The translations under genes and the position numbers were made by a program. Positions 1 to 64,000 of a stretch of DNA of 64,000 nt are shown here, in pieces (position 1 is the stretch's first letter; every line of letters starts with the position of its first letter). Source of the stretch: an uncultured delta proteobacterium (GTDB taxonomy: Bacteria > Myxococcota > Myxococcia > SLRQ01). The stretch spans positions 1,536,001-1,600,000 of the forward strand of contig CAVSGM010000002.1 in assembly GCA_963727485.1 (NCBI GenBank). The letters are read 5' to 3'. The notes under the pieces were generated by a model. That model was not told where the DNA came from and searched no databases. It was given only the letters and a program-made list of their open reading frames with translations.

Positions 1-366
1 CCACGTTGGCCACCGCCGCGTCGAGGGCCGCCGCCACCTGCGGGCCCGGGTCGAGGGCCTCCACCCGGATGGCGAAGTGGAGGCTCTTCCGAATCCCCGG
101 GCGCGGCCAGGGGCCGCGGGAGGAGGCGCACCCGGCCCACCACCTGGCCCCCGGCCTTCCGGGTGAGGGTGAAGGTCACCCGGTCCCGGTCGATCGACAC
201 GTCGCTGTAGACGTAGCCCCCGGGCAGCACCCGATCGCCGCCGGCCTCGCCGAGGAGCCCGGCGATCCGCCCGGCCGCCCCCCGGGGGAATCCCCTGGGC
301 GATGGCGGGCAGCCCGGCGACGAGGGTGGCGGCGAGGACGAGGCCCCTGGCTTGCTGGCGGGTCAT
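1..366 (-). CDS. Secreted hypothetical protein, runs off the window edge, two apparent frameshifts (~275, ~95)
   Basis: ATG at 366 gives the signal-like MTRQQARGLVLAATLVAGLPAIAQG. After frame changes it reads GGDRVLPGGYVYSDVSIDRDRVTFTLTRK...RKSLHFAIRVEALDPGPQVAAALDAAVANV. It is absent from the ORF track and was translated by hand. Confidence 0.55.
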   Translation of the reverse strand, partial: MTRQQARGLVLAATLVAGLPAIAQGIPPGGGRADRRAPRRGRRRSGAARGLRLQRRVDRPGPGDLHPHPEGRGPGGGPGAPPPAAPGRARGFGRASTSPSGWRPSTRARRWRRPSTRRWPTW

Positions 367-389
367 GGTTGCGACTAAACAAACGGTGC

Positions 390-2213
390 GTGAGGCCTCG
401 GAGTCAAGGTGGGCGCCGGTGGCCGCCCGGAAGTCTGGCGACCGCCCGGGTCCTCGGGGTCGCCGCCGCCAGCGCCGCCTGGCTGCTGCTCTTCTACCGG
501 TTCTCGCAGCCCACCGCGGACACCTGCCGCGATCTCCTCTACGCCCGGGACCTCGCCGAGGGGCGGCTGCTCCACCTGGCGGGGGTCCACGCCTCCCTGG
601 GCAACCTGTGGCAGGGGGCCCTCTTCCCTGCCCTCATGGGCCTGGGCCTCGCCCTCCATGCCCCCATCGTCGGGGTGCGGGCGGCGATGCTCGCCCTCTT
701 CGTGGCGTCGGCGGTGGCCCTCTTCGCCGGGGCGCGGTGGCGCCTGGGCCCCCGGGCGGCGTGGGTGGCGACCGTCCTCTGGGCGGGGCTCGGGCCGCGG
801 GCGGTCTCCCTGCAGGCCCTCGACAACCCGAACCTCCTCGCCCTGCCCCTGGTGGCGTTCACCCTCGCCCTCCTCGACCTCGCCGACGATCGGGGCCTGC
901 TCGCCGCGGCCGCCGCGGGCGCCGCCCTGGGCCTGGCCGTCCTCGCCCACGTGGACGCGGCGCTGCTCGGCCCGGCACTCGTGCTCGCCCTGCTCTGGGG
1001 CCGGCGCCCGGCGTGGGGCCTCGGGGTGGGCCTCGCCGCCCTCGCCGCCACCGTCGCCGCGCTCTCACCGGAGACCGCGGTGGTGGACCTGCGGGGGCTC
1101 GTGACCCGGTGGCCGGTGCTGACCGCCGGGGGCGTGGCGCTCTGGATCGCGGTGGCCCTGGGGACGCGCCGGAGGGCGAGGCGCCTCGACCCAAGGAACC
1201 GGGGCCTGGTCCTCCTGGCGGTCGCGTCCGCGCTCGGCGCCTCGGCCCTCGCGGCCCTCGCGGTCCTGGCGGGCCTCGGCGCCCCGGCCTGGACCTGGCG
1301 CTACCTCGCCCCGGCGTTCCCGGCGGCCTGCCTCCTCGCCGGCGCCGGGGTGGCGCGAGTGGGCCGGCGGGCGGCGATCGCCGGGGCGGTGGTCCTGGGG
1401 ATCGCCCTGGCCGGCGTGGCCACCCGCGGCACCCTGGCGGCGCAGGTCCCGATGGAGTCGGTCCCCACGGTCCTCGCCGATCTGGCCGACCTGGGCTACG
1501 GCCCGGAGGCCCTCCGCCTCCGGCTCCGCGGCCCCCTGCGCGGGCCGCTCCTCGCCTGCGCCACCGCCCTGGTGCCACGCCGGCCGGGCCCACCCCCCGT
1601 CGACGACCTGGTGCTCCTCGACGACTGGACCTCGACCGACTACGCCCTCTTCAGTCGGGCGCGGCCCCTCGGGCACACCCAGGCCCGGGTGTACCGCTAC
1701 CGGCCCTGGGTCGACCAGGTGCACCCGCGCATCTGCGTCACCGGCCCGGCCGGAGAGCAGTGCCAGCGCACCGCCTGGTCCGGGGAGCCCCCGCGCGCCC
1801 CCGGGGCTCCGCTCTTCGATGGCGCCTACCCCGAGCTCCCCGGGGTCCGCGCGCTCTTCCGCGAGGTCGGCGCCCCGGCCACCAAGGCGACGGTGACCTT
1901 CCCCCTGAAGGTGACCGGGCCGGGGGGCGCCCGGAGCCTGACCCTGCTCCCCGGCCGCGACCCCGGGTCCTGCCAGTTCCGGATCCGGCGGGTGACCGGT
2001 GTTCGGACCCGCTCCCCCCTCCCGGCGACGCGGGTGGCGATCCTGGGACGTCCGGGGGAGGCCGGGGAGGTGACCCTCGAGGTCACGTTCGATTCCGAGC
2101 GGTGCGCGCCAGACGCAGGCCGCGTGGCGGCTCCGCCCTCGATCGTCGAGGTCGGCGAGGCCCAGCCGGGCGCGCCCTGGAGGCTTCCGTCGAGGCTCCT
2201 GGGCTCGTGGTGA
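390..2213 (+). CDS. Multi-pass membrane protein with C-terminal soluble domain, possibly an ArnT/PMT (GT-C)-like glycosyltransferase
   Basis: Part of ORF 6..2213; GTG at 390 was chosen because upstream codons overlap the divergent gene. It has about 10 hydrophobic segments, an N-terminal loop 'DTCRDLLYARDL' and a 'WRYLAPAFP' motif, a layout typical of GT-C enzymes. Confidence 0.55.
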   Translation: MRPRSQGGRRWPPGSLATARVLGVAAASAAWLLLFYRFSQPTADTCRDLLYARDLAEGRLLHLAGVHASLGNLWQGALFPALMGLGLALHAPIVGVRAAMLALFVASAVALFAGARWRLGPRAAWVATVLWAGLGPRAVSLQALDNPNLLALPLVAFTLALLDLADDRGLLAAAAAGAALGLAVLAHVDAALLGPALVLALLWGRRPAWGLGVGLAALAATVAALSPETAVVDLRGLVTRWPVLTAGGVALWIAVALGTRRRARRLDPRNRGLVLLAVASALGASALAALAVLAGLGAPAWTWRYLAPAFPAACLLAGAGVARVGRRAAIAGAVVLGIALAGVATRGTLAAQVPMESVPTVLADLADLGYGPEALRLRLRGPLRGPLLACATALVPRRPGPPPVDDLVLLDDWTSTDYALFSRARPLGHTQARVYRYRPWVDQVHPRICVTGPAGEQCQRTAWSGEPPRAPGAPLFDGAYPELPGVRALFREVGAPATKATVTFPLKVTGPGGARSLTLLPGRDPGSCQFRIRRVTGVRTRSPLPATRVAILGRPGEAGEVTLEVTFDSERCAPDAGRVAAPPSIVEVGEAQPGAPWRLPSRLLGSW

Positions 2214-2402
2214 TGGCTCGGGTCAACCCCGGGTTCACCCGTCCCGAGTTTACTTCCCTCCACCAGTAGTCCAAAATCGTATCGCTATTATTGCCCCCCG
2301 GCGTACGGCTTGCCCGGCAGGGGAGGGGATGACGACGGCCGACGGGCGGTCGGCGGTCGGCGGTCGGAACTGGATGCCAGAGCATTGGAGGAGCAGGTCG
2401 GT

Positions 2403-5400
2403 ATGAGAGCGCCCAGCGAGAACCTTCGCAGCATTGGCCGGGTCACCCTCGGTCTCGTCGCCGCTGTCTGTCTGCTGGGGCTGTCGGTCCCGGCCTACGC
2501 GGCTACCGGCACCATCAGCGGGACGGTGCTCAACTCCGGCGGTGCCGGCGTCGCCGGCATCCGGGTGGTCGCCTACCGCAGCACGTCCAAGGGCTACCAG
2601 GCGGTGAAGTCGGTGGTCACGCCGGCCGGCGGTGCCTACAGCCTCACCGGCTTGGTGGACGGCACCTACAAGATCCTGGCCCGCATCAACCCGTCGGGCA
2701 ACACGCCCACCGGCGGGACATCGGTGACCAAGGACGACTGGTACGGCGACAAGATCATCGAGGAGCAGGCCACCACGGTGACCATCAAGAACGCCAACAC
2801 CGTGTCCGGCAGGAACCTCACCCTCAGCGCAGGCACCTGGGGCTCGGTGTACGTCAAGGCGCCGGGCGGCGCGGCCGTCTCCAGCGGGATGCTCTGCCGG
2901 GCCGAGGACGAGACCGATCCCCGGGTCAACCACCTGACCAGCCAGATGACCGTCGCGGTCTCCGGGTCGAGCCCCGGCTACGCCGAGACCGGCCGCTGCG
3001 TGTTCCTGGGGATCGAACCCACAGCGAGCGCCAACGGTGCCTACCACCTGTGGCTTCACGACACCCAGGCCCGCTACAAGGATCTGTTCACCGCCACCCC
3101 CAAATCCGCGGCGACCAACAGCTACATCAATTGGGGCAACGTGACCCTCACGGCCCTGCCCGCGGACCCCAACGAGCCGAACAACTCCCTCTCCGCCTTC
3201 ACCAACATCAACAGCGGTGTCGGCTCCAATCTCTACGGCTACCCCGCGGCGACCTACACCGTGAGCAACGGGGTGATCACCCCGGGCGACGTGGATGTCT
3301 ACTGCTGGCTGGGCCAGGCGGGCGACCGGTTCATCGTCACCGCCACCACGTCCACCAACCTCACCGGCAGCCAGCGCTACAGCCCCTTCGTGGATCCCTA
3401 CCTCCAGGTCCACGGAGCGGTCTTCGGCAACAAGGCGAACGACGACGGCGGCCCCGGGCCCCTCGATGCCCGGGTGGACACCGGGCTTTTGGCGCAAGGG
3501 CAGCAGGTGTGTGCCGAGGTGAGCACCTACAACGACACCACCCTCACCGGCGCCAGCCAGGGCAGCCACGGGACCTACTCCCTGGTGGTGGGCATGGGCA
3601 ACCGGCCTCCGGTGATCACCAAGCCGGCCGACGGGAGCTCGGTACAGGTCCTCGAGGGCGCCACCATCAACGAGGCGATCACCGTCCAGGACCCCGACTC
3701 GGCGCACCCCACCCTCACCGCCACCCTCCAGGACACGGGCGGGAACGTGGTCTCCAAGGGGAGCCTCACCTACGACCCCACGGCCTGCACCGGCGGCACC
3801 GGCTCGCCCTTCACCTGCGACGGGAGCTGGAGCTGGACCACCGCGACCCTCGACTCCAACGGCAGCCCCTACTCGCTGATCCTGAAGGCCAGCGACGGTG
3901 AGTTCACCACCACCAGCACCGTCAGCCTGGTCGTCGCCAAGAACAACCTCCCGCCGACCACGCCGGTTCAGACCGATCCGGCCGACGGGAGCCAGGTGGC
4001 CTCCAACCAGCCGACGCTGACCATCACCAACAGCACCGACCCCAACGGCGACCCCATCACCTACCACTTCGAGCTCTACGACACCGACCCCTCGACCGGC
4101 ACCGGGATCACCCCGATCGCCACCCAGGACGTGGCCAACGATCCCTCCGGGAGCACCAGCTGGGCCACCACCCAGACCCTCACCGAGAACAAGACCTACT
4201 GGTGGCGGGTGCAGGCCGACGACGGGACCGCGGGCGCCAACGCCACCAGCAGCTGGACCGGCTACTGGAGCTTCTTCGTCAACACCGTCAACGATCCGCC
4301 CCTGCCGCCGCAGCTCACCGAGCCGGTGGACGGGTCCACGGTGCAGACGGTCCAGCCCACGCTCACGGTGAACAACACCACCGATCCCGAGGGCGACCCG
4401 ATCACCCTCTACTACGAGATCTCCACGGACCCGACCTTCGCCGACACCACCCAGACGGTGGCCACCTCGCAGGCGGTGCCCCAGGTCTCCGGGACCTCGA
4501 CCACCGACTGGCCCGTCGACGCGGCCCAGCGCCTCAAGTACGGCACCGACTACTACGCCCGGGCCTATGCCCAGGACGACAAGGGCGCCCAGAGCACCTA
4601 CAGCAACGTCGACCACTTCACCACGCCGGCGGACAACCCGCCGACCGACCCCAGCCTCGGCGCGCCCTTCGACGCCACCTGCTCCAACCTGGTGATCACC
4701 GACAGCGCCAACATCCCCACGCAGGTGGTGGTGAACAACCCGACCGACCCGGAGAACGACCCGCTGCAGCTCGAGCTCCAGGTCTACGACGCCAGCGCCG
4801 ATCCCAGCGCTCCGGGGTTCACGCCGGCCATCGACACCACGGTCGCGGTGGACACCACCGGAACCACCACCACCATCCCCGTGGACCCCTCGGTGCTCAC
4901 CGAGAACGGGCACTTCATCGTGCGGGTGCAGGCCAGCGACGGCACCATGCAGTCCAACTGGGTGCAGTGCGACCTCTGGATCAACACCACCAACACCCCG
5001 CCCTCGGCGGTCACCATCCTCTCGCCGACCAAGGGCAGCACCTTCGACGCCAGCACCACCACGGTGAGCGTGAAGGTCCAGAACGCCAGCGACCCCGACT
5101 ACGGGATCCCGGGCACCAGCCTCGCCATCGCCTACTGTGCCTCGAAGCAGTCGGACTTCTCCGACTGCCCGACCGACCAGACGACCTGGCCGAACGTGCC
5201 CCAGACCTCGGGCAATCCCACCGGCACCACCGACTTCCCGCTCAGCGTCGCCGCCGGGGACACCTGGTACGTGAAGGTGTGCGCCATCGACGAGTCCGGC
5301 GTCTGCGGCGCCACCGACCAGACCAACTTCTCGGTGAAGACCGCGTCCGCGGGCAACGACGGCGGCTCCGGCGGCACCGACGGCGGCTCCGGTGGCGGCA

Positions 5401-5537
5401 CCGACGGCGGCTCCGGCTCGGGCGCCACCCCCGGTGGCTGCTGCACCACGGCCCGGGGCGGCCAGCCGGTGATGGCCCTGTGGGCGGCGTTGGGTCTGCT
5501 GCTCCTCATCCCGCGGCGCCGGCGGTACCGCGGGTGA
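2403..5537 (+). CDS. Large Thr/Ser/Asp-rich surface protein with Ig-like repeats and a MYXO-CTERM-like sorting signal
   Basis: A GGAGGAG RBS lies upstream of the ATG. The signal peptide ends AYA and is followed by a carboxypeptidase-regulatory-like start (GTISGTV). Repeated DPxGDP(I/L)TY modules lead to a C-terminal Gly linker, GGCC, a TM helix and RRRR. Confidence 0.85.
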   Translation: MRAPSENLRSIGRVTLGLVAAVCLLGLSVPAYAATGTISGTVLNSGGAGVAGIRVVAYRSTSKGYQAVKSVVTPAGGAYSLTGLVDGTYKILARINPSGNTPTGGTSVTKDDWYGDKIIEEQATTVTIKNANTVSGRNLTLSAGTWGSVYVKAPGGAAVSSGMLCRAEDETDPRVNHLTSQMTVAVSGSSPGYAETGRCVFLGIEPTASANGAYHLWLHDTQARYKDLFTATPKSAATNSYINWGNVTLTALPADPNEPNNSLSAFTNINSGVGSNLYGYPAATYTVSNGVITPGDVDVYCWLGQAGDRFIVTATTSTNLTGSQRYSPFVDPYLQVHGAVFGNKANDDGGPGPLDARVDTGLLAQGQQVCAEVSTYNDTTLTGASQGSHGTYSLVVGMGNRPPVITKPADGSSVQVLEGATINEAITVQDPDSAHPTLTATLQDTGGNVVSKGSLTYDPTACTGGTGSPFTCDGSWSWTTATLDSNGSPYSLILKASDGEFTTTSTVSLVVAKNNLPPTTPVQTDPADGSQVASNQPTLTITNSTDPNGDPITYHFELYDTDPSTGTGITPIATQDVANDPSGSTSWATTQTLTENKTYWWRVQADDGTAGANATSSWTGYWSFFVNTVNDPPLPPQLTEPVDGSTVQTVQPTLTVNNTTDPEGDPITLYYEISTDPTFADTTQTVATSQAVPQVSGTSTTDWPVDAAQRLKYGTDYYARAYAQDDKGAQSTYSNVDHFTTPADNPPTDPSLGAPFDATCSNLVITDSANIPTQVVVNNPTDPENDPLQLELQVYDASADPSAPGFTPAIDTTVAVDTTGTTTTIPVDPSVLTENGHFIVRVQASDGTMQSNWVQCDLWINTTNTPPSAVTILSPTKGSTFDASTTTVSVKVQNASDPDYGIPGTSLAIAYCASKQSDFSDCPTDQTTWPNVPQTSGNPTGTTDFPLSVAAGDTWYVKVCAIDESGVCGATDQTNFSVKTASAGNDGGSGGTDGGSGGGTDGGSGSGATPGGCCTTARGGQPVMALWAALGLLLLIPRRRRYRG

Positions 5538-5553
5538 GGTTGCTCAGCGGTCG

Positions 5554-7359
5554 ATGAAGGCCCTCATCAAGGTCGGCTACGGGTGCAACGACCACTGCAC
5601 CTTCTGCCACACCCTCGACGTCCGCCATCTCGATGACACCGCCGCCGCGGTCGATCGCAAGATCGACCGGGCGGCGGAGCTGGGCCACACCATGGTGGTG
5701 CTCTCCGGCGGGGAGCCCACCATCCGCCCGGAGCTCTACCGGTGGGCGGGGCGCACGGTGCGCCTGGGCCTCGACTTCGGCCTGGTGACCAACGGGCGGC
5801 TGCTGTCCTACCCCGAGGTGGCCGAGCGCCTCCTCGGGCTGCGCCTCAAGTACGCCTACATCTCGCTCCACGGGGGCACCGCCAAGGTCCACAACGCGGT
5901 GGTGCGCTCCCACGCCTTCGAGGAGAGCTTCGGGGCGTTCAGAAACCTCACCGGGCGGGGCGTGGACCTCACGGCCAACTGCGTGGTCACCAAGGTGAAC
6001 CTCCCGCACCTCCGGGCGCTGGTCGACCTGCTGCTCCCCTACCCCGACGTGACGGTGAAGTTCTCCATGGTCGAGGCCAAGGGGGGCGGCGCGAAGCTCT
6101 TCGACAGCATCGTGCCGAGGGTCGCCGAGGTGGCGGCGGGGGTCCGCGACGCCCTGGCCTACGGTGCCGAGCGCGCCGGACCCGAGGGGGCGCACCGGTT
6201 CACCCACGGCGGCATCCCCCTGTGCCTGATGCAGGGCTACGAAGACCGCTTCGACGACCTGCGCACCGACGGCTTCGCCACCATGACCGAGGTCTGGGAG
6301 CCCGACTTCTTCCCCGTCGACGACCTCAACAAGACCCAGCCGCCGCCGTGCCGCGACTGCGGGCTGCGGGCGGCGTGCCCCGGGCTGTTCACCGGCTACC
6401 TCGAGCGCCACGGCCACGGGGAGCTGAAGCCCACGCCCGGCCTGCGGTCCAACTCCTTCAACTACGTGCCCACCAGGCGGCTCACCTGGCTGGTGGGCAC
6501 GCCGTGCCCGGTGCGCCGGGACGGGGTCACCCCCTACGACCGGGGGCGCTCGGTCTTCGTCCGCGAGGGCGAGACCATGGTCCTCTACGAGACCCGCACC
6601 CGGGACTTCGCCGACCCGGAGATCGACGAGGTCAAGCGCCGGCAGGGGCAGGTGTACCTCGACGTCTCCGACAAGCCCGCCCCCGACGACTTCGCCCGCG
6701 ACCTCAAGAAGCTGGCCCGGGTGGACACCTGCAACACCTGCCCGGTGGAGACGCTGTGCGCCGGGTGCTACCACGCGCTCCCCGACGACGTCTTCCGCCG
6801 GGACGACGCGCTCCTGCGCGAGCGCCTCGAAGCCTTGACCGGCGACGTGCTGGACCTCGGCTGCGGGGACGGGCGCTACGCCGACGTCCTGGCGGAGGCG
6901 GTGGCGGCCGGACGGGTGCGCTACCACGGGGTGGACCCGGACGCGGCGGTGCTGGCGGCCGTGGCCGCGCGGCTCCCTGGCGCCAGGACCAGCTGCGCCC
7001 GGGCCGAGGATCTGGCGCTGGCGCCTGCGAGCTACGACCACGTGCTGCTGCTCCAGAGCTACGACCACCTGGTGGAGCCGGATCAGGTGATCCCCCGGCT
7101 GGTGAAGGCCCTGCGCCCGGGTGGTACCCTCCTGGTGGCCGACAACGTGGCCTTCGGCCTCCTGCGCTCCCCGGGGCAGGCGGCGCGCGCCGAGGCGGGG
7201 CCGGCCCGCTTCGAGCACCATCGCAACCATGACGCCGGGGCGGCGGAGCCGCTGTTCGCCGGCCACCCCCTCACCCTTCTGGCCCGCCGCGACGTGGGCC
7301 CGGGAACCAGCAACCAGTGGTTCCTCCACTACCGACGCCAAGAGGAAGCCGCATGCTAG
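5554..7359 (+). CDS. Radical SAM protein (HxsC-like) fused to a C-terminal class I SAM-dependent methyltransferase
   Basis: CNDHCTFC, SGGEPT and TNG motifs; Cys clusters CRDCGLRAACPG and CNTCPVETLCAGC; methyltransferase motif I VLDLGCGDG and 'LRPGG'. Confidence 0.9.
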   Translation: MKALIKVGYGCNDHCTFCHTLDVRHLDDTAAAVDRKIDRAAELGHTMVVLSGGEPTIRPELYRWAGRTVRLGLDFGLVTNGRLLSYPEVAERLLGLRLKYAYISLHGGTAKVHNAVVRSHAFEESFGAFRNLTGRGVDLTANCVVTKVNLPHLRALVDLLLPYPDVTVKFSMVEAKGGGAKLFDSIVPRVAEVAAGVRDALAYGAERAGPEGAHRFTHGGIPLCLMQGYEDRFDDLRTDGFATMTEVWEPDFFPVDDLNKTQPPPCRDCGLRAACPGLFTGYLERHGHGELKPTPGLRSNSFNYVPTRRLTWLVGTPCPVRRDGVTPYDRGRSVFVREGETMVLYETRTRDFADPEIDEVKRRQGQVYLDVSDKPAPDDFARDLKKLARVDTCNTCPVETLCAGCYHALPDDVFRRDDALLRERLEALTGDVLDLGCGDGRYADVLAEAVAAGRVRYHGVDPDAAVLAAVAARLPGARTSCARAEDLALAPASYDHVLLLQSYDHLVEPDQVIPRLVKALRPGGTLLVADNVAFGLLRSPGQAARAEAGPARFEHHRNHDAGAAEPLFAGHPLTLLARRDVGPGTSNQWFLHYRRQEEAAC

Positions 7360-9023
7360 AGGCCGACGCCACCTTCGACGCCGAAGGCCAGAAGATCGCC
7401 GAGAAGGAGTCCGCGGCGCACGAGAAGCGCGCCTGGATCCGGCTGACGAGCTACTGCAACAACCGCTGCACCTTCTGCCTCGACTCGGCGGCCCACAACG
7501 GGACCTACGTGCCCCGGCTCAACATCCGCTCCCAGATCATCGACGGGCGGCGCAAGGGCGCCACGCGGCTGATCCTCTCCGGGGGCGAGCCCACCATCCA
7601 CCCCAACTACGTGGAGTTCATCAAGCTCGGGCGGCAGCTGGGGTACCGGAAGATCCAGACGGTCACCAACGGCCGGCTCTTCTCCTACGACGACTTCATC
7701 GGCAAGTGCCTCGACGCCGGGCTCTCGGAGATCACGTTTTCCATCCACGGCCACAACGCCAAGGTCCACGACGCCCTGGTGGGGGTGAAGGGTGCCTTCG
7801 ACGAGGAGGTCGAGGGGCTGAAGAAGGCGCTGGCCGACGGCCGGCCCATCGTCAACGTCGACGTCTGCCTCAACAAGGGCAACGTCCGGAACCTCCCCGA
7901 GCTCCTCGACATGTTCATGGAGATCGGCGTGCGCGAGTTCGACCTGCTCCACCTCATCCCCTTCGGGCGGGCCTACGAGGAGGGGCGCAACTCGCTGTTC
8001 TACGACATCGACGAGGCGATGCCCGCGATCCAGCACGCCCTCGAGCTCTCCAAGCGCCCGGACGTGCACATCTGGTTCAACCGCTTCCCGCCGCCGTACC
8101 TCGAGGGCCACGAGCACCTGATCCAGGACCCCTACAAGCTCAACGACGAGGTCCGCGGCCGCTACGAGGAGTACGAGCGGTGGCTGGAGCACGGGGTGCC
8201 CCTCTCGTGCCGCGAGCCCGACCGGTGCAACCGCTGCTACCTCCAGAACCTCTGCGACACCCTCGAGGGGAAGATGGCGACGCAGAAGGACGACCGGTTC
8301 GAGCTGATCCGGGTGCACGCGGGCGCCGCCGGCACGGACGTGGAGCTGCCGAAGCTCACCGGCACCTACGCCGGGAGCTGGCTGTGTGCCCCGGACGTGG
8401 CCGCCGCCAAGGCGCTGGCGGGCCGGCTCCCGGGCGACGAGCTCACCCTGGAGCTCGAGGACTACGACGGCCTCGCCGAGGCCCTGGGCGACGGGAAGCT
8501 TTCGGGCAAGAAGCTGGTGCGCGCCTACGCCGCGCGGCCCGAGGACGTCGAGGCGCTGCTCGCCCTCGAGGGCGATCATGAGGTCGTCGCCTGGCTCAAC
8601 CAGGCCAACGTGGCGGCGCTGTTGGAGAAGGGCACCGAGGCGCCGGCGCGCCTCGCCCTCTCGGGCCGGAACTACGAGCGGCTCACCGAGGCGTCCGAGC
8701 AGGACCCGGACCTCAAGGCCTTCTTCGCCGCCTACGACAAGGCGGTGCCGGTGGAGGACGTCCCCGCGTGCATCAGCGGCCGAGCGCCGCGCGCCCGCCC
8801 CGAGGTCCTCGACGCCTCCATGCTCCAGCCCGGTGGGCGCCTGGACATCTACGGCTACGCCAAGCGCTACATCCTCGACCACTACTACACCAAGAGCCAT
8901 AGGTGCCGCGGCTGCGCCCACTTCGAGGGCTGCGCCGGGGCGCACATCAACTGGGTGCGCGCCCACGGGTACCAGACCCTGGTGCCGGTCCCCGGCGAGC
9001 CGGCGAAGCAGGCGGCGGGGTAG
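7353..9023 (+). CDS. Radical SAM protein (HxsC-like) with two Cys-rich auxiliary clusters
   Basis: ATG overlaps the upstream stop. Motifs: CNNRCTFC, SGGEPT, TNG, SIHG; CNRCYLQNLC; C-terminal CRGCAHFEGCAG. Confidence 0.9.
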   Translation: MLEADATFDAEGQKIAEKESAAHEKRAWIRLTSYCNNRCTFCLDSAAHNGTYVPRLNIRSQIIDGRRKGATRLILSGGEPTIHPNYVEFIKLGRQLGYRKIQTVTNGRLFSYDDFIGKCLDAGLSEITFSIHGHNAKVHDALVGVKGAFDEEVEGLKKALADGRPIVNVDVCLNKGNVRNLPELLDMFMEIGVREFDLLHLIPFGRAYEEGRNSLFYDIDEAMPAIQHALELSKRPDVHIWFNRFPPPYLEGHEHLIQDPYKLNDEVRGRYEEYERWLEHGVPLSCREPDRCNRCYLQNLCDTLEGKMATQKDDRFELIRVHAGAAGTDVELPKLTGTYAGSWLCAPDVAAAKALAGRLPGDELTLELEDYDGLAEALGDGKLSGKKLVRAYAARPEDVEALLALEGDHEVVAWLNQANVAALLEKGTEAPARLALSGRNYERLTEASEQDPDLKAFFAAYDKAVPVEDVPACISGRAPRARPEVLDASMLQPGGRLDIYGYAKRYILDHYYTKSHRCRGCAHFEGCAGAHINWVRAHGYQTLVPVPGEPAKQAAG

Positions 9024-9122
9024 GCCTCTTGGCCGCCGCCCGCAGACGCACCAAGGGGGCGCGCGGTGTGTCGCACGCCCCCTCGGGAGGCCGGCCGGGG
9101 CCGGCAGCCGGTAGCGACCCGG

Positions 9123-10017
9123 CTAGTTGATCTCTGATGTAGTAGTTCACCGTGACGTTGCGGGGACGGGTCTCGGCGCCGCCGGCGTCACCGGTGAGCC
9201 CGTGGGGGTCGATGACCGCCGTGCCGCTGGTGCCCGGAGGGGCCGGGAAGATGGCCCCGGGCGTGCCGCCGGCCACCACCACCCCGGAGGCCCCCGGGGA
9301 GACGTTGTGGTGGTGCTGCTTGAACTGGTCCGCCTGGTAGGTCCCCGGCGCCGTGTCGCCGTCGGGGTTGCCCTTGCTGTCGGCGCGCGACCCGTTCTCG
9401 CCCCGGAGGAACACGCCCCGGAGGTCGGGGACGGTGGTGTTCCCGGTGATCTGGGCGTACCGGGAGCTGCTGTAGCTGCCCCCGTCGGCGAGGACCCAGT
9501 CGGGCCCGCGGATGGCGGTGAACTCGCTGGGGGTGAGCATGCTGGCGACGATGTCGCCCACCACGCCCCCGCCGGTGGCGGCGTGGAGGGTGGTGATCCC
9601 GGTGGCGATGGGGTTGGTGGCCAGGATCACGCTCTGGCTGGTGTTGCCCAGCGCCCCGCCCTTGCCCGAGACCTGCACCCACAGGGGCGACCCCGCGGCC
9701 TCGGCGATGCCCGAGGCGCAGGCGGTGTCCTGCATGGTGTGCCGGAACCAGCCGCCGGTGGTGGCGGCGCTGAAGTTGGTGTCGCCGCACACGTGGTTGG
9801 TCGCCGCCTGGTCCTTGAAGATGTTGATCGACAAGGTGTAGGTGTCGTCGGCGATGGGGGTGCCGTTGACGAAGAGCTGGCCCTGGTAGGTCAGCGGCGG
9901 CGGCGTGCTCGAGGGCCCCGCGGCCGAGGCCTGGTAGCCGAACCAGGCCACGCTGGCGAGAAGAGCCCCGGCGAGGAGCATGGGAGCCCGCTTGCTCCAC
10001 GAAGGTGCGCGTCTCAT
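9123..10017 (-). CDS. Secreted protein with a phage tail-collar/tail-fibre-like C-terminal domain (frameshift in the last codons)
   Basis: Signal peptide, then 'LTYQGQL', 'WVLADG...VPDLRGVFLRG' and 'ETRPRNVTVNYYI'. Removing one base at ~9135 restores the usual ...YYIxIN-stop ending (TAG at 9123-9125). ATGA overlap with the upstream gene. Confidence 0.75.
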
Positions 10018-10430
10018 TGGGTGAAGCCTCCACACAGTTGGTAGATGTCCTTGGTCCCGCAGGCCACGTTGCCCAGCTGGGCCCCAGCGATGTTGAACCC
10101 GCCCGACTGGGGCGCCTCGCCGATGCTGGAGAAGGCGCCGTGCATCACCACGCAGCCGCAGGTGCCGTCGGTCCCGCAGACCTGGGCGCCGGCGCCGCAG
10201 GGCGGGCAGTCGGAGGGGCTGGTGCAGACCAGGCCGCCGTCGGTGCCGCCGTCGGTGCCGCCGTCGGTGGGGGTCGCCGAGACGACGCAGGCGTCGTTCT
10301 GGCAGACGAAGCCCGAGGGACACTTGCCGTTGAGGCAGGGGCGCCCCGTGTCCTTGCCGCTGATGAGCAGCGAGCACCCGGCGAGGGTCAGGGCGGCGGT
10401 GGCTGCGAGGATGAGCAGTCGGCGCGACAT
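10014..10430 (-). CDS. Small Cys-rich lipoprotein
   Basis: Lipobox LAGC, about 11 Cys, and a DGGTDGGTDGG linker. Confidence 0.75.
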   Translation of the reverse strand: MSRRLLILAATAALTLAGCSLLISGKDTGRPCLNGKCPSGFVCQNDACVVSATPTDGGTDGGTDGGLVCTSPSDCPPCGAGAQVCGTDGTCGCVVMHGAFSSIGEAPQSGGFNIAGAQLGNVACGTKDIYQLCGGFTQ

Positions 10431-10434
10431 CGGT

Positions 10435-11883
10435 CTAGAAGCTCCCATGGATCGTCACCGCGGCGCCCCCGGGACCGGGACCGGCGCCAGGGAGAAGACG
10501 TCACCGCCCGCGGGCGCGTTGCTCGGGGCGGCGGCCCCACCCGCCGGCTTGAGGAAGAGCCAGCTCCCCACCCCCGCGCCCACGATCCCCACCGCGTAGA
10601 GGATGTCGGCGACCAGGGCCTGGCCGCGCGCCTGGGAGAGGGTCTTCTGGTAGAGGGCGTCGTCGAGCTGGGGGACCGCCCGGGCCTTGGCCGCGGTGCC
10701 GTTGGCCGAGAGCCCCATGACCACCCCGCCGACGATCGCCGCCACCCCCACCCCGCCGGCGATGACGCCGTAGAGCTTGGGGCCGGCGAAGGAGAGGCCG
10801 CTGGAGAGGGTGGTGATGGGCTCGCCGCCGGGGCCCCGGGGCCGGTCGGTCTTGTGGATGCCCGGCGGCAAACGCCATGACCGCCTGGGCCAGGCCGTGG
10901 CCGGAGGGGACGTCGGCGCTGGAGACCGCCAGCAGATGGCCGTCGTTGGCCACCCGGGCGCCGTCGAGATGGAGGCCCTTCTGGGCGCCGGTCGTCACCC
11001 GCACCGCCAGCACCTGCTTGGCCCCGGCCCACTTGGCCAGCGCCGCCTCGGGGCGCGACCACGCCTGCTTCTTGAAGCCGGCGGCGACGCCCTGGAGCAG
11101 GGCGTCGAGCCTGGCCTTGCCCGGGGCCGCCTGGAGCTTGACCTCGACCAGCTTCCCCGGAGCGGCGAGCTGCCGGCTCTGGCTGAAGGCGTAGCCGGGG
11201 CGGACCGCCGTGACCATGTGGTAGCCCGGGGTCAGCCCCTTGGCCTCGGCCGGGGACACGCCGACGTAGTTCCCGTCGACCCACACCTGGGCGTTCGCCG
11301 GGCTGGTCTGGACCTCGAGGCTGGTGGTGGGGATCTTGGTCTGGTTGGCCCGGACGCCGTTGACCACCTGCTGGACGTCGGGGGTCATCCGCGTCTTGTC
11401 GAACTGGTAGTCGTGGTCGAGGGTGAAGATGTCGATGAGCTGGTTGCGGGCGTCGGCGACCTTCCCCGCGTAGTAGAGGGCGAGGACCCGGGCCCCGTAG
11501 ACATCGAGGAGCCCCTTGAGGTGGTCGCGGATGTCCGAGTCGAGGTAGGCCTTGGCCGCCGCGTCGAGGTCGGCGAGGGCCTCGTCGTAGGAGAGGCTGT
11601 CGTAGGCGGTGAGGCCGGCCTGGAGCTTGGCCGCGCCGGTCTTGGCCGCCGCCTGGCGCTTGGCCGGCCCGTCGCCCATGGCCGTGTCGGCGACGCTCAC
11701 CGGGGAGTAGCGCCCACTCTTCGCGGTCCACGCCTCGAGGGCGCGGGCGACCGCAGGCGCCGCGGAGGCGCTGCCGGCGTCCGCCGGAACCACCACCACC
11801 GCCTCCTTGACGGCGGCGTGCGCCGGACCGGCGGTGACGAGGGAGACGGCCAGCAGCGCAGGGGCAACGATTCGTGATCTCAT
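10435..11883 (-). CDS. PEGA-domain secreted/membrane protein (frameshifts at ~10870 and ~10470)
   Basis: Signal peptide, TPR-like helices, and PEGA motif 'LEVQTSPANAQVWVDGNYVGVSP...LTPGYHMV'. The C-terminal TM part is in ORF 10455..10871, and a further shift gives the ending GGAAVTIHGSF-stop. Confidence 0.75.
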
Positions 11884-11917
11884 GCCGTTCGCACCATAGC
11901 AGAAAGAGGTTGGCCGG

Positions 11918-14108
<2,191 letters not shown>

Positions 14109-14188
14109 GTTACGAGGCTTTCCGGGGGCGGTCAAAGCGCCTTTTGACGCCTTGGCGCCGGTGGCCGGGCCCGTCTATGCTGGCGCCG

Positions 14189-15435
14189 ATGACCCCTCCT
14201 GCCCGGGCCGGCCGCGCCGGCGCTGCGACCCCGCGACATCACCCTCCCCGAGCCCGGATCCACCACCGCCCGGGAGGTCCTCTCCCGGGCCATCCGGGCG
14301 GTCCTCGGCGACCTGGTGCGCCTCCCGCCGTCGATGTGCCTGACCCCGGCCGGGCGCCGGAGCGCCGAGGGGCTCCAGGCCGCCGTCCGGGCCGCGGCGC
14401 GCCGGCACCCCGGGGCCCTGGCGAGCCTGGTCCGGGACCCCACCGCCGGCGCCCTGGTCCGGGTGCTCCGGGAGCGGCGCGACGGCGAGGGGGATCCGGA
14501 ACGGATCGATCCCCTCTACGGCGAGCTCGCCTGCGTCCTCGGCCTGGGGCTGGCCCGGGCCGGCGCCCTCGAGGCGCCGCTCACCTGCGCCCCGGCCCCG
14601 GCGCGGATCCTCTCCCTGACCCTGCGCCTCTCGCTGCCGCTCCCCGAGGGGACCCGGGCGGTGACCTTCGATCCCACCGGCGCCGTCACCGCCGAGACCG
14701 GCGCCGGCCCGGTGCCGGTGGACCTGTCGACGGCCACCGACCCCTACCACCCCCTCGACGCCGACAGCGTGCTGGCCACCGCCGACAACAACCCCCTGGC
14801 GATGTTCGAGCTCCACCCCGACAAGTCGGGCAACGCCCTGGACCTCGGGGGCCGGGACCCGGCCGAGTGGGTGGCGACGCTCCGGGAGGCCCTCGACCTG
14901 GTCGAGGCCCACCTCCCCGACGCTCCGGGAGGAGATGCGCCTCTTCGTCCGGCAGGTGGTCCCGGTGGGCTATGACGCCGAGCGCCACCTCTCGGCGAGC
15001 TACCAGGAGGCCATCGGCACCCTCTACCTGACCCTCCACCCCCAGCTGATGACCATGACCGAGGCGCTCATCCACGAGTTCAGCCACAACAAGCTCGGCG
15101 CGCTGCTGGAGCTGGACCCGCTGTTGGAGAACGCCTTCCACCCCCTCTACAAGAGCCCGGTGCGCCCGGACCCGAGGCCCCTGCACGGGGTGCTCCTCGC
15201 GGTCCACGCCTTCCAGCCGGTGGCGCGGCTCTACGAGCGGATGATCGAGGCGGACCACCCGCGGGCCCGGTCGGCGGACTTCCGCCGGCGCTACCAGCAG
15301 ATCCTCGCCACCAACCGCGAGGGCGCCGAGACCGTGCTCACCCACGGCGTGCCCACCGAGGTGGGGGCGGCGGTCCTCGACGAGATCCGCCGCTGGGACG
15401 ACCACTATCGGGGCGCCATCTCGTCCCAGCCGTAG
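14189..15435 (+). CDS. HEXXH-motif peptide-modification protein (alphaKG-HExxH hydroxylase-like), frameshifts ~14215 and ~14920
   Basis: Joined from ORFs 14316..14975 and 14935..15435. 'EALIHEFSHNKL' and 'YKSPVRPDPRPLHGVLLAVHAF' match the HEXXH and SPWRxDPRP signatures of rSAM-associated HEXXH proteins. Confidence 0.85.
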
Positions 15436-16457
15436 CGGGCGAGGTAGTTCTTCCACACCCCCTCGCACACGGCGTCGTAGCGGCAGGTGGCGCACTCGGG
15501 GCGCTTGGCGCGCTCCACCGCGTCGAGGTCGGACCGGCGCACCTCGAGGAGCTCGGCGTCGCCCCCCTCGGCGAGCGCGTGGGCGCTGGCGGCGTTCGCC
15601 GGGGCCGCGGGATCGGCGACCTCGTAGTGCTTGTAGCGCTCCACGTAGCCCCGGTTGCGATCGGGGATCCCCTCGGTGACGCACAGGGGGATGTCGACGA
15701 GGTAGGCCTGGAGGTCGTCGTCGCCGGCGGCGGCGGCCTCGGCGCAGAAGGCCCGGAACCGGTCGGCGATGTCGGTGTACCGGGGGAAGAGCTGGTCGAA
15801 GTAGGTGTTCGCCCGGCCGTTGGCCTGCATCACGTTGAACACCACCTGGTCGACGCCGTGGCCCCGGAGGAACCGGTAGATGTCGGCGAAGTGCTCGAGG
15901 TTGCGCCGGGTGACCACCGTGGAGGTGTGGAGGCTGACCCCGTGGCGCTTGAGCCTCGCCACGTTGTCCAGGCCCTTCACCGTCTGGACGAAGGCGCCGG
16001 GGGTGCGCACCAGGCCGTCGTGGAGCTTCTTGGTGTGCCCGTGGATGGACACGTAGAAGAAGTTCATCCCCGCCTTCACCAAGGTGGCCAGGTAGGGCAG
16101 GTGCGAGAGGCGCCGGCCGTTGGTCATCACGCTGATGCGCCGGTAGCCGAGCGCCCGGGCCCAGGTGCAGTACTGGGGCAGGCCCCGGACCAGGGTGGGC
16201 TCACCGGAGGTGAAGCAGACCTCCTCGGCGCCGGCGTTGGCCTCGAGGATGTGGCGGATCCGCTCGGGGGTGAGCGCCCCGTTGACCTCCTCCCGGAGCG
16301 CGCGGTCCTCCTCCATGCAGAAGATGCAGTTGTTGTTGCACACGGGCCCGAGGTTGATGTGGACCCGCTCCACGCGCCCCTCGATGCGGCCCGCCACCGA
16401 CGCCTCGGGGGCGAGGGGGACGGGGGCCTGCTGGAGGATGGGGAGGCGCTCGGCCAT
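15405..16457 (-). CDS. Radical SAM protein (HxsC-like)
   Basis: CNNNCIFC, TSGEPT, TNG, SIHG and DIPLC motifs; C-terminal KRPECATCRYDAVCEG. Overlaps the HEXXH gene tail-to-tail by 31 nt. Confidence 0.9.
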   Translation of the reverse strand: MAERLPILQQAPVPLAPEASVAGRIEGRVERVHINLGPVCNNNCIFCMEEDRALREEVNGALTPERIRHILEANAGAEEVCFTSGEPTLVRGLPQYCTWARALGYRRISVMTNGRRLSHLPYLATLVKAGMNFFYVSIHGHTKKLHDGLVRTPGAFVQTVKGLDNVARLKRHGVSLHTSTVVTRRNLEHFADIYRFLRGHGVDQVVFNVMQANGRANTYFDQLFPRYTDIADRFRAFCAEAAAAGDDDLQAYLVDIPLCVTEGIPDRNRGYVERYKHYEVADPAAPANAASAHALAEGGDAELLEVRRSDLDAVERAKRPECATCRYDAVCEGVWKNYLARYGWDEMAPR

Positions 16458-16598
16458 GACCCGGGGCAGTGTAGCAGACGCGGCCCGGGCGCCCGCAGGG
16501 GTCGCGCCGTCTCCCCCCGGGTGGAACCCGAGCTTGTGGACCGAACCCCGGGCGGCTACCATGTGGAGGACTGTAAGTCCCCCTGTGGAGGCCGCCCC

Positions 16599-17180
16599 AT
16601 GAAGAAGGTCGATCGTCGCGACGCCCTGAAGTTCCTCGGTCTTGGCATCCTGGCCGCCGGGAGCGCTCCGCTCCTCGGCGCCCGGCGCGCCGCCGCCGAG
16701 CCCCGGCTCCCCCGGGCCGGCCGCGGGACGCCCAAGGCCACCGTCTCCCGGGACGGCGCCGCCCCGGCGGTCCGCGCTCCCCTCGACACCCCGGTGCCCG
16801 CCGACCCCACCTCGGCCCTGGCGCCGCTGGGCGTCGGCAGCCGCCTCGCCGGCTCGACCATCCTCCGCGTCGACGGCCCCGACCACGGCGCCATCCACGT
16901 GGACCTGCGGGCGGCCGACGGCCACACCTTCCGGGTGGAGATCTGCCGCCACGACGCCGGGGGCCCGGCGCCGGTGACCCGCACCCGTCACTACGACCTC
17001 TTCCTCGCCAACGGCGGCCGCGGGGACAAGCGCACCGACCGGTCCGAGGGCCTGGCGGTCCTGGGGCTCACCGAGGCGCTGCGCCACAACGAGGCGCGCG
17101 CCCGGAAGCTGCCGGTGATGACCATGCGCCGCCGGTGGGCGAGCTTCCGGCCCACCGAGCTCTCCCGCTACGACGGGTAG
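16599..17180 (+). CDS. Tat-exported hypothetical protein
   Basis: GGAGG RBS; twin-arginine signal MKKVDRRDALKFLGLGILAAG...AAA. First gene of the operon with two rSAM genes. Confidence 0.8.
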   Translation: MKKVDRRDALKFLGLGILAAGSAPLLGARRAAAEPRLPRAGRGTPKATVSRDGAAPAVRAPLDTPVPADPTSALAPLGVGSRLAGSTILRVDGPDHGAIHVDLRAADGHTFRVEICRHDAGGPAPVTRTRHYDLFLANGGRGDKRTDRSEGLAVLGLTEALRHNEARARKLPVMTMRRRWASFRPTELSRYDG

Positions 17181-17183
17181 CGC

Positions 17184-18170
17184 TTGAGCGCATCCGCCGC
17201 GGTACCCGACCCTCCGGTCTCGCCGGGGGGTCGCTTGCGCCTGCACCTGGGCTACCGGTGCAACAACCGCTGCGTGTTCTGCGCCCAGGGGGACCTGCGC
17301 CGAGGCGAGGCCGCGCCCCCGGATGACGCCACGGTGGCCGCCCGCCTCGCCGCCGGCCGGGCCGCGGGCCTCGAGGCGGTGGCCTTCGTGGGCGGCGAGC
17401 CCACCGTCCACGACGGGCTCCCCGGGTGGATCGCCGAGGCCCGGCGCCAGGGCTTCACCTCGGTGCTCGTCCAGACCAATGGCCGGCGGCTGGCCTACCC
17501 CGGCTACGCCGCCGCCCTCGCCGAGGCGGGCCTGGAGGCGGTGGAGGTGTCCCTCCACGGGCCCACCGAGGCGATCCACGGCTACCACACCCGGGTTCCC
17601 GGGAGCTTCGCCCACACGGCGCGGGGCCTCGGCGCCGCCCGGTCCGCGGGCCTCACGCTGGCCCTGACCTGCGTGTCTCACCCGCTCGAACTTCCGCCAC
17701 CTCCCGGAAATGGTCCGCCTCGCCGGCCGCGCCCGGGCCGCGGCCCTCCACCTGGCCCTGCCCCGGGTCCGGGGGCAGGCGGCGACCGGCTTCGATCGGG
17801 TGGTGCCCCGCCTCGGCCTCCTGCGCCCCTACCTCGCCGCCGCCGCCCGCCTCGCCTGCGACCCTGCGCGTCCCCCTGGTCCTCGGGGGCCTGCCGCTCT
17901 GCGCCGCCGCCGCCGCCCCGGGGGCGGTGCGCCTCGAGGTCGCCGACGCCGGGGGCGCCTTCGGCCCCGGCTGCGACGGCTGCCCGGTGCGGGGCGCCTG
18001 CCCCGGCGTCGACCCCGCCTACGCCGCCGTCCACGGCACCGCCGAGCTCACCCCCGTGGCCGACGGCCACCGAGCCCGCCTCCCCGGCGCTGGCCCGGCA
18101 CTTCGCCGGCACCGGCCCCATGGCCGATGCGGCCGAGGGGCCTGCGGTACACTCGGCCGAAGGCTCCTGA
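17184..18170 (+). CDS. Radical SAM protein (HxsC-like), several frameshifts (~17676, ~17855, ~18070)
   Basis: CNNRCVFC, GGEPT, QTNG and SLHG motifs. The alternate frames give 'GLPLC' and 'CDGCPVRGACPG'. Confidence 0.8.
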   Translation: MSASAAVPDPPVSPGGRLRLHLGYRCNNRCVFCAQGDLRRGEAAPPDDATVAARLAAGRAAGLEAVAFVGGEPTVHDGLPGWIAEARRQGFTSVLVQTNGRRLAYPGYAAALAEAGLEAVEVSLHGPTEAIHGYHTRVPGSFAHTARGLGAARSAGLTLALTCVSHPLELPPPPGNGPPRRPRPGRGPPPGPAPGPGAGGDRLRSGGAPPRPPAPLPRRRRPPRLRPCASPWSSGACRSAPPPPPRGRCASRSPTPGAPSAPAATAARCGAPAPASTPPTPPSTAPPSSPPWPTATEPASPALARHFAGTGPMADAAEGPAVHSAEGS

Positions 18171-19401
18171 TGGCGAACATCGGCTACATCCAGGTCGTCC
18201 GGCACTGCAACCACTTCTGCGGGTTCTGCTCCAACCCCACCACCCCCTACAGCCACACCTTCGAGTCGATGAAGGTCCTGGTGGACGACTTCGTGGCCCG
18301 GGGCTACTTCGGGGTGATCCTCACCGGCGGCGAGCCCAGCCTCCACCCGGACCTCCCGCGGATCTGCGCCTACGCCCGGGAGCCGGCCTCCACGTGCGGA
18401 TGATCACCAACGGCTCGCGGATGGCCGACCCGGCGTTCGCCCGGGAGATGGCCGACGCCGGGCTCCAGCTCGCCCACGTCTCGGTGTACTCGGTGCGCCC
18501 CGAGGTCGAGGCGCGCCTGCGCGGGATCCCCGGGACCCTGCCCAAGGCCTTCGCCGCGGTGGACAACCTCGTCGCCAGCGGCGTCGAGGTGAACATCAAC
18601 TGCGTCATCAACAAGCTCAACGCCGACCACCTCGACGAGAACATCCGCTACTGGACCGCCCACCACCCGGCGATCCGCCACTTCGTGTGGAACAACCTCG
18701 ACCCCTCGATGGGCCGCGCGGAGGTGAACCAGGACCAGTTCACCCCCCGGCTCGCCGACTTCGAGGTGTCGCTGGCCCGGGCGCTCTCGCTGCTCCAGAA
18801 GACCGGGCGCACCTTCCGGGTGGAGAAGGTGCCGCTTTGCTACATGGTCGACTTCGCCTGGGCGAGCACCGAGACCCGGAAGATCGTCAAGGGTGAGGAG
18901 CGCATCGTCCACTTCCTCGACGTGAAGCAGACCGTGCGCCAGACCCACTGGGAGCACGTCTACAGCGAGGCCTGCGACGTCTGCTCGCTGCGGACCATCT
19001 GCGGCGGGCTCTTCGACCGGGGCGACGCCTACGACCCCGCCGAGCTCCACCCGGTGTTCGTGGACCGGGACCAGGTGGTGCGCCGGATCATCGAGGACGC
19101 CGGGGACCCGAGCTACGCCCTCCGGGACCTCGAGGCCTGGCGCGACGACTTCGACCGACGCCTCGCCGACGCCCGGACCGAGGCGGGGAGCGCGCACGCG
19201 CCGGCCGGGGACCTGCCGCCACCCTCGATGCGCGATCCCGGGGCCCCGGCGGTGGGCCAGATCACCGAGGAGAGCCGCAAGCGCTTCGAGGCCAAGCGCC
19301 GCGCCGAGGGGCGCCGGGCGGAGAAGGTCGGGGTGCGCCTCGAGCGCCTGGCGATCCAGGCGCCCGAGCTCGCCGAGGGCGACGGCGAGGCGGGCGACTG
19401 A
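18170..19401 (+). CDS. Radical SAM protein (HxsC-like), frameshift ~18382
   Basis: ATG overlaps the upstream [23 protein letters not shown] and TGGEPS continue in the next frame as ITNG, VPLC and [12 protein letters not shown]. Confidence 0.85.
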
Positions 19402-19485
19402 GGCCGCGCCGCCCGGATGCACGTCGGCCGGACCGCCTTGGGGGCAGCCCGGCCGAAGGGGTTGCGGGGTCGGCTGCGGGGTCGG

Positions 19486-19803
19486 CTACCAGGACCCGTG
19501 GGACCCGTGCGAGCCGTGGGACCCGTGCGACCCATGCGAGCCGTGCGAGCCGTGGGACCCGTGCGAGCCGTGGGACCCGTGGGAGCCGTGCGACCCGTGG
19601 GAGCCGTGCGAGCCGTGGGAGCCGTGCGAGCCGTGGGAGCCGTGCGACCCGTGGGAGACGTGCTGCGCCAGCAGGCGCCCGCCACCCGGGACCTCACCCG
19701 CCTCGGTCGCGGACGCGGCCTCCTTGGACGAATCCTTCAGCTCGTGCTCCAGCTCGGAGAGCAAACCCTTGGAGCGCTTCTTGTACTTGGGAATCTTTGC
19801 CAT
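19486..19803 (-). CDS. hxsA: His-Xaa-Ser repeat precursor peptide (HxsA-type): 47-aa leader + HVS + (HGS)18 + W
   Basis: The translation is direct from the sequence. It lies 25 nt downstream of the HxsB-type rSAM on the same strand, with an AAGGGG RBS-like sequence upstream. The leader ends LLAQ before the first HxS. Confidence 0.92.
19492..19662 (-). repeat. 9-bp coding tandem repeat (19 His-Xaa-Ser codon triplets)
   Basis: Units are CA(C/T)-GG(C/G)-TC(C/G), varying only at synonymous positions apart from the first (HVS) unit. Confidence 0.95.
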
Positions 19804-19828
19804 GAACGGCCCCTTGACGTTCCAGCCC

Positions 19829-21356
19829 CTACGACTCTGCCGGCGACTCTACCACGTCGTCTGCAGGGTCGGAAGTGTGAAGGAAGTGGTCCCGGGGACG
19901 GTTGGTGGTCCACCTACGGAAGACCTCCAGGGTCCCGGGGTCGGCCTCGCCGAGCTTCCCGAAGAGGTAGTCCTGGATGCCCTTGATCGCGTGGCACCAG
20001 GCGCTGTCGCGCATCCGACCGCCCAGGCTCCCCTGGTGCCGGTAGTTGTACTCCGGGGAGATCCCACAGAACGGGTGGTAGGCGCAGTTCACGCAGTCGG
20101 GGCTCGAGTCGAGGATCGAGGCGAGGGTCACCGCCCGGGTGGTCTCGTGCTCCATGAGCGCCTGGTAGCTCGAGGTGTCCACGTGGCCGATGTGGAACAT
20201 GTCGTCCCCCATCTCGTGGAGCATCCGGCCCTCGTCGCTGGTGAAGATGAGCCCGTCGTAGTTGTAGGCGAGCCCGCCGATGCCGGCGCCCGCAGGGGTT
20301 GCGCAGATCGAGGAAGTTCGGGTCCTCGCCGCCGAGGATCTTGGTGAGGAGGATGGCGGCGTAGCGCTCCAGGATCTGGGTGCCCTGGAGGTTGAGCTGC
20401 ACCATGTAGTCGACCGCCTCGGCGTAGAAGTCGAGGTAGGCCCGGCGGTCGTAGTCGACCTTCTGCCCGGTCTTGGCGGCGAAGCCGAAGGGATCGACCG
20501 GGCGGAGGAAGAGGGCCCGGCACCCGAGCTCGACGTAGGTGTCGACAATCTCGCGCGGGTACTTCAGCGCCTCCTTGGTGGTCGTGAGCAGCGCCTCCAC
20601 GTGGTAGAGCGTGGTGTCGAGGCCGCGCTCGGCGTAGGCCTCGTTGATGCGCTTGATCCACTTGGTGGCATGCGAGAAGGCGTCGCCGCCGGGGAGGATC
20701 CGCTGCTTGTTGTGCAGGTGCTTGGGCCCGTCCACCGAGGTGCACATCTGCACCTTGTTGTCGAGGAGGTAGTCGAGCTTCTCCTCGGTCATCAGCGACA
20801 TGTTGGTCACCAGGGTGAACTCGAGGCTCTTGCCGAGGGTCTCGTTCTTCTTCTTGGCGTACTCGATGATGTGCTGCATCACCGGGTAGTTCACCAACGG
20901 CTCGCCGCCCTGGAACTCGAGGGTGACCCAGGGGCTGGTGGTCTCGAAGGCGAGATCCACCATCTTCTCCGCGGTCTCCTTGGACATGTCGGTCTGCGTC
21001 GCCTCCATGCCGGCGCGGCTGGCGTGGCAGTAGACGCAGGTCTCGTTGCACCGCAGGGTGACCACGGCGATGTGGAGGTTGGGGCCGTAGTGCAGGAAGC
21101 GCTGGCGGGCGGCCAGCCGCTGGGCCAGGTCGTCCACGTCGACCTCGGCCCGGAGGAAGTTCTTCTCCTTGAGGGCCTGATAGGTCTCGGAGGTCGGGTC
21201 CAGGCTCCCGTCCACGAAGGCCCGGAACTCCGCGGGCTCGAGGAGGTGGAACTGGCCCACCTGGTTGGTGACCAGGTAGCGCTCCCCCACCACCCGGTAG
21301 CGGAAGAAGGCGGGGAACGCCGGGTCGATCTGCTCCACCTGGGCGAGCTGCCTCAC
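19829..21356 (-). CDS. hxsB: His-Xaa-Ser system radical SAM/SPASM maturase HxsB (frameshift ~20292)
   Basis: '[22 protein letters not shown]', 'LEFQGGEPL', '[26 protein letters not shown]' and SPASM-like [11 protein letters not shown]...WC. It sits between HxsD-like genes and the HxS precursor. GTG overlaps the upstream stop. Confidence 0.85.
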
Positions 21357-21574
21357 TGGCCCCCCCGCTTCTCTTCGATGGTGAGCGCCAGGGCGTAGTT
21401 GCCGAACTCGCCGGCGACCTCGTCCTCGTCGGCGTCGTCCTTGGCGGTCAAGGCAATCTCGAAGTAGGGCATCTTCTGGGTGGAGGCGATCTCGGCGACC
21501 TCGTCGAAGACCTCGGCGGTGGTCTCGAGGGCGGCGGCCGAGTAGGCCTGGTGGTGGAAGCGCAGGTGCCGCAC
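21353..21574 (-). CDS. Small HxsD-like protein
   Basis: '[20 protein letters not shown]...GEFGNYAL' parallels the neighbouring HxsD ([19 protein letters not shown]...GEFANELL). Confidence 0.7.
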
Positions 21575-21577
21575 CGG

Positions 21578-22102
21578 TCAGCCCCCCGCCGCCTGGTCGT
21601 CGCCACCGTCCGCCGGGGGCGGGCCCTTGGGCGCACCCTCCTTGGGGGCCTCGGCCTCGCCCTGCTTGCCGTACTTCTCCTCCCAGCTCATGGCGATGCC
21701 GAGGGGATCCTCGAAGGCGTCGTCGGAGAAGTCCATGTCGCCGGCGAGGTCGTCGAGGCTGGCGGTGCCGGTGGCCCCGGCGAGCGCCTGGGCGGCCACC
21801 GCCTCGATGATCGGCTTGTTGTACTCGGTGATCTCCCGGCGCCAGGCCTGGGACAGGAGCTCGTTGGCGAACTCCCCGGCGAGCGCCGAGAGGTCGTCGG
21901 CGGAGAGGGCCTCGCGCCCCCGGAGCACCACCTGCACGTGGGTCTCGTCGGGCACGTCGAGGAGGACGTAGCACCGGTCGATGAACACGTAGGCGGCGCC
22001 GTAGATGGCGTCGAGGGGGTAGAGGCTGCGCTCGAAGCGCACCTGCACCCGGTTGTCGTCGGCTTCGACCTGGATCTGGTCGAGCCCCTGGTCCTTGTCC
22101 AC
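21578..22102 (-). CDS. hxsD: His-Xaa-Ser system protein HxsD with acidic C-terminal extension
   Basis: '[19 protein letters not shown]' and '[15 protein letters not shown]' resemble the HxsD family (LLNDYxLRE-like motif). First gene of the hxsD-hxsD'-hxsB-hxsA operon. Confidence 0.8.
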
Positions 22103-22228
22103 GTCTGCCCCCTTCGGGTCCGGACGGATCGGTTCCGCGAAACGAAGGCCGATGATGGCGGATGGGTGCCCGGCAGATCAAGCGTGGGAAGTACCCGAGA
22201 GCCGGGAAGGGGACTACGCTGCCCCGCC

Positions 22229-24028
22229 ATGGCCGCCTCGCCCCCCTCGCCCCTGCGCCGCCTCTGGCGCCAGGCCGCCGCCCACCGCCGGCAGGTGGCC
22301 CTGGCGACCGGCTGCTCGATCCTCAACAAGGCCTTCGACCTGGCGCCCCCGGTGCTCATCGGGATGGCGGTGGACATCGTGGTCCGCCGGCAGGGGAGCC
22401 TCCTGGCCCACCTGGGCGTCGCGGCCCCCCGGGACCAGATCCTGGTTCTGGCCGGGCTCACCTTCGTCATCTGGGCCCTGGAGAGCCTCTTCGAGTACCT
22501 CTACGCCATCCTCTGGCGAAACCTCGCCCAGACCGTGCAGCACGAGCTGCGCCTCGAGGCCTACGCCCGGGTCCAGAGCCTGGAGCTCGCCTACTTCGAG
22601 GACCGGTCCACCGGCGGGCTGATGGCGATCCTCAACGACGACGTCAACCAGCTCGAGCGCTTCCTCGACGGGGGCGCCAACGACCTGCTCCAGGTGGCCA
22701 CCACCGTGGTCCTGGTGGGCGTCGCCTTCTTCACCCTGGCCCCGAACATCGCCTGGCTGGCGTTCCTCCCGATCCCGGTGATCCTCTGGGGGTCGTTCCG
22801 GTTCCAGCGGCGCATCGCCCCGCGCTACGCCGCGGTCCGCGCCCAGGTCGGGGTCCTCTCGGCCCACCTCGCCGGGAGCCTCGGGGGCATCGCCACCATC
22901 AAGAGCTTCACCACCGAGGCCCGGGAGGTGGCGCGCCTCGCCGCCGCCTCGGACCGCTACCAGGACGTCAACCGCGACGCCATCCGCCTCTCCTCCGCCT
23001 TCAGCCCCCTCATCCGCGTGGTGATCCTGGTCGGCTTCACCGCCACCCTGGTCTACGGCGGCTTCGAGGCCCTCGCCGGGACGCTGGCCGTGGGCGCCTA
23101 CAGCGTCATGGTCTTCCTCACCCAGCGCCTGCTCTGGCCGCTGACCCGCCTGGGGCAGACCTTCGACCTCTACCAGCGGGCCATGGCCTCCACCACCCGG
23201 ATCCTCGACCTGGTGGACACCGAGCCGGCCATCGTCTCCGGGGCCTCGCGCCTGCCGGTGGACGCGGTGCGCGGCGCGGTGCGCTTCGACGACCTCTGCT
23301 TCGCCTACCACCCGGACGCGCCGGTCCTCGAGCACCTCGACCTCGAGGTCCCCGCCGGGGAGACGGTGGCGGTGGTGGGGGCCACCGGCTCCGGGAAGAC
23401 CACCCTGGTCAAGCTCCTCCTGCGCTTCTACGAGGCGTCCGGCGGGCGGATCACCGTCGACGGCCGCGACGTGCGGGACCTCGACCTCGGCGACCTCCGC
23501 CGCGCGGTGGGCCTGGTGAGCCAGGACGTGTTCCTCTTCCACGGCACCGTCCGCGAGAACATCGCCTACGCCCGCCCCGACGCCTCCGAGGCCGAGATCG
23601 TGCGGGCGGCCCGGATCGCCGAGGCCCACGCCTTCATCGAGGCGCTCCCCGACGGCTACGACACGGTGGTCGGCGAGCGGGGGCAGAAGCTCTCCGGGGG
23701 CCAGCGCCAACGGATCTCCATCGCCCGGGCGGTCCTCAAGGACCCGCCGATCCTGGTCCTCGACGAGGCCACCAGCGCCGTGGACAACGAGACCGAGGCG
23801 GCGATCCAGCGCTCGCTCGCCCGCCTCTCGGTGGGCCGGACCACCCTGGTCATCGCCCACCGCCTCTCGACCATCCGCCACGCCCACCGGATCGCGGTCC
23901 TCGCCGGCGGCCGCCTGGTGGAGTCGGGGACCCACGACGAGCTCCTCGACCGGGACGGGATCTACGCCTCGCTGTGGAAGGTGCAGACCGGCGAGGTCGT
24001 CCCCGAGGTCGAGGCGGCCGCGGGGTAG
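22229..24028 (+). CDS. ABC exporter, fused permease + ATPase (MsbA/MdlB-like)
   Basis: Six-TM domain; Walker A GATGSGKT, signature LSGGQRQR, Walker B LVLDEATS and H-loop IAHRLST. No N-terminal C39 peptidase domain. Confidence 0.95.
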
Positions 24029-24131
24029 GCACGCGGCAGACGCGCCCTGACTGAGGGCGGCCGGCGGGGGGAGCCCGGGCGCCGGTCGATTCTCCATATC
24101 CGGGTTGGGATCCGGCTGATATGCTCCTAGT

Positions 24132-24773
24132 ATGAATACCTACCGATCGCTGATGACGCTGGTGTTCTTCTCATTCACCTTCTCAGCCCTGGGGTGCGGG
24201 GGAGGCTTCGATCTTCAGGGGGCGCGAGCCGGGAGCGGGTTCGATGTCAACGCCGAGGGATGGACGATCACGGGCGACGCGCAGGCCGCGCACGTCAAGC
24301 CCGACTACAACGGCACCGGCGGCAACCCCGGTGGCCTCATCAGCGCGGTCGACGACGTCACCGGGGGCACCTGGTACTTCCAGGCACCGAGCAAGTACAT
24401 GGGCGATGCCAGCTCGACCTATGGCAAGTCGCTTCGCTTCGACCTGAAGACGACGGACGTGTCGAACCCCTTCGACAACTTCGACGTCATCCTCTCCGGC
24501 GCGGGGAAGGTGCTGGTGTTCAACACCGCCAACAACGCCGCGGTGGGGAAGTGGACCTCGTACAAGGTCAAGCTCGATGAGACCGCCGGGTGGGGGGTCA
24601 TCAACGCGGTGGGCGACAGCTACCCTTCCGACTGGAGCACCCTCCCCAAGCCCTCGGCCGCCGATTTCAAGGCCGTCCTCGGAGACGTCACCCAGCTTCT
24701 CATCCGCGGCGAGTTCAACGACGGGCCCGACACCGGCTTCCTCGACAACGTCCGCTTCGGCACCCCCAACTGA
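24132..24773 (+). CDS. Lipoprotein with laminin B (domain IV)-like domain
   Basis: Lipobox ALGC; 'WYFQAPSKYMGD...YGKSLRFDL' and 'FKAVLGDVTQLLIRGEF...LDNV'. Confidence 0.75.
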   Translation: MNTYRSLMTLVFFSFTFSALGCGGGFDLQGARAGSGFDVNAEGWTITGDAQAAHVKPDYNGTGGNPGGLISAVDDVTGGTWYFQAPSKYMGDASSTYGKSLRFDLKTTDVSNPFDNFDVILSGAGKVLVFNTANNAAVGKWTSYKVKLDETAGWGVINAVGDSYPSDWSTLPKPSAADFKAVLGDVTQLLIRGEFNDGPDTGFLDNVRFGTPN

Positions 24774-24785
24774 TCCGGCTTCGGG

Positions 24786-25040
24786 TCAGTCGGTGTAGGC
24801 CACCGCGACCCAGCGCCCGTACTTCTTCTTGAAAACGGCGACGTAGCCGTGTCCGCCGAGGTCGGCGATGGCCACCCAGGCGTCCTTCAGGTCCAGCTTG
24901 CCGAGGCGGGCCGGCGGCGGGCCGTACTGCTGGACCATGGCGTCGGCCGGGAGCGTCTTCATCCCGTAGAGGGGCAGGCGGGAGAAGTCCTTGCCCTGGA
25001 AGAGCTCGGTGAGCAACTCGTCGACGGTGGGGCCGTCGCC
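24786..25040 (-). pseudogene. 3' fragment of an unknown gene abutting the IS91-like remnant
   Basis: An unrelated, codon-typical tail (DELLTELFQGKDFSRLPLYG...GRWVAVAYTD) follows the transposase C-terminus in frame and has no start of its own. Confidence 0.45.
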
Positions 25041-25756
25041 GTCAAGTCCGGTGGGCGGAGCCCGAGCGTGGGCCAGGCCTCGTCGGCGCGGCACCGTGGG
25101 CAAGCCCAGGTGATCGAGGATACGGCGGACCACCGCGGGCTCCATGATCACCGCGACGACCTCCACCCTGCCTTGGCACTCGGGGCAGGTGGTGAGGTCG
25201 TGCCCGAAGACGCGCTTCAGCAGGTCGGCCCAGGGTATCCGGCGCTGGCGGACGTCGCTGGGCGGCTCCCAAGGCTGCCCACCGCTCCGGCTCGAGGTCG
25301 ATTGCTCGGGGTTCTGGCCCTTCGGGGGGACGAAGGCGGCCAGCCGGCGCAGGAGGTCGACCGGATCGAGTAGCAGCTGGCTGCGACCATCGCGCAGCGG
25401 CTTTCGCAGGCGATAGTAGACCTCGCCCCGCGTGCCCTCCTCCAGGCGGTGCTCGGCGAAGGGAGGCCGCAGACCGTAGCGCAGGATCCGCTCGAGGCCG
25501 GCCCGGTCATTGGGGTTGAAGGCGACGAGCTGCTCTCCGATGGACCGGCCCAGCTCGGCTGCGAGAACACGCCGTCGGGGAGGAAGCTGTGGAAGTGCAA
25601 GTTGAGGTTGAGTGCGTCGCCGAAGCGCTGGATGCAGGTGATGGAGCCAGCGAGGGGCCGTGCCACCCCGTTGCGACGGGCGCGACGGCAAAGCCAGGCG
25701 AAGAGCACCCGCTGGAAGACTCCGAGGACAGGCGTGACCAGCTCGGGACGCGTCAC
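25041..25756 (-). mobile_element. Degenerate IS91-family (Y2/HUH) transposase remnant
   Basis: HUH motif 'IQRFGDALNLNLHFHSFLPDGVF', 'LERILRYGLRPPFA', 'WADLLKRVFGHD..CPECQGRVEVVAVI..VRRILDHLGLP'. Frameshifted, internally shortened and lacking the N-terminal Zn-binding domain. Confidence 0.8.
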
Positions 25757-26223
25757 CAGAAGGTCGCCAGGTGCCCGCGCACCAAGCGGTGGAAGAGACC
25801 CGAGGCCGGGGTGCGCGGTTGATGGGGGCGCTGCGAGGCCTGGAGAGACGGGGCGAGCAAGGGTCGCCGTGGGCTCGACTCGCCCTGGACGACGTCCGCG
25901 ATCCGGCGATGACGGCCCCAGGGAGCCACCGATGACGCGGCTGCGCTCACTCCGAGGGCTGGGCCGCGGGCGACCGCCACCGCGCTAGATGGTCCAGGAC
26001 GGATCCGAGTCACAGACCCCGGCCTGGTACACCGCCGCCACGATGCGCCCGGAGAGGTGGGCGGCGCGAACGCGGAAGGCGCGCTCGCCGAGGAGCAGGT
26101 GGCTCCCGAAGCCCACCAGGCCCAGGAAGACGATGCTCGCCACGGTCCCGCCCGCGGGCGCCGAGCCGGTCGGCCACTGGACCGTGTAGCGCCAGTTGCC
26201 CAGCAGGACCTTGGGATAGCCGT

Positions 26224-28530
26224 CTAGATTGCGGCGTTGACGTCGTCCTCGGTGAACTCCCACGGCAGCTCCTTGGAGGCCTTCAGCTCGTAGAACCCGC
26301 CGCAGAAGATCTTGTGGGGGCACGCCTCGCACTCCTCGTGATGGCTGCGCTGCGCCTTGAGGTACTCGAAGAGGTTCACGTCGGTGTTGTTCACGAACAC
26401 CATGTGCCGCTCGAGCTTGAGCAGGTCGCCCATCATGAACCGCTCGTAGCCGGGCATGAAGCAGAACGGGAGGTTGATGACCTGGAACTTCATCTTCCCC
26501 TCCCACCGGTCGATGACCGACATGGCCACCTTCGCCGCCGCGGCGGTGTCGGGGTTGACGAACACCGTGGCCCGGCCGAAGGGGGTGAGGAACTGGAGGT
26601 TCATCCACCGCAGCCCCAGGTCCCAGGCGAGCTCGGCCATGGCCGGCAGGTGGGCGTAGTTGCTCTTGGTGACGGTGACGTTCATCCCCAGCTCGACCCC
26701 CAGGGGCCGGTGCTTCACCGCGTGGCGGACCCCGGCGCAGGTCTGCTCGAAGGCCTCGGCGACGCCCACGTTCTGGGCGTGGGTCCTCGCGTCGTGGCCG
26801 TGGATCGAGAAGAGCAGGGTGGTCAGCCCCGAGCGCGTAAGGCTCCGGGCGAAGTCCTCGTAGACCAGGCGCCGGCCGTTGGTGGTGACGTTGATGCGCC
26901 GGTAGCCCAGGGCCCGGGCGTGGCGCACCAGGGGGATGATCTCCTCGTAGAGGGTGGGCTCGCCGCCGTCGAAGTCGACGAGATCGAGGCCCTGGGCCCG
27001 GTAGCGGGCGAGGATCTTCTTCTGGTTCTCGAAGCTCCCGTCGAGCTGGGTCCGGGTGCCCACCGCACAGAAGGTGCAGCGGTTGTTGCACCGGTAGGTG
27101 ACGTTCATGATCACCTTCCGCGGCCCGCGGCCCGCCTCCAGGCGCCGGTCGAAGGTCCACTTGAAGCGGCGGAGCTCCTCGGCGGTGAAGTCCTCGGAGG
27201 TGGTCACCGGGGTGTGCTGGAAGAGCGGCCCGAAGTCGTCGACCACCGGCAGGGGGGTCTTCGCCGCGGCGGCGGCGGTGTCGGCGAGGCGGGTGCCCGG
27301 CAGGGGCGTGGCGAACTGCACCCCGGGCCAGGCGCCGTAGGCCTCGTGGAGGTGCAGGGCCCAGTCGAGGGTGGTGTTGATCTGGGCCTTGGTCTCCCCG
27401 GGCATCCCGATGATGAAGTGGACCAGGGTGGGGATCCCGCGCGCGGCGGCGCCGGCGACCGTCTCCTCGACCCGGGCGAGGTCGAGGTTCTTGCCCACCA
27501 CCCGGTCGACCACGCCCTGGTCGCCGCTCTCGGCGGAGACCGAGAGGGTGGCCACGTGGCCGGCCATGGCGTCGAGGTGCGCCTCGGCCACCCAGTCGGC
27601 GCGCATCCCGTTGGGGAAGTCGAAGGCGAGGTCGTGGGGGGCGAGGGCGGCGAGGAGGGCCTCGAAGTGGCCCGGGTCGACGTTGACCATCTCGTCGAGG
27701 ACGTCGAGGCGGGTGGCGCCGTGCTCCCGGACCAGGGCGTCGACCGCCCGCGCCAGGTAGGCGGCGTCGTACCGGCGCTGGGTCTTCTTCTTCCCCTGGC
27801 GGCCGGGGTTCGAGGAGCAGTGGGCGCACCGGTAGGGGCAGCCCCGGCTGGAGACCATCGGCAGGGTCCGCCCGTCCACCGGGAAGGCCCAGGGCCCGCG
27901 ACCCAGGCCCGCGACCACCCGGGCGAGGAAGGCGTCCCGGGCGGGCAGATCGACCAGGTCCCAGGCGGGCAGCGGCAGGGCCGAGAGGGCGTCCACCTCG
28001 CCGCCGACCACGGTCTCGGGGACCTCGGGGCGGCCGCCGTCGAGGAGGCGCTGGAGGAGGGGCACCAGGGCCTCCTCGGCCTCGTACTTGAGGAGGGCGT
28101 CGACCTCGGGGTAGCTCGCCAGGGTCCCCTGGCCCGGCGCCTCCACGTAGTGCTGCCCGCTCTGGTAGAGGTCGGCGAGGACCACCGGCGCCTCCGGGAG
28201 GCGCGCCCGGAGACCCTCGAGGAGGGCCCCGAGGAGGGGATCGCGCCGGGGCGGGCGGTGGAACGGCGTGAGGGTGACCACCACCGCGTCGGGGGTGCCG
28301 AGGGCCCCGAGGACCTCGTCGAGGCCCGCGCCGAGGCGGACCCTGTCGCCGTCGAGGTCCTCGAGGGTGCTCCCGGGGAGGGCGAAGGCGTCGAGGAGGC
28401 GCACCTCGAGGCCCGCCTCCCGGATCACCGCCGCCGCCTGCGCCCCGGCGAGGTCGCAGTGGTAGGGGTAGTCGATGAAGTCCCGGGAGAGCCGGAGCGG
28501 CGGCTGGACGACGAGGACCCGAGGGGTCAT
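26224..28530 (-). CDS. Double radical SAM fusion: B12-binding-type (class B-like) rSAM + HxsC-like rSAM
   Basis: N-terminal 'VLVVQPP' B12-binding-like domain; 'SSRGCPYRCAHC', 'PNGMRAD', 'FIIGMPGET' and 'TPLPGT'. The second domain has 'CNNRCTFC', 'DGGEPT', 'TTNG', 'LPFC' and 'CEACPHKIFCGG'. One uninterrupted ORF. Confidence 0.9.
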   Translation of the reverse strand: MTPRVLVVQPPLRLSRDFIDYPYHCDLAGAQAAAVIREAGLEVRLLDAFALPGSTLEDLDGDRVRLGAGLDEVLGALGTPDAVVVTLTPFHRPPRRDPLLGALLEGLRARLPEAPVVLADLYQSGQHYVEAPGQGTLASYPEVDALLKYEAEEALVPLLQRLLDGGRPEVPETVVGGEVDALSALPLPAWDLVDLPARDAFLARVVAGLGRGPWAFPVDGRTLPMVSSRGCPYRCAHCSSNPGRQGKKKTQRRYDAAYLARAVDALVREHGATRLDVLDEMVNVDPGHFEALLAALAPHDLAFDFPNGMRADWVAEAHLDAMAGHVATLSVSAESGDQGVVDRVVGKNLDLARVEETVAGAAARGIPTLVHFIIGMPGETKAQINTTLDWALHLHEAYGAWPGVQFATPLPGTRLADTAAAAAKTPLPVVDDFGPLFQHTPVTTSEDFTAEELRRFKWTFDRRLEAGRGPRKVIMNVTYRCNNRCTFCAVGTRTQLDGSFENQKKILARYRAQGLDLVDFDGGEPTLYEEIIPLVRHARALGYRRINVTTNGRRLVYEDFARSLTRSGLTTLLFSIHGHDARTHAQNVGVAEAFEQTCAGVRHAVKHRPLGVELGMNVTVTKSNYAHLPAMAELAWDLGLRWMNLQFLTPFGRATVFVNPDTAAAAKVAMSVIDRWEGKMKFQVINLPFCFMPGYERFMMGDLLKLERHMVFVNNTDVNLFEYLKAQRSHHEECEACPHKIFCGGFYELKASKELPWEFTEDDVNAAI

Positions 28531-28566
28531 GACGCCCGTTGTACCATCTGCCATCCTGGCTCCGCC

Positions 28567-28866
28567 ATGAGCGACCCCACGCCCCGCGACCGTCTCGCCC
28601 GCCTCATCCGCCCTCTGCCCGTGGACGGACCGTTCCTCAAGCAGTGGCGGGTGGGCGCCGTCGAGGGCGACGCCGAGGGGCTGAAGGTGACCCTCGACCA
28701 CCCGACCTACGGCCCGGTGGCCCTCGAGATCGCCCGGGCCTCCGGCGCCCCGGCCTTCGCCCGGACCAACCACTTCGAGGTGCGCCATGGCGCCGGCGGG
28801 CTCACCGAGCGGCAGCAGGACGCGGTGCGGACCCTGGTCCGGGCGATCCTCGCAAACGGGATGTGA
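28567..28866 (+). CDS. Small hypothetical protein (99 aa)
   Basis: Divergent from the double rSAM gene, with typical GC3 codon usage. MSDPTPRDRLARLIRPLPVDG...FARTNHFEVRHG...AILANGM. Confidence 0.7.
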   Translation: MSDPTPRDRLARLIRPLPVDGPFLKQWRVGAVEGDAEGLKVTLDHPTYGPVALEIARASGAPAFARTNHFEVRHGAGGLTERQQDAVRTLVRAILANGM

Positions 28867-28892
28867 TTCCAGTTAGTTGGTTGGCTCCGGCG

Positions 28893-28908
28893 GACTAACG
28901 CATTAGTC
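28893..28908. promoter_or_regulatory. Candidate TetR operator (GACTAA-cgca-TTAGTC)
   Basis: Perfect AT-rich 6-4-6 palindrome just upstream of the hydrolase-remnant/TetR operon. Confidence 0.6.
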
Positions 28909-28941
28909 TGACACCGTGAGCAATCCCACCAGGAGGTCCCC

Positions 28942-29234
28942 ATGCAGCCCGCCACCCCGGCCACCGTCCTGCTCCGTCGCCCTCCCGCGAGGTCCACGGC
29001 GCCGGCGCCGAGACCGTCGTCTGCCTCCCGGGCATGGGCGACGTCCGCGGCGAGTACCGCCACCTGGTCCCCCGCCTGGTCGCCGCCGGCCTCCGGGTAG
29101 GGGTCGCCGACCTCCGGGGCCTCGGCCACTACCCCCACCTCGAGGACCCGGCGGCGGTCGCCCGGCTCATCGTCGAGACCACCGGCGGGACCCACGGCCA
29201 CCCGCACGGCGACGGGGCCCGGCATGTCGCCTAG
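28942..29234 (+). pseudogene. Internally deleted alpha/beta hydrolase
   Basis: AGGAGG RBS and ATG. The N-terminal motifs (VVCLPGMGDVRGEYRHL..RV..ADLRGxG) join directly to the C-terminal GHYPHLEDP motif; the nucleophile elbow is absent. Confidence 0.7.
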
Positions 29235-29841
29235 GTCCGCCGCCAAGGCCCCCCGCCGCGCGCCCCTGTCCCGGGCGGCGGTGGTCGACGCCGCCGTGGC
29301 CCTGGTCCTCGAGGAGGGCGCCTCGGCCCTCGGCATCAACCGGGTGGCCCGGGCGCTGCGGATCCGGCCGCCGTCCCTCTACGACCACGTGGCCAGCGGC
29401 GACGACCTCAAGCGCGCGGTGGTCATCGAGGGGTGGCGCCGCCTCGGCGACCGGTTCGCCGAGCTCGAGGGGGCCCCGGCCGAGGCCGACCCCAAGGCGA
29501 CCCTCGCCGCCATCGCCGAGCGCTTCCGGGACTTCGTCCTGGAGGGGCCCGCCCTCTACCAGCTCATGTCCCAGACCCCCATCGCCCAGGGCGACGCCGA
29601 GTTCGCCGGGGTGCAGGCGGCCATCCTCGGGACCTTCGCCCGGGCCCTGGCGCCCCTGGGCCTGACGGGCGACGACGTCATCCACGCCACCCGGGCCCTG
29701 CGCGCCGCCACCCACGGCTTCGTCCTCCTCGAGGCCACCGGCCAGTTCGCCCTCGCCCAGGACCCCGCCGAGAGCTACCGGCGCCTGGTGGGCTGGCTGG
29801 TCGCCGGCCTCGGCGCCGAAACCGGGGACGCCGCCTCATAG
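29224..29841 (+). CDS. TetR/AcrR family regulator (WHG-type C-terminus)
   Basis: HTH 'LGINRVARALRIRPPSLYDHV' and C-terminal 'RAATHGFVLLE'. Confidence 0.9.
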   Translation: MSPRSAAKAPRRAPLSRAAVVDAAVALVLEEGASALGINRVARALRIRPPSLYDHVASGDDLKRAVVIEGWRRLGDRFAELEGAPAEADPKATLAAIAERFRDFVLEGPALYQLMSQTPIAQGDAEFAGVQAAILGTFARALAPLGLTGDDVIHATRALRAATHGFVLLEATGQFALAQDPAESYRRLVGWLVAGLGAETGDAAS

Positions 29842-29900
29842 CCTCACCGCCCAGCGCCGTGGGCGTCCTTGGCACCCCCCGGTACCCCTCGGAACGCGTC

Positions 29901-29938
29901 ACGTTGGGAGACGTTGGGAGACGTTGGGAGACGTTGGG
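29901..29938. repeat. Intergenic 10-bp tandem repeat (ACGTTGGGAG x ~3.8)
   Basis: Directly visible. Confidence 0.9.
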
Positions 29939-30062
29939 GCGGATTGCCCCAATGGGATACGTTGTGATGCGCTCGACGGGGCGGCCGCCCGCCGCCCGCC
30001 GCCCGCCGCCCGCGCCCCCGCGCCCCGCCGGCCGCCGGCCGGGCACGCTCGGCAACCCGCGG

Positions 30063-30727
30063 CTAGGGCGAGAACACCAGCGGGTAGTTCACCGTGACGC
30101 CCTTGGGGTCCTTCGGGGGCTCGAAGCGCAGGCCCGAGAGCACCGAGAGCACGCAGCCGTCGAGGAAGCGGTTCCCCAGCCCCCCCTGGGCGACCCTCAC
30201 GGCGGTGACCCGGGCCACCGCGGGGTCGGCGCCGGGCTCGGGGGCGCCAATGTGGAAGGTGGTGACCACCCGGCCACCGGCGCTGGGGTTCAGGTCGAGC
30301 CAGGGGAGGTAGCAGGCCTTCAGCTGGGGGACCGAGGCCTTCACCGCGTCCTGGATGCCCTTGGGGCCCACCGGGAAGCGCCGGTCGGCCGCGCCCGGGG
30401 CCCTGGGACCCTTCGGCGCGGCGGCGGCGTGGGCGGCGGCGGCGGGGCGGCGGCGGCGCGGGCGGCGGCCTCGAAGGCCTTCGCCAGGGGGGCGAGCTCG
30501 GCGCGCTCCGCGGGGGTGAGCCTCGCGAGGGCGGCGCGGCCCTCGGCGACGGTGTGGGGCACGGCCGGGTCCGCGGCCTTCGCCCCGGGTGACGGGGGCG
30601 CGGCGGCCCGCGACGGGGCGGGCCGGGGCGGCGCCGGCGGGGGATGGGCCGGGGTCTCGACCACGAACCACACGGCGCCGGCGACCACCAGGGCCACGAT
30701 CCCCAGGCTGATGACGTGCTTGCGCAT
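30063..30727 (-). CDS. AgmX/PglI (TonB-C-like) domain membrane-anchored protein (frameshift ~30400)
   Basis: N-terminal TM and Pro-rich linker, then 'IQDAVKASVPQLKACY...GCVLSVLSGLRFEPP..GVTVNYPLVF'. Confidence 0.75.
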
Positions 30728-30821
30728 CCGGCGCGTCCTCCCGCGAGCCCCGGGCCGGCCCAAGCCGCGCCGACCCCAGCTCATCCGGTGTAGCCTAGGG
30801 GCACCCCGGAGGGAACCCGAC

Positions 30822-32324
30822 ATGCACCGCCGCGCCACAGGCAACGTCCTCGCCGCCGTCCTCGCTGCCGGCTTCGCCGCCGGCCTCGGCGCCTGCGGGG
30901 GCGCCGGCGCTGGGGGGAAGGACCCCTGCGTCGGGGTCGACTGCTCGGGGCACGGCCAGTGCGCGGTCATCGGCGGCGCCGAGGCGGCGTGCGTCTGCGA
31001 CGCCGGCTACGAGGCCTCGGGCCTCGCCTGCGTCGCCCCGGGCGCGGGCCCCACCGTGCCCCCGGGCGGGGCCAGCCTGGGCCTCACCGTCCCCTCGCCC
31101 TTCGTGGAGCGGCTCTCCCCCGGGGGCGGGTACCTGGACTACGTCGCCATGGCGACCACCGCCGACCCGGCGCGCTTCACCCTCGGCCACGAGAAGGTCC
31201 GGGACCTCGCCACCGGCCACGAGGTCGACCTGGGCGCCGCCACCCTCCACTGCGGCCCGGGGGGGTGCGCCATCTACGGGGAGCGCCTCACCTTCGCCGA
31301 GGCCCCGGGGGTGGGCCGGGCGCTGGTGAGCCAGGCGGGCGGCGCGGCGATCGTGGACCTCATCACCGGCGACCAGACCCCCATCCCCCTGCCGGCGAAG
31401 CAGTTCGTCATCGGCCGGATGCCCGACCTCTCGGGGGTGGTCTCGATGAAGCAGACCTACGGCGGCCACCCGGGGGCGGTGAGCTACGTGGACCTCGGCA
31501 GCGGCAAGGTCACCCAGCTCGCGGCCACCGCCAACGACCCCTCGTCCCTCGGCGACGTGGCCCTCGCGGGCGAGGGGTCCTCGGGCACCGTGGCCCTGCA
31601 CCTCTACGTGTCCGGGGGCGAGGAGCTCGACCTGTGGGCGGTCCCGGGCCTCGCCGAGACCCAGGTGGGCCCGATCCACGCCGTCCACCTGGGCCTCGCC
31701 CCGGGCCGCCTGGTCTTCGTCGACTGTGGCACCGGCTCCCGGTGCATCACCGGCGAGGTGCGCTCGGTGCCCCTCTCCGGCGCGCCGGTGGCCGATTCCG
31801 GGGGCCCCGGGGACTGGCGCGATCCCTCGCCCTCGGGGACCTTCGTCCTGGTCGGCCACGGCCAGGCGTGGTCGGTGGTCCGCCTCGACGGCACCGGGCG
31901 CCCCCAGGCCCTCCCGGACCCGGTCTCCAGCGTCCAGTGGCGCGACGACGCCAGCTTCTACTACCTGGACGGCCAGGGGGACCTGAAGCGCTACGACACC
32001 GGCACCGGCAAAGCCACGCAGGTCGCCACCGGCGTCGCCCGCTACCAGCTCCTCGACCAGGGCCTGGCGATGGTGCAGGCGCCGGCGACCACGGTCACCG
32101 CCCAGCTCCAGATGGACGACGGGACCCTGAAGGAGCCCCTCCCGCTCACCCCGCTCACGCCGGCGACCCTCCTCCGGGACGGGAAGCAGACGCCGCTGGG
32201 GACCGGGAACCTCGCCGACTGGCAGTTCGCCGGGGGCGCGGTGTTCAGGAGCCACCTCTACTTCGACGTCCTCGACGGCTTCGCCCCGGGGCCGGACAAC
32301 GGGAGCGTGGTCTTCCAGCCGTGA
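30822..32324 (+). CDS. Lipoprotein with EGF-like motif and probable beta-propeller
   Basis: Lipobox LGAC; 'CVGVDCSGHGQC...CVCDAGY...C'; repeated 'VDLxTG' blades. Confidence 0.75.
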   Translation: MHRRATGNVLAAVLAAGFAAGLGACGGAGAGGKDPCVGVDCSGHGQCAVIGGAEAACVCDAGYEASGLACVAPGAGPTVPPGGASLGLTVPSPFVERLSPGGGYLDYVAMATTADPARFTLGHEKVRDLATGHEVDLGAATLHCGPGGCAIYGERLTFAEAPGVGRALVSQAGGAAIVDLITGDQTPIPLPAKQFVIGRMPDLSGVVSMKQTYGGHPGAVSYVDLGSGKVTQLAATANDPSSLGDVALAGEGSSGTVALHLYVSGGEELDLWAVPGLAETQVGPIHAVHLGLAPGRLVFVDCGTGSRCITGEVRSVPLSGAPVADSGGPGDWRDPSPSGTFVLVGHGQAWSVVRLDGTGRPQALPDPVSSVQWRDDASFYYLDGQGDLKRYDTGTGKATQVATGVARYQLLDQGLAMVQAPATTVTAQLQMDDGTLKEPLPLTPLTPATLLRDGKQTPLGTGNLADWQFAGGAVFRSHLYFDVLDGFAPGPDNGSVVFQP

Positions 32325-32487
32325 CCGGCGCGGCGATGCGGGCCCCCGGCGGGCCCGGGCGGCCCCCGGCCCCCCGGCTCCCCGGCTCCCCGGCTCCCCG
32401 GGGCCGTTGACGACACTTTGACGCCCCCGTGGCACGCTTGGGACCCTGGACCCGTCCCCCCCCGCCGACCCCCAAGGAGGCCTCCCG

Positions 32488-33105
32488 ATGAACCGCTCCC
32501 CCGTCCGCTTCGCCGCCCTCCTCGCCGCCGCGGCCCTCCTTGGCCCCGTCCTCCCCGCCCGCGCCGGGGCGCCCACCCGGGCCGAGCAGGTGAAGACCGA
32601 GCGGGCCCGGGCCCACCGCCTCACCCGCAAGAAGGCGATCCACAAGGCGATGCACGAGGCCAAGGGCAAGGGGATGCGCCCCTGCGCCGCGCTCGCCCGG
32701 GCCACGGTCGCCGCGGGCAGGGACGTGGTCCTCCGGGGCGTGGATCCGGGCCTGATGCAGGCCCTGAGCACACTCGAGACCGCGAAGAACGTCGCCACCC
32801 GCCACCACTCGGCCCGCCCGGGGGTGAAGCTCACCTTGGCCCAGTGGGGCGAGGTGGCCGGGAGCACCTGCCAGACCGAGCTCGACGACCTGAAGGCCGA
32901 GCGCCGGCGGCTGGAGAAGACCGCGCCCAAGGCCAGCGCCGCCTCCAAGGCCTGCAAGGCCCTCGACCGGAAGCTGGAGAAGGCCTGCTACGCCGGGCTG
33001 CGGCAGGGGACGGTCTCCGACGCCTGTCACTCCCTCTCCAGCCTCGCCACCATGGGCCTCCCCCCGGGCCAGATGTGCAGCATCGGGGCCTCGATGATCC
33101 CCTGA
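32488..33105 (+). CDS. Secreted helical hypothetical protein
   Basis: AAGGAGG RBS, signal peptide ending ARA, Lys/Ala-rich with 6 Cys. Confidence 0.75.
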   Translation: MNRSPVRFAALLAAAALLGPVLPARAGAPTRAEQVKTERARAHRLTRKKAIHKAMHEAKGKGMRPCAALARATVAAGRDVVLRGVDPGLMQALSTLETAKNVATRHHSARPGVKLTLAQWGEVAGSTCQTELDDLKAERRRLEKTAPKASAASKACKALDRKLEKACYAGLRQGTVSDACHSLSSLATMGLPPGQMCSIGASMIP

Positions 33106-33132
33106 GCGGCGGTCTCTGGTACAAGGCCGGCC

Positions 33133-33639
33133 ATGACGCCGGTGCCGACGACCGACGAGGAGCGCTACTACCTCCGCCTCTTCCAGGGCGGGATCCTCAC
33201 CGCCTACGTGGCCATGGGGGCGGGGATCTGGCAGGCGGCGGTCCACCACGTCCACGCCGCCTGGCAGGGTCGGGGGCCGGTGAAGGTGACCCCGCCGGCG
33301 ACCCTGGAGCCCATGGCCCTCAAGGTCACGGCGGTGGGGGTGGGGCTGGCGGTGGTCTTCTACCTGGGGGCCATGTGGCTCCTGCGCCGGTCTCCCGCCG
33401 ACCGGTCCCGGGTGCGGCTGGTCAAGGGCTACGCCCTGCGCACCACCATCGCGGTGGCCCTCGCCTCCCTGCCGGCGGTGGTCCAGGCGGTGGCCTATCG
33501 AGGCGGGTACACCCAGGCCCTGGGCTATGCCTCGGCGGCGTCCCTGTCGGTGGTGCTCGTCACCTTCCCCCGGGTCCGGGGGCTGGCGGCCTTCCTCGGG
33601 CGCCGGGTCGAGTGGCTCCGGGCCCACGGCAGGACGTAG
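33133..33639 (+). CDS. Hypothetical membrane protein (about 4 TM)
   Basis: Hydrophobic segments and typical codon usage. Confidence 0.7.
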   Translation: MTPVPTTDEERYYLRLFQGGILTAYVAMGAGIWQAAVHHVHAAWQGRGPVKVTPPATLEPMALKVTAVGVGLAVVFYLGAMWLLRRSPADRSRVRLVKGYALRTTIAVALASLPAVVQAVAYRGGYTQALGYASAASLSVVLVTFPRVRGLAAFLGRRVEWLRAHGRT

Positions 33640-33860
33640 AAGCCGGACCTGCCCACGTCCCGGTGGCGCTCGGCCGGGGGGCGGGGCCGCTCGACACCCG
33701 GCGCGGCGGTGGGCTCAAGGGGATGTCGCCGGTGGCCGATGGGTGTCGCATGACCCGTACGCCCAGCCAGGCCGGGTACCCGGGTCTTGCGGCGGAGGGG
33801 TCGCACCAGGAAGAATTGCCTCCCGCGTCGTCCCATGCCCACCCGCCCCCAGCGCCCGTC

Positions 33861-35813
33861 ATGAACCCCACCGGTCCCGAGGCCGACGCGGCGCCCGACG
33901 CCCAGGAGGCCCTCGCCGCCGAGGTCCAGTGGTACCGGACCCTCTTCGAGCAGGGGCCGGTGCCGATGATCATCTACGACCCGGAGACCCTCACCATCCT
34001 CGCCGCCAACCTCGCCACCGCCCGCCTCTACGGCTATCGCGCGCAGGTCTTCGACGGCATGAACATCGCCGAGCTCGCCGCCGACTCCCTGGAGGAGGTG
34101 CACCGCCGCAACGCCGGCCTCCCGGCGGAGGCCACGATCATCGGCGTGCTGCCCCACCGGCGCCGGGATGACACCGTGTTCCAGGCGGAGATCACCAGCC
34201 AGGCCATCGACTACCAGGGGCGCCCGGTGCGCCTGGCGGTGATCCTCGACGTCACCGAGCGCCAGGAGGCCGAGGTGGCCCTGCGCCGGAGCGAGGCGCG
34301 GTTTCGGGCCCTGGTGGAGAACAGCTCCGAGGGCGTCATCCTCCTCGACGCCGGGGGTCGCATCCTCTACGCCACCAGCGCCATCACGATGGTCCTCGGC
34401 CTGGACCCGGAGATCATCGCCGGCCGGCCGGCCCGCGACTTCGTTCACCCCGAGGACCAGGCGCGGGTGACCGCCCAGCTCGCCGAGTCCCTGGCGCATC
34501 CCGGGGTGCCCATCCGCCACGAGGCGCGCTACCGGCACCGGGACGGGGGCTGGCGCCACCTGGAGGTCGTGCGCGCCAACCATCTCGACGACCCGGCGGT
34601 GGGGGCGATGGTGAGCCACTTTCGCGACGTCACCGATCGCCGGGAGCTCGAGGCGCGGCTGCGGGTCGCCGATCGCATGGCCTCGGTGGGCACCCTGGCC
34701 GCCGGGGTGGCCCACGAGATCAACAACCCCCTGGCCTACGTCCTGGCCAACCTCGGCTTCGTCGCCGAGATGCTCGAGCCCCACCACCGGGTCTTCGGCG
34801 CCGACGCCGACGAGGTCTTCGCCGCCCTCGAGGAGGCGCGGTCCGGGGGCGAGCGGGTCCGGGAGATCGTCCGGGACCTCAAGACCTTCTCCCGGAGCGA
34901 GCCGCGCCGGGGGCCGGTGGACGTCCACGCCATCCTCGACGGCATGTGCGCCATGGCCCACAACGAGATCCGCCACCGGGCCCGGCTGGAGAAGGACTAC
35001 GCGTTGATGCTCCCCTTCGCCGACGGGGACGAGTCACACCTCGGCCAGGTGTTCCTGAACCTCCTGGTCAACGCCGCCCAGGCGATCCCCGAGGAAGAAG
35101 GCGATCGCCACACCATCGGTGTCCGCACCCGCGTCGGCGACGACGGATGGATCGAGGTGGAGGTCTCCGACGACGGGGTGGGCATCCCCGAGGAGGTGCG
35201 GGGGCGGATCTTCGATCCCTTCTTCACCACCAAGCCGGTGGGGGTGGGCACCGGCCTGGGGCTGTCCATCTGCCGCAACCTGATCACCGGGGACGGCGGC
35301 GAGATCGAGGTGGAGAGCGAGCGCGGGCAGGGCACCACCTTCCGGGTGCGCCTGCCCCGGAGCCAGGGCGAGACCCGACCCGAGGCGTCGGACGCGGCCG
35401 GGCCCGCAACCCCCACCGGGCCCCGGGGCCGGATCCTGGTGATCGACGACGAGCCCCTCATCGGCCGGGCGGTCCGCCGCATCCTCGGCGTCGAGCACGA
35501 GGTGGTGGTGGTCCCCGGCGCCGCCGCCGCCCTCGAGCGGTTGGGGGTGGAGCCCACCTTCGACCTGCTGCTGTGCGACGTGATGATGCCCGAGATGAGC
35601 GGCATGGAGCTCTGGGCCGCCCTCGAGGCGGTGGCGCCCTGGGCCCGGGCGCGGACGGTGTTCATGACCGGCGGCGCCTTCACCCCGGCGGCGGCGGCGT
35701 TCCTGCAGACCGTCGACGTCCCCAGGGTGGACAAGCCCTTCGACGCCCGGGCCCTCAAGGCGCTGGTCCGGGACCGGATGGCCGGCGCGGCGACCGCCGA
35801 CGAGGCGGGCTAG
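33861..35813 (+). CDS. Hybrid sensor histidine kinase (PAS-PAS-HisKA-HATPase-REC)
   Basis: H-box AHEINNPL; N-box NLLVNAAQA; FDPFFTTK; GTGLGL; receiver 'ILVIDDE...LCDVMMP'. Confidence 0.93.
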   Translation: MNPTGPEADAAPDAQEALAAEVQWYRTLFEQGPVPMIIYDPETLTILAANLATARLYGYRAQVFDGMNIAELAADSLEEVHRRNAGLPAEATIIGVLPHRRRDDTVFQAEITSQAIDYQGRPVRLAVILDVTERQEAEVALRRSEARFRALVENSSEGVILLDAGGRILYATSAITMVLGLDPEIIAGRPARDFVHPEDQARVTAQLAESLAHPGVPIRHEARYRHRDGGWRHLEVVRANHLDDPAVGAMVSHFRDVTDRRELEARLRVADRMASVGTLAAGVAHEINNPLAYVLANLGFVAEMLEPHHRVFGADADEVFAALEEARSGGERVREIVRDLKTFSRSEPRRGPVDVHAILDGMCAMAHNEIRHRARLEKDYALMLPFADGDESHLGQVFLNLLVNAAQAIPEEEGDRHTIGVRTRVGDDGWIEVEVSDDGVGIPEEVRGRIFDPFFTTKPVGVGTGLGLSICRNLITGDGGEIEVESERGQGTTFRVRLPRSQGETRPEASDAAGPATPTGPRGRILVIDDEPLIGRAVRRILGVEHEVVVVPGAAAALERLGVEPTFDLLLCDVMMPEMSGMELWAALEAVAPWARARTVFMTGGAFTPAAAAFLQTVDVPRVDKPFDARALKALVRDRMAGAATADEAG

Positions 35814-37189
35814 AGAGGCGCCAACTGCGCCTCGGTGGGCTCCGCTCAGCAGTACCAGGGCTCGGTGAGGTAGGGGACGGTGCACGGCGCCGGGGCCGGG
35901 TCCACGGGCGGCGGCGCGGTGTCCCCGATCGCCGCGGTGGCCAGGTCCCAGATCCGGCGGAACAGGGCCCGGCGGTCGGCGCCCGGGCCCGCCTCGGCGG
36001 CGACCGCGGCGACGTGGCGCTGGAGGGCGTCGACCCTGGGATCCGGGTGCACCCAGGGGTGGGCGAGGCGCGGCGGGTCCACCTCGCCCACCGCGTCCCG
36101 GACCTCGGCGAGCTCCAGGAGCCTCGATCCCGCGGGGACCAGCAGGCGCAGGGTGAGCTGCACCGGGGCGGTGGCGTCGACGAGCCCGAGGGCGGCGAGC
36201 TCGGCGAGGAACGCGCGGTAGCCCGAGAGGGTGGTCCAGGGGTGGAAGGGGATGAAGGTCGGCGAGAGGGTCAGCCCCGCTGCTCGCGCACGCGGCACCA
36301 GGCGGCGGACGTCGGCGGCGGTGTGGCCCTTGTCGAGGCGGGCGAGGACGGCGTCGTCGAAGCTCTCCACCGCGGTGGTCACGAACAGGCACCCGGTGTC
36401 CGCCAGGGTCTCCATCGCCTCCGGGCGCTCCAGGAGGTGGGTGACCTTCACGGTGACGTCGTAGGTGAGCTCGGGGAAGCGGGCGTGGAGAGCGCGGACC
36501 AGCGGCAGGGCATGGCCCGGGCCGTTGAGGAAGTCCGGGTCGCCGAAGGTGAGGTGCTGCGCGCCGGCGGCGACCTGCTGCGCCACGTCGGCGAGGACCA
36601 CCGCCTGGGGGACGACGCGGAAGCGCCCGCCGTAGACCGGGACCACCGGGCAGTGGCGGCAGGTGTGCTTGCAGCCGCGGCTGGCCTCGGTGTAGCCGGC
36701 GACCCGCTCGGCGCCGCCCGCCCGGACCTTCGCGTAGCCCGAGAGCGAGGGGAGGCCGGTGCGGTCGGGGACCTTGAGGTCGAGGCGGTCCAGGGGCGCG
36801 GCCTCCCGGGGCGCCAGGTCGGCGGCGAGGGCGACCAGCTCGGCCTCGAGCTCACCGCCGAGGATCGCGGTGACCCCCAGCGACCGGAGGTAGCCGGCGT
36901 TCAGCGGGGCGTAGAGGCCGAAGCCGCAGAGGGTGGCGGTGGGGTTCAGGGCGCGGATCCGGGGGAGGACCTCGGCGGCGATGCGGGTGGCGGTGTGCAT
37001 GGGCAGGTGGAGGGCCACCAGCTCCGCGGCGCCCACCGCCTCGGGGTCGAGCTTCTCCCGGGAGAGGTCCTGGACGAGCACCCGGTGGCCCGCGGCCGAA
37101 AGCCACGCCGCCGCCTCGGCCACCGCGAAGGACGGGTGGCCGAGCTCGTAGGTGGACAGGAGGAGGACGGTCCTTGGCACGGCGGCCAC
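35810..37189 (-). CDS. CUAEP-tail radical SAM selenoprotein (B12-binding-type); UGA at 35846-35848 probably read as Sec
   Basis: 'SRGCKHTCRHC'. The C-terminus reads PYLTEPWYC-TGA-AEPTEAQLAPL-TAG, i.e. the C-U-A-E-P tail of the CUAEP/CCAEP family. Confidence 0.88.
35815..35833 (-). promoter_or_regulatory. Candidate bacterial SECIS hairpin
   Basis: mRNA GAGGCGC-AGUUG-GCGCCUC forms a perfect 7-bp stem. The loop starts 19 nt after the UGA and has G in position 2. Confidence 0.7.
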
Positions 37190-37254
37190 GGTAGGCCCGG
37201 GGGCGACGCGGGCGCAACGGCGACGACCGCGGGCGGGCGTGCTAGACAGTCCCC

Positions 37255-38135
37255 ATGAAGCCCGCGATCCTGGTCCACGGCGGCGCCGGCCGCATCGCCG
37301 CCGACGACGTGGCCCGGGCCTGCGCCGACGGGTGCCTGGTCGCCGCCCGGGCCGGCCACGCGGTCCTCGCCGCCGGCGGCTCGGCCCTCGACGCGGTGCA
37401 GGCGGCGGCGGTGGTCCTCGAGGACGACCCGAGCTTCAACGCCGGCACCGGCGCCACCCTCAACCTCGACGGCGAGGTGGAGCACGACGCGATGCTCATG
37501 GACGGCGCCGGCCTGCGCGCCGGGGGGGTGTGCGTGCTCCGGGGGTACCCGCACCCCATCCTCGTCGCTCGGGCGGTCCTCGACGACGGTCAGCACGTCC
37601 TCCTCGCCGCCGAGGGCGCCGCCCGCTTCGCCCGGGAGCGGGGCCTGATGCCGGTGCCGCCGGCGCAGCTGGTGACCGCCCGGGCCCTCGAGCGCTGGCA
37701 CCGGGAGCGTGACGCCGGGTGGCCCAGGCGCCCGGGGACCATCGGGGCGGTGGCCGTCGACGCCGCCGGCCACGTCGCCGCCGCCACCAGCACCGGGGGC
37801 ATCAGCGGCAAGCTCCCCGGCCGGGTGGGCGACACCCCGCTCCCCGGGGCCGGGACCTACGCCGACGACCTCGCCGGCGCCGCCAGCGCCACCGGGTTCG
37901 GCGAGGGGATCATGCGGGTGGTCATGGCCAAGGTCGCCGTCGATCGCGTCGCCGCCGGCGACGACGCCCAGCGCGCCGCCGAGGCGGCGGTGGCGGCCCT
38001 GGGGCGGGTCCGCGGCGAGGGGGGATCATCGTCGTCGACCGCGCCGGGCGCCTGGGCTTCGCCTTCAACAGCGAGCGGATGAGCCGGGCCTGGGTCGACG
38101 GCGACGGCCACGCCGAGCGCGGGTTTGAGCCCTAG
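37255..38135 (+). CDS. iaaA: Isoaspartyl peptidase/L-asparaginase (Ntn hydrolase), frameshift ~38020
   Basis: 'ILVHGGAG', 'LEDDPSFNAG', 'GTIGAVAVD', 'ATSTGG', 'GRVGDTP'; the tail 'GGIIVVD...FNSERM' is in the next frame. Confidence 0.9.
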
Positions 38136-39698
38136 ACGGGGGATCCCCGGGCGTCGTCCTCGGCGAGGCGCCGGGCCACCTCGGCCCGGAGCGCCTCGGG
38201 GTCGAAGGGCTTGACCATCACCGGCGGGTGCTCCCGGGCGAGGAACGCGTCCGCCAGCTCGGTGAAGGCCCCGCCGGTGAGGAAGAGGATCCGCCGGCGC
38301 ACCTCCGGGGCGACCGCCTCCCACAGGTCCATGCCGGTGACCTCGGGCATCATCAGGTCGCAGACGATGACGTCGAAGCGCTCTCCCGAGGCGAGACGGT
38401 CGAGGGCCTCGGCGGCCCGGTGGGTGACCACCACCTCGTGCTTCGAGCCCAGGGTGCGGCGGATGGCGAGGCCGATGAGGGCCTCGTCGTCGACCACCAG
38501 GATCCGGCCCCGGCGGCTGGGGGGGCGGGCCTCCGGGGTCGCGGCCGCCGCGCGGCCGGGCGCCTCCGCGCCCAGGGGCAGGCGGACGGTGACGGTGGTG
38601 CCGGCGCCGGGGGCGCTGTCCACCTCGATGCGCCCCCCGAGGCTGGTGACGATCCCGTGGGCCACCGCGAGGCCGAGGCCGGTGCCGTGACCCTGGGGTC
38701 GCGTGGTGTAGAAGGGGTCGAAGATCTGCCGGCGCACGGTCTCGCTCATCCCCGTGCCGGTGTCCCCGATGGTGAGGGTCGCGTGATCCGAGCCGGTCTC
38801 CACGGCGACGGTGATCTGGTGGCGCTCCACCTCCCCGGCGGGGATGGCCCGGGCGGCGTTGACCAGAAGCGGGAGCACCACCTGGCCCAACCGTCCGCGA
38901 TCCCCGGCGACCGGCACCGGGCCCTCGGGGACCCGGCGCACCAGCCGGGCCCGGTGGCCGATCTCGTTGCCGGTCAGGTCGAGGCAGAGGTCGAGGACGT
39001 CCACCAGGTCCACCGTCTCGGTGGGCGCCAGGTCGGCGCGGGCGAAGGCCCGGAGGTCGGCGACGGTGGCGACCACCCGCTCGGCGCCGCCCCGGGCATC
39101 GGCGAGGGCGACCTCGAGCTCGGCGAGGCGCGCCGGAATCCACCGCCGCCAGCGCGCCCGCCGCGCCCAGGGCCTCGAGCTCCTCCCGGACGAAGTCGAG
39201 GTTGGCGGTGAGGTAGGCCAGGGGGTTGTTCATCTCGTGGGAGAGGCCGGCGGCGAGGGTGCCCAGGGCGGTGAGGCGGTCGTGCTCCAGGACCTTGGCC
39301 ATCAGCGCCCGGCGCTCGGTGAGATCGCGGATCACGCCCAGGACCAGCGGGCCCCCGAGGGCGAGCTTCACCAGGTGCAGCTCCACCGGCACCGCCTCCC
39401 CGTCGGCGCGACGGAGGAGGGCCTCGGCCGCCGAGGGGGAGCCGCCGTCGGCGACCGCGAGGATCGTGGCCCAGGTCGGCTGGCTCTGCGGGTGCACCAG
39501 GACCTCGGGGGCGAGGCCCTCGAGGGCGCCGGGGCCCGGGTGGCCGAGGAGGGTGGCCAGGGCCTCGTTCGCCCGGTGGATCCGACCTTCGCGGAGGACG
39601 AGCACGCCGTCGGGGAGGGCGTCGATCAGGTGGCGCAGGGCGAGGCGGGCGCTCGTGGTGAGGGTTCGCGCCAGGTCTTCGGGGGGATCATGGGTCAT
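38132..39698 (-). CDS. Hybrid sensor histidine kinase (PAS-HisKA-HATPase-REC), frameshift(s) ~39110-39160
   Basis: 'SHEMNNPLAY', 'FDPFYTT', 'GTGLGL' and receiver 'ILVVDDE..VCDLMMP'. Confidence 0.85.
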
Positions 39699-41354
39699 GG
39701 GCCGCACGGGGGTCGACCGTTCCATCGGTCGCGCGGCCACTGTCTTGAACGCCCCAGGGTCGAGGCCTGGCGGCGACGATCCTCCCCTGGGCGTCCGTGG
39801 TGAGCACCGGGCCAAAGACGCCCAGGTCCTCCCGGGTCCACCATCGGCCGGTCTTCGCCCTCTGGGCCCAGGTGGTGAACCAGGTAGCGCCAGCGCACCA
39901 CCCGGACCTCCTTGGGGGGGGCGGTGGGGAACGGGTCCCGGGCGAAGAGGGCGAGGACCTGGGGCTGGCCCCGGAGGAGCAGCGCCTCCGTGCGCAGGAC
40001 CCAGGGGTCGTCGCGCCAGCTTCGGTCCAGGGAGGCGAACCACAGGTCCCAGTCGAAGCGCGGCTGGTAGGGGGCGTAGATCCCCGGGGCGGCCCTGGGG
40101 TCCTGGGGCTTGAAGGCGAAGCCGTAGGGCTTGAAGTGGACCCCGTCGTCGGAGCCCTGGAACTCGAGCTCGTAGCGCCTCCGGGTCATCACCGCGAAGA
40201 GGCCGTAGGCGTTGGCCACCCGCCAGCCCTGGAGCCGGGCCACCGGGGCGGTGAGCGCCCGGGGCAGGGGGCGGCCGGGGACCCCGGGGAAGAGGATAAC
40301 GGTGCTGTAGAAGATGAGGCCGAGGACGGCGCCCCGGCCGGCGAGGCGCCAGGTCGCCGGGGCGGGTGAGGGGGCGTGCGCGGGGGCGGGCGGCGTCGCC
40401 TCGGGCGCGGCCTCGGGCGTCACCGGCACGGCCCGCGGCGGAAGGCCCAGGCGCCCGAAGACCCCGTCGTCGAGGAGGAGGAATCCCCAGCGAGAGCACC
40501 AGGTAGTTGAGAAAGGCGTAGTTCGCCGTGAGGATGATGCCCGCCTGGAAGGTGGTGACCACGGCGAAGAGGGCGACGCGGACCTTCCGCCGCGGCACCA
40601 CCACCAGCCACACGCCGAGAAGCTCCAGGGTCAGGGTCGCCAGCGCGGTGGCCGCGTGGAACCAGTGGGGCAGGTGCTGCGCGTACCAGGCGATCCAGGT
40701 GGGGAGCGGCCCGTTCTCGTAGTAGTGGTCCATGGCGGTGAGGTGCCGCCACTCGGGGTCGCCGCCGAGGATCTTGGCGACCCCGCTCTCGGCGTAGATC
40801 CGCAGCCACTCCCACATCAGGAGCCACCGCGCGGCGCGCGAGGGAGGCGAGGCGGCGCCGAGGCCGGGCTTCAGCCCCGGGGGCGAGAGGAACCAGGAGA
40901 GCACGCCGGCGGCGATGAGCATCCCGTCGCTCTGGTAGGCGGCGAAGGCCTGGGCCACCCACACGAAGCTGCCGAACATCCCCGTGGCCACGACCAGGCT
41001 CGCCCTCGGCCAGAGGTTGAAGAGGAGCGCCACCGAGGCGGCGAGGCCCAGGACCCAGAGGGCGGTGAGCATCCCGCTTCCGCTCCCGAGCCAGAGCACC
41101 GAGGGGAAGCGCCACACCCCCGAGGCGACGCCCACGGTCTGCTTCACCGAGTCGAGGAACATCCGCGCCGGGAGGATCCCGTGGGGGCCGATGAGCCCGT
41201 GGATCTGGAAGGCCAGGCTCACGAAGGCGGAGCCGAAGAGGACCGCCAGGGCCCGGAGCCACAGCCACCTGGCCCAGAGGAACCCCGGCCGGCGCGTGTC
41301 CGGGCCGAGGAGCCAGGCGAGGCGGTGGCGGAAGGCGGCGAGACGGGCGGGCAT
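39688..41354 (-). CDS. Lipase maturation factor (LMF) family membrane protein, frameshifts ~40480 and ~39880
   Basis: 'GLIGPHGILPA', 'SGVAKI..D..W..LTAMDHYYENGPLP', 'NAYGLFAVMT', 'YQPRFDWDLWFA'. The 3' end is approximate. Confidence 0.85.
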
Positions 41355-41420
41355 CACCTCCAGGTGCTACGCCAAGGCAGCGGGTTGTGGCGAGGGGGGC
41401 GGCGGTGCCATCCTCGGGTC

Positions 41421-42447
41421 ATGGCTGCCCGCACACCCCCGACCCGTCGCCTGCCCCTCGTCCTCGCCGTGCTGCTGCTCGCCGCGCCGCTCACCCCGGC
41501 CCTCGCCGACACGCCCCAGGCGCCCACCGGCAACGAGATCAGCCCCCACTTCCTCCTGGGGACCTTCGCCCTCTCGCCGAAGCACGCGATCCTCGACGGG
41601 GACACCATCCGGGTGGTCGGCCTCGATCACACCCTGCGGCTCCTCGGCATCGACACCGAGGAGATCTATCACCACAAAGGCCGCAAGGAGATGGCGGACC
41701 GGGACTTCGCCGCCTACTACAAGAAGATCCGCGGCACCGGCCGGCCGGTGAAGACCGGGACGCCCATGGGCGTGGCCGCGATGAAGTGGGCGGAGCAGTT
41801 CTTCCAGGGCATCCACGACGTGCGCCTGGAGTACGACGGCCTCGACCGCAAGCACGGCTACTACGACCGGTACCTGGTCTACGTGTTCGCCAAGAAGCAC
41901 GGCCACTGGGTGAACTACAACCTGGCGGCGGTGCGCGCGGGGATGGCGCCGTACTTCGTCAAGTACGGGCGGCTGGCGCGCTTCGACGCGGCGTTTCGCA
42001 AGGCCCAGGCCGAGGCCCGGGCCGAGCACCTGGGGATCTGGAACCCCAAGAAGAAGCACTACCCCGACTACCCCGAGCGCCTGAAGTGGTGGCGGCGCCG
42101 GGCCGACGCCCTGGCGCACTACCAAAAGGCCCACGCCCACGACGCGGGCTACGTGGAGCTGGGGATCCACGGGGCGATGGAGAAGCTCAAGGCGATGAAG
42201 GGGAAGGTGGTCACCGTCTTCGGCGCCGCCGAGGAGGTCCGCCGGAAGAAGGCGCCCTGGCTCTTCCCCCTGGGTCACCACCTGGGCAACGACTTCGAGC
42301 TGGTGGCCTTCACCAAGGCGCAGCTGAAGTTCCTCGCCCCGGACAAGTGGGAAGGCGACTACGTCTACGTCCGGGGCAAGGTGAGCCTCTACCACGGCCG
42401 GCCGGAGATGACGGCCAGGGACGTGCAGAAGATTCTGGCGGGAGTGA
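41421..42447 (+). CDS. Secreted thermonuclease (SNase-like) with C-terminal OB-fold-like domain
   Basis: Signal peptide; 'DGDTI', 'LRLLGIDTEE', 'YDRYLVYV', 'AQAEARAEHLGIW'. The probable stop is in a TGATG overlap at 42445-42449. Confidence 0.8.
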
Positions 42448-45063
42448 TGCGGCGCCGGGGGGTCGTGCTGCTCGCCCTGGTCGGGCTCGTCGGCTGCCAG
42501 CCGCCGCCGCCGTCGGCGCCCAAGGGGCCCCCGCTGGTGGTCCTCGCCGACGTGACGGTGCACATCCAGGCGAGCCCCTTTGCCCTCTCGGTGGTTTCGA
42601 CCCTGGGCGGCGGCCTCGGGGTGCCGGCGACGATCGTCCAGACCGGGACCCCGGCCCTCGAGTTCGCCACGGTGCAGAGGCCCGATCCCTCGGTGCTCTA
42701 CGACCCGGCGCTGGGGGCGAAGGTCACCTGGGTGAAGGCGACCAAGGTGGTCGACAGCGCGCCCACCGCCCACGACGGAACCCGCCTGGCGGTGGCCACC
42801 GAGGACCCGAACCACCGCTTCCTGGTGACCCTCGATCCGGGCAGCGTCCCGGACACGGTGGACCTCACGGTGACGGTGGACCCGGCGGACATCCGGGTGG
42901 TCGACACCCGGCTGCACCTCGCCGCGCCGGCGGGCGAGCAGTACTACGGCCTCGGGGAGTGGTTCGACGGCTTCACCCAGCGCGGCAAGGTCCGCGACCT
43001 GCGCTTCGACGTGAGCACCGAGGACGACGCCGGGCACAACCAGATGCACGTCCACGCCCCGGCCTTCGTGTCCACCGCGGGCTACGGGGTGCTCCTGGAC
43101 GACCCGGGGCCGGTGGTGGCGGACATGGCCGGGAGCGGGCCCGACGTGACGCTGACGGTGGTCGGCGCGTCCCTCCACGGGCACCTGATGGCGGCGGGGG
43201 ATCCCCTGGTGACCGCGGGGCTGGTGCAGGCACAGGCGGGGCTGCCCCCGGTGCCGCCGGCCTGGACCTTCGGGCCCATGCAGTGGCGCGACGAGGACAA
43301 GGTGACCTGCCAGAGCGCCTGCAGCGCCGGGTGCGATCCGTCGTCCACCGGCGCCGACGTGGTCCTCGCCGACGCGCAGCAGATGCGGACGCTGGGCCTG
43401 CCCGCCAGCGCCATCTGGATCGACGCGCCCTGGGAGACGGGGTTCAACACCTTCGCCTTCAACCCGGTGCAGTTCCCGGACGCGACGGGGATGATCTCCA
43501 AGCTCCACGCGCTCGGCTACAAGGTGGTGGTCTGGGCCTCGCCGTTCATGGACGCCGGCGACGACTCGGCCACCGAGTGCGGGATGAGCGCCACCGACGC
43601 CGGCGAGCTCTACGCCACGGCGAAGGACAAGCGGGTACCTGGTGACCGGGAGCGACGGGGCGCCGCTGGTCTTCCCCTGGCGGGGGACGAAGGGCGCCCT
43701 GGTGGACTTCACCAACCCGGCCGCCACGCAGTGGTGGGAGGGGCTCGCCGAGGGGGCGGTGCGCGCGGGGGTCGACGGGTTCAAGCTCGACTTCGACGAG
43801 TACATCCTCCCGGCGCTCGCGGGGATCGCGGTGCCCGACTACTACCACTTCGCCGACGGCTCCGGCGGCCTCTCGATGAGCTCGCGGTACCACGCGCGCT
43901 TCCACCACGCGGCGGCCGAGGCCCTGCGGCAGGTGAACGGCGCGGGCGGCTTCGTCATCGGCCGGACCGGCAACGCCTTCGACGCGGTGGACGCCACCGC
44001 GGTGTGGCCAGGCGACCTGTGCAACGGGTTCCAGCAGCACGGGGACAAGGTGGCGGGCAGCACCTCGAAGTTCCACGCCGGCGGCCTGCCGGCGGCCCTC
44101 TCGGCGATGGTGTCGCTTTCGGCCTCGGCGCATCCGTACTTCGGCTCGGACATCGGCGGCTACCGGCACGGGGCGCCGACCAACGAGGCCCTGGCGCGGT
44201 GGATCGAGCTGGGGGCGTTGTCACCGGTGATGGAGCTCGGGGGCGGGGGCGCCGATCACAATCCGTGGGACAGCGCCCTCTACGACCCGAGCCTGGTGCC
44301 CCTCTACCAGACCTATGCGCGGCTCCACACCGACCTCTTTCCCTATCTCGAGGTCCTGGCGCGCCAGGTGTCGGCGACCGGGGTGCCCATGGTCCGGGCG
44401 CCGGGGCTGATGTTCCCCGGCGACGCCGCGCAGACGGCGGTGGACGACCAGTACTTCCTGGGGCCGTCGCTGATGGTGGCGCCGGTCGTCACCGACGGGG
44501 CGCGGCAGCGGGACGTGGCCTTCCCCAAGGGCAAGTGGGTGAGCTGGTGGGACGACACGGTGGTCACCGGGCCGGTGACGCAGGCGGTGGCCGCGCCGCT
44601 GGAACAGGTGCCCCTCTACGTGCCCGCCGGGGCGGTGATCCCGATGCTCCCCGCCGACGTGGACACCCTCGCGGACGCCACCGACCCCTCGGTCGTCACC
44701 GCCGCCGACCGCGCCGGCCAGCTCCGGGTGCGCCTCTACCCCGACGCCTCGCTGACCCGCTACGACCTGGTGGACGGCACCCGGATCTCCTACGACGGCA
44801 CGGGGAAGACCAGCGCCGGCCTGGTGGTCACCGTCGCCGGCGCGCCGCTGACGCGCACCTATACGATGCGCATCGAGTGGAAGCTGCTCTCCGGCGACGC
44901 GCCGACGTCGGTGGTGAGCCACGCGCTCCAGGCGCTCACCGCCTTGCCCGACCGGCCGAGCTTCGATGGGGCGGCGAGCGGCTGGTACTACGACGCGGCC
45001 GCCGGGGTGCTCTGGGTCCGCCTGCCCATCGACGCGGGCGGCGACCTGGTGCACGTGCAGTAG
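42447..45063 (+). CDS. Glycoside hydrolase family 31 lipoprotein (frameshift ~43635)
   Basis: Lipobox LVGC; 'YYGLGE', 'IWIDAPW', 'VDFTNP', 'GFKLDFDE', 'WPGD', 'GSDIGGY', 'DQYFLGPSLMVAPV'. Confidence 0.88.
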
Positions 45064-45076
45064 CGCGGCGCCCCGC

Positions 45077-45322
45077 CTACCCCTCGTGGCAGTCGAGACG
45101 CTTGAGCTCGACCCGCTTGTCGCCGTCGGGGAGCGAGAAGGTGACCTGGCCCCAGGCCCTGCCGTCGCCGGCGTCGAGGGCGCAGCCCGGCAGCGGCTGG
45201 GGCGCCCAGGACAAGGGTTTGCACTTCCCATCGTCGGCGCGGGCGCCGTGACCCACCGCCAGCGTGAACGCGAGCACCCCCCCGACGACCATCCCAACCA
45301 GAACGCCTCGACGCGCAGCCAC
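45077..45322 (-). CDS. Small secreted hypothetical protein
   Basis: GGGAGG RBS, signal peptide ending ARA, 3 Cys. Confidence 0.55.
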   Translation of the reverse strand: MAARRGVLVGMVVGGVLAFTLAVGHGARADDGKCKPLSWAPQPLPGCALDAGDGRAWGQVTFSLPDGDKRVELKRLDCHEG

Positions 45323-45390
45323 GCGACCCTCCCGAGGTAGACCCGGATGCTACCCGGGCCGGGAGGGCCCGCCAACCGGCAGCGCCGACG

Positions 45391-46734
45391 CTACTTCCAC
45401 AGGTCGTTCCACCAGTGGGCCTTCTTGGCCTGGTGGGGCCGGTGGCGCTCGAGGCCCATCTGCTTCTCGATCTTCGCCACCTGCCACCCGGTGAGCTCGG
45501 CAAGCGCCTTGGCCCGCTGGACCCGCTGCTGCTCCAGCCGGTCGAAGTAGCTCGCCGCCGCGGGGCAGGCGTCGCGCGCGCCCTTCCAGGGCTCCTGCAT
45601 CACGTAGCGGGCCTGGAAGTTGGCGGTGTTGCCGGTGACCTGGAAGCGCAGGTCCTCGGGGAAGTGGTCGCCGTCGTAGCGGACGTGGAGCCGGGTCAGG
45701 TACACCTGCCGGCTCGAGGGGTTCTTCAGCCAGAAGGCGCCCAGCTGCCGGAGCTCGGTGTTGTTCAGGGGCTGGGCCGAGCAGGGATCGCACCAGTTCA
45801 TGTTCCAGGCGTACTCCAGGAACACCGCGCGGTTCTGGTGCTCGGCGGCCTGGTGCTTGAACATCGCCTGGTAGAAGGTCCCGAAGCGCCCCCCCTGCTC
45901 CAGGTACACCGGCAGCTGCATCCCTGTCGGGAGCTTCACCGTCGGGTAGTTCGTCGTCTCCACCCGGCCGGTCCGGGTGATGGCGAAGATCGAGAGGTCC
46001 TGGGGGCCCTTGGCGTTCACCGTCCCCAGGCGGATCGGCAGCATGAACTTCGGCGTCTCGTAGGCCACCTGCAGCGGCTTGAGCGTCTGGCTCTGGCTGG
46101 CCGCGTGGCGCTTGAGGTTCACCTTGGCCACGAAGAAGTGCATCTGCTGCTTGAGGTAGCTGCCGACCACCTCGCCGGCGCCGGCGGGGATCTTGTAGCC
46201 GTTCTCGGCGAGCCAGGTGATGAGGCCGCTCGACTGCTTCGCCGAGAGGATGAGGATGTCGTAGTCGCCGACGGCGTACCGGGCCTCGATGGTCACCCCC
46301 AGGGCCGCCGCCCGGCCGCGCCCCCCGACCCCGCCGACGATCCCGCCCACGGGCGCGAAGCTCTTGAGCGACCGCGTCTCGTCGAGCCGCGGCGCGCAGG
46401 GGTTCGGGTCGTAGTAGCGTACCAGCCGCGGCGCCGAGTACTTGTCGAGGTGATCGACCAGCTTGCTGTCGCCGATATGGATCTGCCCGCGCTCGATCTT
46501 CGTGGGCACCGGGATCACCACCGCGAAGTCCTTGGGCGACCCCGAGAAGTCGCTCTCCATGGTGATGATGGTCTTGTCACCGTCGCGGACGAGCACGACC
46601 TTCGACGAGTGGTCGTAGAGCCTGGTGTTCGCCTGCGACACGTAGAACCCGCAGAAGGCCGCGGCGGGTCGGGACGGGCCCAGGGCCACCAGCGACACCA
46701 GGACAAAGGGCAAGAGGGCGAGTGGGCGCTTCAT
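45391..46734 (-). CDS. DUF2330-like secreted protein, copy 2
   Basis: Signal peptide + 'AFCGFYV', 'MLPIRLG', 'FLEYAW', 'LTRLHVRY', 'NFQARY'. Confidence 0.85.
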   Translation of the reverse strand: MKRPLALLPFVLVSLVALGPSRPAAAFCGFYVSQANTRLYDHSSKVVLVRDGDKTIITMESDFSGSPKDFAVVIPVPTKIERGQIHIGDSKLVDHLDKYSAPRLVRYYDPNPCAPRLDETRSLKSFAPVGGIVGGVGGRGRAAALGVTIEARYAVGDYDILILSAKQSSGLITWLAENGYKIPAGAGEVVGSYLKQQMHFFVAKVNLKRHAASQSQTLKPLQVAYETPKFMLPIRLGTVNAKGPQDLSIFAITRTGRVETTNYPTVKLPTGMQLPVYLEQGGRFGTFYQAMFKHQAAEHQNRAVFLEYAWNMNWCDPCSAQPLNNTELRQLGAFWLKNPSSRQVYLTRLHVRYDGDHFPEDLRFQVTGNTANFQARYVMQEPWKGARDACPAAASYFDRLEQQRVQRAKALAELTGWQVAKIEKQMGLERHRPHQAKKAHWWNDLWK

Positions 46735-46757
46735 GATCGTCTCCCCGGTAGGTGTGG

Positions 46758-48086
46758 TCACTTCCACAGTGAGTTCCACCAGTGGTGCTTCTGGTGCGGC
46801 TGGTGATGGGTCAGGCCCATCTGCTTCTCGATCTCCGGCACCTGCCACCCGGTGAGCTCGGCGAGGGCCTTGGCGCGCTGGTGCTGCTGCTTCTCCAGGC
46901 GATCGAAGTAGGCGGCGGCCGCCGGGCACTGGTCGCGCGAGCCCTTCCACGGCTCCTGCATCACGTAGCGGGCCTGGAAGTTGGCGGTGTTGCCAGTGAC
47001 CTGGAAGCGCAGGTCCTCGGGGAAGTGGTCGCCGTCGTAGCGGACGTGGAGCCGGGTCAGGTACACCTGCCGGCTGTAGGGATTGCTCACCCAGAACACC
47101 CCGAGGCCCCGGAGCTGCTGGTTGTTCAGGGGCGACGCCGAGCAGGGGTCGCACGAGCTCATGTTCCAGGCGTACTCCAGGAACACCGCGCGGTTCTGGT
47201 GCTCGGCGGCCTGGTGCTTGAACATCGCCTGGTAGAAGGTCCCGAAGCGCCCCCCCTGCTCGAGGTAGACGGGCAGCTGCATCCCCGTCGGCAGCTTCAC
47301 CGTCGGGTAGTTCGTGGTCTCGACGCGCCCGGTGCGGGTGATGGCGAAGATCGAGAGGTCCTGGGGGCCTTTCGCGTTCACCGTGCCCAGGCGGATCGGC
47401 AGCATGAACTTCGGCGTCTCGTAGGCCACCTGCAGCGGCTTGAGCGTCTGGCTCTGGCTGGCCGCGTGGCGCTTGAGGTTCACCTTGGCCACGAAGAAGT
47501 GCATCTGCTGCTTGAGGTAGCTGCCGACCACCTCGCCGGCGCCGGCGGGGATCTTGTAGCCGTTCTCGGAGAGCCAGGTGATGAGGCCGCTCGACTGCTT
47601 CGCCGAGAGGATGAGGATGTCGTAGTCGCCGACCGCGTACCGGGCCTCGATGGTCACCCCGAGGGAGCGGGCGGAGTGCCGGGCCGGCTTCGACGCGGCC
47701 TTGGCCATCGCCGGCGCGGGCATCTCGTCCATCGCCCGGTAGCGGCGCCTCTGCGCGCAGGGGTTCCGGTCGTAGTAACGCACCAGCCGGGGCGCCGAGT
47801 ACTTGTCCAGGTGATCCACCAGGCGCTCGTCGCCCACGTGGATCTGCCCCTTCTCGATCCGGGTGGGCACCGGGATCACCACCGCGAAGTCCTTGGGCGA
47901 CCCCGAGAAGTCGCTCTCCATGGTGATGATGGTCTTGTCACCGTCGCGGACCAGGACCACCTTCGACGAGTGGTTGTAGAGCTTCGTGTTCGCCTGCGAG
48001 ACGTAGAACCCGCAGAAGGCGAAGGCCGGACGCGAGAGGACGAGGGCGAGGCCAAAGAGGGGCAGGGCGGCGAGGCGGCGATGCAT
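46758..48086 (-). CDS. DUF2330-like secreted protein, copy 1
   Basis: Same motifs as copy 2; a near-identical paralog. Confidence 0.85.
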   Translation of the reverse strand: MHRRLAALPLFGLALVLSRPAFAFCGFYVSQANTKLYNHSSKVVLVRDGDKTIITMESDFSGSPKDFAVVIPVPTRIEKGQIHVGDERLVDHLDKYSAPRLVRYYDRNPCAQRRRYRAMDEMPAPAMAKAASKPARHSARSLGVTIEARYAVGDYDILILSAKQSSGLITWLSENGYKIPAGAGEVVGSYLKQQMHFFVAKVNLKRHAASQSQTLKPLQVAYETPKFMLPIRLGTVNAKGPQDLSIFAITRTGRVETTNYPTVKLPTGMQLPVYLEQGGRFGTFYQAMFKHQAAEHQNRAVFLEYAWNMSSCDPCSASPLNNQQLRGLGVFWVSNPYSRQVYLTRLHVRYDGDHFPEDLRFQVTGNTANFQARYVMQEPWKGSRDQCPAAAAYFDRLEKQQHQRAKALAELTGWQVPEIEKQMGLTHHQPHQKHHWWNSLWK

Positions 48087-48897
48087 GGTCGTCTCCAGGG
48101 TGACCCGGCCACTGGTACCGGGCGTGGGGAAGCAGGCGATCGAGGAGCGGCACCAGGGGGGCGCAGATCGCCAGCGCCCAGATGACGTCGCTCGGGTGGT
48201 AGAGGCCGAAGCGGATGAAGCCGGCGACCAAGGCGACCAGCGCCGCCCACAGGAGGCGGCCGACGCGGTGGTCGGGGACCGTCTTCGGGTCCGAGATCAT
48301 CAGGAAGGTGAAGATGAGCAGGGTCCCCGAGGCCAGCTCGTGCAGGGGGATGGCCAGGGGATCGCCGAGCCACAGGGCCCGGCCGAAGAGGATGGCGAGG
48401 TAGGTGCCGAGGAAGGTCAGCGGCACCCCCGGGCGGGCGGCGCGGTAGCCCACCAGCATCCCCAAGCCGGCGATCGCGAAGCCGAGCAGGGCCGTGTGCC
48501 CCCAGAGCCCCGGGCTCACCCACACCCGGTCGGTGGCGAGCATCATCGCCACCAGGGCCAGGTTGGTGGGGTTGAACACGTGCTTCCCGCGCACCCGGAT
48601 GAGGTACTTGCCGGCGATGGTGACCACCCCGGCCAGCACCGCCAGCCACCAGTCCCCGGTGCGCAGCAGCAGCGCCAACGAGAGCCCGGAGATGAGGGGG
48701 CTGCGGGGATCGAAGCGCGGGAGGCGCTTCACGCGGGTGAAGGCGAGCTGGGTGAGCAGGGTGCTCGCCAGAAGGAGCGCCAGGCGGCCGAGGGGGACGA
48801 CCAGGTTGCCGCTCACCCGTCCGTAGACGAGGAGCGCGGTGAGGATCGCCACCTGGTAGTGGCGCGGGTCCCGGGCCAGGGCGTGGAGTCGGCGCAT
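47938..48897 (-). CDS. RnfD/NqrB-like membrane protein
   Basis: 'DPRHYQ', 'KYLIRVRGKHVFNPTN', 'WVSPGLWG', 'FLMISDPKT'. The stop is uncertain because it overlaps the next gene by about 150 nt. Confidence 0.75.
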   Translation of the reverse strand: MRRLHALARDPRHYQVAILTALLVYGRVSGNLVVPLGRLALLLASTLLTQLAFTRVKRLPRFDPRSPLISGLSLALLLRTGDWWLAVLAGVVTIAGKYLIRVRGKHVFNPTNLALVAMMLATDRVWVSPGLWGHTALLGFAIAGLGMLVGYRAARPGVPLTFLGTYLAILFGRALWLGDPLAIPLHELASGTLLIFTFLMISDPKTVPDHRVGRLLWAALVALVAGFIRFGLYHPSDVIWALAICAPLVPLLDRLLPHARYQWPGHPGDDHASPPRRPAPLWPRPRPLASGLRLLRVLRLAGEHEALQPLVEGGPGPRR

Positions 48898-49090
48898 GGT
48901 CCCATCTACGCACGCGACCAGAAATGGATCTTCCGGTCCGGTATGTGGGGCCAGGTACGTGGGGCGCATACCCCAAGAAATCCGTGGCCGATCGAAAGCC
49001 GGACGGCTCTTTGTCTTCAGAGGGCCACGGAGCCCTGGGACACCCCGAACGGCGGCCCCGTCCAGGAGCCGCCCCCGAAGGAGGGACGTG

Positions 49091-49840
49091 ATGCGACACT
49101 TCATCCACCAGCTGGTCATCGGAAGCCTGGCGGGCGCGCTCGTCGCCGGCTGCGGCGCCGCCCAGACCCCGGCCATGGTCAAGGGCCAGGTCAACCAGTC
49201 GAGCTTCCCCCAGGCGCTCACCCACCTCACGGTGGTCAGCTCCACCGGGGCCAGGACCCAGATCCCCGTCGCCGCCGACGGCACCTTCCAGGCGAAGCTC
49301 GCCCCGGGCGCCGCCTACCGCCTCGACTTCGCCGGGAGCGGCTCGTCGACCGGCTCGGTGGTCTTCCCGCGCTCGGGCGGCTCCATCAACTCGGCGTTCG
49401 CGATGGTCGGGCCGACCACCCTCGACCTCGGCAAGCTGACCTACATCGGCGACCCGAAGGCCCACACCTATGCCTTCACCCAGAGCGGGACCGCCGGTGG
49501 CACCACCGACAGCCAGGGCGACGTCGAGGTCGACGACTCGAACACCTGCTCGACCGACGACGGCGCCAGCTCGGACACCGGCTCCGGCGATGCGACCGAC
49601 GGCGGCTCCGGTGACACCGGCTCGGCCAGCGGCGACACCGGCGGCACCAGCGGCGACACCGCCGGCTCCGGCGACTCCGCCGACGGCCCCGACATGACCG
49701 GCGCCGAGGCCCAGCAGGAGACCGACAAGATCGACCAGGAGCCCGCCGAGGCGGCGGTCCCCGAGCACAACGCCCCCAGCGAGGCCGGCTGCGGGTCGAG
49801 CAGCGGCTCCTCCGGCTCGAACGGGACCCCGATCCCCTAG
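49091..49840 (+). CDS. Lipoprotein with acidic Gly/Ser/Asp low-complexity tail
   Basis: GGAGGG RBS and lipobox VAGC. Confidence 0.75.
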   Translation: MRHFIHQLVIGSLAGALVAGCGAAQTPAMVKGQVNQSSFPQALTHLTVVSSTGARTQIPVAADGTFQAKLAPGAAYRLDFAGSGSSTGSVVFPRSGGSINSAFAMVGPTTLDLGKLTYIGDPKAHTYAFTQSGTAGGTTDSQGDVEVDDSNTCSTDDGASSDTGSGDATDGGSGDTGSASGDTGGTSGDTAGSGDSADGPDMTGAEAQQETDKIDQEPAEAAVPEHNAPSEAGCGSSSGSSGSNGTPIP

Positions 49841-49924
49841 CCCGAGCCTGCGACGCAGGCGCGCGCCCGCCGCGGCCCCGGCTCACCCCCGGGCCCGGCG
49901 GGCGCCGTCGTCTTGAGCCGCCCG

Positions 49925-51295
49925 CTAGTTCGCCGGGCACCTGGTGGTCGCCGGCGTCGGCGGCAGCGGCGTCTGCGAGAAGTCGAAGGCGTTCACCAGC
50001 GACCCGGCGACGTCGTCCCGGGCGGCGGGATCCATCTGGTGCAGGGCCCCGACGCTGCTGGGCGTGAACACCTGCTCGATGAACTTCACCAGGCTCGCCT
50101 GCTCGGTGACCCCGTGGAACACGCCCTGCTTCGCATAGGGCGAGACGATGATCAGCGGCAGCCGGAACCCGAGGCCGTAGGGGTGGGTGGCGTCGCAGCC
50201 GTACTGCACCGGCGGCTTCACGTGGTCGTAGAACCCACCAAAGTCGTCCCAGGTGATGAAGATCGCCGTGTGCGCCCAGTACTTGCTGTTCATGACCTCG
50301 TTGACGCGCTTGACCACCCACTGGTCGTTGCCGCACATCGACAGCGGCGGGTGCCCCGAGTAGAGGTCCTGGTTCACCAGCCAGGTCACGTTGGGGAGCT
50401 TCCCGTTCTTGATGTCGTCGTCGAAGTCGTACCAGGGGACGACGCGCTCCCACTCCTCGTGGCTGTCGCGGATGGACTTGATGTCGTCGAACATGCTCCA
50501 CACGTAGTGGCCGAAGCCCCAGTTGAGCCCGGTGCCGTAGAACTTCCAGCTCACGCCCTTGGGCAGGAGGTCGGGGACCGAGGGCATGTCGAAGCAGGGG
50601 TACTGCTGGGTGGTCTGGCAGGTGCTCTGGTTCTCCACGCCCACGTGGGTGCCCCAGGGATCGTCGCAGCCCCAGATGGGCATGGTGATCACGTCCTTGG
50701 GGTCGCCGTCGGACCACCCCGCCTGGGCGGCGAGGACGAAGTTGTGCCCGGGGAAGCTGGGCCCGAGCATGGAGCTGAAGAAGTGGTCGGCGAGGCCGTA
50801 GGTCCTGGCGAGCTGCCAGTACCCGGGGAGGTCCTGCTCCTGGTACTGGGACCAGGCCATGTGGTCGCCGTTCTTGTTGGCGCCGGCCTGCTGGAACCAG
50901 CCGTCCATCTTCCCGCCGTCCCAGTCGGTGAGCGCGCAGCCGTGCTCGTGGCACATGCTCCGGGTGATGTCCGGGGCGTGAGGCGCCTTGAAGGTGGTGC
51001 CGTCGGGGGCGGTGAAGGTGCTCTTGGTGTCGGCGCCGGGGAAGCCGGCGAAGAGGTTGTCGAAGGTGTGGTTCTCGTTGACGATGATCACCACGTGGTC
51101 GATGTAGCCCGGCGGCACCACCGGCGCCGAGGGGCCGCTGCCCCCCGAGCCGCCGCTGCCGCCGGGGCTGGTGGCCCCGGTGCCGGTGCCGGGCCCCGAG
51201 GGGCCGCCGGTGGCGCTCAGCGCCCCGCCGCCGCCGCACCCGAGGGGCGCGAGGAGCAGGGGGACCGCGAGGAGGAGCAGGGACGGGCGCTTCAT
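49925..51295 (-). CDS. Phosphoesterase / phospholipase C family lipoprotein
   Basis: '[18 protein letters not shown]', 'GPSFPGH', '[16 protein letters not shown]', '[14 protein letters not shown]'. Confidence 0.9.
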
Positions 51296-51447
51296 GGGGT
51301 GACCTCCGAGGCCGTCACACTAGCCCCGGGGCCCCTCGCGCTACACCCTACCTCCCCTTACAACGGCGCACCTTCTGCGCCGCCGCGGTGCGTCAACCGG
51401 CGGGCCCGCCCCTTGCCGCCCCGCGCCCCGCGGGATATGTGCCCGCC

Positions 51448-53724
<2,277 letters not shown>

Positions 53725-53764
53725 TCCGGCGGCGACCGCGCTGCGGCGGGGCCGGCGATGGCGA

Positions 53765-56700
53765 TCACGCCTTGTCGGGCGGGTCCACCGGCGCGGGCGT
53801 CGCCGGCACCGGGGCCGCGCCCCCGGCCGCGCCCGCCGCCGCCTTCGCCGGCACCTTCACCGGCACCTTGCGCCACAGCCCGCCGGCGCCAAACGCCAGC
53901 CACCCGAAGCGCAGCCACTTCACCAGCGCCGCGGCGAGCCACAGGGCCCACAGGAGCATGGCGACCCGGTAGACCATCAGCGGCACCGAGATCACCGTGG
54001 CCGTGGGCAGGGCCGAGGCCACGCGGTCCTGGTACCACTGGAGCAGGTAGCGGCTCGAGCCATTGCCCGAAAGCTGCATCGACGGGTGGCCCAGAAGCCC
54101 CTGGCGCACCACCAGGAAGAGGGCCACCAGGGCCACAGCGGTCCAGCCGGCCAGGCCCACCTGCCGCAGGTCGAACCAGGCGGGGCCCACCTCGGGCCGG
54201 GCCCGGCGCCGCCCCAGGGCCAGGAGCCACCCGGCGACCAGGAGCCCCAGCCAGATCGACACCTGGGTGAGCCCGATGCCCAGGAGAATCCACTCCCAGG
54301 TCTTCAGGGGCGAGTCCTTCACCCGGCCGAGGAGCACCGCCACGATGAGCACCACCGCGAGCAGGCTCCAGAAGAGCACCGCCGGCCCGGCCCGGGGCCC
54401 GGAGGCGAAGAGGATCCACCGGTCCTGGGGGACCCGGAGCTGCACCTGGGCGTTGACCCCGTCGGCGCCGAGGTCGACCTGGGGGGTGACGAAGCGCGCG
54501 CCGATGCCCCGGGCCTCGCGCCACTTGAGCACCACGTCGGTGCGGCCGGGGGTCAGCGGCAGCGTGACCTTTCGCCCCTCCTGGCGGACCGGCACCTCGC
54601 CCCCGCCGGTCACCCGCAGCGACTGGAGCGTGGCGCCGACCGGGAGGGTTACCGCGTGGGGCCCCCCGCGGCTCGAGCGCACCGTCAGGCTCAAGGTGGC
54701 GTCGGTGGCGCGCAGGCCCGGGGACGCCTCGAGGCGCACGCGATCGAGGGTGAGGCTGCGCCCCGCCACCGCCTCCGGGCGCACCACCGTGAGGGTGAGC
54801 GACTCCCCGGGCCAGGGCTCGTAGTACCGCGCCGGCGTGGTGGCGCCGGTGTGCACCGGGGGGATGCCGGTCGCGGTCAGGTGCCACACCGGGCTGGCGT
54901 CCACCGCCCAGATCTCGGTGAAGCGCGTGGTCTTCGGCGCGGTGAGGGTGAGGGTCTTCGCCGGCTGGAGGGTCGAGGTCCAGGTGAACCGGGCCTCGGA
55001 GGCGGCGAGGTTCACCTGGACCTGTCCGTCCTTGACCCGCACCCCCGGCGTGGTCACCGACTCGCCGGGCAGGAGCGGCACCTCGAGGACCAGGGCCGAG
55101 CCCGGGGCGGTCTGGCGCACCACCCGGGTCTGCACCGTCCAGTCGAGGCCCAGGTGGAGGTTCCGGGTGACGGTGGCGAAGCCGGGCATCACCCCTGGCT
55201 CCAGGGGCTGGCCCGGGGCGCCGGTGGCCTGGCGGATCCGGTCGAGCTCCACCGTGGCGTCGGCGACCCCGCCGTCCTCGAGGCCCACCACCGTCCACCC
55301 CGTCACCCGCGCGGTCGTCCGCCCCGGGTGGAGCGGCAGGGGGAGCTGCACCGACGCCTGGTCCGGGAGCGGCCCGGAGACCACGAGGTGGTGGCGCCCG
55401 GCGTCGAGGCCGAGCCAGAGCGTCCCGTCGTCGTCCCGGGCGAGGCGGTCGGCGGGCCGGCCGTCGACGGTCACCTCCGTGGGGACGAAGTGGGCGGCGT
55501 CGCCGGGGAGGGGCACCGCGGTCCGGGCCGCGGCGTCGACCTCGAGGCGCAGGGTGAGCGTCGACGGGGTCGCCAACAGGTCCAGGCGCGGCACCGAGGC
55601 GCAGGTGGGCGAGCAGTCCGGGGGCGCCAGCAACCGCTGGCGCAGGGTCGCGAGGGTCTCGTCGCTGGGGATCGTCCCCTGGGCCCGGGCGGCCAGGGGC
55701 AGGAGGGCCACCAGGATCGCCGCCGCCGTGGCCGCCGCCCCGCGCCCGCGGAGGAAGCGCGGCCACCGCCGCTTCGGGCCCCCGAGGAGGACCCCCACCA
55801 GGGCCACCAGGAGGAGCACCCGGGCCAGGGCGAGGACGAGGTTCACCGCCGGAGACAGGAGGTAGAGGTGGACCTGCTGCGAGGCGGCCACCGGGCCCCG
55901 CCAGGTCAGGGCGACCGTGTCCCACCGCCACGCGGGCAGGCCCGGGCCCGTCTGGATCGCGGCGTCGGGGGCGACCTGGTAGCGCCAGGTGTCGCTGCCC
56001 GAGCCCGCCGAGCTGCTGAAGCTCGAGGGGCCCTGGAGCCTGGGCTTCGCGCGCCGCTTCGAGGCCTGGTCGCGCTCCTGGGGCGGCGGCGGGGCCGCCT
56101 TGCCGGCGAGGGCCTCGGCCGAGGCGCCGTTGAGCCGACGGAGGTTGTCGAGGACCCCACCGGGCCGGTTGGAGTCGCCGGTGGCCACCGAGCGGTAGGG
56201 ATGCACCAGGACCGGGTAGGTGCCCCCGCGCACCTGCTTCACCAGGAACGGCACGGTCATCGCCACCAGGATCACCCAGGTCGTCAGGCGGTAGACGCCG
56301 GTGACCCGCTTGAGCCACCCGGCGGGCACCACCCGGTAGAGCGCCTCGCCGGCGAGGACGAAGGCGAAGATCCACCGGGGCGCGTCGAGCTCGGGGTAGA
56401 CGAGCACCAAGGTCACGAGCGCCAGGGCCCCGAAGCCCCAGCCGAAGAGCCGCGCCGTCGCCAGGGAGAGGATCAGCACCAGGAACAGGTCGAGGAGGCT
56501 CCACCGGCTCACCCAGGTCAGCGGCGTCCCATCGACCCCCGAGGCGTGGAGGAGGCGCCACCCCGGCGGGAGGTTCAGGGTCTCGGCGACCGACTGGAAG
56601 CCGTGGCGCCAGCCCACCGCGGGCAGGGCGGTCGCCGGGCCCACGAAGCGTTCCGTCGGCGACCACGTCGAGCTGCCGCCGCCGGACCTCGACCCCGGCC

Positions 56701-57935
56701 GGGCCGCCCTTCTCGAGGCGGGTGACCAGCTGGTCGTGGCCGTCGACGGAGACGTGGCCCAGGACCGAGGGCGGCGCCATGGACAGGCGCAGCCCGCTGT
56801 GGAGGGTGCCGCCGATCCGGTCGCGGAAGGTGAAGCCGCCGCCGTCGAAGTCGAGCCAGAGGGTGCGGTTCAGGGTGAGGGCGTCGGGGGCGGGCCGGGC
56901 GTCTCCCCGGCGGCGGATCGTCAGCTTCAGGGTGTCGCCGGGGCGGGCCCGGTAGGCGGGGAGGCGCTTCCAGGTGTCGGGGAGGCGCGTCTGCTGGGGG
57001 TCCACGGCGGGCAGGCCCGAGAGGTCCACCAACCGGAGGTTCGGGGCGGCCTGGAACACCCAGACCTCCACCTTGGCCCAGGGACCGCCGGGCCTCGGCA
57101 CGGTGAGGGTCTCGACCCGGCCCGGGGCGCGGGCGGTGAGCGCGAGGGTGTAGCGGCCCGGGCGGACCTGGACCTTGAGGTGGCCGTCCTCCTCGACCCG
57201 GGCGGGCAGGGGGCCCTTGAGGGCCATGGGGATGAAGCCCGGGAGCAGCGCCCGGCCCAGGGTGACCTCGCGGTTCTCCCCGGAGACGTCGAGCTCGACG
57301 CGGGTGGTCACCCTGAAGGGCACGGTGTCGTCGAGGTGGCGGAACACCGTCACCTCGAGGCGGTTGGCGTGGGTGCCCTCCACGGCGCGCTTCTGGAGCC
57401 ACAGGGCCCCGGTGTCGTCGCGCTGGGGGAAGGCCACGGCCCGGCCGCGCAGCGTGAGGTCGACGAGGCCGGTGGCCAGCGGCACCTGGAGCTTCTCGGG
57501 GAGGGCGTCCCAGGTGAAGCGGCCGGCGACCACGTGGGCGCCGGGCTCGAGGCGAACCCCCGGCGCGGCGCCCTGGGGGTAGACCACGGCGGGCTTCCCG
57601 TCGACGGTGACGTCCTGGGGTCGGCGGCGGCCCGAGCCCGGCAGCGGCACCCAGCCCCGGTGCTCCACCGTCCAGGTCTGGGTGAACCGGCCGCCGTGGG
57701 CGTCGAGGGTGAGCGCCAGGCGACCAGGCCACAGGCACCGCTGGGCGTCCGGGGATCCGTCGAGGTGGGTGCAGGCCTCGGCGGCGTGGCCGTGGAGGGC
57801 CCAGCCGATCCAGGGCTTGAGGGGCGCCGGGACGTCCTTGGGTGCCAGGGCCTCGGCGCGGGCGGTGGCGGGTACGGCGAGCAGGATCGCGGCGGCGAGC
57901 GCGGCGACGAGACGACCAGCATCGAGACGCGTCAT
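53765..57935 (-). CDS. Large conserved-looking membrane/secreted hypothetical protein (~1390 aa), frameshift ~56645
   Basis: Signal peptide + 'VPAPLKPWIGWAL'. It has two similar beta-rich halves, each followed by TM bundles. Joined from ORFs 53526..58118 and 53765..56644. Confidence 0.75.
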
Positions 57936-58126
57936 CGATCCCCCTTTTGCCCACGCTACCACCCGAAGATCCCCGGGGGGCATCGGGCGACGGGTGGAGG
58001 GGACTTCGTGGCAGGTCGGACCCGCGCCGTGGTCCGGGGGCCACGGGGCCCCCGAACCGGGGCCCGGAACGCCCGCCGATACCGGGGACACGCCAGCCGG
58101 AACGCACCTTGCTACCATCGCCCACC

Positions 58127-61100
58127 ATGCCCCGCGCCCCGCGTCCGACCGTCGCCGTCGTCCTCGCCCTCCTCGTGGTCGCGACCGCAGGCGCCGGGAG
58201 CCCGGCCGGCGCCCCGCGTCTCGGCGCCCACCGCTTCCCCGCCGCCGGCGACCACCAGGCGACCCTCACCATCCCCCGCACCGGCCGCTACCGGATCGCG
58301 GTGAGCAGCGGCACCGGGGTGGCGCTGGCCCTGGTGGACCGGATGCGCGGAGTGGTCGCGCGCGGCGGCGTCGTGGGGATTACCGACGGCCGCCTCGACC
58401 TCCTCCTCGACCCGGGCGCCTACCTGGTCCTCCTCCGCGGAGACCGCCGCGCCAGAGGGGAGGCCACCCTCTCGGCCCAAGCCTTCCACGACGCCCGCCC
58501 CGGCCCGGTGCCGGTGCTCGAGGAGGCGCGGACGGTGACCACCCCCCTCGGCGACCTCGAGCGCCGGGCCTTCTGGATCGACGTGGTGAAGCGGGGCCCG
58601 GTGACCGTGGAGGCCGCCGGGCGCCACCTCGAGGCGATGGACCTGTGGCGCGGGGGCCGCTACCGGGTCCCGGTCGACGCCCTCTCCGGGGCGCAGGTCG
58701 GCACCGAGGGCCGGCCCCTCCAGGAGGTGCGCCTCGCCGCCGTCCTCGACCCGGGGCGCTACCTGGTCACCTGCTGGGGCGGCCCGGGGCTCCCCTGGGC
58801 GGCCGGCGGCCAGGGCCAGCCCCTGGTGGTGCGCCTGGGGATGCGGCGGCTCCCGAGGGTGGCGGTGATCCACGGGAAGGTCCCCGACCTCGGCCTCGTC
58901 CGCTACCGCCTGGCGCCGGGCCGCTTCCCGAGCGCCGTGGCCTTGCGCCTCGACCACCCGGGCGACGCCAGCATGGACCTGGCCACCGTCACCCCGGGCC
59001 AGGTCCCCCCCGGCGCCTACCCCTCGGGCAAGATCTCCAAGAAGCAGCGCCACCCCACCGTGGTCCTCGACACCCAGGGGAGCGACTCGGGGCAGGAGCT
59101 CACCGTCTACGCCGCCCCGGGGACCGGCTACACCCTCACCGTCCTCGCCCACCCGGACCAGCTCCCGGTCCGGGTGAAGCGCCAGGGTGACTACTGGCTC
59201 TCGGTGGTGGGCACCGGCGCCCCCGACGACGGCCTCCAGCCCACCGGGATCCTCACCGACGGCATCCGCGACGCCCGGCGGAGGATCGCCGGCTCCCTGC
59301 CCCACCTTCGCCGGGACGCCGCCTTCTCCCAGACCCTCAATCTCCGCGGCCGCACCTCGGCGCTGCTCGCGGTCGACGACCCGGGGACCTACCGGGTCAC
59401 CGGGTCCGGGGTGGACGACCGCTTCACCCTGGTGCGGCTCGAGACGAGGTGGGCCCGGCACCGGCGGCCGCCGGCGCCGGTGCGCCCGGGGGTCGAGCGG
59501 AACCTCGAGGCCGGGATTTACGAGCTCACCCTCTACCCGGCCCGGGCCGGGGTGGCGACGGTGGCCGTGATCCCCGTCGGGGCCGGGGCCACCAGCGCCG
59601 GGGAGCCGCCGCGGCTCCGGGCGGCCCTCCAGATCCCCAGGGTCCACCTGCGCCCCGACGACGGGTGGGCCCACCGCCACGACTACACCCTGGTGCTGGG
59701 GATGCGCCCCGGGGAGCGCCGGGCAAAGGTGCTGCGCAAGCTCCCCCTCGACCTCACCGAGGCGTTGCCCGTGGACCTGGCGCCCGGGATCCCGGTGACC
59801 CTGCCGGTGAAGGTGAAGGCCGCCAGCCGCCTCCGGGTCGAGGGCGCCGAGGCCACCGCCAAGGTCGACCGGCAGCCCTGCGCCGCCCCCTGCCGGCTGG
59901 CCCCCGGGGCCCACACCGTGACCCTCTCGCTCGGAGGCGGCGACGAGGCGGTGGCCCTGGTCCGCCTGGTCCCGGAGGCCGAGGCCCGGGCCGCCGAGGG
60001 GCCGGTCGCCACCCGCGCCCTCCCGCCGCCGGACCCGCCGCTGACCGTGGCCGAGGTGGGGCCGGGATCGCCGCGGTTCTTCGATCTCCCCCGGCAGGGA
60101 TCGCGGACCTTCCGCCTCGAGGTGCAGCGCCCGGGGGTGTACCGGGTGGAGACCACCGGGCTGCTCGCCACCACCGTGACCCTGCGCACCCGGGTCGCCC
60201 TGAACCTCGCCGCCGGGGTCGGCGGCGGCGACGGGCGCAACGGCCGGGTGGTGCGCTTCCTCCGGCGCGGCGAGTACCTGGTGCGGGTCACCGCCCGGGG
60301 CCGCTCCGAGGGCCACGGGGGGATCGTGGTCACCCGGGCGCCGGTGATCGACGGCGGCGCCCTGGTGGCCGGCCGCACGGCCCGGGCCTCGGTCCCCGAG
60401 AGCCAGGGCCTCGCCTACGCCTTCACCGTGGCCCGGGCCGGGCGCTACCGCCTGCGCACCCTGGCCCTGGGCCAGCGGCCCCCCGCCCGGCTCACCGACG
60501 ACGACGGCTGGCCCGTGACCCCGCCGGACGGGGCCCCGGACGTCACCCTCCGCCTCGCCCCCGGGCGCTACCACTGGCTCACCGAGGGCGTCGACGTCCC
60601 GGGCCGGCGCCTGACCCGCCTGGAGGCGCTGGTCCCGCCCGGCCAGGTGGCCGGCCGGGGGCCCCACCCCCTGCGCCTCGGGGCCTCGGTGCGCGCCACC
60701 TGGATCCAGGGCGACGGGAAGCCCGACGTCTACACCTTCACCCTCCCGGCGAAGGTGAAGGTCCACCTCACCCTGGGGAGCGCCACGATGCAGGCGCACG
60801 TCTATCGGGCTGGCGACGCCTCGCGCACCCCGGTGGCCACCGTGGCCCCGGGCGGCGCCTTCGCCGGGACCCTCGACGCCGGCGCCTACCGCCTGGAGGT
60901 GGTGTGCAGCCGGGTGGACACCCGGGTGCCCTACACCGTGGGCCTCACCGTGGACGCCCTGGTCGCCGGGACCACCCGCACCGTCTCCGTGCCCGGGTCG
61001 GTGGACGTGGTCGTCGCCCGGGCCGGGACCGTCGTCCTCGGGAGCTTCGGGGACGTGGACGTGCGGGGGGTGCTCCGGGACGCCGCCGGGCGGGGGGTGG

Positions 61101-63325
61101 CCGAGGGCGACGACCTCCCCGACGACTGGAACTTCCGGGTGGCCCCGCACCTGGCCCCCGGGCGCTACCGCCTGGCGGTCGAGGGGGTCGGGGGCGCCAC
61201 CGGGTCCACCCGGGTGCGCCTCGAGGTGCCCCGGGCAAGGGCCCACCCCCCGGTGCCCGCCCCCGGGCAGGCCACCCTCGCCCTCGACGGCGGGGTGGTC
61301 ACCGTGCCCCTCCCGGTGACCGGTGCGGGGCTCCTCCGGGTGCGCCTCGACGCCGACGTGGCGGTGGAGGCGACCCTCGTCTCCCGCGACGGCGGCCGGG
61401 TCCTGGCCCGGGGCGCCGGGGCCCGGGTGGTCCTCGCCGTCCCCGTCGCCAGGGGCGCGGCGCCGCGCCTGCGCCTCCTCGCCGAGACCGCCCCGGCGGC
61501 GAAGGTCCACCTCCGGGTGGCGCGCCTGGCCCCGGCGGCGGTGCCCCTCGCCGAGGGCGGTATCTTCCGCCGGGTGCGCACGGGGGCGCTGCGCCTCGCG
61601 GTGAAGCGGCCCGGGACCTTCACCGTGCGCCCGGCCCGGGGGCTCCGGGTGTCCACGGCGGGCGGCGCGGCGGTGGCCGTGGACGGGGGCGACGTCTCGC
61701 TCCCCGCCGGGCCCGCCTGGCTCCTCTGGCCCCGGGCCCCGGGGCAGGTGCGCCTGCGCCGGGCGGTCCTCGACCGCCGCCAGCGCGGCCTCACCCTCGC
61801 CCCGGGCCCCCGGCGGGTCCTCGACGTGGCGCCGTCGCCGGGCCTCGTCCTCGTCCGGGTCACCGCCGACGGCGGCCGGCCCGCGGCGCGCTTCTCCGTC
61901 CCCGCCGGGGCGCCCCCGGCCGCCGACGGCGTGGACCTCGCCCTCGGGCCCAGGTCCGCCCTCGCCGCGGCGCCCCCCGGGGCCCGCCGCCCCCTCACCC
62001 TGTGGAACGCCGAGGCCGGGGCCACCGCGCCCCTGCCGGTGATCGTCTCCCGCCACGCGTTCCCGCTGGGGAAGGCCGCGCCCCTGGCGTCTGGGAGCAC
62101 CACCGTGGCCCTCCCGGCCGCGGGCCACCCCGGTGCCGCCGCCCGGACCTTCGCCCTGCCGGTGGTGCCGGTGGCCCTCCACCTCGGCCTCTCCCGGGGG
62201 CTGGCGGCGGTGGCCTGGGACGCCGGGGGGGTGCGGGCGGTGATCGACGCGGTTGCCGGCCCGGTGGACCGGCGCCTGGTGGTCGCCGCCACCCGCCTCG
62301 CGGTGGTCGACCTCGCCGGCCGGGGCGGCGACGCGGTGATCGTCCGTCGCGCCGGGTCCCCGGCCCGGGTGCCCCGGCTGCGCTCGGGCCGCCCCGTCGC
62401 CTGGCGCTTCGACGCCCCGGGGCGCCTCCCGCTGGGGGTCCCGGCGAGGGCGGGCACCCTGCGTCTCGCGGGGCCGGCCACCGCCTCGGCTCTCGACGCC
62501 GACGGCCACCTGGCCTTCGGCCGGCACCTGGCGCTCCCCAACGGCGGCCGGGTGATCCTCCGCCACGGCGCCGGGATCGTCGCCGCCTGGCTGGAGGACG
62601 GCGGGCACCCCCGCCTCGATCGCTGGGGCCGCCTCCCGGCGGTGGCCGCGACCCCGGTGGCCGCCGACGCGGTGGTGCCCCTGGGGGGCAGCGCCCTGTG
62701 GCTCTCGGTCCACCTCGACCGGCCCTCGGTCCTCTCGGTCGCCGCCGGCCGAGACGTCCTGGTCGCCGTGAGCCGCGCCGTCGCCGCCGGGCCCGGGCGC
62801 ACGGTCGCCGCGCGCCTCGGGGCGCTCACGGGCGACCCGCTGGCCGCCGTGGCCCCGGGCCACCTCGCCCGGGCCCTCGCCGCCGGGGACTACCTGGTGG
62901 GCCTCCGGGCCCGGGCCGGGGGCCTCGCCGGCGTGGCCCGCCTCGCCGCCGATCCCATCCGTCCCGCCCCGGCCGGGGTGGGCCCGGCGTCGCTCCTCGC
63001 CGGGGGCGAGACGAGGGTCTTCGCCTTCTCCGTCCCCACCGCGAGGCGGGTGGGCGTGGGGGTGCGGGCCAGCGCCGACGTCGTCGACGCGGACCTCCTC
63101 GACGCCGCCGGTGCCCGCCTCGCCGATGGCCGCCAGGCCCTCGTCGATTTGAAGCCCGGCCGCTACCTCCTCCGCGTCCGCTGCCCCGCCGGCCGGGGCC
63201 CGGTGCGCATCGCCCCGGTGGTCCTGGGCCTCAACGCCCCTGGCGACGGTCCGCCCCCGAAGGCCCTCACCCGGCTCCTCGACTCCGCGGGCCTCGTCCC
63301 CGCCCGTGCCCCCGAAGGGAAGTGA
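58127..63325 (+). CDS. Very large secreted beta-rich protein with repeated PPC-like modules
   Basis: Signal peptide; more than 10 repeats of an 'L(D/A)PG(R/A)Y(R/L)(L/V)' pattern; 1732 codons uninterrupted. Confidence 0.8.
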   Translation: MPRAPRPTVAVVLALLVVATAGAGSPAGAPRLGAHRFPAAGDHQATLTIPRTGRYRIAVSSGTGVALALVDRMRGVVARGGVVGITDGRLDLLLDPGAYLVLLRGDRRARGEATLSAQAFHDARPGPVPVLEEARTVTTPLGDLERRAFWIDVVKRGPVTVEAAGRHLEAMDLWRGGRYRVPVDALSGAQVGTEGRPLQEVRLAAVLDPGRYLVTCWGGPGLPWAAGGQGQPLVVRLGMRRLPRVAVIHGKVPDLGLVRYRLAPGRFPSAVALRLDHPGDASMDLATVTPGQVPPGAYPSGKISKKQRHPTVVLDTQGSDSGQELTVYAAPGTGYTLTVLAHPDQLPVRVKRQGDYWLSVVGTGAPDDGLQPTGILTDGIRDARRRIAGSLPHLRRDAAFSQTLNLRGRTSALLAVDDPGTYRVTGSGVDDRFTLVRLETRWARHRRPPAPVRPGVERNLEAGIYELTLYPARAGVATVAVIPVGAGATSAGEPPRLRAALQIPRVHLRPDDGWAHRHDYTLVLGMRPGERRAKVLRKLPLDLTEALPVDLAPGIPVTLPVKVKAASRLRVEGAEATAKVDRQPCAAPCRLAPGAHTVTLSLGGGDEAVALVRLVPEAEARAAEGPVATRALPPPDPPLTVAEVGPGSPRFFDLPRQGSRTFRLEVQRPGVYRVETTGLLATTVTLRTRVALNLAAGVGGGDGRNGRVVRFLRRGEYLVRVTARGRSEGHGGIVVTRAPVIDGGALVAGRTARASVPESQGLAYAFTVARAGRYRLRTLALGQRPPARLTDDDGWPVTPPDGAPDVTLRLAPGRYHWLTEGVDVPGRRLTRLEALVPPGQVAGRGPHPLRLGASVRATWIQGDGKPDVYTFTLPAKVKVHLTLGSATMQAHVYRAGDASRTPVATVAPGGAFAGTLDAGAYRLEVVCSRVDTRVPYTVGLTVDALVAGTTRTVSVPGSVDVVVARAGTVVLGSFGDVDVRGVLRDAAGRGVAEGDDLPDDWNFRVAPHLAPGRYRLAVEGVGGATGSTRVRLEVPRARAHPPVPAPGQATLALDGGVVTVPLPVTGAGLLRVRLDADVAVEATLVSRDGGRVLARGAGARVVLAVPVARGAAPRLRLLAETAPAAKVHLRVARLAPAAVPLAEGGIFRRVRTGALRLAVKRPGTFTVRPARGLRVSTAGGAAVAVDGGDVSLPAGPAWLLWPRAPGQVRLRRAVLDRRQRGLTLAPGPRRVLDVAPSPGLVLVRVTADGGRPAARFSVPAGAPPAADGVDLALGPRSALAAAPPGARRPLTLWNAEAGATAPLPVIVSRHAFPLGKAAPLASGSTTVALPAAGHPGAAARTFALPVVPVALHLGLSRGLAAVAWDAGGVRAVIDAVAGPVDRRLVVAATRLAVVDLAGRGGDAVIVRRAGSPARVPRLRSGRPVAWRFDAPGRLPLGVPARAGTLRLAGPATASALDADGHLAFGRHLALPNGGRVILRHGAGIVAAWLEDGGHPRLDRWGRLPAVAATPVAADAVVPLGGSALWLSVHLDRPSVLSVAAGRDVLVAVSRAVAAGPGRTVAARLGALTGDPLAAVAPGHLARALAAGDYLVGLRARAGGLAGVARLAADPIRPAPAGVGPASLLAGGETRVFAFSVPTARRVGVGVRASADVVDADLLDAAGARLADGRQALVDLKPGRYLLRVRCPAGRGPVRIAPVVLGLNAPGDGPPPKALTRLLDSAGLVPARAPEGK

Positions 63326-64000
63326 TCCCCGTGCTCCGCCGCGCCGCCCTCGCTGGCCTCCTGGCCCTCTCGCTCGCCGTCCCCGCCGCCGCCCACGCCG
63401 GGGCGCCGAAGATCGTCCCCCAGACCTTCCTCCGGGGCTACGACCCGGTGACCGTCCTCTTCGACGGCCACCCGGGCCACGCCGGCCCCGAGGACCACCC
63501 GGGCCGCTTCGTCCACCTCGCGCCGAGCTGGCCCGGGGCGTGGCGCTGGGTCGACGACCACACCCTGCTCTTCCGCCCCGTGAGCCCCTGGCCGCCGCTG
63601 GCGCGGTTCACGGTGCGGGTGGGCCGGACCCGGCGGCACCTGGTGACCCTCATGGCCCCGCCGGTGAAGACCGTCCCCGCCGCCGGCGCCGACGGCCTCG
63701 CCCCGGTGAAGACGGTGATGCTCGCCTTCGCCGAGCCGGTGGCCCCGGCGGCCCTGGCGAAGATGGTCCGGATCCGGGTGCGGCCGCTGCCGGGCCTCGA
63801 GGACGGCGTCCACCCCGAGGGCACCTGGATCGGCCCCGAGGGCTTCAGCGTCAAGGCCCTGGCCCGGACCTCGGCGAACGCCCCGGCGCGCTACGTCCTC
63901 CGCCTCGCCCGCCCCCTCGGCGACGGCCACGCCGTCTCGGTGCGCCTGCGCCTCGGCCTCACGGAGGATCCCCACCGGGCCTTCGCCTCGGTGGACTTCG
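63322..64000 (+). CDS. N-terminus of a probable alpha-2-macroglobulin-family / Ig-like domain protein (partial)
   Basis: GTGA overlap with the upstream gene; signal peptide; 'YDPVTVLFD...PGAWRWVDDHTLLFRP..PWPPLARFTV'. Open to the window end. Confidence 0.65.
   Translation, partial: MIPVLRRAALAGLLALSLAVPAAAHAGAPKIVPQTFLRGYDPVTVLFDGHPGHAGPEDHPGRFVHLAPSWPGAWRWVDDHTLLFRPVSPWPPLARFTVRVGRTRRHLVTLMAPPVKTVPAAGADGLAPVKTVMLAFAEPVAPAALAKMVRIRVRPLPGLEDGVHPEGTWIGPEGFSVKALARTSANAPARYVLRLARPLGDGHAVSVRLRLGLTEDPHRAFASVDF

Follow-up and report, generated by a model that had tools for sequence, protein, structure and literature searches.

A twin-arginine signal protein as candidate export carrier for the His-Xaa-Ser repeat peptide of an HxsA4-type radical SAM locus

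The closest described relative of the locus analysed here is HXS, a four-gene system (HxsD-HxsB-HxsC-HxsA; TIGR03976-03979) found in E. coli and other Pseudomonadota. The E. coli system is antiphage: it blocks phage DNA entry and involves a +8 Da modification (PMC13128918, Li et al., Nat Commun 2026). More than 99.8% of HXS systems have four genes, and HxsA is periplasmic, although its processing and export are given as an open question (PMC13128918). The first-pass annotation of our locus stated that His-Xaa-Ser systems have no characterised product, which this antiphage relative has rendered out of date. A second point of comparison is the triceptides and their aKG-HExxH tailoring, in which radical SAM enzymes and HEXXH hydroxylases act on aromatic-X-X motifs that include His-Ala-Ser. 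Minviopeptin provides the precedent of a His-Ala-Ser cyclophane (PMC12912966), and passages of PMC12636437 describe the HEXXH enzyme ChlH as hydroxylating His on a cyclophane.

Several components of HXS recur in the window (the whole 64,000-nucleotide stretch that was analysed, from an uncultured member of the Myxococcota). On the reverse strand lie HxsD (21578..22102; TIGR03976, 60.8 bits against a cut-off of 50; homologue in 9/9 relative regions), an HxsD-like protein (21353..21574; NF038315, 58.4 bits against 41), the radical SAM/SPASM maturase HxsB (19829..21356; TIGR03978, 388 + 149 bits over two frames, cut-off 370) and the precursor HxsA4 (19486..19803; NF038313, 120.5 bits against 55). 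The likeness extends to a His-x-Ser repeat substrate, HxsC-like enzymes and a predicted periplasmic product. Nevertheless, the D-B-C-A order of HXS is not kept, with the remaining enzymes scattered over both strands. Canonical HxsA and HxsC are both absent: TIGR03979 has no match in the genome, which is 93% complete, and no enzyme in it passes TIGR03977 (best 95 bits against 267.9). Moreover, there are about 20 radical SAM domains here versus two in HXS, as well as a separate Tat protein. PADLOC 2023 gave no HXS model match, only generic viperin and ABC matches. NCBIfam does name HxsA4, HxsC4 (NF038332) and HxsD-like, all above cut-off here, but as annotation models only; a literature search under those names found no paper.

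The single His-Xaa-Ser repeat peptide noticed in the first pass is a 105-residue HxsA4 precursor. A 47-residue leader precedes the core HVS(HGS)18W, whose 19 contiguous His-x-Ser units, each an aromatic-X-X motif as in triceptides, supply 19 His and no Lys or Arg. An alignment of 30 precursors revealed a conserved leader motif of the type LPxFxK...LS, and showed that most relatives' cores open with His-Cys-Ser. Unlike E. coli HxsA, this HxsA4 lacks a signal peptide (maximum 13-residue hydropathy 0.23), basic repeats and a peptidoglycan-binding domain, ending instead in HGSW. A Cys/Pro-rich reading of the repeat on the opposite strand was rejected because HxsA4 is the conserved frame. Two pattern matches in viral contigs proved to be opposite-strand Gly/Met repeats, not precursors.

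A six-frame scan of the window found CxxxCxxC at 5584, 7455, 16340 (reverse), 17259, 18206, 21050 (reverse), 27090 (reverse) and 27840 (reverse), which agrees with the seven radical SAM genes and eight domains counted earlier; 100 base-shuffled versions of 5554-28866 yielded a mean of 0.57 and a maximum of 4. Scoring against the NCBIfam Hxs and HEXXH models placed HxsA4, HxsB, HxsD, HxsD-like, HxsC4 (15405..16457, reverse strand; 546.7 bits against 500) and the HEXXH enzyme above their cut-offs. For the remaining HxsC-like groups, and for the Tat protein, no model exceeds its cut-off. Two forward-strand genes with an orthologue in 9/9 relative regions are core members: 5554..7359 (34-58% identical), an HxsC-like radical SAM domain fused to a C-terminal class I methyltransferase (Pfam Radical_SAM and Methyltransf_11) that accounts for the methyltransferase of the first-pass annotation, and 7353..9023, an HxsC-like enzyme with two Cys-rich tails. 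Two more HxsC-like enzymes follow on the forward strand, at 17184..18170 (a separate clade across genomes in a tree of domains) and 18170..19401 (orthologue, 46-64%, in 6/9 regions). The two-domain gene 26224..28530 on the reverse strand (orthologue, 37-59%, in 7/9 regions) joins a cobalamin-type methylase-like N half to an HxsC-like C half, with matches to B12-type families and HxsC4 all below cut-off. In contrast to triceptide systems, which have far fewer enzymes, the radical SAM/SPASM models for 3-CyFE formation score far below cut-off here (GrrM/OscB, 37-44 bits against 310; AmcB; YhhB).

The HEXXH enzyme (14180..15435, forward strand) is an aKG-HExxH-type hydroxylase (TIGR04267, 92.3 bits against 40) with HEFSH as its motif at 15073. 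It is genuine, as the first pass had it, but accessory to the system: orthologues (52-73%; full-length relatives about 393 residues) occur in 6/80 loci.

Gene boundaries in this genome were set manually with a codon model, and four genes are split by indels: the HEXXH gene (one gene of about 400 residues; near 14200 and 14915), 17184 (near 17680, 17857 and 18063), 18170 (near 18385) and HxsB (one, near 20290). These indels look like assembly errors. True pseudogenisation was rejected because frame switches occur genome-wide (15/175, 10/184 and 8/51 segments) and short-read contigs disagree with the assembly at several of these positions, with one base missing at 17857 and at 18063, and one gap in near-identical contigs at the HxsB site.

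The span 5554..28866 proposed in the first pass does hold a real radical SAM cluster, but its borders and contents need revision. By the tests run, 9100-14135 (about 5 kb) and 22229-25900 hold no genes of the radical SAM system, while the cluster continues 20 kb further upstream, beyond the window, with eight more radical SAM domains. This gives 16 domains in 47 kb. The upstream arm also carries two flavin halogenase-like genes and UbiA-like, epimerase and membrane glycosyltransferase-like genes.

Far from being a peculiarity of this genome, an expanded enzyme set is the rule in the HxsA4 type. Among 401 genomes, which include kin and are not independent, 34 have all five scored HxsC4-like matches while every other has at most three, and 30 of the 31 genomes with HxsA4 above cut-off fall within those 34. 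The first-pass label of a hyper-expanded, undescribed system stands as to the many enzymes but not as to novelty of scale or name. One HxsA4 match (G032) was false, a 481-residue frame with no radical SAM domain in 80 kb, and was therefore left out of region counts. The first-pass check, whether the additional radical SAM enzymes have their closest homologues in loci without His-Xaa-Ser peptides and HxsB/HxsD, did not refute the grouping, and the assignment of these HxsC-like enzymes to the peptide is supported: gene 7353 has orthologues in 8/8 HxsA4 genomes (E <= 6e-93) and 0/72 others (best 2e-23), and radical SAM domains of the window share clades with those of other HxsA4 clusters in a tree that omitted 21 of 130 domains as short or low-scoring, including the frameshifted 18170 domain. 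By sequence comparison, each HxsC-like enzyme of the fixed set is an old orthologous group.

The gene at 16599..17180 (forward strand) is absent from the first-pass account. It encodes an unannotated protein, without NCBIfam or Pfam match, made up of DRRDALKFLGLG and an alpha/beta domain of about 120 residues. By motif reading, without a dedicated predictor, a twin-arginine motif precedes a hydrophobic stretch, DRRDALKFLGLGILAAG (hydropathy 1.75). The motif is conserved in the family (919 clusters at 50% identity) and Tat-like in 127 of the best 150 library matches, and the genome encodes TatC (222 bits). A word-indexed homologue search returned one protein, far below the profile search yield. 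The modelled domain (pLDDT 91) had nothing at E <= 0.001 in Foldseek, a best Z of 5.5 in a wide search and nothing at 0.9 in the Atlas, results that establish neither a known fold nor a novel one. A 104-residue protein at 28551..28866 (forward strand) is faintly like the domain (hhalign E 0.0028, probability 11%), a lead only, since a larger profile did not find it.

The distribution of this family follows the precursor's signal. Strong matches, scored over 11 to 88 candidates per genome, occur in 14/401 genomes, every one HxsA4-positive. The family, with a twin-arginine motif in each case, is present in 11/11 genomes with a signal-less precursor; among the GTDB matches listed, it is present in 59/61 signal-less-precursor genomes versus 1/13 signal-bearing ones, the N-terminus being unread for several whole-genome matches. 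It is absent from 15/18 genomes with a signal-bearing precursor. Two signal-less genomes (L121, L160) lack a match. Conversely, G231, G243 and G358 have a Tat-bearing precursor yet contain the domain; the G231 copy lacks a leading twin arginine, while contig ends truncate those of G243 and G358, where one may be present. Fisher tests on these distributions overstate the association, as related genomes are not independent and 6 of the 80 loci come from genomes that are also among the 401. Of 23 loci with the Tat gene in the flank, 6 have it immediately before the precursor on the upstream side. G439 has three intact tandem units of Tat protein plus precursor and one internally deleted unit, some of which, being near-identical, could be assembly repeats; G411 has two diverged units. 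Seven genomes also carry the domain inside HxsC-like enzymes, as HxsD-like/radical SAM/ferredoxin fusions.

From these genomic observations we propose an HxsA4-type maturation system with export in trans, and give this reading a probability of roughly 0.58. Several points tell against it: recurrent neighbours include no leader protease, no enzyme exceeds the canonical HxsC cut-off, and the core differs from E. coli HxsA in having neither Lys/Arg nor a peptidoglycan-binding domain. In this scheme the HxsA4 precursor carries a conserved leader motif and no signal peptide. HxsB, HxsD, the HxsD-like protein and the co-occurring fixed HxsC-like set would then process the (HGS)n core, most likely by three-residue His-to-Ser crosslinks (-2 Da each) and one-carbon units, with methyls added by the methyltransferase and cobalamin-type domains and His beta-hydroxylated by the accessory HEXXH enzyme. 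The overlooked 16599 protein probably carries the signal-less peptide out of the cytoplasm: it would bind the matured peptide through its domain of about 120 residues and hitchhike through TatABC. This resembles HybOC and PaoABC, in which a signal-less partner rides a twin-arginine-bearing protein, but passages of PMC4273604 describe subunits of cofactor enzymes, whereas here the cargo would be a modified ribosomal peptide and its carrier a dedicated one. A more ambitious version, to which we give slightly less than an even chance, would make the family an unrecognised peptide-recognition domain, serving as substrate holder in Hxs enzymes and as one-to-one Tat carrier of multiply crosslinked poly(His-Gly-Ser), and supplying a broad barrier against phages, the work of about 20 radical SAM domains.

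Once in the periplasm, the product may serve as a polyvalent effector at the envelope. Its likeliest role, judging from E. coli HXS, is to block phage DNA entry, a tentative assignment. A doubtful but serious competitor, compatible with carrier export, is a Cu/Ni/Zn-binding scaffold in which the enzymes rigidify a poly-His array. The 19 His and lack of basic residues suit such a role, as does the His-Cys-Ser that opens most relatives' cores, and bufferins are reported as exported copper-chelating RiPPs. Yet the sole tested relative is antiphage (PMC13128918), and a survey of neighbours of 80 loci (6 in genomes also part of the 401; simple gene caller, families in at least 3 loci, within 10 kb) found no recurrent metal-transport or metal-regulator family, nor any recurrent transporter or protease, leader proteases included.

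Could the Tat protein instead be exported alone and act in the periplasm as receptor, anchor or immunity partner of the product, while the peptide leaves otherwise or stays inside? Non-Tat membrane-anchored or lipoprotein-like paralogues in G231 and L110-L112 would fit, and the modelled domain resembles, at the weakest level, the C-domain of periplasmic MucB/RseB (Z 5.1, Atlas score 0.86). We consider this unlikely: it leaves unexplained the presence of the domain inside cytoplasmic enzymes and the absence of the family from 12/13 and 15/18 signal-bearing-precursor genomes. We think it equally unlikely that only HxsB, HxsC4 and HxsD act on the peptide while most HxsC-like enzymes build a small cofactor or modify a surface polymer. 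About 20 enzyme domains would find few sites on a repeat of three residues, and the UbiA-like, halogenase-like, epimerase and membrane glycosyltransferase-like genes of the upstream arm would fit, but HxsC-like enzymes strictly co-occur with HxsA4, and HxsD-like and carrier domains are fused to them. Classical RiPP export by the MsbA-type ABC transporter (22229..24028, forward strand), the first-pass route, is highly improbable despite its position adjacent to and divergent from hxsD: a homologue occurs in 0/9 relative regions and a close one in 0/80 loci, it adjoins a transposase remnant, G283 carries a radical SAM gene at the corresponding position, and it probably lies outside the system.

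If true, export in trans would mean that a RiPP can leave the cytoplasm by Tat hitchhiking, and the unannotated 16599 family would be a specific candidate for the missing export part. Signal-less and signal-bearing precursors offer a natural experiment on export. The HxsA4 type deploys about ten times more radical SAM domains than HXS on a simpler repeat, and may therefore be a rich and still unexploited reservoir of His/Ser chemistry. Precursor, Tat protein and enzymes all occur in two strains available in culture, Nannocystis exedens DSM 71 and Chondromyces apiculatus DSM 436, which makes the idea testable now.

The HxsA4-type cluster centres on a His-Xaa-Ser precursor peptide of 105 aa (19486–19803, minus strand) that scores above the NCBIfam cut-off and comprises a 47-aa leader, HVS, (HGS)18 and W. 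This is the single HxS-repeat peptide described by the first-pass annotation, whose count of CxxxCxxC motifs also holds: eight motifs in seven genes across 5554–28866, where 100 shuffled controls average 0.57 and never exceed 4. Scored against NCBIfam, as that annotation had proposed, five further parts pass their cut-offs (HxsB, HxsC4, HxsD, an HxsD-like protein and an aKG-HExxH hydroxylase); the remaining five radical SAM (rSAM) domains show sub-cut-off likeness to HxsC4/HxsC or cobalamin-type families. The expected methyltransferase is a domain of the rSAM gene at 5554. Indels split four genes of the cluster. Frame switches are frequent across the whole assembly. In addition, contigs built from short reads of near-identical strains are missing a base at 14198/14201, 14915, 17857 and 18063 and are gapped where HxsB and 18170 break, so we read these splits as assembly errors.

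Expansion of rSAM enzymes is the normal state of the HxsA4 type. Among 401 genomes of the phylum, 31 exceed the HxsA4 cut-off and 34 have five of five scored HxsC4-like matches, with at most three in every other genome. Thirty of the 31 fall among the 34; the last, G032, was set aside as a false HxsA4 hit, there being no rSAM domain in 80 kb. Two more of the 34 carry sub-cut-off precursors, and in two fragmented genomes the precursor was not found. (The unpublished genome G196 enters these tallies, and those given below for the Tat family and the HEXXH enzyme, only as one of the 401, and we make no claim on its sequence.) Nine relatives have 12, 5, 10, 17, 17, 6 (in 48 kb), 20, 15 and 11 rSAM domains around the precursor. 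Orthologues of 5554, 7353 and HxsD occur in all nine regions, of the two-domain gene (26224–28530) in seven, of 18170 and HxsB in six each, and of HxsC4 in five. Moreover, rSAM domain clades group by gene, not by genome (109 of 130 domains in the tree). The extra rSAMs are tied to HxS loci, a point on which the initial reading hung: orthologues of 7353 occur in 8 of 8 HxsA4 genomes versus 0 of 72 others.

Precursors themselves vary. In the window's family the first repeat (19660) reads His-Val-Ser; most other precursors have His-Cys-Ser at this place, and Binatia-titled records His-Met-Ser (compared with loci L011, L013 and L026). A differing first repeat may mark different chemistry at the core start. 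Very long precursors reach 35 to 64 His-x-Ser units (L009 in genome G163, L142, L156), and tandem pairs occur in G163, L158 and L162. NifH-like and adjoining genes (cluster labels C18, C9) recur near the cluster in the G002 and G046 regions and in G332. The source is probably a myxobacterium: its genome has 73% GC, and named records bearing the peptide are mostly Myxococcota among the matches listed. One record titled Klebsiella pneumoniae (L155, a 3.5-Mb MAG) carries a precursor type otherwise from Myxococcota/Deltaproteobacteria records; its title is probably wrong.

The overlooked gene 16599–17180 codes for a protein of 193 aa that combines a twin-arginine signal with a ~120-aa domain for which Pfam and NCBIfam have no match. 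Its structure model is confident (pLDDT 91), and a profile search with its family yielded 919 clusters at 50% identity. By a simple rule, 127 of the best 150 matches have an RR motif and hydrophobic stretch. TatC is present in the source genome.

HxsA4 precursors occur with or without an N-terminal signal of their own, with a leader motif common to both, and the Tat protein mostly accompanies those without. The phylum set offers 29 readable leaders (11 signal-less and 18 signal-bearing genomes). All 11 signal-less genomes encode a family protein, each with the RR motif; 15 of the 18 signal-bearing genomes have no match, and of the three homologues in the rest, one lacks a leading RR and two are cut by contig ends. 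With 11 candidates scored per genome, 14 of the 401 genomes give strong matches, and every one of these is HxsA4-positive. A GTDB pattern scan found at least 122 precursor stretches, 80 of them with flanks. Among the matches listed, whole-genome searches placed the family in the genomes of 66 of these 80 loci: 59 of 61 with a signal-less precursor, 1 of 13 with a signal-bearing one and all 6 with unreadable leaders. Six of the 80 loci lie in genomes also in the phylum set, and kin among the genomes are not independent. The gene lies within the flank in 23 loci; reading by eye finds the RR motif in 22 of these copies, and six are placed immediately upstream of the precursor.

The pair also duplicates together. 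Genome G439 has three intact tandem units of Tat protein plus precursor, as well as a fourth from which the domain has been deleted, and G411 carries two units that have diverged. The domain also sits inside fusions of HxsD-like, rSAM and ferredoxin parts in seven genomes selected for their long reading frames, and one case places it within a glycosyltransferase-like protein. The fusion at L260–L266 and L268, previously undescribed, joins an HxsD-like part, the carrier domain, an HxsC-like rSAM and a C-terminal 2Fe-2S ferredoxin, an arrangement that would supply the enzyme with an electron donor of its own.

The cluster runs upstream of the window, which covers C2:1536001–1600000 of the source genome, for a total of 16 rSAM domains within C2:1516485–1563840. 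This arm (C2:1515600–1535800; L001, L002) adds eight rSAM domains, two flavin halogenase/monooxygenase-like genes, a UbiA-like gene, an epimerase, a metallo-beta-lactamase-fold gene and membrane genes. Counterparts of the halogenase-like and double-rSAM genes lie in the G348 cluster, so the system may include halogenation as an accessory step. Satellites lie further off. An intact second HxsB (C1:650837–653223, L003; 530 bits) has no precursor nearby and is coupled to an HxsC-like gene with orthologues inside HxsA4 clusters of other genomes; further HxsC-like genes lie at C2:399060 and C11:944011. The best neighbourhood matches of all four are inside other genomes' clusters (42% identity for the C11 gene, 54–68% for the other three), and thus about 20 of the 45 rSAM-like domains detected genome-wide belong to the system. 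In the satellite at C2:395400–404700 (L004), genes for hydrolases, an acyl carrier protein and a cobalamin-type rSAM accompany a double HxsC-like gene that matches one in the G348 cluster at 68%. A further cobalamin-type rSAM is encoded 7 kb downstream, at 35846–37189; it has no homologue in the tested HxsA4 neighbourhoods and is probably unrelated.

The HEXXH enzyme named in the first-pass annotation is a real but accessory member. Of 400 other genomes, 2 have close orthologues (51–68%), which lie on other contigs; both genomes are HxsA4-positive, and 18 further ones have matches at only 24–35%. Among the matches listed, 6 of 80 GTDB loci have a close orthologue no more than 10 kb from the precursor, and in Nannocystis it sits among the cluster's enzyme genes. 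The proposed ABC exporter is not supported, with no homologue in nine relative regions and none close in the 80 loci. Genome G283 has an rSAM gene between hxsD and the two-domain gene; the same interval here holds the ABC gene, a laminin-B-like protein and, adjoining both, a degraded Y2_Tnp (IS91-like) transposase (24786–25900). Inside the cluster, 10504–14135 and 2406–5537 encode a Ser/Thr kinase, a PEGA protein and a large surface protein whose tail we take to be myxobacterial sorting-signal-like. Homologues lie near the cluster in G128 and G332, and a kinase also in G163; these genes are probably inherited neighbourhood, though they may have a regulatory role.

Beside the gene content, co-occurrence, complementary signals, co-duplication and fusions established here, we propose a mechanism. 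The carrier domain would bind the HxsA4 precursor; enzymes with a fused copy would use it to hold substrate, and the stand-alone copy would take the product out by way of Tat, much as PaoA does for PaoBC (PMC4273604). Precedents suggest the chemistry: a His-Ala-Ser motif in minviopeptin that loses 2 Da on crosslinking (PMC12912966), hydroxylation of cyclophane His and Asp residues by HEXXH enzymes (PMC12636437), and +8 Da, read as +C/−4H, on SHRSS of E. coli HxsA (PMC13128918). The window's enzymes miss the cyclophane-synthase cut-offs, so the claim is that they may work like these, not that they belong among them.

Function is the weakest step. The only tested relative, the E. coli HXS antiphage system, acts from the periplasm and stops phage DNA from entering (PMC13128918). 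Its HxsA has basic residues and a wall anchor, whereas the core of the window's HxsA4 lacks both; a product that binds metal instead of blocking phage therefore remains a close rival.

HXS systems are more than 99.8% four-gene and 99.7% in Pseudomonadota according to PMC13128918, which leaves export of HxsA open and may list rarer layouts in its Fig. 5d or supplements; PMC9062424 mentions HxsB/HxsC. Literature searches, with subscription papers mostly absent, returned nothing relevant on HxsA4, HxsC4, their accessions or the repeat, nor, at the level of listings, on Tat/RiPP hitchhiking or myxobacterial His-rich RiPPs; a Tat partner of signal-less precursors was not found in the literature searched. 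The cluster, first put forward as a candidate for an undescribed system, is real and conserved, but it is a variant of the HXS kind that bioinformatics had already half-named. The Tat partner idea is directly testable in two cultured strains.

Follow-up and report, generated by a model that had tools for sequence, protein, structure and literature searches.

A His-Gly-Ser repeat precursor without an export signal, and a candidate Tat-signal partner, in a radical-SAM-rich type-4 His-Xaa-Ser cluster from a Myxococcota-like genome

Introduction

What is made from a small peptide that consists, beyond its leader, almost entirely of His-Gly-Ser triplets, and how could the product leave the cell when the leader carries no export signal? 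These questions are raised by a type-4 His-Xaa-Ser cluster of about 40 kb in a Myxococcota-like genome. It lies partly in the stretch of 64,000 nucleotides analysed here (contig CAVSGM010000002.1, positions 1,536,001 to 1,600,000), which is called the window.

The HXS system of E. coli acts in the periplasm, where it keeps phage DNA from entering the cell (PMC13128918; Li et al., Nat Commun 2026). According to that work, HxsA undergoes modification, cleavage and export, for which HxsB, HxsC and HxsD give assistance; the chemistry of the H-x-S motif and the export route are left unexplained. No published study of the type-4 system (HxsA4, HxsC4, NF038313) was found in a literature search that lay mostly outside subscription journals.

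Results

The precursor gene and the HxsA4 family

The open reading frame at 19486..19803 on the reverse strand was identified as an hxsA4 precursor of 105 residues, with the stop codon directly after the terminal Trp (Table 1). The original prediction had described a 47-residue leader ending in LLAQ, one HVS unit, 18 HGS units and a final Trp, with synonymous variation only, and this description was found to be exact. In the 18 HGS units, His is encoded by CAC (17) or CAT (1), Gly by GGC (10) or GGG (8) and Ser by TCC (9) or TCG (9), with changes at third positions only. Such synonymous-only variation in the HGS frame fixes the reading frame. Open frames on the opposite strand were considered and rejected, since the variation is synonymous in the HGS frame alone. 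The precursor scored 120.5 bits against the NCBIfam HxsA4 model (NF038313, cut-off 55). It is a member of this catalogued family, in agreement with the earlier call of an HxsA-type precursor beside hxsB and hxsD, whose family models also passed their cut-offs. The gene is real and under purifying selection, which acts on His, Gly, Ser and the final Trp. Selection on the peptide had been claimed from the single array, and it was seen again in 50 relatives, where 845 units showed 688 synonymous deviations against 3 non-synonymous ones.

The array is the sole run of at least three H-x-S units in the genome (six frames, 5.55 Mb). In a collection of 15 billion proteins three neighbour proteins were present, and the precursor and three overlapping alternative frames were absent, which indicates that the precursor was missed by gene calling; the earlier warning about gene callers thus holds for this assembly. 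The count of 19 units was read from the assembly, and similar counts were obtained in other genomes, namely 21 in G001, 25 in G003 and at least 19 in G002 (N gap). A precursor was present in three of the four genomes of the same family; in the fourth, G004, the match was below the cut-off and its stretch held no precursor. The first unit (window 19654-19662) is HVS here and HCS in 47 of 50 relatives. The lone Cys in the first unit of those relatives could be a thioether site that the lineage studied here lacks. The precursor also scored 38.2 against Pfam Collagen (cut-off 27.2), and Gly occupied 559 of 1118 middle positions across 89 wider homologues. A collagen function was set aside, the match being likely compositional.

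In order to place the array among its relatives, the best 80 of 207 hxsD loci were used, a set that overlaps in part with the 301 genomes described below. At 54 of these loci 55 precursors were found, of which 50 were complete; five were dropped (cut by the locus end or an N gap; in one of them Arg replaces a His). The complete precursors held 5 to 64 units, with a median of 15 and 19 or more in nine. They comprised 842 HGS and 3 HAS units, started with HCS in 47 cases and ended in HGSW in all. Across these HxsA4 relatives the array varies freely in length and keeps a fixed composition. H-x-S motifs were also counted in 120 of 147 protein matches (median 11, maximum 29, at least 19 in 10), a few of which are unrelated low-complexity proteins. 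The view that 19 units are unusual was therefore not borne out. The statement that typical HxsA peptides carry only a few units is right for canonical HxsA, which has five in E. coli (PMC13128918), and wrong for the HxsA4 group. The number of repeats is as such of little importance. In G048 (L024:9351-10745) two precursors stand in tandem, one of 59 and the other of 35 units, and precursors with 64 (L091) and 53 units (L058) were observed at other loci. Across the wider family His and Ser are nearly invariant and the middle residue is variable. The closest hxsD loci were Myxococcota records. On inspection, the HxsA4 matches in G018, G087 and G118 showed no precursor.

Table 1. Features of the precursor and its cluster, in window coordinates
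Feature	Position	Strand	Remark
Leader, 47 aa	19663..19803	-	P-x10-L-x2-E block kept; ends AQ
Leader, Arg-Arg position of Tat-type relatives	19663..19803	-	Asp-Ser instead; no hydrophobic segment
Core, HVS + 18 x HGS, 171 bp	19492..19662	-	variation synonymous only
Terminal Trp codon and stop	19486..19491	-	HGSW end common to all 50 complete Trp-ending relatives
AAGGGG, purine-rich, likely ribosome-binding site	19810..19815	-	7 nt before ATG; putative function
14-bp hairpin, possible terminator	19424..19456	.	between convergent genes; after precursor stop; z -2.8
HxsB, radical SAM/SPASM maturase, predicted N-terminal RRE-like domain	19829..21350	-	TIGR03978, 385 + 148 bits in two frames
HxsD-like	21353..21574	-	NF038315, 58.4 vs 41; at 79/80 hxsD loci
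HxsD	21578..22102	-	TIGR03976, 60.8 vs 50
Second HxsC-like radical SAM, frameshifted in assembly	18170..19401	+	convergent with hxsA4
HxsC-like radical SAM, frameshifted in assembly	17184..18170	+	
Candidate export partner, conserved 193-aa protein outside known families, with twin-arginine-like signal	16599..17180	+	Arg-Arg in 15/15 aligned
HxsC4 radical SAM	15405..16457	-	NF038332, 543.5 vs 500
Alpha-ketoglutarate HExxH-type peptide beta-hydroxylase, frameshifted in assembly	14193..15435	+	TIGR04267, 92 vs 40; 17/80 loci
HxsC-like radical SAM	7353..9023	+	family at 18 loci
Radical SAM + SAM-methyltransferase fusion	5554..7359	+	family at 34 clustered loci
Two-domain protein, B12-type radical SAM + HxsC4-like	26224..28530	-	12/80 loci

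The gene cluster

All five NCBIfam models of the type-4 set were above their cut-offs in the window (NF038313, NF038332, NF038315, TIGR03978 and TIGR03976). The genes follow in the order hxsD, hxsD-like, hxsB, hxsA4, and linkage of the precursor gene to the other three and to hxsC4 is conserved. A profile search detected 14 radical-SAM domains between 1,524,812 and 1,563,111 of the contig (C2), and the B12-type domain brings the number to 15, eight inside the window and seven upstream of it. One upstream radical-SAM family recurs at 13 hxsD loci; we infer that the other upstream families belong to the cluster too. The upstream stretch (L119, G000:C2:1516001-1536000) holds the seven domains, with one more radical-SAM gene at its far end, and two flavin-halogenase-like genes (L119:2941-4557, reverse; L119:6566-8788, forward). 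Canonical HxsC (TIGR03977) was passed by none of 13 matches in this genome, which is 93% complete, the best reaching 95 bits against 267.9; the intact orthologue of one split HxsC-like gene scored 104 bits. Canonical HxsA (TIGR03979) had no match in the same 93% complete genome. Precursors lying apart from hxsD were found elsewhere in the genome in five of five cases, with hxsC4 directly after in four of those five.

Several further genes were noted. Another contig (L120:8802-11245, G000:C1) carries a further copy of hxsB, which is intact and has an HxsC-like gene after it; this pair has no precursor nearby and adjoins threonyl-tRNA synthetase and PHA-synthase-like genes, and separate hxsB/HxsC-like pairs occur likewise in G001, G003 and G048. 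More HxsC-like radical-SAM genes are situated away from the cluster (G000:C11:943520-944029 and C2:398130-399527). Within the cluster span are a membrane glycosyltransferase-like gene with a weak PMT_2 match (window 3-2210, forward) and a gene for a secreted protein of 1100 residues (2214-5537, forward). Ser/Thr kinase and PEGA-domain genes (10500-14135, reverse) interrupt the cluster, and both look frameshifted near their ends. Fragments at 24849-25990 presumably resemble an IS91-type transposase. Two open frames of 1834 residues (57821-63325, forward) and 1034 residues (53765-56869, reverse) gave no clear Pfam family. An ABC transporter at 22.2-24.0 kb was considered as exporter and rejected, as one weak 26% match was obtained in 80 loci.

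Four neighbours of the precursor are split in the assembly: hxsB (into two frames near 20,300, the larger part above the TIGR03978 cut-off), two HxsC-like genes and the HExxH gene. This is what would be expected if the cluster were decaying, or if the repeat itself were a product of slippage or assembly. However, rpoB is split in the same assembly, so indels are likely genome-wide, and the orthologues of the split genes are intact in relatives. Contigs of other runs, at a depth under or near 5 and with hxsB outside their coverage, differ by single bases at 14915, 17857, 18063 and 18382/18383, inside split genes. The frameshifts in the neighbours thus look like assembly errors. Simple slippage is excluded by the synonymous-only variation of the array. 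Decay or artefact has already been largely refuted and is considered highly improbable.

Leader, Tat signal and partner protein

Positions 1 to about 29 of the leader share homology with the FLxxEEG leaders found across the wider family (E 2.5e-5 at an hhalign probability of 75%, against E 0.88 for a reversed control). The wider-family leaders run on into a hydrophobic segment, whereas the leader studied here does not. Over 15 residues, the median hydropathy was 1.93 in 89 wider homologues and 0.01 in the 50 relatives, with a maximum of 0.12 here.

The HxsA4 cut-off was passed by 29 of 301 genomes of the phylum. Leaders were read in 29 genomes, with one genome below the cut-off included and one over the cut-off but devoid of a precursor excluded; G103, G113, G115 and G128, all below the cut-off, were left out. 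Signal-bearing leaders, with a hydrophobic segment, occurred in 19 of the 29; the segment is preceded by T-R-R in 15 and by T-R-G in 4. The T-R-R type precedes the same (HGS)n-W core at L127, L131, L132, L136-L145, L148 and L149. When TIGR01409 was applied to three signal-bearing precursors, one passed and two were just under. The remaining 10 genomes, including that of the window, had signal-less leaders with neither the motif nor the segment. Both types align without gaps, and Asp-Ser stands here in place of Arg-Arg; Arg-Arg was found in only 2 of 54 signal-less leaders. A Tat substrate would be expected to show the Arg-Arg motif and the hydrophobic segment, and neither is present in the leader of this precursor. 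The putative Tat signal within many HxsA4 leaders, and its absence from the lineage studied here, is a new observation.

A protein with a twin-arginine-like signal is encoded nearby. The 193-residue candidate partner has an invariant Arg-Arg and a hydrophobic segment; TIGR01409 gave a weak match or none (one of three sequences, E 0.037, none passing). It lies within 10 kb of hxsD at 39 of the 80 loci, and in the window and at several loci it stands directly before an HxsC-like gene. Among the 301 genomes it was detected in 12, all precursor-positive, which comprise all 10 signal-less genomes and 2 of the 19 signal-bearing ones. These counts include related genomes that are not independent of each other, so that a Fisher value overstates the association, and the profile, for which only signal-less lineages were used, may miss distant copies. 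The partner was present in five of five further signal-less genomes. G201 and G213 hold a Tat-bearing precursor and the partner together, so the association is not exclusive. A relaxed search of five signal-bearing genomes returned one weak match of 50 residues. The genome contains tatC. A confident domain was predicted for the partner (mean pLDDT 77) and no clear fold match was obtained (best Z 5.3; no Foldseek match at E 0.001; Atlas best 0.77), searches that say nothing on the novelty of the fold.

Modification of the array

Family scores, PDB search and fold of HxsB were taken on an intact orthologue (L039). Among the best 25 of 52 families, it reached 96-120 bits on the Nif11, QhpD, PapB, CcpM, ScfB-related and SCIFF models, and scored far below the cut-offs of the cyclophane synthase models YhhB (62 against 445), GrrM/OscB (51 against 310) and AmcB (50 against 425). 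The best PDB sequence match was CteB (E 9e-20, against 5e-6 for ChlB). The predicted model matched CteB (TM 0.65), anSME (0.62), TigE (0.60) and ChlB (0.60). The scores of CteB and ChlB are close, and the predicted folds do not decide between thioether and cyclophane formation. At the N-terminus the model has three strands and three helices, and it aligns with CteB over the full length. Three strands plus three helices is the layout of an RRE. An RRE-like domain is accordingly predicted there, with support from the full-length CteB match.

The sole modification measured in any HXS system is that of E. coli. There, a single net +8 Da (+C-4H) was mapped to SHRSS within peptide 48-78, which includes all five repeats according to the supplement's sequence; in the accessible text the authors assign the change to HxsC-HxsD and do not settle what it is (PMC13128918). 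By arithmetic +C-4H equals one methyl plus three losses of 2H, so rings are possible. Rings from His C2 to a beta-carbon are known for the motifs HAA, HNR and HTK (PMC11499958), so that some rings may form in an HGS array as well. The up to 19 His-Ser cyclophanes that had been proposed are unsupported, given that HxsB scores closer to the thioether-type models and that E. coli shows one net +8 Da. The SAM-methyltransferase fusion, the B12-type domain and the hydroxylase seem to point to mixed tailoring.

Distribution of the system

The system was found in three of three genomes of lineage f1, 12 of 17 of f12 and three of three of f16, against 6 of 141 of f2. Its genes are dispersed on chromosomes with housekeeping neighbours, and a quick version of the HxsB tree largely follows lineage. 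The precursor has no peptidoglycan-binding domain and no Arg in its repeats. Lack of anchor and Arg, restriction to lineages, housekeeping neighbours, dispersal and the lineage-like tree together weaken the reading as a mobile defence system. PADLOC, with a library of 2023 that predates the description of HXS, gave no specific match among 16 proteins.

Discussion

The reading put forward here, which we hold tentatively, is that the HxsA4 precursor is modified by radical-SAM enzymes in the cytoplasm, crosses the membrane as Tat passenger of the partner and ends as a histidine array of the envelope. Its steps differ in strength. The first 25-30 residues would be the recognition element, probably read by the RRE-like domain of HxsB with the help of HxsD and the HxsD-like protein. 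The radical-SAM enzymes encoded nearby are likely to act on the HGS array in the cytoplasm. HxsB, HxsC4 and the HxsC-like paralogues would introduce a mixture of oxidative links and one-carbon additions at His and Ser rather than an identical ring per triplet, a step to which we give a slight preference. Removal of the leader near the junction of AQ with His is reasonably probable; no conserved protease was found among the gene families of hxsD loci. Exit by Tat hitch-hiking could occur but is held with less assurance. Such hitch-hiking is established for enzyme heterodimers, e.g. NiFe hydrogenases (PMC10924467), and the co-occurrence of the partner with signal-less precursors suggests that the peptide may be exported in this way, with putative binding between the two. 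The product would be a multivalent histidine array in the cell envelope. That it keeps phage DNA out at the envelope, as the E. coli system does, is conceivable though doubtful.

Two other readings bear on the route and on the chemistry. The signal-less peptide might stay in the cytoplasm, or leave as small modified fragments, the Tat-like stretch serving enzyme recognition and the Tat-signal protein having a separate job. In many relatives from outside the myxobacteria, Lys-Lys or other residues occupy the place of Arg-Arg, and the partner, placed before an HxsC-like gene, could be substrate or accessory of that enzyme. However, both the tracking of the signal-less state by the partner (10/10 against 2/19) and the full n-h-c signal layout of 15 precursors would be left unexplained, and this reading is judged improbable. 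A similarly low probability is given to HxsB as a three-residue cyclophane synthase that joins His to the beta-carbon of Ser in up to 19 rings. The near invariance of His and Ser beside a variable middle residue fits such an enzyme, as do the rings on HAA, HNR and HTK (PMC11499958), the compatibility of rings with +C-4H and the ChlB fold match. Against it stand the thioether-type and related models, which score about twice as high as the cyclophane synthase models among the best 25 of 52 families, and the better PDB sequence match to CteB. What was recorded in E. coli is one localised +8 Da instead of a loss of 2 Da for each repeat, and the published model, in the part of the text available, puts the motif in HxsC (PMC13128918). 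In G001, G003 and G048, hxsB does not adjoin the precursor.

The same precursor and maturation could also yield a peptide, or a polymer at the surface, that binds metals (Cu, Zn, Ni) instead of a phage barrier. A His at every third position, neutral Gly/Ser spacers and a free length of 5-64 units would suit a scalable ligand array, and the concentration in f1, f12 and f16 against f2, with dispersal on chromosomes, is in line with this function. It is nevertheless rather unlikely, as no conserved metal transporter or regulator was found among the recurring gene families of hxsD loci and the one relative that has been studied is antiphage (PMC13128918).

The envelope array proposed here belongs to a system that is an undescribed variant of a catalogued one, with a signal-less leader, a co-occurring Tat-signal partner and a cluster of 15 domains. 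The NCBIfam type-4 set, known as catalogue entries, has the same five models and gene order; the present sub-branch differs in its nearly pure (HGS)n-W core, the lack of a signal segment and the partner gene. With the canonical HXS system of E. coli and other Pseudomonadota (HxsD-HxsB-HxsC-HxsA), as far as its published description was accessible, it shares HxsB and HxsD orthologues, tandem H-x-S units after an A-G/Q junction and HxsC-like radical-SAM partners (PMC13128918). In contrast, canonical HxsC and HxsA are missing here, and the precursor, unlike canonical HxsA, has neither signal peptide nor peptidoglycan-binding domain and ends at its repeats. There are 19 neutral HGS units here and five Arg-containing ones there, and 15 radical-SAM domains against two (PMC13128918).

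Triceptides and the His cyclophane synthases HaaB, YhhB, HtkB and ChlB have in common with this locus a His-X-X motif and an adjoining radical SAM/SPASM enzyme (PMC11499958), and the aromatic-X-X triceptide motif is present in the core as His-Gly-Ser. HxsB is set apart from them by its scores on the YhhB, GrrM/OscB and AmcB models and by the predicted RRE-like domain. In the literature accessible, part of it in partial text, no His-Ser ring is described for any Hxs enzyme. Tat hitch-hikers such as the NiFe hydrogenases likewise pair a signal-less protein with a Tat-signal partner from the same cluster, but the known passengers are folded enzyme subunits, whereas the candidate passenger here would be a modified repeat peptide with putative binding to the partner (PMC10924467).

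The E. coli HxsA formed inclusion bodies (PMC13128918). Compared with that protein, a soluble precursor that lacks a signal and consists of near-identical repeats offers a cleaner substrate on which to read the chemistry, and there are cultured carriers among the relatives (Polyangium, Chondromyces and Nannocystis records). The Tat signal in many HxsA4 leaders, together with its apparent hand-over to a partner, makes a testable export model. In its full form, which must be regarded as rather unlikely, this model would have a branch of Myxococcota lose the Tat signal of the leader and rely on a dedicated carrier, itself outside any known family, to bring the heavily modified peptide across by Tat. 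If true, a modified peptide of ribosomal origin would travel by a hitch-hiker route and supply an envelope structure whose making involves up to 15 radical-SAM domains.
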